From: Convolutriloba macropyga
Lineage: Eukaryota
NCBI RefSeq assembly: GCF_964194025.1
Contig: NC_134482.1
Location: 7,874,001-7,938,000, forward strand
Length of the DNA stretch: 64,000 nucleotides
Reading direction: 5' to 3'
Shown: positions 1 to 64,000 of the stretch, in pieces
How the letters are laid out: every line of letters begins with the position of its first letter
Numbering within the stretch: the first letter of the stretch is position 1
Notes under the pieces: generated by a model
Databases searched by the model: none
Told to the model about the DNA's origin: nothing
The model's input: only the letters and a program-made list of their open reading frames with translations
Made by a program: the position numbers and the translations under genes

Positions 1-260
1 CAGTTGCAAAGCACCATTGACAAAAATCCACGAAACACCAGCGAAACAGATCAAAAATCCGGCACAAACATCAGAAGCACAAATTCAATAGCAGAAAAAA
101 ATTAAACTTCGTAAAAAAAGTTAACGTTAAGCAAAGACAAAGCTAAGATTAGGATCGACCCAATTAATTAAAAATTCTGTCTCAACAGACTATTCATCTT
201 CTGAAGGAAGAAAGACCCAAGCATACATGAACAGTCAAAACCACGCATCCAGAACTGAAA

Positions 261-1800
261 TTGAACAAAAGCAACACAATTCAAGCAGTGAACGACAGCC
301 AGAGCAACAACTACTACCCAACTGAAAATTCAGTTGCTAAGACGGTAGAAAAACAGAGCATCACCAAGTGCTCAGGATACAGAGAAATGTTTCAGAATCA
401 TCTTCAGCGAAGCAAAAGCATTAGAAACAGAATAAAAAATGATATTGAATTTGAAGCAAAGTTGCGACTCGACCTAGCACTGTTTGAAAGGAAAAAGATT
501 GAGCTCCAAACTCAAGTGAAAGAACTGGAGAAGAAGCATCCACTACTGGAAGAAGAGAGTGAGCTGGATCCCAAAATGACAAGAATATGTTTAGAAAATG
601 ATGATGTCCACTTTCAATCTTCCAGTATTCGAGACAAATTAACCTTCAACTGCACCCAAGGAACAGAGATATCTCGGATTGATCTGGCTAAATTGACAAG
701 CATCTAACATCGGAGCGATCAACGGCTAGCTTTGAAGCGACACCTAAACTGAATAGACGTAGTTCCTTCTCACGATATTTAAGTTCGCGCGTTGTTCTTC
801 AAACGTTGATGACCGGGACTTTTTACCCAGAGCAGGTTTCCGATGTAGCAGTGGTTTTTCATGTGCCAGTAACCTAAAAAGCGGATTATGAACAACTACA
901 ATAGAAACCCTGTCGAGTAGGCGGAGTAGTCTAGTATGTCCACTGCTGCACAGGATTGACTACTCATACTCAGAAAATTTGAGCCATCTGAGGACTCTTC
1001 TGACTGGCAAGAAAAGGTCAGAAATCTCTGAAATGCGGTATTCTGGACAATTTTTGATGCTGCTGGGTACATTTTAGACAGGTTTCTTGGGGAAAAATCA
1101 TGTGATCATCGATACACATTTGGAGAGCCTTCGCATGGGTATTCAGGTGCAAGCCCACAACTAAACAGTTCTGATAAGTTTTTCACTTAATGTTTGGAAC
1201 TTTGAGAATGTGCTCACGTATTATCAGCAGATTAGTGATTTGCTATCAATTTTTACTTTGCGCATAGCAGTAGAAAAAATATCTCAAGCTTTGAATGAGA
1301 AGTGTTGGTTCTACAATGATGATAAAGATGAGGACTGACCTTATCTGATCAAATTTTCAAAAAGGGTTTCTAATATGGTTTTCGTGCTTCAAGGGCTCTC
1401 AGCTCTCAAAGAGAATGAAAAGAAGAAGACCGAAGAAACATGAAGAGAGACAAACGGTTCAGAAAGGTATCGAACTCCAGTACTAGTTCGAATTTGAAAG
1501 AAAAAGAGCGAATACAAAACTATCACTGTCTCCTAGCTGATGGCCGTCACAAAAGTTGAGAGTGTCCACTGTTCAGTAACAGGAGTGTGAATGATTGGTA
1601 CACAGCAGTGAGTGAGCTTATGTTACGATGTCTGGCAAAAGACATGCGATCAATGCGTGCGGTAACAACGGATGTTTCCAGAAGCAGAACCGGTTACTGT
1701 ACTCAGAAAAACAAATTGGCGAGAGCAGTCACGCAGTCAACGCAAGCGCAGCAATAACCAAACTGAGTGAAGAAGTTCCTGCCAGATACCTCCTGTATCG
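261..1800 (+). mobile_element. Decayed BEL/Pao LTR-retrotransposon gag fragment
   Basis: Coiled-coil ORF at 261-707. It is followed by stop- and frameshift-ridden remnants resembling BEL gag: YNRNPVE*AE*SSM (~895, like YDGNPLEWPEWSSMF) and a zinc-knuckle series C..ADGRH..ECPLF / CY.CL.KRHAI / CGNNGCFQKQNRLLYSE (1525-1710). No pol or LTR is visible. Confidence 0.75.
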
Positions 1801-4519
1801 ATACTCAACAGTGAGAACATGTTGTGCCCGTATGAAATCTTCGTTATTGGATCTAAAGTTTTTAGTTCAAGATTGAATCGAGCACTGCATTTGCAATAGC
1901 ATGACAAGCGTAATTTAATTCCACATTCTACCGAAGGCAAATTGATTTGATTAATTTGCTCAAAGATAATATTTGGTAACTATTGTTAGTACATGATTAT
2001 CGTACATTAAGTGAATCTGAAAATCAAATTCGACCTACCCCGAAATCATCAAAGTCATGATTGCCAAATATTCTTGAACAATGAAACTGAATCTTTTTTA
2101 ACAACAAAGTGTGTTCAAATGGAGTACGGGTACAAAATTTGGTATGCCAATTTAAGAGAATTGGGCGCTATTCATTAAAATTGAGAGTTTTCGGGGCAGC
2201 GTATAAAGTATCCCGAAGCCCGAATTTAATGGATTCAGAGAATATGACGACATAGTTATCTCTATGAACTCAAAAATTCAGAAATGACAAGTAAATCAGT
2301 ATAAATAGAGTATGAAAAACAGCCAGAACCTCTGTTCAATTTTGCAACTTCGGTCATAACAAATTGACAAACAGTGTGTTTCTTGTTATTGTGTCTCGTT
2401 TCTGTAGATCATCTCAATGATTGTATAGTAGAACTATCTCTAACTTATTGAGAAGCAACTTAACTTTGATTTTCTCAAACATTCTTTCCTTCCGAAGAAT
2501 GAATTTCGTAATTAGGAAAAACTCTGTGCAGAGCACTTCGTCAGTTGCTCTTACTGGCTTTATCGAAGACTACCGTTGGTTGAATTTGGCGGTATCGAAA
2601 CCAACAGAGAGACTTGTTTACATTATTGTTGGAAAATTTTTATTAAGGTTCAGTTATAGTTAGACTAAATTTTTCACTTTTTGAATCTTTGTAATGGAAA
2701 TCTCAGGCTTTGCATTATTATAGCCAATTTATGACAAACAAGTTTTCAGAAAACGGCAGAGCTGGGTAATGTTTTTTAAAAACTGTATGGAAAAAAGAAC
2801 AGCGCGATAGTCAACTATAAAATAATCCAAAGAATGAAATCCTGAAAAATATGATTTACTTAATTGCCACTAAATCCTAGTAGTAAAAAAAATAAACTTA
2901 AAAATGAGGGCAAACGACAAAAAGCATCTGAATAGAAAATACCTGTATAGGTAACTAGCAAGCTGAGTTCATTAAAAAAGACTCGGCATCTAATCAAAGT
3001 TGAGTTTCCATCTGAAGCACAGAAAATATGCGTCGCAGAAAAAGAGAGGACAAACTATCTACAGTTAAGTGAAATTAGGGCATTACTTCAAATATTTGAC
3101 TCAATATAGGAAAAAAAATAATTTTGAAATCGTCAACCAGAGAAAAATAACCGATTGAAAAAACGATTTGTGAAATAGTTTGAGACAACCCGGACCTGTG
3201 TGTCATAACAATTTAGAACTGAATCAAAAAATTTCCATCACTTTTACTATGATCAGAGTTCTGATCATTATGGCATTTAATAGACATTTCAAGGTAAAAT
3301 TCATTGTAAAAGTCTGAATTCAGTATAAACATAATGAACTTCAATTCTGTATTTATCCTGGACTTAATGATTTTATGTCTGTTTTTCAACTGAACAGAAT
3401 GAAAAATCACCATCAACTGAGACTTCGAGAAAATGTGCAATAACATCATTTGAGAAAAAATACGTCAATCTGTTTGAAACACAGCCGCAATTAAGAATAG
3501 TTGAACAGAGCCAGGTCTTATTTTGAGCGAAAAATGCATAAAAAATTAACTCTGAAATAAATTGAGTCAAATTAGAAAAAAAATGACAAGCGTTAGAAGC
3601 ATAGCTCAAAAAGTAGCAAACGATTTTTTGTAACAGTCCTTAAAAGTGGTAGCTACACAGCTTTTCAAAATACGTTATACCAAATCTTTGCTTTTACTAT
3701 ACGTCAACGATGGGTTTGGAAACCATTGTTTTGTTGAGACGGAACATTTAGCATCTAAATTGATACGAATTTTTGGAATCAATAAATACGGAGGAGAATT
3801 CAACAAAGTGATATAGGTACTGTAGTGTGAAAGGGAAAACAACAGATCTGCGCGAAATTCGGAAAGCATATAAAAAATTGGAAACTAAAATAGCCATACA
3901 AATTTTAGGAAAACCTTGGAACAGATGAAACGTGACACGTTACCAAGTTATGTTATAAGAAATGTCAATTTGATAGACATCCATATCGTCCGGAAACTAT
4001 TATAGTGGCAAAATGGGAAAAATTTCTAATATGTTAAAGAAACGAATGCCGCCAAAGTTGCAAAAGGCTTTAAAACCTCATTAACAAATTTTCTCTTATT
4101 TATGGTCGCAAAAAGAGCGGTCGTGAAAATCGAAATGAATGTATTGGTCAAAATGCCGCATTTGAATAAAAAATCTTTTTAATAAATGTGTCCTCTTTAA
4201 ATCAAAGAGTGATTTTAGACTGTGTAGTAGATGTATTTATATGGCAGTAGCTTTTTGACACATGTGCTGCTAATACTGATTCATGAATAATTAAACAAAT
4301 CCTTCAATTTTGATTTGTAACTAAAGAAAGAATAAAAACAAAATATTCGAGGAGTTCTTTAAAAACAGCGACACTAAAATAAAATTCAAGTTCAAAGCAC
4401 TTAAAACTAAGCGCTTAATCATAATTGATAATGTAGAAAAGGTTGCTCAACAAGTATTCTAATTGGTGTTTCAATCATTGGACAGAAAACATAGTCAATG
4501 TAACATTATGAGATTTTTA

Positions 4520-6166
4520 CAATTCAAAGAATTTGAATTGTATTGGCGCGCTGTGTTTTTTTTGAGATGTGTTCACACTTCTTATTTCAAGACTTTGATC
4601 TTTCAAAACGGGATAAACAGGTAAAGCCCAGCGGGCATTAAGTTCCATTAGAGGCCCAAAGTAGGCTTTAGTAGTCCTTGAAGTGCTTATAGAGGTGCAG
4701 CGGCTGGGATGACCTTAATTTAAGGTTAAAAAGTCATTTTTAGGCGTTTTTTGGCTCAAATTGGTGCAATTTTTCATGTTTTTTGTGATTTTTTATTTTG
4801 ATTAGTCTCAGATTGAAGTTTTTAAAATTTGATGAAGGCCTTTTGCGAGACAAAATTTCTTTTTATGACCATTTTATGAGCTATATGTTTTGGTACTGCA
4901 AACACAAACACGCAAAATGATACTAATTTTTGCCATTTTTTTCAGGTTTTTTAAAAATTTTTGTCCTTTTTTTTTTAATTTTTTAGCCGTAGGTGTCAAC
5001 AAACCTCCTCTAGGTTTTGATAAAGGGTTTGATGAGAGATTACTGCATGGTTTCTAGTGGTAAAATCGTTTTCATGTTTTTGCCATCATTAATTTTAGCA
5101 TTTTTTGACAAAACTTTTCATATTTTTTTCATATTTTTGACATTTATTGTCATTATTCAAGTTGTTTGAGTCCCAGGGGCCAGAGGACCTCACCAGGGGT
5201 TGTATAACGTTATTGAAAAGTTTTTAGTGTACTTGGAATAGGTTTCAACTTTTCAATATAACAAATTTTAGCAATTTTTTTTTTGAGAAAATTCGCAGTT
5301 TTTCAGCTTTTCGAAAATTTTTGTCATTCTTTCAGTTTTCGCATTTTTGTTAAGGCTTCCTTAAGTTGTTTTTCAGTTTATGATATTCGTCCATTCTCAA
5401 GTGCGAGACAACGTATTCCAAGTTCTGATTAAAATGTACTGCATGGTCTTTAGTTTCAATGGATTTGTTTTCAAGAATTTAACCTTTCGACTTTTAGAAG
5501 TTTTTTGATAAAGTTTGCAATTTTCAAGGTTTCTCAAAACATTTGTATTTCATTTTTTTTCTTGCCTCAGTAGCTTTATTCAGGGCTTGATGGTATTTTA
5601 TTAAACAGTTGCTAGGGTGCAATTGAATGGCTTTCAACATTTTCATAGAACGAATTTTTTTTTGAAGTTTGAAATTTTCTTAAAATTATTGCCTATCGAT
5701 ATATGAGCCAATGAGTTTTTTAAAGCTTGGAATTGGGTTATTGGATAGACTCTTGAGACACAGAAATGATTCTGAAGATAATTATATCACGATTTTTAGC
5801 AATATTTCCTTATAATTTGCAATTGATGTCTTTTTTTTCTAAATTTTTTGTTCATTTTCGAGTTAATCGATCTTCAAGAGCCAATGAATTTTTTTTCAGG
5901 TCTTACAGATATAATACTGGACGGATTTCAGAAACAAAAATTGGTTTTGAACATATTTTCGAAATAGGCCTTTTTAAAGGGAAAAAATTTTGGCTGAGGT
6001 TTAAAAGCTTCGAGAGTTTTAGTAATGAGTATATTTTTGTTTAGTTTTGATTCTTTAGTTTCTCAATTTTTTGAGATGATTTTGTTTGTGTTCTGGCTGG
6101 TATTGTTCAATTGATCCTCTGGTCAGGTTGAGTACGTCCCAGTTTCTCATTCAATTCTTTGAATTG
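4520..6166. mobile_element. Non-autonomous DNA transposon, 14-bp TIR CAATTCAAAGAATT, TA TSD
   Basis: ta|caattcaaagaatt ... aattctttgaattg|ta. The first ~65 bp match the element at 29822. Confidence 0.75.
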
Positions 6167-8363
6167 TATTTTAGTACTTGTCCTGCTTTGCTTTTTTATT
6201 TCTACCAAAATTTTTAATTTATTCTTATTTTTTATCAAACTCCAAGTTGCAATAAATTACAGCAAAATCATTTTATTGGTTGTCTTTTACTCAAATTTGC
6301 CTATAAACTCATTCATGTTCAAAAAGCAAAAATTGACAACAAAACTTTTGCTTCACAGTTATTGCTATTTGATACAAACCACCAAATTGATATTTCCCTT
6401 AAATTAACATAAAATTTGCCTGAAAAAAACACGAAAAACGGTTTAAAACGGTAGGTACTCAATTTCACATAACTTTACAATCTTATGTCTTTTTTTAAAA
6501 AAAGACTTGTGGTTTATTGGATAAGTGATTGTGGCCAAACAACCAGCTAATTGTTGGTAAGCAAACGCCTTCTCTTGAGGACTATTCTGTTTGAATAAGT
6601 TTTTCGTCAAATTTTAAACTTTAGATCAAATCTGTTATTTCTTACCTAATTGTTCCTGTGTTTCTTTCTGTTTCTCTCTATACGACGAGCGATTACACAT
6701 ACCAGTTGACCCTCCAATTTTTTTTTGTTGACGATTATCTGATTACAAAAAAGCAAATCCAAAAGGCCTTTAATCTGCGAACTATTCAAAAATAGGCAAA
6801 AATTGGCAAAAATTATGCAACATACTTTTTTCAAAACAACAAATTCTTTAAACTACTCTTTCTACTGTGAATGAAGACGCAAGGAGTTTTTGCCAATACA
6901 ACATGTGTTGTGTTAGTTTGGTTGGAAATGTTTAAACAGAAAAAAAGCGGGGCAGGCAAATAGTTCTCATTTTTTTTTTTCAAAAAAATGAGAACATCAA
7001 ATTTAACAGCATTGAAAGGAAGAAACTTTGCACGTCTTGTGTCGTTGAAAGAGTTTGTTCGTCGCCAGGTTTGATCCGTGGTTTGATTTATTGGTATTTG
7101 CCTCTTATAGCTGGTTAGTATCGCAGTTAGCTGCCAATGGTTTTTCACATTTCTTCATAGAAATGAAAATAAAAATGAAAAAAAATTTTCTGGTAAGGAA
7201 CACTTGTTACTGGGCATCTGCGCTAACATGATAGACAATGAGTTTTCCGGTGATAATTTTTCTGATATGAGGTGCACTCTAGAAGGAGGGAAGATACTAT
7301 GATATGCTCAATTCATGATAACATTATGGAATTTGGCATAGTGAGGTATAGCGAGATTTGAGTAGGAAAAAATGAAAATAACAGTTGAGCGCGAAATATT
7401 GAAGTGTTTTTTAAATTTTTTAGTGTTTTCGAAGTGTTTTCTGAAGTGTCATCTTTGAGGATTTATCGGATTTTTACAGTAGTGAGTGTTCAGGTCGTTT
7501 TCACTATTTTTCTTCAATTTTTTACTTTTTACAAAGTGTTTGCTTTAATATACTTTATTTTGAAACAGTTTTTTTTCTACGGGGGATTGGTTTTACTTGT
7601 AAACATGAAACAGCCGCCTTGCTTAAAAAATGGTTTTTGCTTAATTCAATTCATCAGTTTGAGATAAATATGAGGGTTTGAACTCATAATAACGCTAGAT
7701 AAGGATTTTTTTCAAAGTTGAAAACAGAGGACTATTGATTATAACGTTTTGCCGCCCTGTGCCCTATATAATAACCAATAAATACTGTCAAATTACCAAA
7801 CACTGTCGAGTAAACGTATTTTACTATGGAATGTTAATGAAGTTTTTACTACCAAAATTAAGTTAATCTTGGCTTGAAGTTTCTGCAATAATAGATATCA
7901 TAGTTATAATATCACGTTTTTAATCCACATGATTTAATCACAAATTTAATGCAAATGATCTCAACAAATTGCGTTACTTGAGATGATAAAATTGTACATT
8001 AATCTCCAATTTATTGATCCCAGCAAAAGTTATTAACCTATTCTCCGTTTCACAGAACTCTGCCAAAGGGGTGAAAATATGCAAGACTGAGATTTTAGAT
8101 TTGTGGTAACTATGGGTTCCGAACGACTGCAACATCATTTTTACTCCCATGAACAAGTTACTAAGTTACTCTCTTACCCTTAGAATAAATTAGGAGAAAT
8201 TTACAGACTTCATACCAAGGTATTAAAATTTTGTAAATATTCGGTTTTCGAAGTCCTATGGATTTGTCATGATGACCCATAACTGCTATCCTATTCATTC
8301 TTTCAAATCAATTGTTGAGACCCTAGGGACATATTTGCAGAATTTTATTGCAGATATTGTTTA

Positions 8364-8571
8364 CCCGGATTGAGACCGAATGGTTAACTTGAAAGAACTT
8401 GCAAGTTTCTTGCAAAAGATGGTTAACTTGTAAGAACTTTTAGTCGAATGGTTAACTTGTATGAACATGCAAGTTTTTGGTAGAAAAACTTGCAAGGCGA
8501 TGCATCGCCTTGTAAGAACTTGCAAGAAATTTTCAACTTCTTAAAAGTTAACCATTCGACCTCAACCAGGG
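8364..8571. mobile_element. CACTA/EnSpm-like MITE (GAATGGTTAACTT motif family)
   Basis: The left end cccggattgagaccgaatggttaactt matches the reverse complement of the right end, ccctggttgaggtcgaatggttaactt. TA/TA flanks. Internal repeats of tggttaactt and aacttgcaag. Confidence 0.85.
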
Positions 8572-9463
8572 TAGATTTACATAATCTTGGTTATCTTGAT
8601 TAATGTAAAAACTTATGTTCTTATGGATTTCATGTTAGCACAATCAACTACTGCTGCTCTCTATTCATCTTTCCTAGGATTCATCGCCCCGGCCCGCAAT
8701 AAATTCCTAGAACTCTTTCCTTAGTTTTTTATGGCAAAAATTTTTTTAGTTTTTTAGCGCACAACTTGAAACGTTCAATTGTTGTAAGTCAAAGCTAAAA
8801 TAATTGAGTTCAACTTTTAATTTAAGCGTTGAATTTACCTAATATTTTTGCTTAGCATTGCAATTTTTTTTGAATTTTTAAGATCTGCACGAAGTTCAAA
8901 AGCACAAAATTTTGAGTGTTTAACGCTAAACTACCCGCAAAATTAAGATCAACCATAATTTTTCAGGAAGTTTATATCAGATCTAATTTTAGATAATCAC
9001 AACTTTTTAGGATCTACGCTTAAGAACGCAAAACAATCTAATATCTACGCTTAGAAATTCAAAGTCATCTAGAATATTTTCTAAGAAACGCAAAATTATG
9101 TGATAACTTCGTTTAGAAATTCACCGCAAATCTAAGATATTTTGCGGTGAATTTACGTCTGTAAATTGAACTCATTCAACTACAATTATTTAAGAAATCT
9201 GCGGTGATTTTGCTAACGTTTCAAAGCTAGTTACCGCTTTTTCGATGCAATTTGAGACAACTTTTGCACTGTTAACAGCATTTTCATACTTCTTCTTTCT
9301 TACTTATAGCTTTTTCAGACTGAAAGTTTATCATGCTGCTGTTTAATTGCAGACATTTTTTTCCGAAATTTGTCATGAAATGTCTATAATATGACATGCT
9401 CAGAGTACTAAAAAGATTCAAAATGCAGATTTGGAGTACTGTGATTCAGCACTGTTTTACAAG

Positions 9464-9971
9464 CCCGTGTTGCTCACCAAATTTTTTCTTAGCAATCATA
9501 CAAAGTCATATATGATTCTTAGAAACAATACAAAGTCATATATGAGTGGTATGAAAATTTGACAATCATACTAAGATCACTAAAAAATTGATTGATGCTT
9601 TCAAATACAGCACAATAGTTCAAACCAACAAGTCTTACCATACTTTCAGCCAAAAAGTGAACAAACGAGAAAACGGTTGTCTGAATGGATCGGTTTTTAT
9701 CGTTTTTTGGGTTCACCCTATCCTTGTGCCTTTATAGGGACTGCTCCGCTTCTGTTGTGTGTTTCGCTTGCCTTTATATTTTATGGTGCTACATTTCTTT
9801 TGTTAATGGTTTGTTTGTTTTAGTACAACGATCGTTTATAATTTCTTAAAAATCTTACAAAGTCATATATCAAAAAAGGAAATCTTATTAAGATCATGCT
9901 AAGATGTAGTCTATGATGTGTATGGTATCATATATGCTCTTAGTACAATTAGAAAGAAAACGCTACTCGGG
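9464..9971. mobile_element. CACTA-like non-autonomous element (AAGTCATATATG motif)
   Basis: cccgtgttgc ... gctactcggg termini, AG/AT flanks, repeated acaaagtcatatat. Confidence 0.55.
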
Positions 9972-10166
9972 ATGTTAGTAATATTCGGCTTTTTACATAA
10001 TTTTGGCAACATTCCACGACCCGGACAGAGTAACAAAAACTTACATTTTTCCGTATTTGGCGACCACCTGTTTTTCTATAATGTCCCATAACTGTTAGCT
10101 TAATCTCTGAATAAAGCTGTTCCCTGCGCTAGCATCGAATCAACTCTTTTTTTCTCAAATAAGATA

Positions 10167-10772
10167 TTAGCAGAATGAGCAAAAATCTAAGATTTTTTTG
10201 ACTGTTGGCAAATTATCCCTGAATTGCTGCAGATCCCATTCTCGTTTGTGGAACATAATGTCCATCGACGTTGAAGGGACATTAAAACTATTTCCCCATT
10301 CCAACAATTCTATCTCGCATCGCGTTTTTTTATTGCTCAAAGGCTTATAAACAGGCAAAATTATCCAATCCAAAAAACTGAAGTGTTCCGATTTCAAAAT
10401 CATCAAACATTCCACCTTCAAAACTCTCAAGGAGTCTGAAAATAATTCTTCGTAGTCAATTAATGGCCCCACTTCACTTCGAGGTCTGTCATGTAGTTTC
10501 AAATGGAGCCAATAAAATTTCCAATTAGATTCGCTCATAAAACTTAAAGCGCTCTCAAATTGCACCAGACAATGTTCATTAGTAGATGAAGCAAACAACA
10601 GGTAACATTTGTCCAATATGTCTCTGATTGTGGTGCATGTGGCTCTCAAACGCATAATGTCTCCAAATTGAGGAAGAGATTCGGCGAAATTTGTCGGCTT
10701 GGGATGTAAGTATATCATGTATTGGCTTATAAATTGCCATAGATTTAGCGGTAAGTCGAAAAAAGCTGCCAT
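10167..10772 (-). CDS. F-box-like protein, probably 3'-disrupted (possible pseudogene)
   Basis: ATG-initiated 201-aa ORF. The N-terminus FFDLPLNLWQFISQYM...DIMRLRATCTTIRDIL fits the F-box pattern L.LP.e....I...L...dl..l..tC......i, followed by Leu-patterned segments (LRVLKVECL). The sequence after the A-run near 10195 reads like a frameshifted continuation. Confidence 0.6.
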   Translation of the reverse strand: MAAFFDLPLNLWQFISQYMIYLHPKPTNFAESLPQFGDIMRLRATCTTIRDILDKCYLLFASSTNEHCLVQFESALSFMSESNWKFYWLHLKLHDRPRSEVGPLIDYEELFSDSLRVLKVECLMILKSEHFSFLDWIILPVYKPLSNKKTRCEIELLEWGNSFNVPSTSMDIMFHKREWDLQQFRDNLPTVKKILDFCSFC

Positions 10773-12224
10773 AAAGTTTTCCGATCAGATATATTAAGTG
10801 GATTAAGTATCAATACCCTAAAAATACTCAGACGAGATTATGTTAATTATTCAAACATTCCACTTCCGTCATGAACAAATTGTATTATGCAACCTTTACC
10901 TTGAAGTCACTTCTCTTTTCTCCGAACAAAAATAGAATGACACTAAAACATATCAGATCTCGTTAATGATGCAGCATGAACTCTTTGTTGGCTTTTTCCT
11001 TGCAAATAACTGTTATGATTCTAAACAGTAAAGCATAATTGTCATTAGTACCAAATTTCTAGTTACAGTGAAAATATTTGAGCAATTACAAAAGTCCAAA
11101 ATTCCGTCCAGATATATCTTGCTGAAATGTTTAATCTATGTTGACTTCAATTGACGGCTTCGGGAAAGTTTGACAGTTTTAAATTACTTGCTCGTCTCAT
11201 TTGCTGAAATTTAAGGCAAAACTGAAAGTCGAAGTCCATTAAAGGCGAGTTCACTTTAGATAACGCAACGTTTAATGAACGCAAAAAACTTAGTGTGTTC
11301 AGTTGTGTCCAGCGAGTTTCTCCACATGATCAGTTTATAATAAATTGTTGTGAGAAGCATATTCTTCGAAATAATTTCTAGTATCAGAAATAATTATTCC
11401 TTTTCCCACGTGAGGAGTTGATTTCAAATCAGACCTGATCTAGATAAATTTTAATGCTGGTGCATACAGAAGTTTTGTAACGAAAGAGCGCATATTAAAT
11501 AAATTCACAACACTACAATTTGCTCATATTAAAAGAGACTCTTTTTCCTTATGTGTGTGATAAGACACACTTTTTTGTGTTTGAAAAGTCTCTCTTTAAT
11601 TTAACTAAAAATTTCAAAAGTTTAACTATAAAAAACTTAAATACGAAACCCTCAATGTAGAAAGTTTTTCTGACCTTCAAATTCTCAAAGTTTCGTATAA
11701 ATCGAAAAAAAAAGTATATTCAAATTTATGTTTGCAAAATTATATGATTTGCCTGGTGAGCTATCTTTGCTCACTGAATTTTGGAAGACATTTATATCAT
11801 TTTAGATGATCTAAAGTTCATTTTATATCGATATCGACAAGCGTCTTTGATCCACTTGACTATTGGTAAATGATCTCCAAAATTTTTGCTTGGAAAATTT
11901 TGAGTTATAGTTCTACATTTCTCCGAATTAATTTTGTATGCGGTTTGCAGAGGCTGGCATCTTATTTTTGTGGTCATAGAAGTGATAAAAGCCTTAAAAT
12001 TATTGACAACAAATTCCAGAAAACTAAAAACTTTTCTCTCTTTAAAAAGCCTTGGATGTCTTAGGTTTTGCCTGCTGGGAAACTAGATTGTTTCTGATTG
12101 AACCTAGTTAGTTCTTCTTTCTGCAACCTAGTTAGTTCCGCTAAGTAGTTCCTCCTTCTACGATTTAAAAATTTCTAAAAATTCGTTTGAATCCCGAAGA
12201 TTTAGGTTTACAGGTATTAATTAT

Positions 12225-12647
12225 TTGAGCGTGCTTTCAGTTTTATAATGCATGTAATGTTCGCTTTGCAGCAAAAAGAATGGCTACCGCCATTTTTATC
12301 CTAGTTGAATTCAGCGGATGTTTCTGATGATTCCAAGGAATTTCAAAAAATGAATGTTGTCTGATTTGAATCGCACTTAAGAAAAGTAATTCACGCACAA
12401 ATTTCTTGAAAAATTTTGGCGTGTTTGAGCGTGCTTTTAGTTTTTGTATTTGAGCGTGCTTTTAGTTTTTTTAACGCAAGTAATGTTTGCTTTGCAGCAA
12501 AAAAAATGACTACCGCCTTTTTTATCCTAGTTAAGTTCAGCGGATGTCTCTGATGATAACAAGGAATTTCAAAATGTGAATGTTGTCTGATTTCAATAGT
12601 ATTTAAGAAAAGTATTTCACGCACAAATCTATTTAAAAATTTTGGCG
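12225..12647 (+). repeat. Diverged tandem duplication, 2 x ~200 bp
   Basis: ttgagcgtgcttt...aaaaattttggcg occurs at 12225-12421 and 12450-12647, with an extra short copy of the unit start between them. Confidence 0.85.
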
Positions 12648-15420
12648 AGAAATTCAAAGCAAAATAGTTATATGTCTTTGAGGAAATTATTTCAAATTTC
12701 AACTTGATAAAGAATTATACCAACAAAAATTAACTATTACATCAAAGTGTCAAAAAATATTTCTTTAATTTAATTAAAAATGTCTTATGTTTAGCTGTTG
12801 CAAAATTTAAATACAAATCCCTCAACAGAAAAACACTTTTTCTAACGAAAAGAGTATACTTAATTTTATGCTTAAACTTAAATTTTGTTGTAATTACGCG
12901 TTCAAATATATGGGAACGATTTTCATTCAATTTTCAAAGTTCATCCACTTTTTCGTAGCTTCGTCTATCACTTTGGAAAATGCAGCACTGACTGAACAAT
13001 TGCAATGAAAACCAGCAAGAAACTTTTTGTTCAATAATTTTTTTGTGTTTACGGAATCGCAGAGTTGTCTTCAGTTAATTTGATAATGTAGGTCACTCTA
13101 GATGGCATTTCCTTTTATGTAAGTTTCATGCTCATTTTCAAATTCATTGTCAATCACATAAACAAACAATTCAATATCACTCAAAATGTTGCAAGAACTT
13201 CTCCTTTCTGCACGGTAGAAATACGACTAAAAAATTAGCGCAGCGGGCTCAAAAAAATTTTGTTTAATCGCAAGATTTTTCGAATTTCACTACAAAACGA
13301 ACAATGATTATTTTAATTGGACATGCATTTTTGAAATTGACATACGGATAATATTTGACTTAGACTTGCATCTACAAAAGAAGCAATGCGTCTCACAAAG
13401 TGATTCTGCATTGTTAATTTAAACAGGATTCGGACGTAAATGCAAACGAATAATATAGTCTAGTACATAATTGCCGACTGAATGCTTTTTCAGTCTGAAA
13501 TTATGCTTTGAATTTGAATTTTTATTTTTCGCTATTGAGTTAAACCATAAAAACTCTATAAGTTGATTTAAGTTCTACATAGCTGTCGTGTTTTGCCAAT
13601 ATTGAGACTCGATGAACCAAAATATATAAATTTTGGTTCATCGGGTCTTTTGAGCTTGTACTGAAAATTTATAAATAATTATCAGCCTAGACATTTTGTT
13701 TCAATCTTTTTTATTTATTTTTTATTTATATTATAGGAAAACCCAGATATTCTTTTTATTTGTTCAATACTCCGTTTCTCAGTTGGATGGAATTCGAACA
13801 CATCTTTCGTTTACTTTTTTGAAAATGAAGTGCAATTTCGAGCTCATTGTAATTGAAAACTGCGAGAAGAATTTCCTGTTCGATTAATTAGTCGAACTCA
13901 ATTTCTTATGAATTAGTCATTAAGCAATTACTTTCGAAGATTATGTGCATTTTTGAAAGTTTTGTTTCTCTTCCTCATTTGTCAGAGAAAAAAATAAAAA
14001 AAAAGTCGCAAGTGGTGCTCACAATTTTTGAACGATAAATGTGGGGTTCTTTTATATAATGAAGCTTTTGATTTCGTTGAGATCTTATCTCAGAGTAATT
14101 AAATCTTTCAATAATCTGAAACAAATAGAGAAACATTTAAAGTATGATCAAGAAAGGTTTATTGTAAACTCAATTTTTTGTACATTTTGGTCTCCTCCAG
14201 ATTCGTTTAAAACTTTTTCGGGGAAATGGCTTACTTTATTACCCAAAAATAACTCAATCAATCTGTTTAAAGTCTATTTGCGGCACTTCTGTCAAGGGTC
14301 TGCATTAAATGTAAAAAAAAGAATGCCCCGTTTTGATTCTGTCATCTTTGCTACAATGTGGAACGCTGAACTTTTTGACCAGGGTATCTTTATTACCCCT
14401 GGTTACCCGGACCCTAGTGCCATAGTAAAGCAGGACAGATTCATGATATCCCAATAGTAGAGGTCTATATCATTACTGTTTCACGGTATTCTAACAGTAT
14501 TTAAAAAGTTTTTTCTCGAAGACTTCGCGGAATAAGCTCAAAAGTCAATTTTTTCATAATTTTGTCAAGCACAGTCGATTTTGATTCCTTTCTCCGCTCA
14601 TACAAAAATATTAGTTCAGTTTGGAATTTTCGGGAAAAAATTAAAATTTCGGGCGATGCACAAACATTATACTTGTGGAACGCGCGGGAAGTTTGCAATA
14701 CCCAGGGGTTTTGGAGAATAAAGCCAGTAGATAACAGACAAAATCAGTGCAAAAACAGTTGATAACCAGTTAAACTAGCTCGAAAACCAGTTAAACTCTG
14801 TTACTCGATAAAACTTTTGTTAGGAATCCTTTAACTGATTGCTTTCTTCAAACCAAACTTTTTTCTCATGCAGTATTTACAAAAAAAAGAAGAACCAAGA
14901 TGTTCACAGATGGAATATTTTATTTCCAGATCTTTTTACATTAAATACAATCATTTATCAGCAAGCTTGTATAAATTTAACCATCTGGTTACACGTTCTG
15001 ATATTATGTTTTTGTTGGCTTAACATTAATAAATTGGGGGTGCCTAAATTTCGGTTTTATAGGACTGGGGGATGGGGGCTCCAGAGGAAATGATCTTGTT
15101 TCGAAACAAAGGCAATTCTTCTGTTAGAATTTGTTCTCTCCTTTATGTACATTTTTTAAGGTTCCTTTCATTCATTCGATCAGTTTACTATAAGTTTTGA
15201 GATTACACTGACAATCAGAGATAAAACGCATTCTGTATTGTGTATCGAGTAACTATAAAAAACAAAGTTATTTGGCTCGTATTCCCCAGTGATTCCTCCA
15301 ATTTCTGGTCTCAATTCAATTGGCAGGCGTCCAGCAGAGGTCAAAAGATCGCCCATATTTGGCCCAGATTCGATGAGACGAAAATTGATGCCTACAAAAT
15401 TTCACTGTAAGAATTCAAAA

Positions 15421-15504
15421 TCCAGGTTGAGAGGTCGACCATGTGAAAAAGAAATATAATCGAATTGATGGTGTTGGTTTCATAAGTCGACCTCTCAACT
15501 AGGG
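15421..15504. mobile_element. 84-bp CACTA-like mini-MITE (second diverged copy at 16817-16897)
   Basis: TIR tccaggttgagaggtcgac / gtcgacctctcaactaggg. It lies inside a locally duplicated segment that starts ggcccagattcgatgag (15361 and 15750). Confidence 0.7.
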
Positions 15505-15802
15505 CTTCAGGTGCGAAGACCCACGCAAACACTTTTTTATGATCATGGAAAGGTCCATAACAAGACCTGCCAGATGTTGGCAAGATCTGGCAAAAATTGT
15601 TGGCGACTTGCACAAATTGGAAACGGTTGGCGTGGGTTCACAGCCTTCAGAAGTACCCCATTTTTTGTGATATTAATTACAGGGAATCAAAAAAAGACTC
15701 AATTAAAGATGTGTTTCGTGCATTTATAAAGTGGGTTTCCAAGATTTTTGGCCCAGATTCGATGAGGCGAAAATTGATGCCTGGAAAATTTTACTGTAAG
15801 AA

Positions 15803-16807
15803 CCCGGATTGATGTCTCATAGATTCCCATCGATGGATCATGATTATTCCAGAGAAAACCATCGATGGATCATTGAATGCCCCCTCCCCCATTACCATTT
15901 AACACTGGGCGTAGAAAATTCATAGGGTCTGTCATGAAAATGCAACGATTTCCTCCGGTTCATAAAAGAATTTTCATGATTTTATTATAATTTCTTTTGG
16001 TTCATAGATTATTTATTTTTGGATTTACAACTAATTTCACTGGATTATAGTAACTGTAATTATTTTTCCATGAGTTTTTCTGTTTCTCTGATTCATGGAA
16101 ACTTCTCATGTACTTACCAAGAAGTCCTCTGGATTATTAGAACTTCAGAACTGCTAATCATTGCTTTTCAAAGGACACAAAAATCTCATCTATCGGAAGC
16201 ATCCTATAAAACTCATTGAGGCAATAAAGTTTTTTTTCTCTCCTAAATAAGAGCCAGATCAAAATTTTTTGCAAAATTAGAAGACACTCGAAGCAGTTGA
16301 TCTACGGTCGGGTTTGGACGCGCTGGTATGTGGGGGGGGGGGGGGGGGGGGGGGGGTTAGGGGGGTATTAGTAGTCTCATAGCATGTCAATCCTCAAACA
16401 GTTTTCCAATTGTATATTGTCGTTGTTGGCGAATTAATCCGTTGTCGTCCATTAGCTGTTTCGTAGCTTGTCTGTCACCCCTTTTCAACCCCCCCCCCCC
16501 GCCCAGACGAGTATTGTGTGCAGCAGCTAAAGGAATTCGATGGCAAGATGAGGCACTTAACTTAGAGGCACGTTACCAGATTTTCGGACAAATTTTTGCA
16601 AACATGTGAATTTTCGAAAATTTCATTAAACTATTTTGTCATGAAAGTTCTATGATCCATCAATGGATTTTCAATTTTCATGATTTTTCTATGATCAATC
16701 GATGAGTTTTTAGTTTCAATGAATTTTGTCCGAGCCATCAAAGAAATATTAATGATTATGAAAGAGCAATGATCCATCGAAGAAAACCTCTCGAAACCCA
16801 ACCCGGG
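15803..16807. mobile_element. CACTA-like non-autonomous element (ATCGATGGATCA motif)
   Basis: cccggattga...catcgatggatca versus tgatccatcga...caacccggg. It interrupts the second copy of a local duplication; the empty site is visible at ~15407-15417. Confidence 0.8.
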
Positions 16808-17712
16808 CATTCAGATTCCGGGTGGAGAGGTTGACCAAGTGAAAAAAAAAAGTCGAATTGGTGGTGTTGGTTTCATGAGTCGACTTCTCAACTATGGATA
16901 TCACCGGTTAAAATGAATCTATTAATGAATTGATTATTATCAAAAAGCCTTGTTTTGCACAATTTATCTTTTCACAATTTATGTCAAATTATTTAATTGA
17001 CTACTTGCGCTCGAGAATGGCTCGGGGGGGGGGGGGGGGGGGTGGGGTGGGGTGGGGGGGGGGGGGTTATACTGAATAACCATAGTTCACAAACGTTGTA
17101 TATTTGTTTCTAAATAGCGATTACCTCCTCAAAGCAGCTTCACAAAAAAGCAACAAAAAATAAAATAAAGTATTACTGTTGCCGGGTCCATTAATTCCTG
17201 CGACCATGTAGTTGCCGTTTCTGTCTTGAATGTAGACCAGTCTCTCGTACACAAACACAGTAGCACAGCGCCGTTGTTCACTGCCTCTGTAGTTGTCATC
17301 ACAAGCAATGAGCAGCTTTATTATAAAAAAAAACGTTCACAAGACATCGTTTATGAAAAGGTATACTTGTATCAACCCCCCCCCCCCCACACACACACAC
17401 ACACACCTTGCATTTGCAGTTCATAACTAAAAGATTTTATCAGAAGTCTAGTTACAATAACCAGAAAAAGTGCGCCTGAAAGTAAAAAAAAAACAATAAA
17501 CAAATGTGTATATTTAGAACAAGGAAAAGTGTTCGCGGAACAAAACAAATGCAGTTTTTGCATCCAAACAATTCTGTCAATTTTGTGTTCTTTTTACCAT
17601 ATTTTTGTGACGTTTTGCATTTTGCCGATGGTATATCAATTATCGGTCACGTAAAAAACGAACGAAAATTAAAACTTGAATTTAAGCGAGGTAAAAGTAG
17701 AAAAAAAAGATA

Positions 17713-17912
17713 NNNNNNNNNNNNNNNNNNNNNNNNNNNNNNNNNNNNNNNNNNNNNNNNNNNNNNNNNNNNNNNNNNNNNNNNNNNNNNNNNNNNNNNN
17801 NNNNNNNNNNNNNNNNNNNNNNNNNNNNNNNNNNNNNNNNNNNNNNNNNNNNNNNNNNNNNNNNNNNNNNNNNNNNNNNNNNNNNNNNNNNNNNNNNNNN
17901 NNNNNNNNNNNN
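17713..17912. other. Scaffold gap (200 N)
   Basis: Run of exactly 200 N; contiguity across it is unproven. Confidence 1.
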
Positions 17913-18303
17913 AACATACACACTCACGCATGCACACATGCACGCACAAACACACACACACATACACACACACACATAAGTTTGATTACAAATATACGGT
18001 CAAGCATACAAATTGAAGTCGAGTTTAAGTGTTTTTAAGGTTTTGCTGCTGAACAAACATTGCTAAATTCGGTCTCCACGTGAACTCTCAATTGATCTTC
18101 ATTTTCGTTAAGAAAATATTTTGGGGAGTCGAGTAATGAGAGTATGGTCGAAGCGCAAAAGTTAAAACTGCAGGCTGATTGCTGTTCAATATTTCAAATG
18201 CAATACGGGGGCATACATTATATATATTTGAGTTTCACCGGCGAAAAAAAATCTTTTTTCGCCAAAGTTTTACTGAAGCAAATAACTATTTATACACTAT
18301 ATA

Positions 18304-18348
<45 letters not shown>

Positions 18349-18570
18349 CAATATATACAATACTATATTGCGATATTTTTTCACAAATCAAGGAGTTATG
18401 TGATCTATATTTTAAGCGATTGAATGAAGCGAAACATCAGCTTAAATAAAACGCCGCACGTGAAATCGAAAATTTCGGCCAACCTACTCAACAAGAGAAG
18501 AAGAGAGAACACGAGGGAAACAAACACACTCACGCATGCACATTTGCACGCACGAACACACACACACAAA

Positions 18571-18627
<57 letters not shown>

Positions 18628-18637
18628 CATACACACA
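17913..18637. repeat. Microsatellite cluster: (CA)n 17913-17977, (TA)n 18298-18346, (CA)n 18558-18637
   Basis: Dinucleotide runs read directly. The ORFs called here are repeat artefacts. Confidence 0.95.
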
Positions 18638-19780
18638 GAATGAGAGAGAAGAGAGTAGAAAGTATGCTGATATTTGCGAATTTTCTGAAGAAAGACGTAT
18701 TGCTTTCGAGCAACTGTCATTACGAAACCTTATTTGTTTTGTTTTTTGGAAGCCGTTTTTAGGACAGGTGTTGAATTTGAGTAGATTTTACGAATGCTGC
18801 TAGGCAATTTATAAATTGTAAGCTTTATATCCATTTGATGCATGTATTTCTGTTTTTTTATAATGCCGTTTTTTACGCTTTTAAGAATTAGTGGGAGCAC
18901 AACCAACCAGAAGTCGATGATTGTATTGTCTTTCAGTTTTTGTTTCGTTTGATTTTCGACTTGAAATATTCTTTAAAGGATAATTCATTGAACTAATCCA
19001 ATTTTTGGCTTAACTTTGTCTACTGCGCTGTTTCTGGCTATTTTTGTTGCTTTTGTTTCAGTTTCTGCTTTTGTTGACTTGTTTAAAAGGAAAATATCAA
19101 ATCAGTGACTACAAACTATAAACGGAATTCTCAAAAAAAATCCAAAGCCTTAAAGAGGTTATGACATATGTAAAAGTAGAGCATTTCAGAAAAGGATACA
19201 AAATCTAATAAAGCACCATTTTGATATAACGCAATCCAAATGCGGTAAGCAGATTACAGGTATGGAACAAAATTAGTTGACAAAATCTCAAAATTAAAAA
19301 AGAAATTAAACAACCTAAAGCAGGATTTATCTAAAACAAAAATGATAGTATGTTTCCCGAGTTTTCATTCATAACCCATGAAGTTTTTAGAAAAAATCTA
19401 CAAAAACTAGTAGAGATCCAAGGGCTTGATGAACCAAGACTTCAATTTCCCGATGAAAAAATTCATCAACTCGGACTTTTAGAAAAAATTTCTGTCCAGG
19501 AATTTTTGTTTATGCCTGAGTTTCATGTTATCAAGTTGTCACTATTTGGGACAGAGAATAAATGAAGTTTGCTTCTTAATGTTTTGTTTTATTTATAATT
19601 TCGTTTTTAAATCATGCAAAGCTGCGAATCAACCTAAAAATCCAGCAAGGACCAATGCACGCTTCTTCTTTGAAAAGGTAATTGTTTTTCACGAAAACTT
19701 TCAACGTTACTAAAGGAGAACAATGCTTACCGATAACTCAATTTGTTGTTTTTTAATGTACTTCTGTAAAAATAAAGCAT

Positions 19781-20761
19781 CCTTCGTCGAGAATGAACAG
19801 TTATCTTGTAGGAATCTGGCAGATTTCGGCAGATTCTTACAAGACGATGCAACTTCCATCCAAAATTTCTGGCAGATTCTCACAAAATAACCATTTATCT
19901 GCCGGATTTCCATAGGAAAACCATTTTTTGCCAGATTCCTACAAGATAACCATTTTTCTGTGAGACTTTTGCAAGATACTCATTTTTCTGTCAAATTCAT
20001 ACAAGATAACCATTTTTACTCCATATTACTGCAATATAACTATTTTGTTGCCCTGGTCTCGCAAGATAACTAATTTCGGCCAGATTAAACAAAGATAGAA
20101 AAATTTTGTAAGACTCCTAAATACCTTTTGGGAATGCTTTCTTCTCTGGGAATTCTTTTATAAAAACCATAAACTGCTGTGCAATACCATAAATCTAATT
20201 GAGCTTGCAATGTGTTCTCGCATTAATTAGTTAAAATATTTGAAAAATTGAAGAAATAAGAAGATGCGCTTGTCGTAATTATTTGTGTTTCATTGAAGCA
20301 CAATAAGTATGACATGTACTCTACGTGAAATATAAACAAACGAAAATTTTGGAAATGTAACTTGGTAAACTTGGTAACATCATATCAAGCAACTTTTTTT
20401 ATCAAACACTGTTTAATATTTTTAAAAAATTCTTTGCGCTCTTTTGTCAAATCGACACGACAACTTGACTGGAAACAATTTTCTGAGAAAATAAATTGAG
20501 CTGATTAGCCATTTTTATTCAAATAAAATGCAGCTTAACCGGAACGAGCCCTTTAATCAAAATCTAGCAAGAAAAACTTTTTTGCCAGAATGTTGCAACA
20601 TTCTGCCAGATAATCAAATTAAGGGCAGATTCCACCAGATAAACCGTTTTCTGCCAAAATCTTGCATTTTTATGATTCTTCTGCTACATTTTGGAAAATA
20701 ACCATCTATCTATCAGAATCTAATAGATTCTTGCAAAATAACCATCCCGTCTCAACTATAG
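19781..20761. mobile_element. CACTA-like non-autonomous element (CAAGATAACC / TGGCAGATT motif)
   Basis: at|ccttcgtcgagaatgaacagttatcttgtaggaatct matches the reverse complement of the right end, at|ctatagttgagacgggatggttattttgcaagaatct. AT/AT TSD. ~30-bp internal repeats. Confidence 0.7.
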
Positions 20762-22433
20762 ATGTAATTATCTTTGTTTCTAACCTATTTATCTCTATAC
20801 GTGTCTTATATCAACTAAAATACTTTCAACGCTTGAACTGGAACAATTACAAAATATTTAACTTGTTGATGTAAAGTTACGTTTCTAAATTATATCTTTT
20901 CGATTGGAAAATAAAATTTAATTTAATTTGAGTGAATAGCAGTACTGATTTTGAATGAGTTCATAAACATTTTCGATTCGAAAATGAATAAGAAAGTTTT
21001 ATGACCACGTACAGAGCAGTTTTTAATTTGGTGTGAATCCGAAAAAAAAATCAACAAGAAATTTCCCAATTATTTCGACACAAAAACTGCATGCACAATA
21101 ATTTTTGGTTTTTGTTTTTTTTAATTGTTTTTTATAAATTCTTAACAAATTTTGTTTGTTTTTAAATCTCATAAAATGTTAGACAGTTGCTTACCCTGTT
21201 GTATTACATTTTAATTAGTCTATTTTAGTAACTTTACTTCAACCCGGAATATGAAAGGATGGGGTTAAATCAGAGTTTGAAATATCTCACAAAAGAGGAC
21301 TTAATTTGAACTGAAAAAAACCTATTTACATTTCTGAACAGAAAACCGATTCTCAATCGGCGGCTATTTTCACAGACGAAGATTAAATTTATGTTTCTGA
21401 AGGACTAAAGGGCAAAATCCTATGAACTATAAAATGTAGTTCAGAGAAAAACGAGAAGTTGAATCATAGTCCGAATGAGAAGGATTCCGGATCAGACTGG
21501 GTTCAAATAATAATCAAACTTTTTGCAGATTCCGATTCAGCGTCCAGACTCAAACAAAGACCCAGTCATTTCAGAATTTGACTTAATCAGACTCTAAATA
21601 GGATAACGTTCTGTGATTCTTTATAATTCAGTTATGAATTAGCCGTAGAACTAGGTGCACCAGGAAAACATTTCGTATATTACCATTTTTTCTTTGTTTC
21701 GAAGTTAAGAGCTGCGCAATTGTCGACACTGTTATCAAATTTTTAGTTACACTAAAACTAAATACAAAAGAAAGCCTTCTTTTGAGGTTGTGCTTTTTCT
21801 TGTAGTATTCTTCTAATCAGAGTGCAGGCAACGAGTGCCTTTAATTTATATCATCATGAATGTTTCTTCTCATTTTTTATTTTTTATCTAAACGGTATGT
21901 GAAAAATGCAATAAAAAGCGACAAAATGCCCTGAAATAGTGTAAGAAATGCGCTGAATGATCGGCAATTTACTTAAATAACATCAGCGCATTTCATACTA
22001 ATCGAATTATCGCATCATATGATTAAATGAAATAAAACGAATTTCAGGCAAGGAAATTGGTGATGAAAACGAGGAAATGATTCAAGAACTGCTGCGCAAT
22101 TTGAGGTATATCTTACAAAGTGTTGCTGATAGAATCCGGAAAGTTCAAGGTAGAGTCAAAATTCAAGCACGAAAACTTGACTCTGTCCCAAAAACTGCTT
22201 GAAAACGGTTACGGCAAAAAGTAATCGCAAAACAACTGCATTCAATTTATATCAAGATTCTTTTTGTCAATACATAACTTAAAGTTTGAACACAATTTAC
22301 TGAAATACTTTAGAATGATTTTTGAGATCCTTTTTTGGTGAAAATTCAGAGCATTCAGTGTATTTCGGTTTATTCAGAGCATTTCTTACAAAAAAAACTG
22401 CTCCTAAAATGGCTCTCGCATCTCAAACAGGGC

Positions 22434-23330
22434 CCCGGGTCGAGAGAAAAATTGAAAAATATGTAAGATAAGCGATGAAAAGTTAGTTTTTTCACCGCAA
22501 ATTTCGTACATAATTTTGCGGTGAAATGCGGTGAATGCGGTGAAAATATGTAAGTTCACCGCTATAGCAAGCGGTGATCTTACAAAAATTCAACACAATT
22601 CATCGCCAAAATATGTAATTTCACCGGCCTTACAAGGGTTCGAACCTCTCACCTCCTGCATGGCAGTCACTTCTTCTTCCACAGCGCTATCCCTCACAAA
22701 CTTCTAGTATTTTTGTTTTGAATATAAATCAAATTCACTTTAATTTCTGTAAAATAAGCGCGGTGAATTTTTGTAAGATTTGCGATTTTTAGCGGTGAAA
22801 TTACATATTTTAGTGGTGAAATGTGGTGATTATTTGTAAATTCACCGTTTACTCTAGTGGTGAAATTACATAAATTCACCGCTTTGAAAAAAGTGTCAAA
22901 AACATGTAAGATAAAGGGGTAGTTTTAGTGGAAGGGTAAATCTAACATTTCCATCCTTACTCCCCATTAATTTCACCACATTCTTTGCTGATCTCACACA
23001 GTTTTACAAATTTTTTCTAAGCGGTGAATTTATGTAAGTTCACCACTAAGCTGAGCGGTGAATTTATGTGATTTCACCGCATTCACCGCTTATCTTACAT
23101 AATTTGCACAAGTTTTTTCGAAGCGGTGAATTTGTGTAATTTCACCGCTAAATTCAGCGGTGAATTTATGTAATTTCACCGCTACTAGGCGATAAAGGTT
23201 TTTTTTCACCGCATTCACCGCCTGATTTATGTAATTTCACCGCATTCACCGCTTACCTTACAAAAATTTCCGCATTCGCCGCTTAACTTACATAATTTTG
23301 CGTTGAAGAGCGGTGACACCTCGACCCGGG
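22434..23330. mobile_element. CACTA-like non-autonomous element (GCGGTGAA / TTCACCGC motif)
   Basis: gc|cccgggtcgag ... ctcgacccggg|gc: perfect 11-bp TIR and GC/GC TSD. Dense gcggtgaa/ttcaccgc motifs in both orientations. Confidence 0.9.
22626..22694 (-). pseudogene. tRNA-Gly(GCC)-derived sequence with Pol III A/B boxes
   Basis: The minus strand reads TAGCGCTGTGG (A-box-like)...CTGCCATGCAGGAGG...GGTTCGAACCC (perfect B box). It is colinear with eukaryotic tRNA-Gly(GCC), but the acceptor and anticodon stems do not pair. Confidence 0.6.
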
Positions 23331-23459
23331 GCGTTAATTGTTAATTCTTCAACGCAAAGTATGACCTGAGTTTTATTTTTTCATTGATTGAAGTTTGAAG
23401 AGGTTGAACAGGTTGTTAGGTTGAAAAGATGCTTTTTCGTTTTCGGGTGAGCTTAGTGC

Positions 23460-23601
23460 TTAATCATCGTCATCGAAGAATGCGACAACAAACGTTTCTG
23501 TGCGATTGGAGTTGGAGGAGGTATCGAAGTCAGACCTTCGTTCGTTTACACTCTGTCTGACGGGTGCTGATGACGAATGAGAAGAGCTGTCGGCATTGAG
23601 G
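23460..23601 (-). CDS. GPCR exon 5 (Ser-rich C-terminal tail and stop)
   Basis: ttttacag|C CTC AAT GCC...GAT GAT TAA. The phase-2 join with AG|gttggt at 26925 gives S-LNADSSSHSSSAPVRQSVNERRSDFDTSSNSNRTETFVVAFFDDDD*. Confidence 0.6.
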
Positions 23602-26600
23602 CTGTAAAACAAAGAGATCACATGTTACAGCAAAAAAGTGGGGGCTTGTACTTTTTTGTACAAATTGTTAATACATCTTATCAAGAGTGTGTGAAATTGT
23701 TTAGTTTTCCTGAAAGAGCTTTTATTCTCTGCCCGGGTCAAATTTTTTCGCCCAAAATGATGTAAGAGTGGGGTTGCGATGGGAGAATTTTTTTAGGAAA
23801 ATGCAGCTCAAAACTCTTACGTCTTTTTGGGCTGCGTTAGGCTTCCAACGGGGGTAAAATGGTGTAAGAGAGGGGGTAAAAAACAAATTAACCCCCCACT
23901 CTTACATCTTTTTGGTCTGTCAAGGGGGGTAAAATGATGTAAGAGACATCATTTTAATGTCCTCCCAATCTTAGTCAAGGGAGGTAATTCCTCAAGATTC
24001 CTCCTATTGCAGCCCATTGCAGCCCACTCTTATCTGGCAATTTTAGTCAGGGAGGGTAATTCCTCAAAAGTCTTCCCAATGCAGCCAATTGCAGCCCACT
24101 TTTACATGGCAATTTTTAGGTCAGGGGGTAATTTCTCACAAGTCTTCCCATTGCAGCCCACTCTTACATGCCAATTTTAGTCAGGGGGGTAATTCCTCAA
24201 AAGTCCTCCCATTGCAGCCCATTGCAGCCCACTCTTACATGGCAATTTTAGTCAGGTGGGGTAATTCCTCAAAAGTCCTCCCATTGCAACCCACTCTTAC
24301 GTTGCAAATTTAGTCAGGGGGGGGGGGTAATTCCTCAAAAGTCCTCCCATTGCAGCCCAAATCATACATCATTTCACCCCCTCTGAACAAAATACCCCCA
24401 CGCTCTTACATCAATTTACCCCCATAGACAAATTATTCCCCCACTCTTACAACAAAATGGGAGGATTTTAGGGAGGACATTCGACCCGGGTACCACGCAT
24501 TAGCAAAATGAGTCACAGAGTATTTGCGAAGATTGATAAAATATTCAACAAATATTGAATTGAACATAGTGACGACTCTGGACAGGTTTCAGAGCTTTAA
24601 CGGTGTTTTGACCAGTAATTTGAGAACATAAAATTTTTTGATCACCAGTTTTAGGGGTGATTAATTTTGAAGTATTTCTTGGAGGGGATTATTCCGGATC
24701 GCTCCCATTACATTCGAAAGATGCTCAGATTAACAGATTTCTCAGATTGTCAGTCAATTTTCTGTTGCATATATTTGATACACGAAGTTGTGATGATTCT
24801 GATCACAGATATGTTCGAAAAGATATACCTTGTTTTCATCTTAGTGTCCCGACTGCACTAAATTCTTTTTTCAGCGCCCAATCAGAATATCTTTATTCTG
24901 TATTTTCGTGCTGCCCAGTATTCTGATCATGTCAAAATTTGCAATGAACATGGGCAAAGTTCAGAATAACATTCTATTCTCTGAATTTAGACTGCGCTGC
25001 ATGAAAAATTCCTTCTTGTAATTTGACTCCATAGAAATTTCGATTGATTGAAAGAAATAACGATTGTTATTGAAAAAAGAAATAACGATTGTTATTGACT
25101 GAAAACTTTCCCATTACATCTCCCACCTGGGGCCGCTAATCAGGAGAGGTAGGATAGATTGGGTGCTAATTGGGACAATTTGGGGCACAACATGGGGAGG
25201 GGGTTCGGTGAGGCAATTGGAAAGTGTTTTATATTAATCCCGATAATAAAAACATTAACTAAGAAGACCGTTGAAGAATGATCAACCTTTAGCTATCAAA
25301 AATCTCACAAAAAATCATTTAACACAAACTCCTACAGAAATGTCATCTCTTACGATTCAAAGGGATCAAATGCAGCTATAGGGGAAAACCAAAAAATGCT
25401 TGCTCTTATTATTTTCATACAAACATTCGAGATTAAAATTTGGAAAAAGCGATTGCGAAAAAGTCTGTCACGCTCAAACACTGGTATAAACGTCGGTAAT
25501 TTTCGATCTCTAAGTGTATCTAAAATGACGACAAGTCTATTGACTCTGATCCTTTGATGTCGCTGCCGTTTTTAAAGTATTCCTTTGGTTTGGGGGAACT
25601 ATTCGCCAATTTACGCATTGCTACTGTCTCTAATATTAGCACCAAGGACGCAAGGAGATTAGCTTCAATTTATTCACATTTTGTCTGCAATGTTCGCCTT
25701 GTCGCTGACCTTTCCGTTTTAGGACAGTGCAAATATTTTTATTCTGTATAAATTTTGGAATGCCTTATCATTGGTTTCAGACATAAAAAAAGATTGATAT
25801 GTGTGGTTTTAGGAACGTAAAAAGTGCCAGTATTTTTAGTTCAGAAATGAAAACGTAAAAATCATCGTAACGCTCGATTTCTATGAAAAAAATGGTCAAT
25901 TTTGTCGGTACAAAGATTTCAGGAGTTCAATTTTACAGTGTAGATGAAAATTCTATTGTTTATCCTTGGGAAAAATATTTTAATGAAGGGGGAGAAATCA
26001 CTTCGGATCTTTTCCTTTGCTTACTGAGAGACCTATAAGTGGCATAGAATCTGTGCCATCTGGCCAATGATCTGGGCAGTGTCTGGCCTAGGGTCTTTTC
26101 CGTCTGGCCAATGGTCTGGACAATGTTCTGGCCTAGAGTCTGTTCCGTCTGGCTAATGGTCTGGACAATGGTCTGTCCTGGGTCTGTTCCATCTGTGTGG
26201 CAAGTGGTCAAGGCAATGGTCTGGCCTAGAGTCTGTTCGGTCTGGCCAATGGTTTGGACAATGGTCTGGCCTGGGTCTGTTCCATCTGTGTGGCAAGTGG
26301 TCAGGGCAATGGTCTGGCCTAGAGTCTGTTCGGTCTGGCCAATGGTTTGGACAAGGTCTGTTCAGTCTGGCCAATTGTTGCCATAGTCTGTTTGGTCTGG
26401 CCAAGGGTGGGCAAAGTCTGTTCGGTCTGGCCAATACCTATCTTTGGGTATGGTCGGTCTGGAGCCCCTGTCCGTGACCCAAATCGGTCTGGCCAATACC
26501 TGCCTTGGGTCGCGGGCTTCATCCTGGGTAATTGAACAAGTTTAACATTTCCTTCTAAATTTTATTTTCAAACTGTAACACATGTTAAAAGTTGTTTGAA

Positions 26601-28323
26601 AGTCAGGTTATTTTCACCCTAAGTGATATTTGATATGAGCACACGAAAAATAGACTCCGTATGATTGTAAGTGTTTTCATTGCAAACTTACTGATTATTT
26701 CTTTCGCTTAAAACTAAACAAACCGACGATTTCGTGCGGTTCAAAACAAAACTTACTTCAAAATTTTATATTTTCTTCTGCGTTTGAAAACCCAACGCAG
26801 GGGCGATACCGAAGAAAAAGGGGAAGATGTTCGTCGTTTTTGCTTGGCCAAAACCTAGCATACCGACGATTTCCTGAGCTTAAAATTGAAAATTTTTACT
26901 TTAGGGCATATATAGATTACCAACCTTCGGATTTGCTGAACTCTCAAACTAACGCGTGAAAACCTGTACTTCACCCTCACCGCTACTTCCTGTCTCAATA
27001 CTTTACTCAACACTCCATAGAAGATCAAATTCATAAGACTTGTGAAATTTCCAGCGCACAGAAACCACAGAGTCAAAAAGAACTGCAACGCCGGTTTGTT
27101 CTGAATTGGTCCGTTGAAAGCCGCGAGAAACTGTTTCACAGCAATTGGAATAAATATGATGACGTAGATAATAGCCGTTACTGAAAAGGGTAATGAGCTT
27201 TTCAGCACCGAATATGAAAACTTTGCTTCCATTTCGTGTGAACTGATTTCATCAGACGGGTTCTGGGCTAAAGTAGATATTCGTTTATACTGAACGTAAG
27301 CGCGATACAGAATGAACCCAAACACAATTTGTGAAGCTAGAATAATGATCGTGAACGTTGCATAGAATGGAACTACGACAAATAAAGCTTCTTTGGATAA
27401 TAAACATTTTTGACCATCGTCCGATATTTCAAACCAGTATTTTGGCTGACATCCAGCGCTAAACTTTTCATCAGGTTCCTTTTAAACTGTTTTATTGAAA
27501 AATAATAGTCAAATATATTCACACATTGGTTTGTCGTACATTAGCTTTCGGGCACACATTTTTCGATTTTTGCATAAACTGTTTGTCAATAATTATGCAT
27601 TTAATCAAGACAGCATATTTTATGTTTCACCCGAATACAGCGAGACTTAACCCCCCCCCACCCCCCCCCCCCCCTCCAACAATTATTACATGAGATCTCA
27701 TAGAATGTTGAAAGTGGATGCATCATCTCACTGGATTTTTGGGACCTAATCTTTCAAGATAAATGATCACGCTAAAATGATGTTACTAACTGACCATCAA
27801 CTTACAAGACTTCATTACTGTCCAATGTCCCCAATTAGACAATTTTCATGTCCCCAAAATTGGCAAATTTCAGTTCTAATCTTATAACAAGGGTTTATTT
27901 ATACTCAATTCTTTGGACATTGACTACGTAATGTTTACTCGATCACCATTCGTTCTAACCCTAGTTGAGACGACCGAACCAAAATGGCAAAAAATTTGTT
28001 AAAAATTTTCGATATTTTTGGTTTTAAACGTAAGAAAGCGTCGGTACCTTAGGTGTGTTCGGTAATGTCCGTTTCGAACGCAAAAAAGATTCGGTATGTT
28101 CGGTTTTAGAAGACTTGGTACATTCGGTATTTAAACGTAAGAGATCGTCGGTATGTTCGGTTTTAGACGTGAAAAGTTGTCGGTTTTTTGCAGAGGAAAC
28201 TTTGATTTTTCTGTTCATAATGTGCTCATACGTTGTGTTAGCGTTCCTTATGCACGAATTCTAAACGAACTTCATAAAGATAAATTCTGAAAGATTGTGC
28301 AAAATTATTGAAAATTCTTTTTT

Positions 28324-28358
<35 letters not shown>

Positions 28359-31300
28359 GTCTAATTGAACGAATACCTTTTTCTTGGTCATTTTTCAATT
28401 CGAAAATGTAACATACTTGTTGAGCATTGAAAAAAAATTCTGCTGAATAACTAAAATTCACTGAGTGTTGACACAGTTTATTGTAGTTTACAAGCAGAGT
28501 TATTGACAGATGGTTACGTTTGAAATCGAACTTACCGAAGGGTTTTTGTTCTCACTGCCGAACTAATCTGCGGTTAAAACACACAAGATAAACGTTTACG
28601 GTATTTCTCTCAACAATACCTAATCTCATACATTTGAAAAACGACGATACCAAATCTCTCTTACGTTTTAAAAGTGAACCTACCGAATCTCTCTTACATT
28701 TGAAATATATGTGCACGATAACTATATTTCTTATATGTTGTTTAACGATAAAAGCCCAATGTCTGATTGCATTCATTTTTTGCGCATCAAGACAAAATCG
28801 GAAAAAAACATCCAAAAACATGCGATAAACGGCATCAGAAAAAATGCTTACATCTCTTTATTTTCTCAAAACTACTAAAAGTTTTCTGATCTTTATCTGA
28901 TTTTCTGTTTTCACGTCAAGAGTAAGTTAAAGTTGTTTAATAAAAGTCACTGCTTCAAAACCGTTAAAATAATATGCTGTTTCAATCATTTTGAAAAGAC
29001 CTCAATGGCTAAGCTGTGCAAGAAGTGTAACACAGCGTTACCTTGCCGCAAGTTCAATTCGGAGGCCAGCTGATAAATTTCAATATTTCATCCAAGACTC
29101 TGATTGGGTGTGAAATTTCAAATTTTAGCAGTGAAGTTTAATCACTTCACTGCTAAAATATGAAATTTCACAACCAATCAGAGCCTTGGATGAAATATTG
29201 AAATTAATCAGCTGGCCTCCGAATTTAACTTACGGCAAGGTACCGCTGTGTTATACATCTTGCACAGCTTAGCCATTGAGGTCTTTATTTGAGAGGTGCT
29301 TAATTAAGAGGTGAATTCTGAAAAATTCACCACATTCGCCCATATTTGTCAACAGAAAAAAATCTTAAGTAATCTTAACGGTGAGCCTAGAAATGATTTT
29401 TAAACCAATTACCATATAATTGCTGCATTCCAAGTTAGGGAATTATTGAACTCAATTTTTCTGATGTGGTCCTCCACAGTTAGTTCCGGGTTATGAACAC
29501 AAAAATGTAGTTATAACCTCATCCTGTGTAATTCTCAAAATCCAAAACACTTATTTGCACGATAATCGGCAATGGTAGCATTATATTTTCAATTCCCTGT
29601 GACCACTCATTTAAACGTTAGATGTCAAAAACAGGTATAGACCAGACCGAACAGACCTATTTCATTTATGGGCCAAACCGAGCAGCGCAACCCAAAATTT
29701 GTCCAGACTATGAGCTTTCCGCTACCCACTGTCCGCCAGGAACCCCCAATATGGGTAGAACTGGGTCAGGAACCCTCAATATGGGTAGATCTGGGTTTAG
29801 CAAAAAACGCTGATTTTTTTACAATTCAAAGAATTTGAATTGTATTGGGGCGCTGTCTTTTTTTTTTAAGATTTGTTCACCCATTTTAATGATTTTTGAA
29901 GTCAAATTGGAGTAGTGATTTTGGTCACGCCGAAACAGGAAATGGAGCGAAAAAGCGAGTGGTTTTGCGGCGTGAAATTTTTTCGCTCTAAATTTAAAGT
30001 AGAGTGAGAAGACGGTGTTTGAACAAAAATTCGGTTTCTCGGTAGTGGTTTTTTGTTCACATGCGGCAATTTCACTCTGATTTTTACTGTTTTTTCGATT
30101 TTATAGATAGGATTTTTTTTCTAAATGGTTTTCATAATCAATTCACAGCTCATTCTAGGCCTAGTTTTTTGTTTGAATTAAATTTTCATTTCTCGCTAGT
30201 GGTTTTTTTTGTTCACGTGCGGCATTTTGATATTGATTTTCTGTTTATTTCTTATTTTTTTGTTCTGATTTTTTTAAATGTTTTTCTCAATTCACTCATA
30301 GTCCATTCCAGGTCTAGTTTTTCTGTTTAGTCAATGATAATTCTTTGAATTGTACGTCAGGACTTGTCCTGCTATGTTTTTTAATTTCATAACAAAATTA
30401 CAAAAGGAAACTGAGTATTCCCTGAAAATGTAGGTTTTGTTGTAAGTGACTGGAAATAGGTCGGAGCGTGCATAGAGAATGAGGGTGATAAGAGCACCAG
30501 AAGGCCACGTGATCACGTTTAGAATGTAGAACAACTTCTGTTTGTTCACAGACGTGGTGTGGAGGTTCAACAGAACACAACAAAGCAGAACGAAAGACCT
30601 AAAAAATCTAAGATTTTCAATATTTTACCCCCCTCCCAATCACCCAAATTTCGCAACCATATCCGAGAACCATAAAAGTCTCAGAATCAATAGATAGAGT
30701 TCCTGAATTATTTTTTTCCAAAATTTGACATTCACACCAGTTTTAGCTTTCGGGAAGAGAAATGTGACGCAAACGCAAATTATGCAAATTTAACTTGTTA
30801 GAATATCGATCAAACTATAGTCTTAAACTTAGTGAGAATTAGAAAGAAAGTTTGACTTACCAGATTAGAAAGACAAGCAATATGACTTCGATCAAAGAAA
30901 TTATATAAATGAATCGTCAAGAAATGGCGCTGAGAATCAATATTCGGTTTAAATTGGTGAATCTAGATAACTATTATTAGAGTTAGATTAAGTGATGTAA
31001 AATCTTCCCAGCATGTATTAAATGATGATGATATCTCCGGAAGTGTGAATGAATTCTTAGAAAAGTGCAAATGCATTCCATTTATGGTTCCCTTTGCGAC
31101 TGATTTGCAGAAGCAAACCATATTGGGTAACCCTTGCTACCCCCACTATAAATCACGGTGCTAAGATTAGTTTTGTATCTTGACTTTTTCACACTGATAA
31201 TGGGTATATATACAGCTGATTGTTGAGTCCTTTTTGATCCGCAAACTCAAATCACCATCTTGATCTAATAATCAGATCTCTCCTGTAAATCTCTAAATTC

Positions 31301-34300
31301 TACTTTAAAACATCATTTTGATATTCTCTCATTTTTGAGAAATTAATTCTTTTACTTAGTTAAAAACGCTTTTTATTCCGCTTGCGAAAGTCCATAACCC
31401 AACAGGTTATGGGCCCAGCAATTTTCTAAGTCATAAAATGGATTTCCAAAACAAAACCAATTTGTTGTTGACAGTCATAATCCTTCTCTGCTTAGTACCT
31501 TTTCTTTTCACAACTGTTTTGCCTGCTCAAACTCCAATGGATCAACAGACAGTGAAGCTGCTGACCTACACAGGAAAGGCACAGGACTTTCCAATCTGGA
31601 GCTCAAGATTTGTGGCGATGATGCAGACGAAGGGACTCTAAAAATCACTACTGGGGACAGAGGAGCAACCCAATGAGCCTGCGCCACTGGCCAATGGGGC
31701 AACCAATGATGAGAAGAAGAACCACAAGGTGCTGAAGGATGCATATGAGAAGGAAGTTGCAGACATCAAGGAGAAACGGAACAATGTGTGGTGCCATTTG
31801 GCACTGACTCTAGATGCAACAACCCTCATGCTGATGAGACATGACTGTGTGGGAGATGACGGCATTGGAGATGGAGCAAAGGCTTGGAAGTTTTTGCAAG
31901 AGAGATTTCAGAGTGTGGAGACGCCGACAGTGGTGACTTTAGTGGCACAGCTTGCTCGACTGCAGCTCGAGGATTCTGAGGATTTGGACAGCTTCTTCAT
32001 CAGAGGACAGGAGTTGCTCACAAGGCTACAAGAAGCAGGGGAAGCAGTCTCAGAGACCCTCTTCAACGTCTTGGTCCTCAATGGTCTGACAATGAGGTAT
32101 GAAAGTTTTGTTATACAGAAAAGCTTCAACCCGGCAACGAACTTCACAGAGTTGAGGAAAAGGCTGCAGAACTTTCATGAGAGCACGGTGCAGAGACACA
32201 AGGGACAAAGTGGTTCAGTGGCACTGGCAGTGAAGCGTGACTTCATGAAGGGACCCAAGAAAGGAAACTGCTTTGTGTATGGGATCCCTGGACACATTGC
32301 CAAGGACTGCAGGAAGAAGGAGACAGCACAATGCAGCAAGTGTGGTGAGAAGGGTCACCTAGACAGGGCACGCAAGAGACGAAGAGATGGAAGCAAACAT
32401 GAGTCAGTGGCAATGGGTCCAACATTGGCTACACCAGACGAGGAATGCTGGGCAGCTCTTGCCCAGTGGAAGACAGCAAGCATGCTAGTGGACAGTGGTT
32501 GTACAGATCACATAGTGACGAATATCGATGCGTTCCTGGACTTTGTGCCCATTCAATCACGGAGAGGCTTCCAGAGTGGTGGGCAGAGGCTGTGTGAGGA
32601 TCAGCATACCATCAAACAAAGGGGAATTCCAATGCGAACTCAAAAATGTTCTGTGTGTGCCGGACTATTCTTCAAACCTCCTTTCAGTCTCAAGAGGCAC
32701 GGAGTGGGGACATAGCTTCACTTTCGAGAGAGGAAACAGCTGCATGAAACTCCAGAAGGGAACTCGGGTAAAACTAACACAAGAAAATGTTTTGTTTTAC
32801 TTACCCTGCAGCGTTCTAGAATTCAAGATGAGTTCCAACAGCGTGAAACTTGACAGTGCAAGGAAGTGGCACAGAAGATTGGGTCATTTGAATCAAGCGG
32901 ATGTGGTCAGGAATGCACCAGAGACAGTAGGGGAACTCGATGATGTATGCAATATGTGTGCATTGGCCAAGATCACAAAGACTCCAGTACCAAGAGTGGC
33001 AGAGACCCAAGCAGAGGAGAAGCTGGAGAGGGGGTTCACAGACGTGATGGGACCTTTCAGAGTAGAGTCACTGTCAGGGTTCCGGTTCTGCATAGTGTTT
33101 GCAGACCAGTACACGAAGTTTGTGTTTGTGGACTTGCTTAAGGCAAAGAGTGAAGCACTGGCCAGCCTGAAGAAATTTGTTCTCAGTGTGGGGACGCCCA
33201 AGAAGCTGAGGCAAGACAATGCGAAGGAGTTTCTCTCAGAGCAGTTCAAGACGTAATGCTTAGATGCAGGCTTTCTACAGGAAAAGACCATACCAGAGAC
33301 GCCACAACAGAATGGGTTTGCTGAGAGGTGCAACAGGACACTGCTGGAGATGGCAAGATGTTTGCTCATTGACTAAAGACTTCCCAAGATGATGTGGGGA
33401 GCAGCAATTCTTCACGCAACAAGGATCAGAAACTTGGTTGTGAGACAAGGAGAAGAAAAATGCCCAGCAGAGCTGATGAGAGGTATAAAACCTAAGCTTT
33501 CAATTAGTAAATTATCTATTTTTGGTTGCACAGTCTTCATGAGGAAGAGGGACAGAGAAGTCAGCAAACTTGAACCCAAGGCACTGGAAGGAAAGTTTTT
33601 GGGTTACACTGAAGGAGAAAACGGATACCCGGTGTACATATCCAACACACGCAAGGTGATGGCAGTTCGAGATGTGATCATCAAGGATTCCGAAGTGGGC
33701 TCAATCCCTGACAACAAAGAAACGGCTGACCTACTAGATGATGGGTCGGAACTGGGTATCTGGCACCCAGATGATGGTCATCAAGATGATGACAACAGAG
33801 AACGACAGGACACATCTACTGCAATAAAGGAGGAGTGGCATGACGCAGGGAGCGTGAATACTCAAGAAACAACACTGAGACAAGAGGCCTCGGATGTTGG
33901 AGAAACAGCACTAGATGAAGGATCTACTGCAAGAAGAGGGAGTTACAGAGACTCAGAGTCACTGGAAGACAGTGACACAGAAGACTTCTCACAGTTAGAG
34001 ACAGTTGGGCCGTACGAGGGCCGGACTGAGCAGAGCCCGGACGAGGGACACGAGCAAGGAATGTTCCGCAATTTTTTGGAGAAGTCAGGACCCATCTTGT
34101 TGTGACTGAGGGCGACTATGTGGAACCCAAAACAGTCTATGAAGCCAAGCAAGGTGACGATTGGGACCAGTGGCACCGGGCAATGAAGGACGACGTCAAG
34201 GCACTCCAAGACAACGAGACTTGGAACCTAGTGAGACCACCCACAGACAGGGACGTCATACCCGGCAAATGGGTCTACAAAGTGAAATTGGGACCCAGTG

Positions 34301-37300
34301 GTCAAATGGACAAATACAAAGCGCGCTATGTGGCGAAAGGCTTCAAACAAGTGGAAGGACTGGACTATTTTGAGACTTTTGCGCCTACCTGTAAGCCAGA
34401 GACATTCAGGATTCTACTTCAGCTATCAGCGATGCAGGGCCATGTGATGCACCAATTTGATGTCAAGACTGCTTTCCTGCACTCACCAATCGAGGAAGAA
34501 GTGTATCTGGAACAGCCACAGGAGTTTGTAAAACGCGGATCAGATGGGGAGAAGTTAGTATGTCGACTAAATAAATCAATTTATGGTTTGAAACAGGCTG
34601 CCAACAACTGGTACAAAGAGCTGGCAAACTTCCTACTGAGACAGGGGTTCACCAGAAGCAGGAACGATCACTGCTTGTTTGCAAGATCAGAGGCAGAGGA
34701 TCACACCTTCATCTTGGTCTGGGTTGACGACATCATAGTAGCATCAGGAAGTATGACAGTGGTCTCTGATGTCACGAAGGCACTAGAACTAGAAGCAACC
34801 TTTCACATGGAAGACAGAGGGAGACTACACTGCTTTCTGGGTCTAAGAATCAGACGAGAAGAGGGCAAAGTCACAGTCGACCAAGAACGCTACATAGAAA
34901 CAATGCTTGAGCGGTTTCAAATGGATCAATGCAAACCCTCAAGAACTCCAGCTGATCTGAATTTGAAACTTCAGACAGCACAGAACGGAGACGAAGAAGT
35001 GGACCAGAGGACTTACAGAAGCTTGGTTGGACCACTTCTGTATCTGGCCAAACAGACGAGGCCAGACATCATGTTCACAGTCAACATTCTGTCCAGACAC
35101 ATGAATGCACCTACCAATCAACACTGGATGTGCGGAAAACGACTTCTGCGATATCTTCAAGGTTCAAAAGGTTTAAAACTTACTTACACAAAAGAGGCTA
35201 GTTATGATTTAGTGGGGGAAAGTGATGCAGACTGGTCTGGAGACGTGAATGACAGAAAATCAACAACGGGCTATTATTTCAAGCTCAACGGACGTGGCGC
35301 AGCACTCATCTGGGGTGTCCAGAAGCAGGCCACAGTTGCTCTTTCTTCATCAGAAGCAGAAAATCAGGGCCTGGCAGCAGCAGTTCAGGAAGCACTCTAC
35401 CTGAAACAACTTCTAGAGGATTTTGGCATCCAACAGAAACGTCCAATAGCAATTGGAGAGGACAACCAAATTTGTATCAGACTTTGCCAAAACCCAGTCA
35501 TGCACAAGAGGAGCAAGCACATCGAGACAAAGTTCCACTTCATTCGTGACAAGACTGAGGATGGGACTATTTCAATTCATTACGTCCCTACAGACAAAAT
35601 GGCAGCGGACATCTTCACAAAGTCCTTACCCGTTTCGAAAGTGGAAACATTCAGAGCAGTTTTGATGGGAGCAGACTCTACGCAATCAGCTCAAGTCTGA
35701 GTGGGGGTATTAGAATACCGATCAAACTATAGTCTTAAACTTAATGAGAATTAGAAAGAAATTTTGACTTACCAGATTAGAACGACTAGCAATATGACTT
35801 CGATCAAAGAAATTATATAAATGAATCGTCAAGAAATGGTGCTGAGAATCAATATTCGGTTCAAATTGGTGAATCTAGATAACTATTATTAGAGTTAGAT
35901 TAAGTGATGTAAAATCTTCCCAGCATGTATTAAATGATGATGATATCTCCGGAAGTGTGAATGAAATCTTAGAAAAGTGCAAATGCATTCCATTTATGGT
36001 TCCCTTTGCGACTGATTTGCAGAAGCAAACCATATTGGGTAACCCTTGCGACCCCCACTATAAATCACGGTGCTAAGATTAGTTTTGTATCTTGACTTTT
36101 TCACACTGATAATGGGTATATATACAGCTGATTTTTGAGTCCTTTTTCATCCCCAAATTCAAATCACCATCTTGATCTAATAATCAGATCTCTCCTGTAA
36201 ATCTCTAAATTCTACTTTAAAATATCATTTTGTTATTCTCTCATTTTTGAGAAATTAATTCTTTTACTTAGTTAAAAACGCTTTTTAATCTGCTTGCGAA
36301 AGTCCATAACCCAACATAACTCCCCGGGACGACCAAAAAATTTTATCCTAGAATTTTTCTTTCATGGATAATGTCCTTATAATGTCACAGAAGCTCAGAA
36401 ATTGTTGGCTGAAAACAAAATCACAAATAATAGAATCAACTTTGGCTACCGTTGCAATTCTCTGGATCGCATCTACAAGATTATTATTCGGGGTTGCAGA
36501 AAATTGGTATCTTCTGTTAATTACTGGCCTCAGGATCCAAATACCAACATGATTAGAACTATCGTGTTATCTATGAAGGATAGAAGTTATAGTGTTTCAT
36601 GATCCGAAATTCGCGGACACAAGTAGTATGAGCAAACTTGTATTTAATGACCTAATGACCCCCCCCCCCATTATGTTATGTCTAATCATATTTCCAGGAA
36701 TTTAACCCTGGTGTCTTTAAATTCTCATTTATTTGTTCTTTTATCAATAGAAAACGCTATTTGCTATAATAGTCCAAAAATGGTCATTGAGGCGTTTAAA
36801 AATTTACAGAAGTCTCTAATATCAATCTGAGCATTCTCTTAACGCCTCAGCTCAGACTCGTTTCAGATCATTGTCACCATTTTTGTGCGTTCAATATGAG
36901 ATCCTAACACTTTAATTTCCAGTGCAATCCCCTCCCATGTACGCTTGAATATGGTCTGATCAGAGGTCGCTATAACCTGGTACCTCATGCTGGAATCCAT
37001 TGTACTTACCAACATAAAGACCAGGTGTATGATGTGTTCTCAAGGAAAGTAACAGTTGCACAAACTGGATTGGTTGAGTTTTTTGCCTTGTCCCAGTGTG
37101 ATCTGTTCACACTTGCAGTTGCAGTTGAGAGAGTGAAGACAAAGTCAGACAACACAATCATAGCTATAGCCTGAATCGACAAGAGACTCTCCGTTCTTCA
37201 TGGACAAAGGCTATTTTCGTTCTAACAACAATAATTCATGTAAATTTTTTTCAAGGTGTCGTCCTCGAGGTTTGTTTTGTTATTTTGGTTACTTGGTTAC

Positions 37301-40300
37301 ATATGATTTTACCAGGTCTTTCCCGTTATAGCCCCAATGGATTCATAGCCTCCATGATTGTATATTTACTATGATTGGGAGGCTCTAGCTTATCTGACTA
37401 CTAAGGTGGGGGTGGGGTGGGGTGGGGTGGGGGCTATAAGGGAGAAACCCATTATAACAGTAGCCGTTTAAAATTGTCTACGTTTCATTTTAGCGGTGAT
37501 GATCCACTTCTACAGAAATGTCTAAATTTTTGACCGGCAATCGTGCGTTCCTGTGAGAAAAATAACTGAAATTGAACATTGAAATTGAGCTGGAAAAAAA
37601 CGTATCTGAAAGACATCAGTTAAAAAAGCTTTGCAGTAGGTTCAAAGATGCATGCAACCCAGGTTAAATTCCAAGACAATATCAAGTTCTGATGTTCTTA
37701 TCTCACCACACACCAAACTTTTCTCGTGTGAATCACACAAAAATCGTGTATTTTTGGGAGAAAAGTTACACACGAAAATTTGCCCAGTTACATGATAAAT
37801 AGTGTATTTTACTCAATTCTCTCGGCCTTATTCTCATGGATTATCGCGTTATCCACACAAAAAAATGGTGCGAAAAGAACCCGATTTTTTTAGTAAAAAA
37901 TACAATTTTTTGCTGAAAAACCACACAAAATTCTCACGTGAAAACACACGATAATTCGCGTAAAATTCACATGATTTCTCATGTTTTTCAACAGTGTTTA
38001 TCGTGTGCTTTCACACAACGATTTTGTGTGATTTCTCGTGATTTCTCACATGATTTCTCATGTTTTTCAACAGTATTTATCGTGTGCTTTCACACAACAA
38101 TTTTGTGTGATTTCTCATGATTTCTCACATGATTTCTCATGTTTTTCAATAGTATTAATCGTATGCTTTCACGCAACAATTTTGTGTGTTTTTAAGCAAA
38201 TAATCGTATTTTGGCACAAAAAATCGGGTTTTTTTACACTAATTTTTCCTGTAAATCCTTTTCAATTGATTCCTCTTTTGAGTGAATATCGGCCAAGGCA
38301 TAAACTCCCGAAGGAAACGCTTCATAATACGCTCATTCGTAGGAGGAAAAATTGCACGTGTGAAATCACTCGAGATGCAATTTTCACACAAAAAATTGTA
38401 TAAAGTTTGATCAAACAAGAAAAAATCATGTGATTTCACAGACGAAATTTTAAGAAGAGTGCATCGTTGATATCAGGAAGCAGAAAAATGCGCTCAAAAT
38501 TACACTGCCTGAACTTTTTCGATCGCACAAAAGTATGGGAAATGGGTTCAATTTAGTTCTGTCAGAGGCCGCAATTGTCCTAATGAGCATACAATGGGCC
38601 TTAATGGTCCAAATGGGCATACTTTTTTCATTTGAACTGATCACAACCTAAGACTCAAATAGCTAAAAACAGTTGCTTATGAAAAACGTTCTACGCTTAT
38701 CTCCTGTTCCAGCAACAAAGCCATAAGTATTTCATTTTAAACGTACTGCTAAGATTGTAAAAAAATATCTAATTTTAGTTCCGTATTATGCATTACAACT
38801 AAATTTTAGATCGAAATATTGCTTCACTGATGACAAGTTTCAATTTTGTCATACGTTTTCCGTGCGGATGTTGAATAACAAAAATATAGGTTCAATTTTC
38901 ATATAGTTTCCCATTACAACAAACAAAAATTAAGATGTACCTCAAAAAAATCTTATTCGGGCAAGCAATTCTCGAGTCAAAAAGCTAATCTAACCCCCTC
39001 TAAGTACGACTTCTTTACTACAAAATGCGGTTTATCGGAAACCATTTGACATAAAATTGCAAATTTAGAAAGATGTTCATTTAAAATTGGATAATAAAAA
39101 TTGATAATAAGACTTGCGGAAAACGATGTTATTTAGTCATTTTAAGTTTTGCTACCTTGTAAGGCATGATATTTTTCATGTTTTAAGAAAGTCAAACGAA
39201 ACTATGTACAACGGAGACAGTTTTGTCTCCATTTTTAGTCTCGCCTCATCAGATTAAAAGTAATTTTCACTGAATGTGTCGCTGGAGACGCCAATTTTTC
39301 TAAATGAACATATTGTATTGAAAAAAAATTTTTAACGCTAGTCTCTGCTCAGAATATTTTGAGCGCGAAAGTATCGGATCAAAGACATCTTTGAGTGACA
39401 TTACTCTGATGACAGACATGGTTTATCGCATATGCGTCTATGACGCACGGAAATTTCTAGTCCCAGTGATTTGGATATTATGATCAGAGGCGGTTTGGAG
39501 AGCAAAGTTTTGATGTGAACCGAATTCAAGCGCACAAATTTGAACAAGAAAGTTTTTTTGTGTCGACCCGGACTGCACGTCAAGTCCTAATCAGAACTGA
39601 TTCAGTGAAAATGCAAATGATGCATGAGTACTGAATCAGAGCTCTGATCATGTCACCTCTTAGACTTGGCACGTCTTGAATCAAGTCTTTAGTCTAGGCA
39701 GGTCTTAGCCAAAACTTGACAATTCTTGCAGAAGTCTTGGCCACTCCTTGACAAGTCTTGTATCAGTTGTTGAGCACCGATTTTATTGTTGGTTTGCTTT
39801 TGCTTTCGCTTAGTAACGAAAGAAGTCGCCAGTTACAGCGGCCTGCCTGAAAAATTCTCCAAAGTGAAAAAAAAGAAAACACGAGCACTTCTAAAAAGTT
39901 CACTTGATACAGAATGAAAAAAGTTCTGATATCACCCGAAGACACCAGTGATGGCCAATTTCTTTTGCCTACTCTACTTTGCCTAACTGTGCAATAATCA
40001 AGACTTGTCAAGTCTGGCCAAGACTTGACTCAAGACTTGCCAAGTCATCGTCAAGACTTGACTTAGACTTGACAAGTAAATGAGTTTGTCTTGACCTGTC
40101 TTCACAAGTCTTAAGACATGAGATAAGACGTTATCATAACTGATTTGTCGATTCAAGACTTGTATTTTACTCGAGAAGATCTGATAAAGACTTGAATTTC
40201 GTTCAGGGGAGCCTACAGTAGCACAACAGTGAGGATAACGGTCTTGGTTGCGGGAGTTGAGGAGTCTATATTACCCAATTGGAGACGACAATTACCTCAA

Positions 40301-43300
40301 CTGCTCACAGGTAGCCAGTTTTTTTGACGGCCTGATTAGGTTAATTTGGTTTAAGATCTCAAACGGGATATTTATCTTCTTGAGATTGAGAAGATTTTTG
40401 CACTTCCAATACCTCCCCACTATATCAATTTCAATCGATAAACCAGTGCTGCTTTCTCTAATCGGAGAATCACCATCAATATAGATAAGCATCCATCGCA
40501 CCTACCCAGGTTAAGGTCCAGACCAAATTTGAGCTATGATCAGACCCACTTGAACGCACACCCGTGTGTTCCCAGACCAAAATTACACGGTCCTGACAGC
40601 ACGGTCCTGTCGAGTACAAAATAGTTGGGGCCATGGTCTGATTTTGGTTTGATCAGAGGTCAATTCGGTCTGGAAGATCTGATCAGAGGTCACGTTGTTC
40701 TGAAAAGTCTGATCAGAGGACACTTCGGTCTGGAAAATCTGATCAGAGGCGGATTCGAATGCACTTGAGTCTGATCAGAGGCCGTGTCGAGTGCACTTGA
40801 GTATCGGCAAATTTATTCATTCGCATTTCTTTATTTTTTTCTAATGAATAGGCAATAAAGGCTATACCACGAGCCAGAAAGAGATATATGTTCTGTCCAG
40901 ACTCATTTGGAGTCCGTCGCTATCGATGAGAACGATCCAGGACTAAAGAGTTCAACCGCTAACAAGTGGTCAGTCCCTTTACAAAAACGAATAGCAAATG
41001 CAGATACTGACGTTTGTTATAAATAATAGTCAAACTTTAATTATGGTGCCAGTGAAGTTAGGGCATAGTTTTCTATTTAAAAATTTCTGTAAAATTTTTA
41101 TTTCACAAAAAAAAAACTTTTCATTTTGAGCTGACTTCACTGAATTTTCTACTGGAGATATGGGTTTTTATGTAATGCATATATTGTAAAGATCTTAGCC
41201 TCGTGCGTGTTCAAATGTAGTCTCTGATCAAACCCATCTGGAAATTCTGAACAGAGGTCAGTTCACTTTAAAAATTCTGATCATAATCTGTTTATTGTCT
41301 GGTCATTGGTCTGACTCTTAATCTGAATCGTGCCATAAGCGCACTATAATCTAGACCATATTCTGTGTACCGTCTGATCAGAAGTTATCTTGATCTGAAA
41401 TGTCTGATCAGAGGTAATTTGGTCTGGAAAGTCTGGTCAGAGGCCAATTCAGTCTGGATAGTCCCATCATAGCTCAATTTGGGTCTGAACCTCAACCCGG
41501 GTTAGTGACAGGAATTTGTTGTCAAAATAGCAAAACTATACATATTGGATCAAGATTCACATTGTAATTGACCATTGTAAGTGCTCTTGGTGTGAGGATT
41601 GATTCACGCTATCTTGTAGTGTTGGTTACAGAATTAAAAGTTTGCGCAGTTTTTGAAAATCACTTTTTGAAAAAATTTGTTATTGATTAATGTCTATCGT
41701 TGCACTTCTTTTTAGGATATATTTTTTCACCACTATTTGGATAGGTAAAGTGCATTGGGTTGTGGGCGAGGAGAGATTCGACAAAGGCTTGAACGCCTAC
41801 TATTGCATCTTTTCTGGATCAACTCCTCTATTAATCAACTCACCCATTGAATTCAATCACCCAATGAAATTTTGTGAACTGCATATATTATAACAATATT
41901 TAAGGTCTCGTGCGTGTTTAAGTATAGTCTCCGATCAGAGGTCACTTCGGTCTGGAAGGGCTGAGCATAAGTCGGTACGCTCTGAAAGGTCTGATCACAG
42001 TCTGCTTGTAGTCTGGACAATGGGCTGAATTCGAGTCTGATCATAAGCACACTATAGTCTGGACCATATTCTGGGTATGATCGGATCAGAAATCATCTTG
42101 GTCAGGGTAGTCTGATCAAAAGCCATTTGGTGTGGAAAGTCTAATCAGAGGTCATTTTGGTCTGGAAAGTCTGACCAGAGATTGTTTAGGTCTAGATAGT
42201 CTGATCATAGCTCAATTTGAGTCTGAACATCAACCCGGGGAAAATTTGCAGAGCAACAGGAGCAATGGGTGTTAATAGAGTAATAACGAATAAAAGTGTA
42301 ATATTTCGCTAATTTCATTACTTGAATATATATTTGGCTATATTATATTTTTAAAATTTGTAGAAAATGTTGCGACAAATTCAATACTCAAATCAACGAT
42401 ATTTTATTCTACTTGCTTTTTCTTATTTTGTGCTTTTTGTGAGAGAGCATTGGGATCAGTTTTTCCTTTATCCCACTCACAAACTCCCACCAGTAAAATT
42501 TCCCTCACGACTGACAAACCCACAATGAAAAATGAGCTAAGTTATTAGAGACGATTCTTCAGGCATCTCATTCTTACGTTGCCAATCTTACAAATTCTGC
42601 AGAGTCCGCATTTGCGAGCACGAGTGACGACATTTTGTCACCAATTCTTGCGTGGGAGAAACATGGTTAAATTGTGGACAACGATTACAAAAAAACTGCG
42701 GACATGTTTAAAAAGTTCCGTCACTGATCTTGGAAAAATTATCTTTTTTAGGTCATCAATGTCCAAAATTTGCGAACATAGGTATCATCATCACTGCACT
42801 TTATTTTTTATTTTAATTCACAATCAAAATTTTGACGGATTAAATTTAAAATTATCCCTCACTTCACTTTGATAAGAACTATCCCACTTATTCCCCTTTA
42901 ATCAGTTTCAGAAGCCTTGAGTATTTAAATGAATAACTTAAGTTCAGCCCACTTTAAGTTAAGTTTTGAACCCTTATTTTATGTTCAAAACTTTGACGGA
43001 TTAAAACTATTATTACCCCTCATTGCCTTTTGATAAGAAAAACCGATTATTTCCCACTTTTTCTCCCTTTAATGTTTTCAGAAGCCTTTACGGACTAAAC
43101 GAATAATTATCCCTCACTTTAATTTCAACCCACTTCAAGTTAGTTTTTGAACCCTTTATTTATGTTCAAATTTTTGACTGATTAAAATTATAATTACCCC
43201 TCACTGCATTTTGATAAGACGATTCATTTAAATCCCACTTTTTCTCCTTTTGATCATTTTCAGAAGCCTTGCCCGGAAAGTAGTTACTTTAGCGCGAACG

Positions 43301-44132
43301 TTAGTGACGCCAATTTCCGGACAAAAGTGACAAAAAACTGTCCTTTCTTGCGTGTCACCAAAATTTCGCAATCGAGGACATCAGTGGTAAAAATTCCCAA
43401 TTTTGGATAAATTTGCAATGGTTTGCCTCACTGTCATTGTTGTCCGCGAAAGCGTATAACGCCTAGTCTTAAAACATGGGGGAGCGGACAATGCTGACAT
43501 TAGCAATCAAATTTGCTCGCTCAGAATGTAGGATTGTAGGGTTGCCGACATTAGCAAGCGGCATAGTGCTCAGATAAAACTTAAGTGCACTGATGATCAA
43601 ATCGTTCCCGCACAGAAATGACATCTTATATGATCCAAATAAAACCTTTGTCCAGACTGAAATCCCTTCAACCTCAAGCCTCACCCTGTAATTTCCAGCT
43701 AAGAATTTAGTTATGCTCCAGTGCGCACTCGAGCTGAGTATGATCAGAAGTATAGTTGCAGTCAACCTGCTCCCTCCCCCCCCCCCATCCATCACCCCCC
43801 CCCCTCCCCCCCCCCCTCCATCCCCCCACTAAAGAAGGCAAAAATGAGCACCCCTTTCTGCCATTCTTTTACAGATATTCTTTACATTTGTTGGATATTG
43901 GAAACTAACCCAGAGAAATATTAATTACCTGACGACAGAGAGTGCGTAGTTTGGGTATACAGAATGGAGTGACTATGAGTAGGGGAGAGACCAACACAAC
44001 GACTACGAGGGTGAAATAGTCCACATAGGGTTTAATATCGCCCAAATTATCCACCGCTTGATAGTCTTTTGTCCTGATTGTTAAACGTATTCGGATTGCA
44101 CCGGTTTCGACTGTCGATCGGTCTGCCGACAT
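23460..44132 (-). CDS. GPR157-like (cAMP-receptor-like family) 7TM GPCR, 5 exons, ~415 aa
   Basis: Exons 44132-43929, 37170-37010, 30598-~30412, 27478-26925 and 23601-23460 join in frame with GT-AG introns (phases 0,2,0,2). The protein reads PLLIVTPFCIPKLRTLCRQ|AIAMIVLSDFVF...PVCATVTFLENTSYTWSLCW|SFVLL...LNVITWPSGALIT...AGNFTSLMNLIFYGVLSKVLRQ...Ser-rich tail DDDD*. This parallels GPR157 motifs recalled from memory (LRSRARRLLLFLSLADLL; C...ANTSSFFWT; HVVSWGVPLVIT; GNTFQGGANCIMF). The exon-3 donor is uncertain. Confidence 0.8.
23732..24490. mobile_element. CACTA-like element (TGTAAGAGTGGG motif) with internal ~60-70-bp tandem array
   Basis: cccgggtcaaat ... attcgacccggg, TG/TA flanks. About six copies of tagtcagggggtaattcctcaaaagtcctcccattgcagcccactcttac (23970-24360). 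Confidence 0.85.
26050..26528. repeat. 93-bp-period tandem array built from GGTCTGGCC motifs; ends in a CCC-family terminus
   Basis: A 31-aa periodicity is visible in the spurious ORFs. The right end is ...cttcatcctggg|ta; the left terminus was not found. Confidence 0.75.
26617..26906. mobile_element. CACTA-like MITE in GPCR intron 4 (ACCGACGA motif)
   Basis: ca|ccctaagtgatattt ... aaatttttactttaggg|ca, CA/CA TSD. Confidence 0.6.
26925..27478 (-). CDS. GPCR exon 4 (ECL2 and TM5-TM7)
   Basis: aag|GAA CCT GAT... stays open for 554 nt, with three hydrophobic segments and a GNFTSLMNLIFYG TM7 motif. An in-frame TAA just upstream fixes the acceptor. Confidence 0.85.
28326..28357. repeat. (CT)16 microsatellite
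   Basis: Direct read. Confidence 0.95.
28995..29286. mobile_element. Fold-back (palindromic) MITE, ~143-bp arms
   Basis: aaagacctcaatggctaagctgtgcaag...cagtgaagt [ttaatc] acttcactg...cttgcacagcttagccattgaggtcttt, with few mismatches. Confidence 0.9.
29822..30352. mobile_element. Second member of the CAATTCAAAGAATT-TIR family, TA TSD
   Basis: ta|caattcaaagaatttgaattgtattggggcgctgtc ... aattctttgaattg|ta. Confidence 0.75.
30412..30598 (-). CDS. GPCR exon 3 (end of TM3, ICL2, TM4)
   Basis: ttttttag|G TCT TTC GTT completes TG|G = Trp from exon 2. TM4 is LFYILNVITWPSGALITLILY. The donor TCA|gtttcc is inferred from phase. Confidence 0.75.
30796..31404 (+). repeat. Copia 5' LTR
   Basis: TGTTAG...CCAACA, directly followed by the PBS. 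Confidence 0.97.
31405..31418 (+). promoter_or_regulatory. Primer-binding site (internal half of initiator tRNA-Met, as in Drosophila copia)
   Basis: GGTTATGGGCCCAG immediately after the 5' LTR. Confidence 0.9.
31438..35700 (+). pseudogene. Copia gag-pol polyprotein with in-frame stops and one frameshift
   Basis: Gag with CFVYGIPGHIAKDC and CSKCGEKGH knuckles, protease LVDSGCTDH, integrase WHRRLGH and the D-D-E core, RT WVDD, RNase H SDADWSGD. Stops at 31639, 33254, 33374 and 34103; frameshift at ~32560. Confidence 0.95.
35708..36316 (+). repeat. Copia 3' LTR
   Basis: TATTAG (TG mutated to TA)...CCAACA, then the TSD taact. Confidence 0.97.
37010..37170 (-). CDS. GPCR exon 2 (TM2, ECL1, TM3); absent from the ORF track
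   Basis: attcag|GCT ATA GCT ATG ATT GTG TTG TCT GAC...TGG TCT TTA TGT TG|gtaagt. Contains the conserved TM2 Asp (LSD) and the TM3 Cys. Confidence 0.85.
37658..38450. repeat. CCC-family element remnant with a 79-bp tandem array (37971-38190)
   Basis: Starts cccaggttaaattcc. atgatttctcatgtttttcaacagt... is repeated ~2.7 times, with cacacaaaa/ttttgtgtg motifs. The right end was not identified. Confidence 0.6.
39567..40208. mobile_element. CACTA-like non-autonomous element (CAAGTC / GACTTG motif)
   Basis: ga|cccggactgcacgtcaagtcctaatcagaact matches the reverse complement of the right end, ccctgaacgaaattcaagtctttatcagatct. GA/GA TSD. Confidence 0.75.
40505..41501. mobile_element. CACTA-like element (TCTGATCAGAG motif); its right third is repeated at ~41905-42239
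   Basis: cccaggttaaggtccagaccaaatttgagctatgat versus atcatagctcaatttgggtctgaacctcaacccggg. ~30-bp tctgatcagagg repeats. Confidence 0.85.
42826..43270 (+). repeat. ~160-180-bp tandem repeat, ~2.5 copies
   Basis: caaaa.tttgacggattaaa...ccctca...tttgataag...tttcagaagcctt recurs at 42826, 42986 and 43167. Confidence 0.85.
43929..44132 (-). CDS. GPCR exon 1 (N-terminus and TM1)
   Basis: aaaaATG start. TM1 is YFTLVVVVLVSPLLIVTPFCI, followed by KLRT. Donor CAG|gtaatt. Confidence 0.8.
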
Positions 44133-45480
44133 TTTTTATTATGTCCATAAACATTGCTATATGAACCGCAAAAAGAGTCAAAATAATTTCATTGAATCTA
44201 TTCTGTTCCCCCCCCCCAAGCTTAGTGGGCTTATATTTTTTACGCCCCGTTTTTACATAGTAACGTGCTATATAACAACATGTAATTTGTAACTGAGGGG
44301 CTTAAAAATAAAAAAATACTGGGGGGGGGGACGAAACAGGATAGTTCCAATTTATTTTTAGCAGTCGCTTTAGGCTGCTTTGACATGGTATTCAGACACG
44401 AAACAGACGTTTAAAAAAGAGAAACGGTATCGCGAGCGTAATTCACTTAACCACTAATGTAAGAAACTAATTCGATGGGTTTGTAATTAAACGGTTCACA
44501 TTAAACTTTACGACCAATTGTTGACAAACGTAGCTGGCCGATAGCAAATAACAAAATAACAATAAATATTTAATAGTAAACAACGGGAAAACGGACGTTA
44601 CTGCTACTGCCAACGATGTGAGCACAAAACTGCTAGGTGTAAAAAATGACCTGATCATAGCAGCGCTGAAAGATTTTCGAATTTTGCAATTTTACTCTGT
44701 CCCGTGCTCTGATCATGCAATATTTTAATATTTTCAAAAAATAAATCTTAGGTAGAAAATTGTCTAAATTTTGTATGGTAGAGGGCAAAATTCAAGTTTG
44801 AAATTTGGAGGCCGAAACGACCTGCACGTGTTTGTTTGCCAGTTGAGAAGACAGAACAAAAACGATGAAGAAATTTAAGCAGTCATCTGTATCATTTTCA
44901 AACGTAGGAAAGCTTCGGTACCGATTTTTTTAAACTTAAGAAAGTTTCGTAATTGTCGTTTTGTCAACGCAAGGAAAAATTGGTATCGCAGTTTTCAAAC
45001 GTGAGAAATTTTCGTTGTTTGTTGCTGAAATATGAACCAGATGATCAAGACGAAAAATGGCCATGATCAAACAATCCAGACCACACTTTTTCATGATTCA
45101 AACTTAAGCGAACTAATGGGGATTATTTTAAAATAGCTCGAAGTAGAGCGTTGATGTTCCTAGTCTGGTGGACCATGCAAAACTCCGCAACAATGACCGG
45201 GTAAGAAGGCATCGGTATCAATTTTTTGTAAGCACAGACCCCCTTTCCCTCGTCGGACTATCGTGTGCTCAAAAGCACTATCATCAGATATCGATACCGA
45301 TGCTTTCTTAAATTCAAAAACGACGATACCCCTGGTTGAAGGTTCTTTGGTTTCATACAAGGATCATAAATAATTTCGTATTGTCTATACTTGATTGTTT
45401 ATTACGGTCTTTGTATGAAACTAAAGAAATAACTTATGATCCTTGTAAGTAAACGAAGAATTCGTATATGATCCCGTGGT

Positions 45481-48400
45481 TTTTGGTAACTGCAGTTTAA
45501 AATTTGTCAAAGCCATATGTTTGTACCATAACTTACAAAGTGTACTAAATTATTAGTTGTCCTTGTGTTAGCTAAATAAAACGTTTAGTCATATATTTAT
45601 TCACATAGGTAAAACTTTACCTCCGACTGTAAAGTCAAGTTTTCAGTATGTTCACGCTTTCCCATTTATTACTTAAAATTATCTTTCATTCTCATCACTT
45701 TATTTCTGATATTCAGTTGTTCTCAATCTATCCTTTTTGATACCAGAATAACTCACAAAGGATTCGAGAGAGATTTGAACGTCATTAGAACAGTGCCGCA
45801 ATCGTAATACTATTGCCTGATATAACTGAGAGCTGTAATCCTACACTTCACAGAATACAGTGGTTTCGCACCTCGAATCCAACTTCACTAAACCTTTAAA
45901 TATTCGTGGCTCAAATACATATCTTCGTAGCACGAAATACCACATAGTGCACTCAGCAACTAAAAAACGTGCCCTTTTGGGAATGGAAGCCTTTTGGGAA
46001 CGGCCGAAATTGGAACCCCCGAACATATCTACGAAGAAGATGTGGACCATAGCACCGCTCAAAGCGAAAGAGACCACAGAAATCGGAATGAACAACTCAA
46101 GAATGCATGGGTCAACAAATGTGAGAAGATTGAAGCGGCGAAAATACTGTGCGGTGATAGACCATGGACGTTTTTGCGACACCAAAGCTGTCTGGCTCAC
46201 CTATCTTAGCCTTTGCATGGAAGGCGGTCGGATATTTGGCACTCAAGAACCAACTATTCAGGTTGATCAAATTTCTACAACGGACCTTTGGGAGAGTTTG
46301 GAAAACGTGTCTTCACCAAGCTGAGAAATATAACTTTCAATCGTTATACTTTCTCAACTTGAAAACAACTTAAAGGAGAACCAGTCGAAAAATTCTACGG
46401 ATGTCTGCGAGAGCTTTCCTTGAACTGTAATCCCGGTAGCCACGAGGATTCTTTCATCCGAGATGTTTTCATTGCGAATATGCAGGATGGTGAAATACAG
46501 AGAGAGCTACCGAAAGAAGCAAGATCGGCTAAAAAGCATTAGAAGTGGAGATAAATATTGAGATGGGCATTTAAAAGCAGTTGAAAATATCAGGAACAGC
46601 TGCTCATTCAACTTCGAATCAGACAGCAAAAATGTCTATCAAAAGTATTCAAAATCCTTGGAGCGGAGCCAGAACCTCGACAAATAATACTGTCCAGCCT
46701 ACAATCTGCCCCAACTTTGGTTATGGATGGTCAACTAGTCATCGTCAGAACTGCCTTCCTCGCGGAAAAAAATGCAAAAACTCTAGATTTTCGAATCATT
46801 TTGCTAAAGTTTGTACAAAGACAAAATTACAGATGAAGCCAAAACCAAGGGTCAACAACGTAGATGATACTACTTCTGAAACAGCAACGATCGGTACTTC
46901 TCCCACGGTAGGCGAACAAGTAGATCAAACTGAGACGATTTTCAGAAGACACAGTATTTGTGATGCCAATTAAGACTCTGATTATGATGGGTTCGAAGAA
47001 AATTGTGGTGCTGTAATTTTTGATAGTGACAAAATCAGAGAAGTGGAACCAGTTAATGTGAACAATTGCATCAGAAAAACAAAGACAAACGCATTAGTGT
47101 CTTCGCGGAGCGTTTGCACTATCATTAACAGAAATCTAGCAAACCCAGTAGTATTGAATACTCAAGAAAGCTTTTGGGCACAATCTCCGGGGACTCACGA
47201 GTTAAAGATTTTATCCAACGAATTATTCAAGACCATCGTTGTAATTAATACATCAGTGAAATTCAACGATTGGGCGGCTGCAAATGTCAATGTTACAGTC
47301 GTTGAAGACGGCCATAGACCAATAATTGGGCAAGATCTTTTCTCTCAGCTTGGACCATCGCTCACACAAACTAAACAAGTCTCAAATTTTGATCAAAACC
47401 AATGTTTAATCAGGAAACAAATATCATTTGACTTCCCTGGTTTAATTTCTTGAATTGGTAGATCATTAAAACTACAGTAAAATTTCACAAACATTTTTCA
47501 CCGACGTATCAAAAAAAACGCCGAGTTCCTATTGACCATCATTAACCCTTTGTTCACACAGAACTTAAAAAACTATTAGATGATAAAATCAAATAGTTGT
47601 TCCGATAATAACTTCATAACCCCAATTGTTACAACTGTGAAGAGAGATAAAACAGTTAAACTGGCTATAGACTCCAAGATTTTAAACAAAACTATGCACA
47701 AAAATAAATACCAAATGTCTTATATTGATAATCTAATTGACACGATACAACAAATTTTAAACACAAACGCATCACATAAAACAGGTTACCTCTCAACACT
47801 GGATTTGAAAAACGCGTACAGTCAACTAAATTTATACCCGGAAACCTCCCAGCATTGCAATTTTAACATTATTAGCGGTGAGGGTACAGGTACATATTGT
47901 TTTATTACCGGATTTTATGGGTTAGCTGACATGCCAGCGGCATTGCAAAAAATAACGGATTACACATTAGATGGACTAGACAATACTCATTGTTTTCTAG
48001 ATGACATTTTCGTAGTTAGCCGTGAATCAAAAGAAGATAATTTAAAGTTATTTTTTAAATGTCTTAAAAAATTTTACGAGGATAATTTGAGAAAAAATTA
48101 CCCCAATGCCACTTCGCTAAAACTGAAATAGAATGGTAGGGTGACAAATTTAACCTATCTGGAATTGCACCACTTGAGACCAAAACATCAACAATTCTAG
48201 ATTTAATAGCACCTAAAAATTTAAAACAATTACGATGTTTTTTCAGGATCTGTACATTACCTTGGTAAATGCATTCCTAACCTTCCTCCATTATGTCATC
48301 CATTTGACTTTTATTTAGAAAGAACACTAAAATTATTTGCAATAATGAACTTGAAACTCACTTCCAACATATCAAAAACAAAGTAACAAATGCCACATAG

Positions 48401-51400
48401 AACACACACTATAATCCACACTTGGAAACCCGTATCAAATCCGATGCATCTAGAGCTGGATTAGGAGCCGCATTAGAACAACGATCACCAACAGGTTGGC
48501 ATACAGTCGCATTCGCTTAACTCAAATGAGGAACGTTATAGCATCAATGAATTAAAATTATTCTGAATGGTGTGGTCCGTTGAGTACTTTAATTATTACT
48601 TGATTGGAAAATCATTCACAATCATTACAGATCATTGGGCATTACTTTCAATCATGAAGGAACACAGATCTAACAAATCTTAAAAAAGTCGTTTAACTCA
48701 TGGGGTGGATCGATTACTATCTTTTGATTTTAGCATCAAACATATGCCAGGGAAAAAAATGGGGCTGGTAGATTACATTTCTCGCCAACCAAATCAAAAA
48801 GCAAAACTTACAAATAAACATTATGAGGAAATTGAGGTTGCAACAATTACCCGCATTCATGACGCGATTGCAGCAATTTATATAAAAATCACACCCAAAA
48901 CGGTCAATCACAGCACTTTAACAGCGTAAATCACACACATTCCACACGTGCCTCAAAATCCCACCAAACAAACCATTCGAAATTGCTTTCTGCCTTAAAT
49001 CTCCGCACAAATCAGTTGCTTCTCTCTCACTCTGCAAACGCAGCACAAATCCAGCTTTTTTAAAATTTAGAAATGGTTACCTCAATTGCATCACACTCAA
49101 CTCCACCAACAACTGGGACAAGCAGAGTAACTTTTCAGTCTACACCCAATTCGGCGGTCAATTCCACCTGTTCTTCTTACGAGGGCCCAGCATCACAAAA
49201 CTGGGAACTCTAAAAAAGGAGGTCTTTGAGAACAATTTGACTCAATTTTTCACGACGGGATTTCTCGCAGTACTCACAAGCAAGGATGCAGTCTTGAAAG
49301 AATTGAGGGATTGCATCCTCCAAGACAATGAACAAAGATATAAGGAAGTCAGCCACTAGCTCCATTCGAATTAAAGAGACCTGCACGTTTGTTGGGTGTG
49401 TTTATAAGGACGAACGTGTGGCCATACCACACTCTATAAAAGATGCAGATCTCAAATCATTGCATCTTACACATCCAGGCAATTGGGGTATAATTAACCT
49501 GGGTCAATAAACATTTTGGCCCTATATGGATAGGGAAACCCCCAATAGGGCCGAACAGTGAAGATCCTGCACTAATATTGGTAAAAATCCAAAACCCGTC
49601 ATTGCAGCATCGAAATGACAATCTTTAAAAAATTGTTCTGAACCTAACGATGAAATCCAGCTAGACTTTGGTTGACCAATTACCAGTGAAAAAGATCACG
49701 ATATACGTTTCCTTGCATGTATTGGCCGTTTTTGTGGGTAGCCCAAATTAGAAATCCTTGAAAAAGCTAACAAACCTAGTGTAATCAAACTTTTTGTTGA
49801 ATGTATACAAATATATGGAGTTCCCCGAATTATTAGACTAGATCAAGCATGTTGTCTAATTGGATATAAAGTTAAAACATTTTGTAAACAAAACAACATT
49901 GCATCATTACCGCTCCTGCTAACGATCACAGGTGACTAACTTGCTCGAAAATAGCTAATAGAAATAACACATTCACAATTAAAGTAGAAATAAAGTCAAT
50001 AGTATACCAATTGCGTATATGCAAACAAAAGATTTCAAATGTAACACAATTCAAAGCACATCTTGGAAGGAAACCAAACACACCACTCAGTAATATAAGT
50101 ACAATAACAAAGTTATCTAATATGTCATAAGAAAATGTTCTCTATCACTATTTAGACGCTGACACAGTCCCAGTGGAAGATTACCTGAACAACAACGGTT
50201 GGGTAACTGGAGAACGGAGCGAAATTATCGTCGAGGAAGCTATGACAAAGGCTAAGGTGGATGCGGGTAGACGATATAATGGGGACAAACACCAGTCAGT
50301 TTCAGCATTCATTCTCCGAAATTGACAAACCGATACCACACACTGAACGGTCTCTAGATTTAAAGTTGGCCAGGGAAGTCTCCAAGCGTATGTAGTGGGA
50401 TTTTAGGGGTCCTTGGGAGACGTTAGCGCCCGGCAGTACGGTATTCCGAACACCTCCTACAACAACCCAATGAAAATGCCAGGTATACCTGAGGTGAAAG
50501 TGCGCAATATTGACGTAGCTAAATTTGGAACACAGGCGAAGCGTAATACGGAGCTGTGGCAATATGCCCAAAGAAGACCACTTCCGTAAGACCAAACAAC
50601 GGAAGAGATAAACGCACAGCACTCCAAGGAGTTTAAGAAAAATTACAGAAGGGATGTAAAGATCAGGCACCGACAACCTCAAGCTGATAATGATTCCGGA
50701 ATTTCTTCGGTGAATAGCAATATTTCTGAGGCTATGTTGTCTCGAAAACCAAATAAACCTTAAACCGAAACAAGTTGGTCACGCAAGCCGTCAGCTAAAC
50801 CGAACACTTCAACGGCCTCTTCCATAGCAGCCTCTTCAGTGGCGTCTTCGACTGTCACACAGTCACCTCGACGACCTCAACATCAAAGAGGAAAAGAAAA
50901 GCTCCAGATTACTTTGGATTCGAGAGTTCGGTGAGCTCAGTAAGTAATCCCGAAAAAATGCCGGCACCCAAACACCAAAGACAGAATAATCCAATAATCG
51001 AAAGGGTAATCCAGGAGGAGGTTCTACAACCACCAGCAGTTGAAACAGCCTTTGAACTACCGGTTGTAAGCCCACCAGAACCACATCCTGTCGGAACTTG
51101 ATTCAAGAAGAGTATGGTTGTGCCGACGTGAAGTTAGCATTGGCCGAACGTGAAGTTAGCATGAGCCTTTTCGATGCCGGAAAACCAAATTTGAAAACTT
51201 TTAATTTGACTTGTCGCATTAATCAGTAGTCTCAAATCTTTTCCATTTTAATTTTTAACTTCATTGTTAGTCTCAAATTTAATTTGTTGGTCGACCAAAT
51301 TCGTCATTTGTAAAAATATGCTGTGACTGAATTTAAATTATTATCATTCAATTCGAGAAGTTAGTTTAAATGTCGTTACACCTGTGCTGCAGTCGACTCT

Positions 51401-52005
51401 TAGTTTGCGTCATTTGCTTAAACTTTTTTTGTAAACGCTAATGGTTTTCATTATCATTAATTTCACTTGGAAAGCCATTGCAATTCCAATTATCTTGTTT
51501 GTTGCATTTCTAGTTGCTAGTGTGAGAAAAAATTTTAGAAACCAGTACAAATGTTAATTATATTATAAAAGTTTTAGTAACTGCAGTTTAAAATTTGTCA
51601 AAGCCATATGATTGTACCATAGCTTACAAAGTGTACTAAATTATTAGTTATCCTTGTGTTGGCTGAATTAAACGTTTAGTCGTATATGTATTCACATAGG
51701 TAAAACTTTACCTCCGACTGTAAAGTCAAGTTTTCAGAATGTTCACGCTTTCCCATTTATTACTTAAAATTATCTTTCAGTCTCATCACTTTAATTCTGA
51801 TATGCAGTTGCTCTCAATCTCTCCTGTTTTGATACCAGAATTGTTCACTAGCACGTCATTAGAACAGTTCCACAATTGTAACACTATTGCCTGATATAAT
51901 TGAGAGCTGTAATCCTACACTTCACAGAATAAAGTGAATCCGCACCTCGAATCCAACTTCACTAAGTCGTTACGAATTTGTGGCCCAAAAACATATCTAC
52001 GTAGC
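45481..52005 (+). mobile_element. Decayed Ty3/Gypsy LTR retrotransposon
   Basis: Direct repeats ~45481-45944 and 51571-52005, roughly 10% diverged with eroded ends and no TSD found. Gag-like LLGMEAFWERP, RT PIV..VKRDKTVKLAID...FLDDI, RNase H IKSDASRAGLGAALEQ, integrase HLTHPG / QLDF / IRLDQA in PR-RT-RH-INT order. Many stops and frameshifts. Confidence 0.93.
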
Positions 52006-52751
52006 TAGAGATAAAACAGATCTTTATGAGATTACCAAGAAATTGTATAACCTTTTTCAGATTTTTTAAATATTTGTTTTTTTTCTCATATTTATTCGGT
52101 AAGGCATCACCTAAATGATTCCCCGGCATCATTTTGTGATCCGCTAGAAAGACCCTAATGTACGACATCATCTGCAAAATTGGTGACTCAATAAGCGAAT
52201 ATGTTCAATTAGATAACTAAAGTTTTGATATTCTCTGAAGCCAGTTGATAACTATAAATGCACATTTGTAAGAACAATAAAAAAAATGCATATAACCTCA
52301 AATTCGTTTTCCTAATATGTTCAAAATGCAAAGTTATTCTTTTCGCTCACACAAATTATCAATCAATATGGATTGCAAATGCAATAAAAATGATTTATTA
52401 TGTCCTCTGATTACATTATACGGGAATTTACGGCACCATTCAATGTTTTATGTATCAATATGACCTTGTATTGTTTACAAGAAGCTTTTTAACTTGAAAA
52501 TGATACAGTTTTTAGGCTTTGAATTTTTTGTCTGATACTTTATGGTTCCTAGGAAATTATATTTGACCCTGATATGACAACCAAGAGCTCCTACAAATCA
52601 AATATGACCCCGTATGAGTACTAAAATCTTATTTGAACTAGTAAATAAAGAAAGTTGTATGATCGGTGACGTTTAAAAACGACAATATTGAATGCTTCTT
52701 ACGTTCAGAAAACGACGATGTGTGAAAAACAACAATACTAAATTTTTCTTA

Positions 52752-52970
52752 TCCGTTAACTACGGAACAGAAGCAACAATGCCGGAGAAAAACGAGCGTT
52801 TTCGTCGTTTTTGGCAAGAACAAAATGAACATACGGACGTCTTCTTAGATTTGAAAATCTTTGGTTTTCAAATCTAAAAAGACGTCCGTATGTTCATTTT
52901 GTTCTTGCCAAAAACGACGAAAACGCTCGTTTTCCTCCGGCTTTGTTGCCTCTGTTCCGTAGTTAACGGA
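52752..52970. mobile_element. Fold-back MITE with TA TSD (Tc1/mariner-type signature)
   Basis: ta|tccgttaactacggaacag...gatttgaaaa [tctttgg] ttttcaaatc...ctgttccgtagttaacgga|ta; ~106-bp arms. Confidence 0.9.
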
Positions 52971-54119
52971 TAGGGTTTCGAAGTTCCGTAGTTAACGGAT
53001 AGTGAAATAGGGCTTCGAAGTCTAAAGCGGGATGTGCACTACGTATCTACTAGACCCTAAAATATCAAGCAAATTATGGATAAGGTTCTAAAACTTCAAT
53101 GGGTGATTGAAGTCAATGGGTCAGTTTATTAACAGAGAGAGTAGTTGATCCAGAAAAGATGCAATAGCAGGCGTTCAAGCTTGTATCGAATCTCTCTTCA
53201 TCCGCAACCCAATGCACTTTCCTATCCAAATTATGGTGAAAAAATATATCCTGAAAAAGAAGTGCAACGATGGACATTAATCAGTGACAAATACAGTTTT
53301 CTAAGTGGTTTTCAAAAAATGTGCAAATTTTTATTTCTGTAAATGAACATACAAGAGAGTCTGGATCTATCACCGCACCAAGACCATTTATGATCATGCC
53401 AGAATCTTGCAAGATCTTACAAGATACACTTTTCCCGTCTAGGGCAATTCCATTGTAAGTCTTGATCCAATTTATTTTAATTTGCTTATTCGACACAAGT
53501 TTTCGTCAGTAATATCTCACATTGACGATTGTGCAAAATGTTGGTCCTATATTTGAAGCGTCGTCCTGTCCCTTCAAATCACATATCTTCTGTTTATAAA
53601 AGTGTCAATGTAAAAATCTATTCTCTAAATCGTTCAACTTTTTATCAACTCTTGTCAATAAATGCCGTAAAATCTAGATTGAATTTGAATACCTTTCATA
53701 TTTTTCCGATTTTTCCTCTACCCGCGCGTTACATTTGATACGTTTGATTGAATAAGTTGGTTTTTCATAATTGTAAGATATTGAAAGACTTGCGAGCATG
53801 AGACTGCGATTGGATATTATTTGGCGAACCTGAAAAAAACTTTATTTGCTAAATTGGTCACAACTAACATTCTGAATGAATACCGAGAAGACCGAGAAGA
53901 TCGAGAAGACCGCTGATCGTGTAACAACAGCATCCTCGCCTTGTGATAAAAAGTCCTTGGAGATTCCTACATATATTATAGACACATCTCAGCCGGGAAT
54001 GTTTATCCATCAACCAGGGCAATCATGACTTCAAAAAGTAAGAGAGGATCAAGCCCGCTGCTAAGTCATCGCAGAGGACTCCCGCTCTAATGAAAATTTT
54101 CGGATTATTAATTCAATAG

Positions 54120-54703
54120 AAAAAACATTAAACAAGTAATCTAGATAGCAAACTCAAAGAGAAAATAGATGTCAAGTCAAGTAGATAGCGAAACCAATAC
54201 ACAGTAAACTCAATCGGGACAACGTACCATAAAATTGAGAAATGAGCATTAACCGTGAAACAATAAAAAATACTGACAAAGTTTCGGACCCCAAATATCC
54301 ACCATATCATATGTCGGAAACCAGAACTACATAGTTGACTGTACCGTTGACATTTAGGGTTCAGAGCCAAAATTATAAAAGGGATGTAAAGTTGTTTAAA
54401 AATCAGACTGCACAATTATAGCTCATCTCAATCAATGATTTATTCAAAGAGACTAACCAAGACCGCGAGGTCTTGATCTTATGACCATCAATCTTAGCCA
54501 ATACTTAGAAGATTTACAACTGAAGTACCAAAAGAACTACCTATTTCAATACGAAAAAAAAACATTAAGAAACTAATCTAGATGGCAATTAAATTAGCAA
54601 CCTCAAACGGGCAACATACCATAAAATTCATATATCCGCGTCAACCGTAAAACAAAATAAAATACTGCCAGATATTCGGACCTCATATATCAACCATTTC
54701 ATA
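54120..54703 (+). repeat. Diverged direct repeat, ~150-190-bp block at 54120 and 54555
   Basis: aaaacatta...taatctagat.gcaa...taccataaaatt...aaccgt.aaacaa...aatactg...ttcggacc occurs twice. Confidence 0.7.
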
Positions 54704-55149
54704 CAATCAGGTAAGAAATAAACACCGATTAAACAAATATAGTAGGTTTGTTCCATAATTTATTCGAAAGAAAAACCCAGGATAGCGATTTCTTGATGAT
54801 CCAATAATACTTTTTAGACAAAACATGGAAGATTTTCTAGTTAGGTATAAAAACTTCAAAAAAAATATAAAACACCAATAGAGATAGCAAAGTGTTGAAC
54901 TAAAAGGTATAAAAGTAGGTAAAGAGAACAAAAAACAGTACCCTCAATTGGGAAAACAAACGTAAAACTTAAAAAAAAACTGTCAATAAGTAAGACCTCA
55001 ACTATCCCCAAGTCAGTCTCCCCAATTGAGGCTAATATGTGTTTGTTCTTTTTATCTACTTAAAATAACCAATAGAGATAGCAAACTTTTAAACTAAAAT
55101 ATATAAAAGCAGATAACGAGAACAAACACATATCCTCGTCACCATATAA

Positions 55150-58100
55150 ATCTTCTAATGGCTACCGCAAATTAACCTCGGTTCGTTGTTTCAAATACTG
55201 CCTAGGTCACATAATGATCGAGTCCTGCTACAAGTGTGCATGGACAAACTCTGTTCCTCGGTGTCTGCGGTCGTTTTGAGCTTGTTCATATTATAATTTA
55301 AATATCTGGTTCCTACTGATAACAAAATCAGGATCTTTCTGGTTGTATCATTTTTAACGTGCTTCATCTACTTTCATCATAAAGTTTTCTCTAATTCGTA
55401 CTACAATTTCATGTCCCGTAAAGGGGAGATAATTGTAAAAGTTTGTCATTTTTGTCTGAATTTGTTCGCTGTTGAAGCTGCCTGATACTCTGAGGGAAAA
55501 AACGTGTAGCGACTGTCTCAAAGATATCGTCGTGTATCCATTCAGTTGCTGACTGTTTCAGGATGATATTGACTGCTTTCGAGCCCAATTCTGTTTGTTG
55601 CCTAAATTTTTTATGCTAGAAAAACTTTGTTGTCAATTACGGTATTCGATAATTCTGTTAGGAAACTTTTGTTTCTGTTAGTTTCTGCTATTTCTGAAAA
55701 CCAGGTATTGAGCTTTTCTGGAGAACTTTTGCCGCTGATATCTATTTTCCCTCCAACGCTTTTATAAGTAGTCCTCTTGTTCCATGATCTGTCTTTTTCA
55801 ATTTACCTGATACCAAATTCGAATCTTATGACTGAATGTTTTTCAGATTTTTTGCAGCTCTAGGGACTAAAAAATTTTTTTGGTGCTTTAACCCAACCAC
55901 AAGTGGTCACACTGTCGGCAAGAGCGGATGTTTGAAAAAACTTCATTGAACTTTGCTTCGAACAAAAGAGTCAAAATCTGTCCCCAAAACTGCAGCTTCT
56001 GGCTCTAACTTCTCGATTGTTGTTTTTTAAGGGTGGTAACTCTTCCTTTGATGAGCTCGTATCGTGTTGTTCCCTTGCCTTGAGTTGATTCGTCTAATGT
56101 AAATTATGGCTGCTATTGCAGTGCCTGACGAGTCGCATAAAAAGAGCAGTTCATTTCTGGCTTAAGGAAGAGGACTTAGGCATCTGCTGAAAAAGATATG
56201 TCCGGCGTCCGTTCATATTCGTTATTCGTGAACTCCCTGATTTATGTCGTGGGCAATTTCTCTGGGTGTATGGTGGTTCCAATTTTGATTTTGTTTGGAA
56301 ATCGATTGGAGATAACGTTGTATTAAAAATTAGAACTGAGTAGAGATTACAAGGGTATCAAAAAATGATGCGGCGAATGACAGAACTTGGCGTTCTGGCA
56401 TATTCCTGACGTCTAGTTTTAAATCTGGATTTCTGAGGATGAAAGTATCTTCCCTTGCATTCCAAGTTTGTCCTAAAAGTTGGTGCTATGACAAAAATTC
56501 TGTGATTTTTCCAGCTAAAATCAGAACAGTGTTTGATTTCTTGTGAACATTTTGCTAAATCTGAAATCACCTTTTGTCCTTTTTTAACGTGTTTTTAACC
56601 GTTTTTGAGGTCATTGCTACGGTTTTGATTGCTACTCAGCAATAGAATGGCTGAATATGTTTTCGAATTACTGCTTTTGTTACCTTCTGCATATCTATGG
56701 TGTATTTACATTGCACTCGACAATAAAAATGGCGCATAAAAATTACTGTCTGGCGCTTTAAAAAGTTTTCTCTGTCTTGTTTCTTATAAACTTGGTTGTG
56801 TCTTGATTTGCTCCTCGGTCTACCTTTACAAAGACTGCTTCAAAATCATCGTTTACTGCAATTCTGTACAGTCAAAATCTCGAAAGAATTCCAATAACGC
56901 TGCAAGGTAGAACAGTTCCAGTCAAGGGAGCTTCTTTAGTAAATGTTCTTAATAAACTGAAGCTGCTTTTTTGACTCGTACAATGTTTTTCTTAATATTT
57001 TGTTCAACTGGGTAGAGTGGGAAATGCAAGAATTGTGATTTTTAAAAAGTGGATTATTGTTCAGTCTCTCGAACTAATTTTCTTCCGTTGTCCGCTCTCA
57101 TTGCTTGTTGGTAAAAAAACACATCTGGCTAATGCTGAAGCCAATTCATAAGTAACTGCAATTCTGCTCCTACAAGAAAGTAGATGTTAGAGTTAGGTGT
57201 CATCTTTCAAAGCGAATCCGATCTCATAGCGAAATCCCTTGTTGCGTGTTTTGTTCTCCAGTGTTTCAAAATTTTTCCTATCATCTACGTACAAGATGTT
57301 TTTCTTCTTCACTAAATTGTTTCCCTTCATTGTCTAAAACAAAAAAAGGAGTTAGGTGTCAATTTCCTGATTTCCTGCTTTTTCATCCTGTTTTAGCTGT
57401 TTACTGTTTTAAATGATTTCTATTTTGTAAGTGGTTGCTTAGTATTTCTGAGGTATTGATCATCTAACGCTCCATTCAGTTCTGACAGGATTCCGCATTG
57501 CGTTTCGCTTGGCCTTGTTGTGGATTTGAGTGGTACATTTCCCGTTACAACATCAGTTTTGACAAAAATCCCATTCTGTTATCTGGTAATTGGGGCAAAA
57601 CTGATTTTGTTAGGATTATGTCAGTGGGCTCAGATGGAGAAAACTGGTTACTTCAAGGTTTTCTTTAGATGAAATGGAATGCTTTCCGTAAAGTGACATA
57701 CACTAGTATTGCACCATGATCTGTTTTTTCGAGTATTTTGCTATTGTCTTTTATTTGTGTCTTGTTGCTCCCGCTCTCCAAAGGGGCAAACATTTCAATT
57801 GAAACCACTTCTGTGTAGATCATCAGTAAAATAGCTTAAAATTGAAATCGAGATTGTAATCACAAGCTGATTTAATTCTTACTGCAAGTGTTCAATTCGT
57901 CTCTGGTTGCTTTTGTCATTGTTGCCAAAGTTTAATTGTCTGAGGTTTGAACGCTGATTTTTTAAGTCGGACTTAAATTCTCTAAAAATCAAGATTGAGG
58001 GCGGAAATTTGATGACGTGTATCCCGTGTTGGACTCGTCATTCAGTTGTAATTGTCTGATACCGGTTTATGTGAATCAGGATATTGACTTGCATATTCTT

Positions 58101-61100
58101 TAATCTTAGTTTTATTCAAATTTTTTAGGTTAAATTTAACTTATGAGTATTTTATATAATTTTCAACACATTCTTTGTAGCCAACATTCCTTTCTTCACT
58201 TTACCATATGATTCAATGAATTATTTTCCTTCTTGCTTGTTCACCTTGTTGATTTAATGGTTTTAACTCTAGATTTTGCTGATCCCGTATTCTCTTGTTT
58301 TCTCTTGCTTTGAGCTGATTCGTCTAGTTTAAATTATGGCTGCTGATGCAGTTCCCGTAAATTATGAGCCGCTCATTACTGGCATAACGAATACGATTTA
58401 GGCAACTCCAGAAACAGATGTCCGGAGTCCGTTCAAATTCCTGAACCCGCTGTCTCACGTATGGGGAAGTTCTCTGGAAGTATAAAGATTCCAGCTTTTA
58501 CCTTGTTTGTTAGTCTACTAAAGAAAACCTCAGAGTCGAAATTAGAACAAAATTAATGAAGGCAATGGGATCAAACAAGGGTGCTACGAGTGACAGAATT
58601 TGACGTTCTGGCATATTCTTGATATCTAGTTCTAAAGTTGGTTCTCTAATGATAAAAATATTTTCCCTTTCGTTCCATGTTTGTCCTAATTTTTGGTGCT
58701 CTGACACAAGCTCGGTGATTACTTTCGCTAATTTCAGAACAATATTTGAAATTTTATTTATCATTTTGAGGTGCTTGAAATCATCGTTTTTAATTCTGCG
58801 ACGTGTATTTAGCCGCTTTTGCGGTGATAATTGCGTTTTCGATTGATACTCGACAAAAAATTTCTATGGTTTAGTAAGCGTTAGAACTACTGAAGTTGTT
58901 ATCTTTTGCAAACCTATTGTGTTTGCATATTGAACTCGACAATGAACATACCGCAAAAAATTACTGTCATGCACATGAAAATGTTTTCTATATAATTGTA
59001 CCAATAAAATTACTTGAGTGCGTCTGGATCGATTGCTTGCATGTTTACCTATATAGGCACTGCTTGAATAATAATGTTTAATGCAATTCTGTACAGTCAA
59101 AATCTTAATTGAAGTCCCAAATGCTGCAAAGTAGATCCGGTCCGATCAAGTGAGTGTTTTCAATGATTTTTCTTTATATACTGAAGCTGCTTTTGTGGCT
59201 TGCATTATGTTTTTTCGAAATTTTGTGTTCAACTGAGCGGAGTAGGAAACGCCAGATTTGTGAATTTTCGATCGCCAATTTTTGTCGTGTCTCTTGACCA
59301 AATTTTCCTCCGATTTCCGGTCCAATTGTTTGTTGGTAACGAAAACATAGATCTGGATACCGCTGAAGGCGAATCATTTATGACTGCAACTCTGCTTCTG
59401 CTAGAAATTAGTTGTAAGGGAGTTAGGTGTCATCTTTTGAGTAAAATCCGATCTCATAGCAAAATCCATTGTAGCGTGTCTTCTTCTTCAGTGTTTCGAC
59501 ATTATTCTTATTGTCTGCGTACAAGTTGTCTTCGTATACAATATAAATTTCCCTTTATTGTTCAAAACAAAAAAGGATGTTTAAATCTTTTTCGTGATTT
59601 CCTGATTTTTGATTCTGTTAAAAAAGCGCACAATTTTCAACTATTTTTTTCTGTTAGTGGTTGATTTGCTTTTCTTGGTATTGGTCCTCCAATTCTGACC
59701 GGATTCCGCATTGCGTTTCAAGTGGCCTTGTTGAGTGCTACAGTTCACGTTACTACATCAGTTTTGACTCATATCCCATTCTCTTATCTGGTAATTGGGG
59801 GAAATGAATGTTGTTAAAATTATCGCAGTTGGCTCAGAAGCAGCTGAACTTTTTAAATGTTACGACAGGCATTCAATAGTTGGCGCAGTTTTGGCAGACA
59901 CATGAAGAGAGGTCAAGCGCTGTTGAGAAAACTGTTTACTTCAAGGCTTTCTTTAGATGAATTTAAATGTTTTCCGTAAAGTGACATAGACCAGCATTGC
60001 ATCATGATCCGTATTTTTAGCGTATTTTGCCATTGTCTTTTAATTTTTTCTTGTTGCTCCCGCTCACCAGAAGAGCAAACACCTCAATTGAAACCTCTTC
60101 TTTGTAGGTCATCCCTAAAATTAAACTCAAAATTGTAATCACAAGCTGATTTGATTGTTGCTGCAAGTGTTCATTTTGTCCTTGGTTGATGTTGTTATTG
60201 TTGCCAAAGTTTTGTTGTCTGAGGTTTGAGTGTTGATTTTGTAAGTCGGACTCAACTTCTCTAATAAATCAAGATTAGATTGTGGGCGGAAATTTAATGA
60301 TATGTATCCTGTGTTGGAATTATCATTCAGTTGTAATTGTCTGTCACCGGTTTATATGAAGCTTGATTTTGACTTGCTTATTCTCTAATCATAGTTGCAT
60401 TCAAAATTTTTAGATTCAATTTAACTTATGAGTATTTCATATAAATTTCAACAAATAATTTGTAGCCAACATTCCTTTCTTCACTTTACTATATGATTAA
60501 ATGTATGATTTTCCTTCTTGCTCGTTCACCTTGTTGATTTGAAGGTTGCCACTCTATCTTTTGCTGATCCCATATTCTGTTGTTTTCTCTTGCTTTGAGC
60601 TGATTCGTCTAGATTAAATTATGGCTGCTGATGCAGTTCCCGATGGGTCGTAGAAAATGTGCAGCACATTCTTGGCATAAGGAAGAGGATTTAGGCATCT
60701 CCAGAAACAGATGCTCGGCGTCTGTTCGAATTCCTGAATCCGCTGTCTCATGTATAGGGAAATTCTCTGTAATTATAAATATCCCAGCTTCTACCTTGTT
60801 TGTTAATCTACTATAGAAAACCTCGTAGTCGAAATTAGAACGAAGTAATGATTACAATGGGATCAAACAAGGGTGATGCGAATATCAGAATTTGACGTTC
60901 TGGCATATTCTTGATTTCTAGCTCTAAATCTGGTTCTGTAATGATGAAAACATTTTCCCTTCCTTTCCACGTTTGTCCTAATTTTTGGTGCTCTGATACA
61001 AGCTCGGTGAATTCTGTTGCTAAATTCAGAACAATATTTGAATTTTTTAACATTTTGTGGTGCTTGAAACCACCATTTGTCTTTTTGTGACGTGTTTTTG

Positions 61101-62820
61101 ACCGTTTTTGCCGTGACTATTGCGTTTTCGATTGATACTCGACAAAAAAATTCTATGGTTGAGTAAGTGTAAGGACTACTAATTTGTTATTTTTTGCAAC
61201 CCTATTGCCTATGTAAAAAGAACTCGACAGTGAACATAGCGCATAAAATTACTGTCTGGCACATGAAATTGTTTTCTCTACCTTTGTTATAAACAACAGT
61301 TGAGTGCATCTTGATCTATTGCTCGTGTGGCTACCTGTATATACACTGCTTCGAACTCATTGTTTACCGCAAATCTGTACAGCCATTATTTCAAAAGAAG
61401 TCCAAGAAGGCTGCAAAGTGGATCCGGTCCGATCAAGTGAGCTTTTTCAGTGATTGTTCTTTAAATACTGCAGCTGCTTTTGTGGCTCTTATTATTCTTT
61501 TGAGAATTTTGTGTTTGTGTTCAACCAAGTGTAATAGGAAACACCAAACTTAAGAATTTTCGAACGCCGTTTATCGTTGTATCTCTTGAACAAATTCTCC
61601 TCCGATTTCCGGTCCAATTTTTTGTTGGTAACGAAAACACAGATCTAGATACTGCTGAAGGCGTTTCAAAAGTGACTGCAATTCTGCTCCTGCTAGATTG
61701 TACTTGTAAGGGAGTTAAATTTTATCTTTTGAAAGAAATCCAATCATATCAAAATCCATTGTAGCGTGCCTTCTTCTTCAATGTTTTTTTTCTTCTACAA
61801 GATGTTTTTGTATTCAGTATATTTTTGCCTTCATTGTCCAAAACGAAAAAGCATGCGGAAACATGTTTCCTGATTTCCCAATTTTTGGTTTTGTTAAAAA
61901 AATGAACAATTTTCATTTAATTTTTTTTCTGTTAGTAATTGCTTTGCTTTTCTGTGGTATTGATCTTGTAGCGGTCCGTGCAACACCTACAAGATTCCGC
62001 ATGGCTTTTCGGCTGGTCTTGCTGTGAAAATGAGTGATACCGTTTTTATGACTACATCATCTCCAACAAAAAGCCCCATTCTGTTATCTTGTAATTTGGG
62101 GAAGTTGGTGTTGTTAAGATTATCGTAACCGGCATAGGTGGAGCTCAATTTTTTGAATGTTACGTCAGGCATTCAAAAATTGTCGCAGGTTTAACAGACC
62201 CATGAAGAGAGTTTAAACGCCGTTTAGAAAACCATTTACTTCAGAGCCTTCTTTTGTCGAAATGGTAATTTTTCCGTAAATCGATATAAACTAGTTTTGT
62301 TCTAGAATCTGTATCTTTTGCCTGTTATTGCCCTTTTGTTTGTCATTTGTGTCCAAAGGAGAATACGTTTCAAAAGAAACCTCTTCTGTGTAGATAATCA
62401 CCAGAATTGCCTGAAGTTTACTTCGAGATTGTAATTGCGAGCTTATTTTATTGTTGCTGCAAGTGTGCTGTTTTTGTCTCGCGGTGCTGTTGTTATTGTT
62501 GCCAGAGTTTTGTTGTCTGGGGTTTTATTGTTGATTTTGTAACTCGGACTCAACTTCTCTAATAAATCAAGATTGTGGGCGGAAATTTGATGAAGTGCTT
62601 CCCGTGTTTGACTCAACATTTAGTTGTAATTGTCCGACACGGGAAGCTGGGCTTTGACTTGCTGCGTCTCCATTCTTGGTTGTATTCAAAGCATTTCAGA
62701 TTAAATTCAACATATAAGTTTGTGATATAATATCACTCTTTTCTTTGTAGCTAACATTACTTTCCTCGGCTGACAGTTTGTGTGATCGGATGATTTTCGT
62801 TATTGCTTGTTCATTTTTCA
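55150..62820 (-). mobile_element. Decayed BEL/Pao gag-pol with a tandem triplication of a ~2.28-kb segment
   Basis: Each unit holds a gag tail, a protease-like segment, an RT N-half (GPDPLCSLLG), PERQILSLVAPLFDP and an RNase H D.SG.A.AAIIY-like motif. Anchor aaattatggctgct at 56101, 58331 and 60616. After the last unit the reading continues into KGRVTTLKK.TIEKLE and integrase-side remnants. Confidence 0.85.
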
Positions 62821-64000
62821 GCGTCCTCATCTCATCTCTGTTGCAGACTCCTGCTTCTTCTCTGCTGCTCTGATTCAGAGATAGAACAGATGTTTTTTCT
62901 GCCGTGCTCTGTTTTTTGCTCTGCTTGATTTATTGCATATTTTTGCAAATTAAAAGAGGATCATAGGTCGTGGAGGCTTCATAGCTTTGATTGTAATTCG
63001 AAATGTTGCAGTCCGTTTGCAAAAAATTTGCGGCTCAGTCCTTCTCTGGCGCTCTGAGAATTTATCGTACCAACTCTGTTGTAACTGATTTTGAGTGGTC
63101 TTTTCTATTGTTTCCAGCGAAATCAAACTCAACTGTTAAATTTTCCTATTATGTTCTTTAATTGTGTAGCGGTGGATGAACACTATCTGCTCGGTAGCCA
63201 AAAAAAAAAATTACCCGCATCCTGGAAAAATAAAACTGCGTCAAAAAGAAAGTAGTCTCCTTTAGAAATATGGAGAGGTTCTTCGCATAAATAGAACCAG
63301 CTAATTTTTCGTTTCAGGAGTGGGAAATGACAAAATTTTGTTATATATAAGATACCAAGAATACCAAAATTACATTATGTACAGAATTATGATACTAGGT
63401 ATGTTTTTTGTAGGTTTGAAAATTCTTAATTCGTACTTCGGATTACAACCCGTTGCATTTTTGTTCACTTAGTACGTTGGAATAGTTTCAAATTTAAATT
63501 GAAAGTAATTCGTTATTGTGACACACTCTTTTGCAGACTTTATTTCTTTCAATATTTTGTTCTTTTTTCGCATTTTACTGTTTTTTTATTATCCTTTCTT
63601 TCTTCCGTATATTTTAAATCTCAACCCTGCTTTTTCGTTATCGTCAATAGCTGTCGTTGTTTCTTAATGGTTCTTTTAAACAGCAAACAATTTGAGTTAT
63701 AAGAAAAATAGGAAATGGTTATAGGAAGAGAAATTTGAAGTACTGTCATTGTTAGTTTATCGGTGCTTCAAACTCAGTAGTTTAGCTGCCTTCAATATGT
63801 TTTCCGTTAGAACACCACCAATGCTCAACATTACTCTCATGTCTTTTTCAGATTGCAATGCAATGCTACTTTGCGTAATTGAGTAAAAAGAAAACACAAA
63901 GTATATTTATCAACAATAATTCAAAAATGAATCAATGTTGATGATCAATATAGATGAATAAAAAAATATATGCCTTGCAAGAGATCTTCAGCAGTTTCTG

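What the first reader, a model, noticed from the sequence alone, without database searches (positions are those of the whole stretch)
8364..42239. A zoo of unrelated-looking MITEs sharing CCC...GGG termini and 2-bp TSDs, each with its own motif array
Seen: at least ten elements (8364, 9464, 15421, 15803, 19781, 22434, 23732, 26617, 39567, 40505) have CCC...GGG-type ends, most resembling CCC(G/A/T)GGTYGA. Their flanking dinucleotides are TA/TA, GC/GC, GA/GA, CA/CA and AT/AT, plus one-mismatch pairs, so the TSD is 2 bp and not sequence-specific. Inside, nearly every one is filled with a different 6-12-bp motif, usually in both orientations (TGGTTAACTT, GCGGTGAA, TGTAAGAGTGGG, TCTGATCAGAG, CAAGTC, ATCGATGGATCA, CAAGATAACC). 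Known: animal CACTA/EnSpm elements have CCC termini, 2-bp TSDs and subterminal arrays bound by a second protein (TnpA-type). Inference: a modular system with a conserved cleavage terminus and many diversified DNA-binding specificities. It scatters clustered protein-binding arrays every few kb, including throughout a gene.
Basis: partly seen in the sequence, partly recalled or inferred. Interest (0 to 1): 0.7.

Follow-up and report, generated by a model that had tools for sequence, protein, structure and literature searches.

The report
CCC-ended MITEs, two-base target duplications
This stretch is packed with small non-coding DNA transposons whose ends and two-base footprints fit the already described animal CACTA-like (CMC/"TRC") type, so it is ordinary, apart from a short motif and a ~30-base spacing that their internal repeats share.

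Summary
The elements are real. The end motif CCCNGGTYRA occurs 13 times where 0.7 are expected. For seven elements both ends could be fixed without looking at the flanks. Four of these have identical two-base flanks (TA, GC, GA, AT; chance 0.08 each, p≈0.001), and the other three match in one of the two bases. One element (15803-16807) sits in the second copy of a local repeat. The first copy is an empty site that differs by exactly the element plus 2 bases. Eight elements carry internal short-motif arrays, six of them beyond all 200 shuffles.

CCC ends with a non-specific 2-bp duplication are the published signature of animal CACTA-like ("TRC", CMC superfamily) transposons. MITEs with 2-bp duplications are already a catalogued class (m2bp). 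No transposase lies in the window, so membership rests on DNA features only.

Several families are related (8364/19781; 26617/27959; 22434/23732/21929). Seven or eight share a TGTAAGA core, and array spacing clusters at 30-34 bases. This argues against many unrelated binding specificities.

15421 is part of a larger repeat. The ends of 9464 and 26617 are weak. 40505-42239 is composite. Copy number, partner element and organism could not be tested.

Verdict: a new member of a known kind, of modest interest.

The parts
8364..8571 (.). E1: 208-base MITE with flanks TA/TA. TIR is CCCGGATTGAG.../CCCTGGTTGAG... It carries TGGTTAACTT x4 and the palindrome AACTTGCAAG(TT).
   Evidence: Inverted repeat I7. 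Best right end found flank-blind. Motifs. Hairpin z = -9.75.
9464..9971 (.). E2: probable 508-base element with flanks AG/AT. Ends match 8 of 10. A 16-mer ACAAAGTCATATATGA is repeated 30 bases apart.
   Evidence: The right end ranks only third in the flank-blind search.
15352..15504 (.). It serves as the empty site for E4.
   Evidence: Self-BLAST. Alignment with U2.
15803..16807 (.). E4: 1005-base element inserted in the second copy of U (15741-15802 plus 16808-16897), flanks AA/CA. ATCGATGGATCA lies twice near the left end and three times, inverted, near the right end.
   Evidence: Removing it leaves exactly +2 bases relative to U1..
19781..20761 (.). E5: 981-base element with decayed ends (CCT.../...TAG) and flanks AT/AT. 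It is related to E1 and carries a CAAGATAACCAT array with period 30/60.
   Evidence: Both ends align in register with the E1 ends..
21929..22432 (.). Ends are CCCTGAAATAG.../CCCTGTTTGAG... with TGTAAGAAATGC inverted near both ends. E6 abuts its last base.
   Evidence: Inverted repeat I19. Sequence..
22434..23330 (.). E6: 897-base element with flanks GC/GC and an 11-base TIR CCCGGGTCGAG. GCGGTGAA occurs 20 times in both orientations.
23732..24490 (.). E7: 759-base element with flanks TG/TA and TIR CCCGGGTC(A/G)AA. It carries TGTAAGAGTGGG in both orientations and a 66-72-base tandem array.
26040..26528 (.). GGTCTGG(C/A)CAATGG array ending in a right end TCATCCTGGG|ta. No left end was found.
26617..26906 (.). 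E8: possible 290-base element with flanks CA/CA. Its ends are weak. Its interior is related to the element that starts at 27959.
   Evidence: (not the top-ranked end).
27959..28700 (.). Element with left end CCCTAGTTGAGACG and CGTAAGAGATCGTCGGTA repeats. The right end was not found and the end coordinate is approximate.
   Evidence: (I8, I12).
39567..40208 (.). E9: 642-base element with flanks GA/GA. The near-palindrome CAAG(T/A)CTTG is arrayed in both subterminal regions at 32-base spacing.
40505..41501 (.). E10: 997-base element with flanks TA/TT and a TIR of 41-47 bases. TCTGATCAGAG plus GGTCTGGAA units repeat every 30 bases.
   Evidence: Inverted repeat I9..
41502..41911 (.). Unrelated repeat that starts exactly at the right end of E10. 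A second copy lies reversed at 53050-53513.
41870..42239 (.). E10b: the right half of a second E10-type copy, ending in TCAACCCGGG|ga.
   Evidence: (I10).
14375..14384 (-). Solo end matching CCCNGGTYRA. Others lie at 37658-37667(+), 45330-45339(+), 49494-49503(-) and 54010-54019(-). No partner ends were identified.
17713..17912 (.). Assembly gap. It lies outside every element and was left untouched.

Best explanation
The region is a nest of non-autonomous cut-and-paste DNA transposons. They are MITEs and somewhat larger deletion derivatives, 0.2-1 kb long. They belong to a few related lineages of the CMC superfamily, in its animal CACTA-like ('TRC'/Mirage-like) branch.

Shown:
- They share a roughly 10-base end, CCCNGGTYRA.
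- They are flanked by a 2-bp target duplication of any sequence, with a preference for TA.
- One has an empty site in the window.
- They insert into and next to each other.
- Most carry short, often dyad-symmetric motifs repeated in the subterminal regions, typically 30-34 bases apart.
- Many families share a TGTAAGA core.

Inferred:
- A CMC DDE transposase encoded elsewhere in the genome cuts at the CCC/GGG ends with a 2-base stagger at the target.
- The phased subterminal repeats are binding sites that assemble the transposase, or an accessory protein, on both ends, as TnpA sites do in maize En/Spm.
- The family-specific parts of the arrays come mostly from divergence and tandem expansion of these subterminal regions.
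For: - End motif: 13 occurrences against 0.70 expected.
- TSD: flank-blind ends for six elements plus E5 by homology give 4 of 7 perfect 2-base flanks against a background of 0.08 (p=0.0012). The other three match in 1 of 2 bases.
- Empty site: E4 has one that differs by +2 bases.
- Target preference: TA lies next to 5 of 18 ends against 6.5% background (p=0.005).
- Arrays: they exceed all shuffles and are subterminal and inverted in E1, E4, E9 and E10.
- Spacing: peaks at 30-34 bases in E2, E4, E5, E6, E9 and E10.
- Shared core: TGTAAGA occurs 31 times against 11.2 expected in the window, and 20 times against 1.6 expected inside the elements.
- E1 folds as a hairpin with z = -9.75.
- No coding capacity or transposase domain was found.
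- Literature: CCC ends with 2-bp direct repeats define animal TRC/CACTA elements (PMC1636069, PMC4298943). CMC duplications are 2-4 bp (PMC4482050). CMC MITEs with 2-bp duplications occur in insects (PMC6004678). The MITE class 'm2bp' is catalogued in Diptera (10.1101/2020.11.22.393231, PMC10138862).
Against: - No autonomous element or transposase is in the window, so the superfamily assignment rests on ends and duplication length alone.
- Only 64 kb could be examined. Most families are seen once, and the TSD statistics rest on seven elements.
- The published Aedes TRC end (CCCAGTCAAC) only resembles the consensus found here.
- Several published CMC MITEs start with CAC, not CCC.
- That the arrays are binding sites is an analogy and was not tested. 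Tandem expansion alone could produce them.
Confidence: 0.7

Rival explanations
1. They belong to a still unclassified transposon lineage that happens to share CCC ends and 2-bp duplications with CMC elements but uses another transposase.
For: The 10-base consensus CCCNGGTYRA was not found in any transposon paper by word search.
Against: The two diagnostic DNA features coincide exactly with the published animal TRC/CACTA signature (PMC1636069, PMC4298943). No other described superfamily combines them.
Confidence: 0.15
2. They are Tc1/mariner- or pogo-type MITEs that duplicate TA. The non-TA flanks would be decayed or the ends mis-set.
For: TA is the commonest flank: 5 of 18 ends, with E1 TA/TA and TA on one side of E7 and E10.
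Against: GC/GC (E6), GA/GA (E9) and AT/AT (E5) are perfect non-TA pairs at ends that were fixed flank-blind or by homology. The E4 empty site shows an AA target.
Confidence: 0.06
3. They are piggyBac-related MITEs, which also have CCC...GGG ends.
For: piggyBac-type MITEs with CCC ends exist, for example in corals (PMC2872659).
Against: None of the elements is flanked by TTAA. For example, E1 has tgttta|...|tagatt and E6 has cagggc|...|gcgtta.
Confidence: 0.02
4. The internal arrays are many independent, diversified binding specificities, each read by its own accessory protein. It concerns what the arrays do, not the superfamily, so its confidence is separate from the others.
For: The family-specific parts of the motifs differ and are often dyad-symmetric, as sites for dimeric proteins are: AACTTGCAAGTT, TCTGATCAGA, CAAGWCTTG, and ATCGAT within ATCGATGGATCA.
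Against: A TGTAAGA core is shared by 7-8 families and GGTCTGG by three arrays. Spacing of 30-34 bases is shared. Several families are demonstrably homologous. There is no protein evidence at all.
Confidence: 0.15
5. These are not mobile elements but chance inverted repeats and minisatellites in AT-rich DNA.
For: Extended 40-base TIR scores exceed the shuffled null only for E1, E4 and E10. A CCC/GGG pair at 37880-38228 turns out to be internal to a longer inverted repeat.
Against: End motif enriched about 18-fold. TSD statistics. Empty site. Second copies in the window.
Confidence: 0.02

Closest known systems
Animal CACTA-related 'TRC' elements of the CMC (Chapaev-Mirage-CACTA) superfamily, e.g. 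SmTRC1, the Aedes aegypti and Tribolium TRCs (PMC1636069) and Hydra Spongebob/EnSpm-4N1_HM (PMC4298943)
   Same: TIRs begin with CCC. They have a 2-bp direct duplication with no sequence requirement, short TIRs of 10-50 bases, and internal repeats within or next to the TIR. The Aedes end CCCAGTCAAC resembles CCCNGGTCAA.
   Different: The published elements are 5-9 kb autonomous copies or their derivatives with a Transposase_21 domain. Here only non-coding derivatives are seen, and no partner could be tied to them.
Maize En/Spm and other plant CACTA elements
   Same: Subterminal regions are filled with a short motif in both orientations. In En/Spm this motif is bound by a second element-encoded protein (TnpA) (my own knowledge of the family).
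   Different: Plant elements end in CACTA and make 3-bp duplications. Neither feature is met here.
TEfam 'm2bp' MITE class of Diptera (10.1101/2020.11.22.393231; PMC10138862) and CMC-NA/CACTA-derived MITEs of wasps and ants (PMC6004678)
   Same: Small non-coding TIR elements defined by a 2-bp duplication. They are abundant in introns and gene flanks.
   Different: I could not compare sequences with those catalogues. The wasp CMC-NA MITEs start with CAC, not CCC.
Mosquito MITEs with subterminal repeats, such as Pony, and nested MITEs, such as Mimo (recalled from memory; Mimo is cited in PMC2872659)
   Same: Subterminal repeat motifs, insertion into other MITEs, AT-rich hairpin-forming sequence.
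   Different: Those families duplicate TA and are linked to Tc2/pogo-type transposases.

Membership tests
MITE / non-autonomous TIR transposon (generic) | Terminal inverted repeats, small size, no coding capacity | tested here: met
   Elements are 208-1005 bases with TIRs of 10-47 bases. No ORF of 110 aa or more lies inside them and no transposase domain is in the window.
MITE / non-autonomous TIR transposon (generic) | Evidence of past insertion (target duplication, empty site) | tested here: met
   Four of 7 elements have perfect 2-base flanks (p=0.0012). E4 has an empty site differing by +2 bases.
MITE / non-autonomous TIR transposon (generic) | Many copies per genome | tested here: inconclusive
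   Only 64 kb was available. Scans of viral and metagenome contigs found nothing relevant.
CMC superfamily, animal CACTA-like 'TRC' branch | TIR starts with CCC | tested here: met
   E1, E2, E4, E6, E7, E8, E9 and E10 have exact CCC/GGG ends. E5 and 15421 have decayed ends. Motif enrichment.
CMC superfamily, animal CACTA-like 'TRC' branch | 2-bp target duplication without sequence requirement | tested here: met
   Flank pairs TA, GC, GA and AT, with no 3-base matches. Empty site.
CMC superfamily, animal CACTA-like 'TRC' branch | Autonomous partner with the same ends encoding a CMC DDE transposase (Transposase_21) | not testable with these tools
   None is in the window. No access to the rest of the genome.
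Plant-type CACTA (En/Spm) | CACTA ends and a 3-bp duplication | tested here: not met
   Ends are CCC and the duplication is 2 bp.
Plant-type CACTA (En/Spm) | Subterminal motif arrays bound by a second protein (TnpA type) | tested here: inconclusive
   The arrays are present and subterminal. Protein binding is not testable here.
Tc1/mariner-pogo MITEs | TA target duplication | tested here: not met
   GC/GC, GA/GA and AT/AT flanks, and an AA target at the empty site.
ISL2EU (PHIS superfamily) | AT duplication within AATT, TIR starting with GG (PMC4482050) | tested here: not met
   Ends are CCC, and the flanks TA, GC and GA occur.
piggyBac | TTAA duplication (CCC...GGG ends are shared) | tested here: not met
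   No TTAA flanks.

The most novel reading that the evidence does not exclude
The CCC-ended families use two signals. One is a conserved 10-base cleavage end. The other is a set of helically phased (30-34 base) subterminal arrays built around a shared TGTAAGA core with family-specific dyad-symmetric flanks. This would make them an animal counterpart of the En/Spm transposase/TnpA pair, in which diversification of the flanks, together with an accessory DNA-binding protein, decides which family is mobilised.
Probability: 0.12. Interest if true: 0.6.

Novelty: new member of a known kind. Interest (0 to 1): 0.3.

Why it matters
For annotation, about a quarter of 8.4-42.2 kb is this one class of element. 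It should be masked and classified as CMC-type MITEs and not treated as regulatory arrays.

For transposon biology, the gain is modest. Little is known about how animal CACTA-like elements recognise their ends. A shared TGTAAGA core and a common spacing of about three helical turns, seen across families that otherwise differ, give a concrete and testable candidate for the subterminal recognition signal.

Tried and rejected
- Naming the organism:
  - The copia RT has only unnamed ENA relatives at 82-96% identity. Its nearest named relatives, at 61% or less, are from the octocoral Paramuricea clavata.
  - The 201-aa ORF has one unnamed 55% relative.
  - No tRNA or Rfam family was found.
  - The mosquito-like look of the sequence is therefore only an impression. 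The window does not look human.
- Pattern scans of public collections:
  - Three viral-contig hits were chance matches in GC-rich phage genes.
  - Two other viral scans and both metagenome scans found nothing.
- Searching papers for the end sequences as words returned only PCR primers.
- A strict 12-of-14 TIR scan and a 40-base TIR score recovered only the long-TIR elements. Poly-C/G runs swamp naive CCC/GGG pairing.
- 3-bp and TTAA duplications were rejected from the flanks.
- 37880-38228 was rejected as a class member because its CCC/GGG pair lies inside a longer inverted repeat.
- 19781-21248 was rejected as the alternative extent of E5.
- Two review or primary papers (Nene 2007; Yuan & Wessler 2011) are not held in the library.
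Full report
SETTING. The window is AT-rich (about 36% G+C) and dense in transposons. It holds:
- a copia-type LTR retrotransposon at 30798-36316, with 607-base LTRs that are 97% identical and a pol gene broken into four ORFs;
- a non-LTR reverse-transcriptase fragment at 47580-48131;
- many short inverted-repeat elements.

It has one assembly gap, 17713-17912. None of the ten claimed elements touches it. The nearest element ends are 16897 and 19781. The gap has unique AT-rich sequence on its left and an AC-type microsatellite on its right. Continuity across it cannot be decided from the window and does not affect the finding. I did not try to fill it. The sequence does not look human.

The organism could not be named. 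The copia RT has only unnamed ENA relatives at 82-96% identity, and its nearest named relatives, at 61% or less, come from an octocoral. A 201-aa ORF has one unnamed 55% relative.

End motif. CCCNGGTYRA occurs 13 times on the two strands where 0.70 are expected, and none of 100 dinucleotide-preserving shuffles reaches 13. A looser form occurs 22 times against 3.2 expected.

Element ends. To avoid choosing ends by their flanks, I searched 3 kb downstream of each left end for the best-matching inverted end without looking at flanks. This returns:
- 8571 for 8364;
- 16807 for 15803;
- 23330 for 22434;
- 24490 for 23732;
- 40208 for 39567;
- 41501 for 40505.

The ends of 19781-20761 are decayed (CCT.../...TAG). 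Both still align, in register from the first base, with the two ends of 8364-8571, to which the element is homologous over about 170 bases.

Flanks. For these seven elements the flanks are TA/TA, AA/CA, GC/GC, TG/TA, GA/GA, TA/TT and AT/AT. That is four perfect pairs against a background match rate of 0.08 (p=0.0012). In the three imperfect pairs one base of two still matches. The perfect cases do not extend to three bases.

Empty site. Independent proof of one insertion is in the window itself. A 153-base repeat occurs twice, at 15352-15504 and at 15741-15802 plus 16808-16897. The second copy is interrupted by 15803-16807. Deleting that element in silico leaves exactly two extra bases relative to the first copy: GTAAGAATTCA against GTAAGAA|CATTCA. 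So the CCC and GGG are the true ends and the duplication is 2 bp. TA is the preferred target (5 of 18 end-adjacent dinucleotides against 6.5% background, p=0.005) but is not required.

Internal arrays. They are also real.
- The commonest 8-mer exceeds all 200 shuffles in 8364, 9464, 22434 (GCGGTGAA, 20 copies), 23732, 39567 and 40505 (TCTGATCA, 16 copies).
- In 15803-16807 the 12-mer ATCGATGGATCA lies twice near the left end and three times, inverted, near the right end.
- In 8364, 39567 and 40505 the arrays are likewise subterminal.
- Many motifs are dyad-symmetric: AACTTGCAAGTT, TCTGATCAGA, CAAGWCTTG.
- 8364-8571 folds as a long hairpin (z = -9.75), as MITEs do.

CORRECTIONS TO THE OBSERVATION.
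- 15421-15504 starts with TCC and has flanks AA/CT. Its similarity to the second copy runs about 70 bases beyond its left end, so what is repeated is the 153-base unit, not the 84-base hairpin alone.
- The right ends of 9464 and 26617 rank only third in the flank-blind search. The CA/CA pair is therefore weak evidence.
- 40505-42239 is not one element. It holds a complete copy (40505-41501), then an unrelated repeat (41502-41911, with a second copy reversed at 53050-53513), then the right half of another copy (41870-42239).
- One CCC/GGG pair, 37880-38228, is a false member. It lies inside a longer inverted repeat.
- Altogether these elements cover about 8.7 kb of the 33.9-kb span.

ARE THE FAMILIES UNRELATED? 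Less so than they look.
- Relaxed BLAST links 8364 with 19781, 26617 with 27959, and 40505 with 41870.
- 22434 and 23732 share the end CCCGGGTCRA. On both arms they also share an AAAAT-N-ATGTAAG box about 28-45 bases inside.
- The heptamer TGTAAGA occurs 31 times in the window against 11.2 expected, and no shuffle reaches 31.
- Twenty of these copies lie inside the elements, where the density outside predicts 1.6. They are spread over seven families, or eight counting 21929-22432.
- In 21929, 22434, 23732 and the solo end at 49503, TGTAAGA lies 11-42 bases from the end and points inward.
- GGTCTGG is shared by 40505, 41870 and the 26040 array (18 copies against 0.6 expected).
- The commonest same-strand repeat spacing is 30-34 bases in 9464, 15803, 22434, 39567 and 40505. 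In 19781 it is 60, with 30 second. In 8364 a 29-base spacing ranks second. This is roughly three turns of the helix.
- These last points were noticed after the fact in one window and need genome-wide confirmation.

WHAT THEY ARE. CCC ends with a 2-bp duplication that has no sequence requirement are the published signature of animal CACTA-related 'TRC' elements.
- DeMarco et al. describe this for Schistosoma, for Tribolium and for a 9.2-kb Aedes aegypti element with the end CCCAGTCAAC (PMC1636069).
- Hydra Spongebob was assigned to the same group on the same two features (PMC4298943).
- The enclosing CMC superfamily makes 2-4-bp duplications (PMC4482050).
- CMC-derived MITEs with 2-bp duplications are known in wasps and ants (PMC6004678).
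- 'm2bp' is a standing MITE class in dipteran annotations (10.1101/2020.11.22.393231; PMC10138862).

The other candidates fail a defining feature:
- Tc1/mariner needs TA.
- ISL2EU needs AT and GG ends (PMC4482050).
- piggyBac needs TTAA.
- Plant CACTA has CACTA ends and a 3-bp duplication.

What is missing is the protein link. No ORF of 110 aa or more in the window has a transposase domain, and I could not reach the rest of the genome. I therefore file these as probable CMC/TRC-type MITEs with confidence about 0.7. About 0.15 is left for an unclassified lineage with the same DNA signature.

HOW THEY LIKELY WORK. Shown: insertion with a 2-base staggered target cut, mobility into other copies of the class, and conserved ends. 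Inferred: mobilisation in trans by a CMC DDE transposase encoded elsewhere, and the subterminal repeats acting as phased binding sites that bring the two ends together, by analogy with TnpA sites in maize En/Spm.

The shared TGTAAGA and GGTCTGG cores, the common spacing and the demonstrable homology between families do not favour it. A simpler reading is a few related lineages whose subterminal regions have diverged and expanded by tandem duplication while keeping a short common core. The modular idea is not excluded. I give it about 0.12-0.15.

NOVELTY AND VERDICT. This is a known kind of element, and I rate it a new member of that kind. If the genome is an annotated dipteran, some or all of these families may already be catalogued. 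I could not check that. The shared core and the ~30-base phasing are the only points a specialist might find fresh. Interest 0.3.

Scans of viral and metagenome contigs found nothing useful. Word searches of the literature for the end sequences found only primers. Two key papers were not held. Copy number, autonomous partners, the claim that the elements lie throughout a gene, and the organism remain untested.

Noticed in passing
window 30798-36316: Copia-type LTR retrotransposon on the + strand. The LTRs (30798-31404 and 35710-36316) are 607 bases and 97.2% identical. gag-pol is split into four overlapping or adjacent ORFs by frame breaks. Hundreds of 82-96% identical unnamed ENA relatives exist, so it is a high-copy, fairly young family.
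   Followed up: partly
window 28995-29286 and 52750-52972: Two near-perfect foldback repeats, with arms of 143 bases at 94% and 108 bases at 96% identity and loops of 6-7 bases. They lack the CCC-type ends and are probably another MITE class.
   Followed up: no
window 41502-41911 and 53050-53513 (reverse): A 410-460-base repeat with two copies at 72-80% identity. One copy starts exactly at the right end of the 40505-41501 element. Its nature and ends are unknown.
   Followed up: partly
window 37788-38254: Long imperfect inverted repeat holding a 79-base tandem array (2.9 copies, 94%). It contains an internal CCCGATTTTTT...AAAAAATCGGG pair that mimics the class but is not a terminus.
   Followed up: partly
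window 22627-22700 (inside 22434-23330): A segment with a tRNA-like GGTTCGAACC box interrupts the GCGGTGAA arrays. ARAGORN and Rfam find no tRNA, so it may be a captured SINE or tRNA fragment.
   Followed up: partly
window 10167-10772 (-) and 26855-27325 (-): Two candidate coding ORFs. The 201-aa ORF starts with ATG and has a 55% identical unnamed relative. The 156-aa ORF looks like the last transmembrane segments of a receptor, with an NLIFY motif, and runs into the 26617 element. Neither has a Pfam hit.
   Followed up: partly
window 15795-15803 and 22430-22434: Insertions of the class into each other. 15803-16807 landed directly after a TGTAAGAA box of the 153-base repeat. 22434-23330 landed on the terminal G of 21929-22432.
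   Followed up: partly
window 16325-16358, 16489-16500, 17024-17066, 17374-17407, 27650-27676: Several long poly-G/poly-C runs of 12-30 bases, some joined to (CA)n. Two lie inside 15803-16807. They swamp naive CCC/GGG pairing.
   Followed up: no
window 12222-12647: A 226-base unit in tandem, 1.9 copies at 88% identity. It was not examined further.
   Followed up: no
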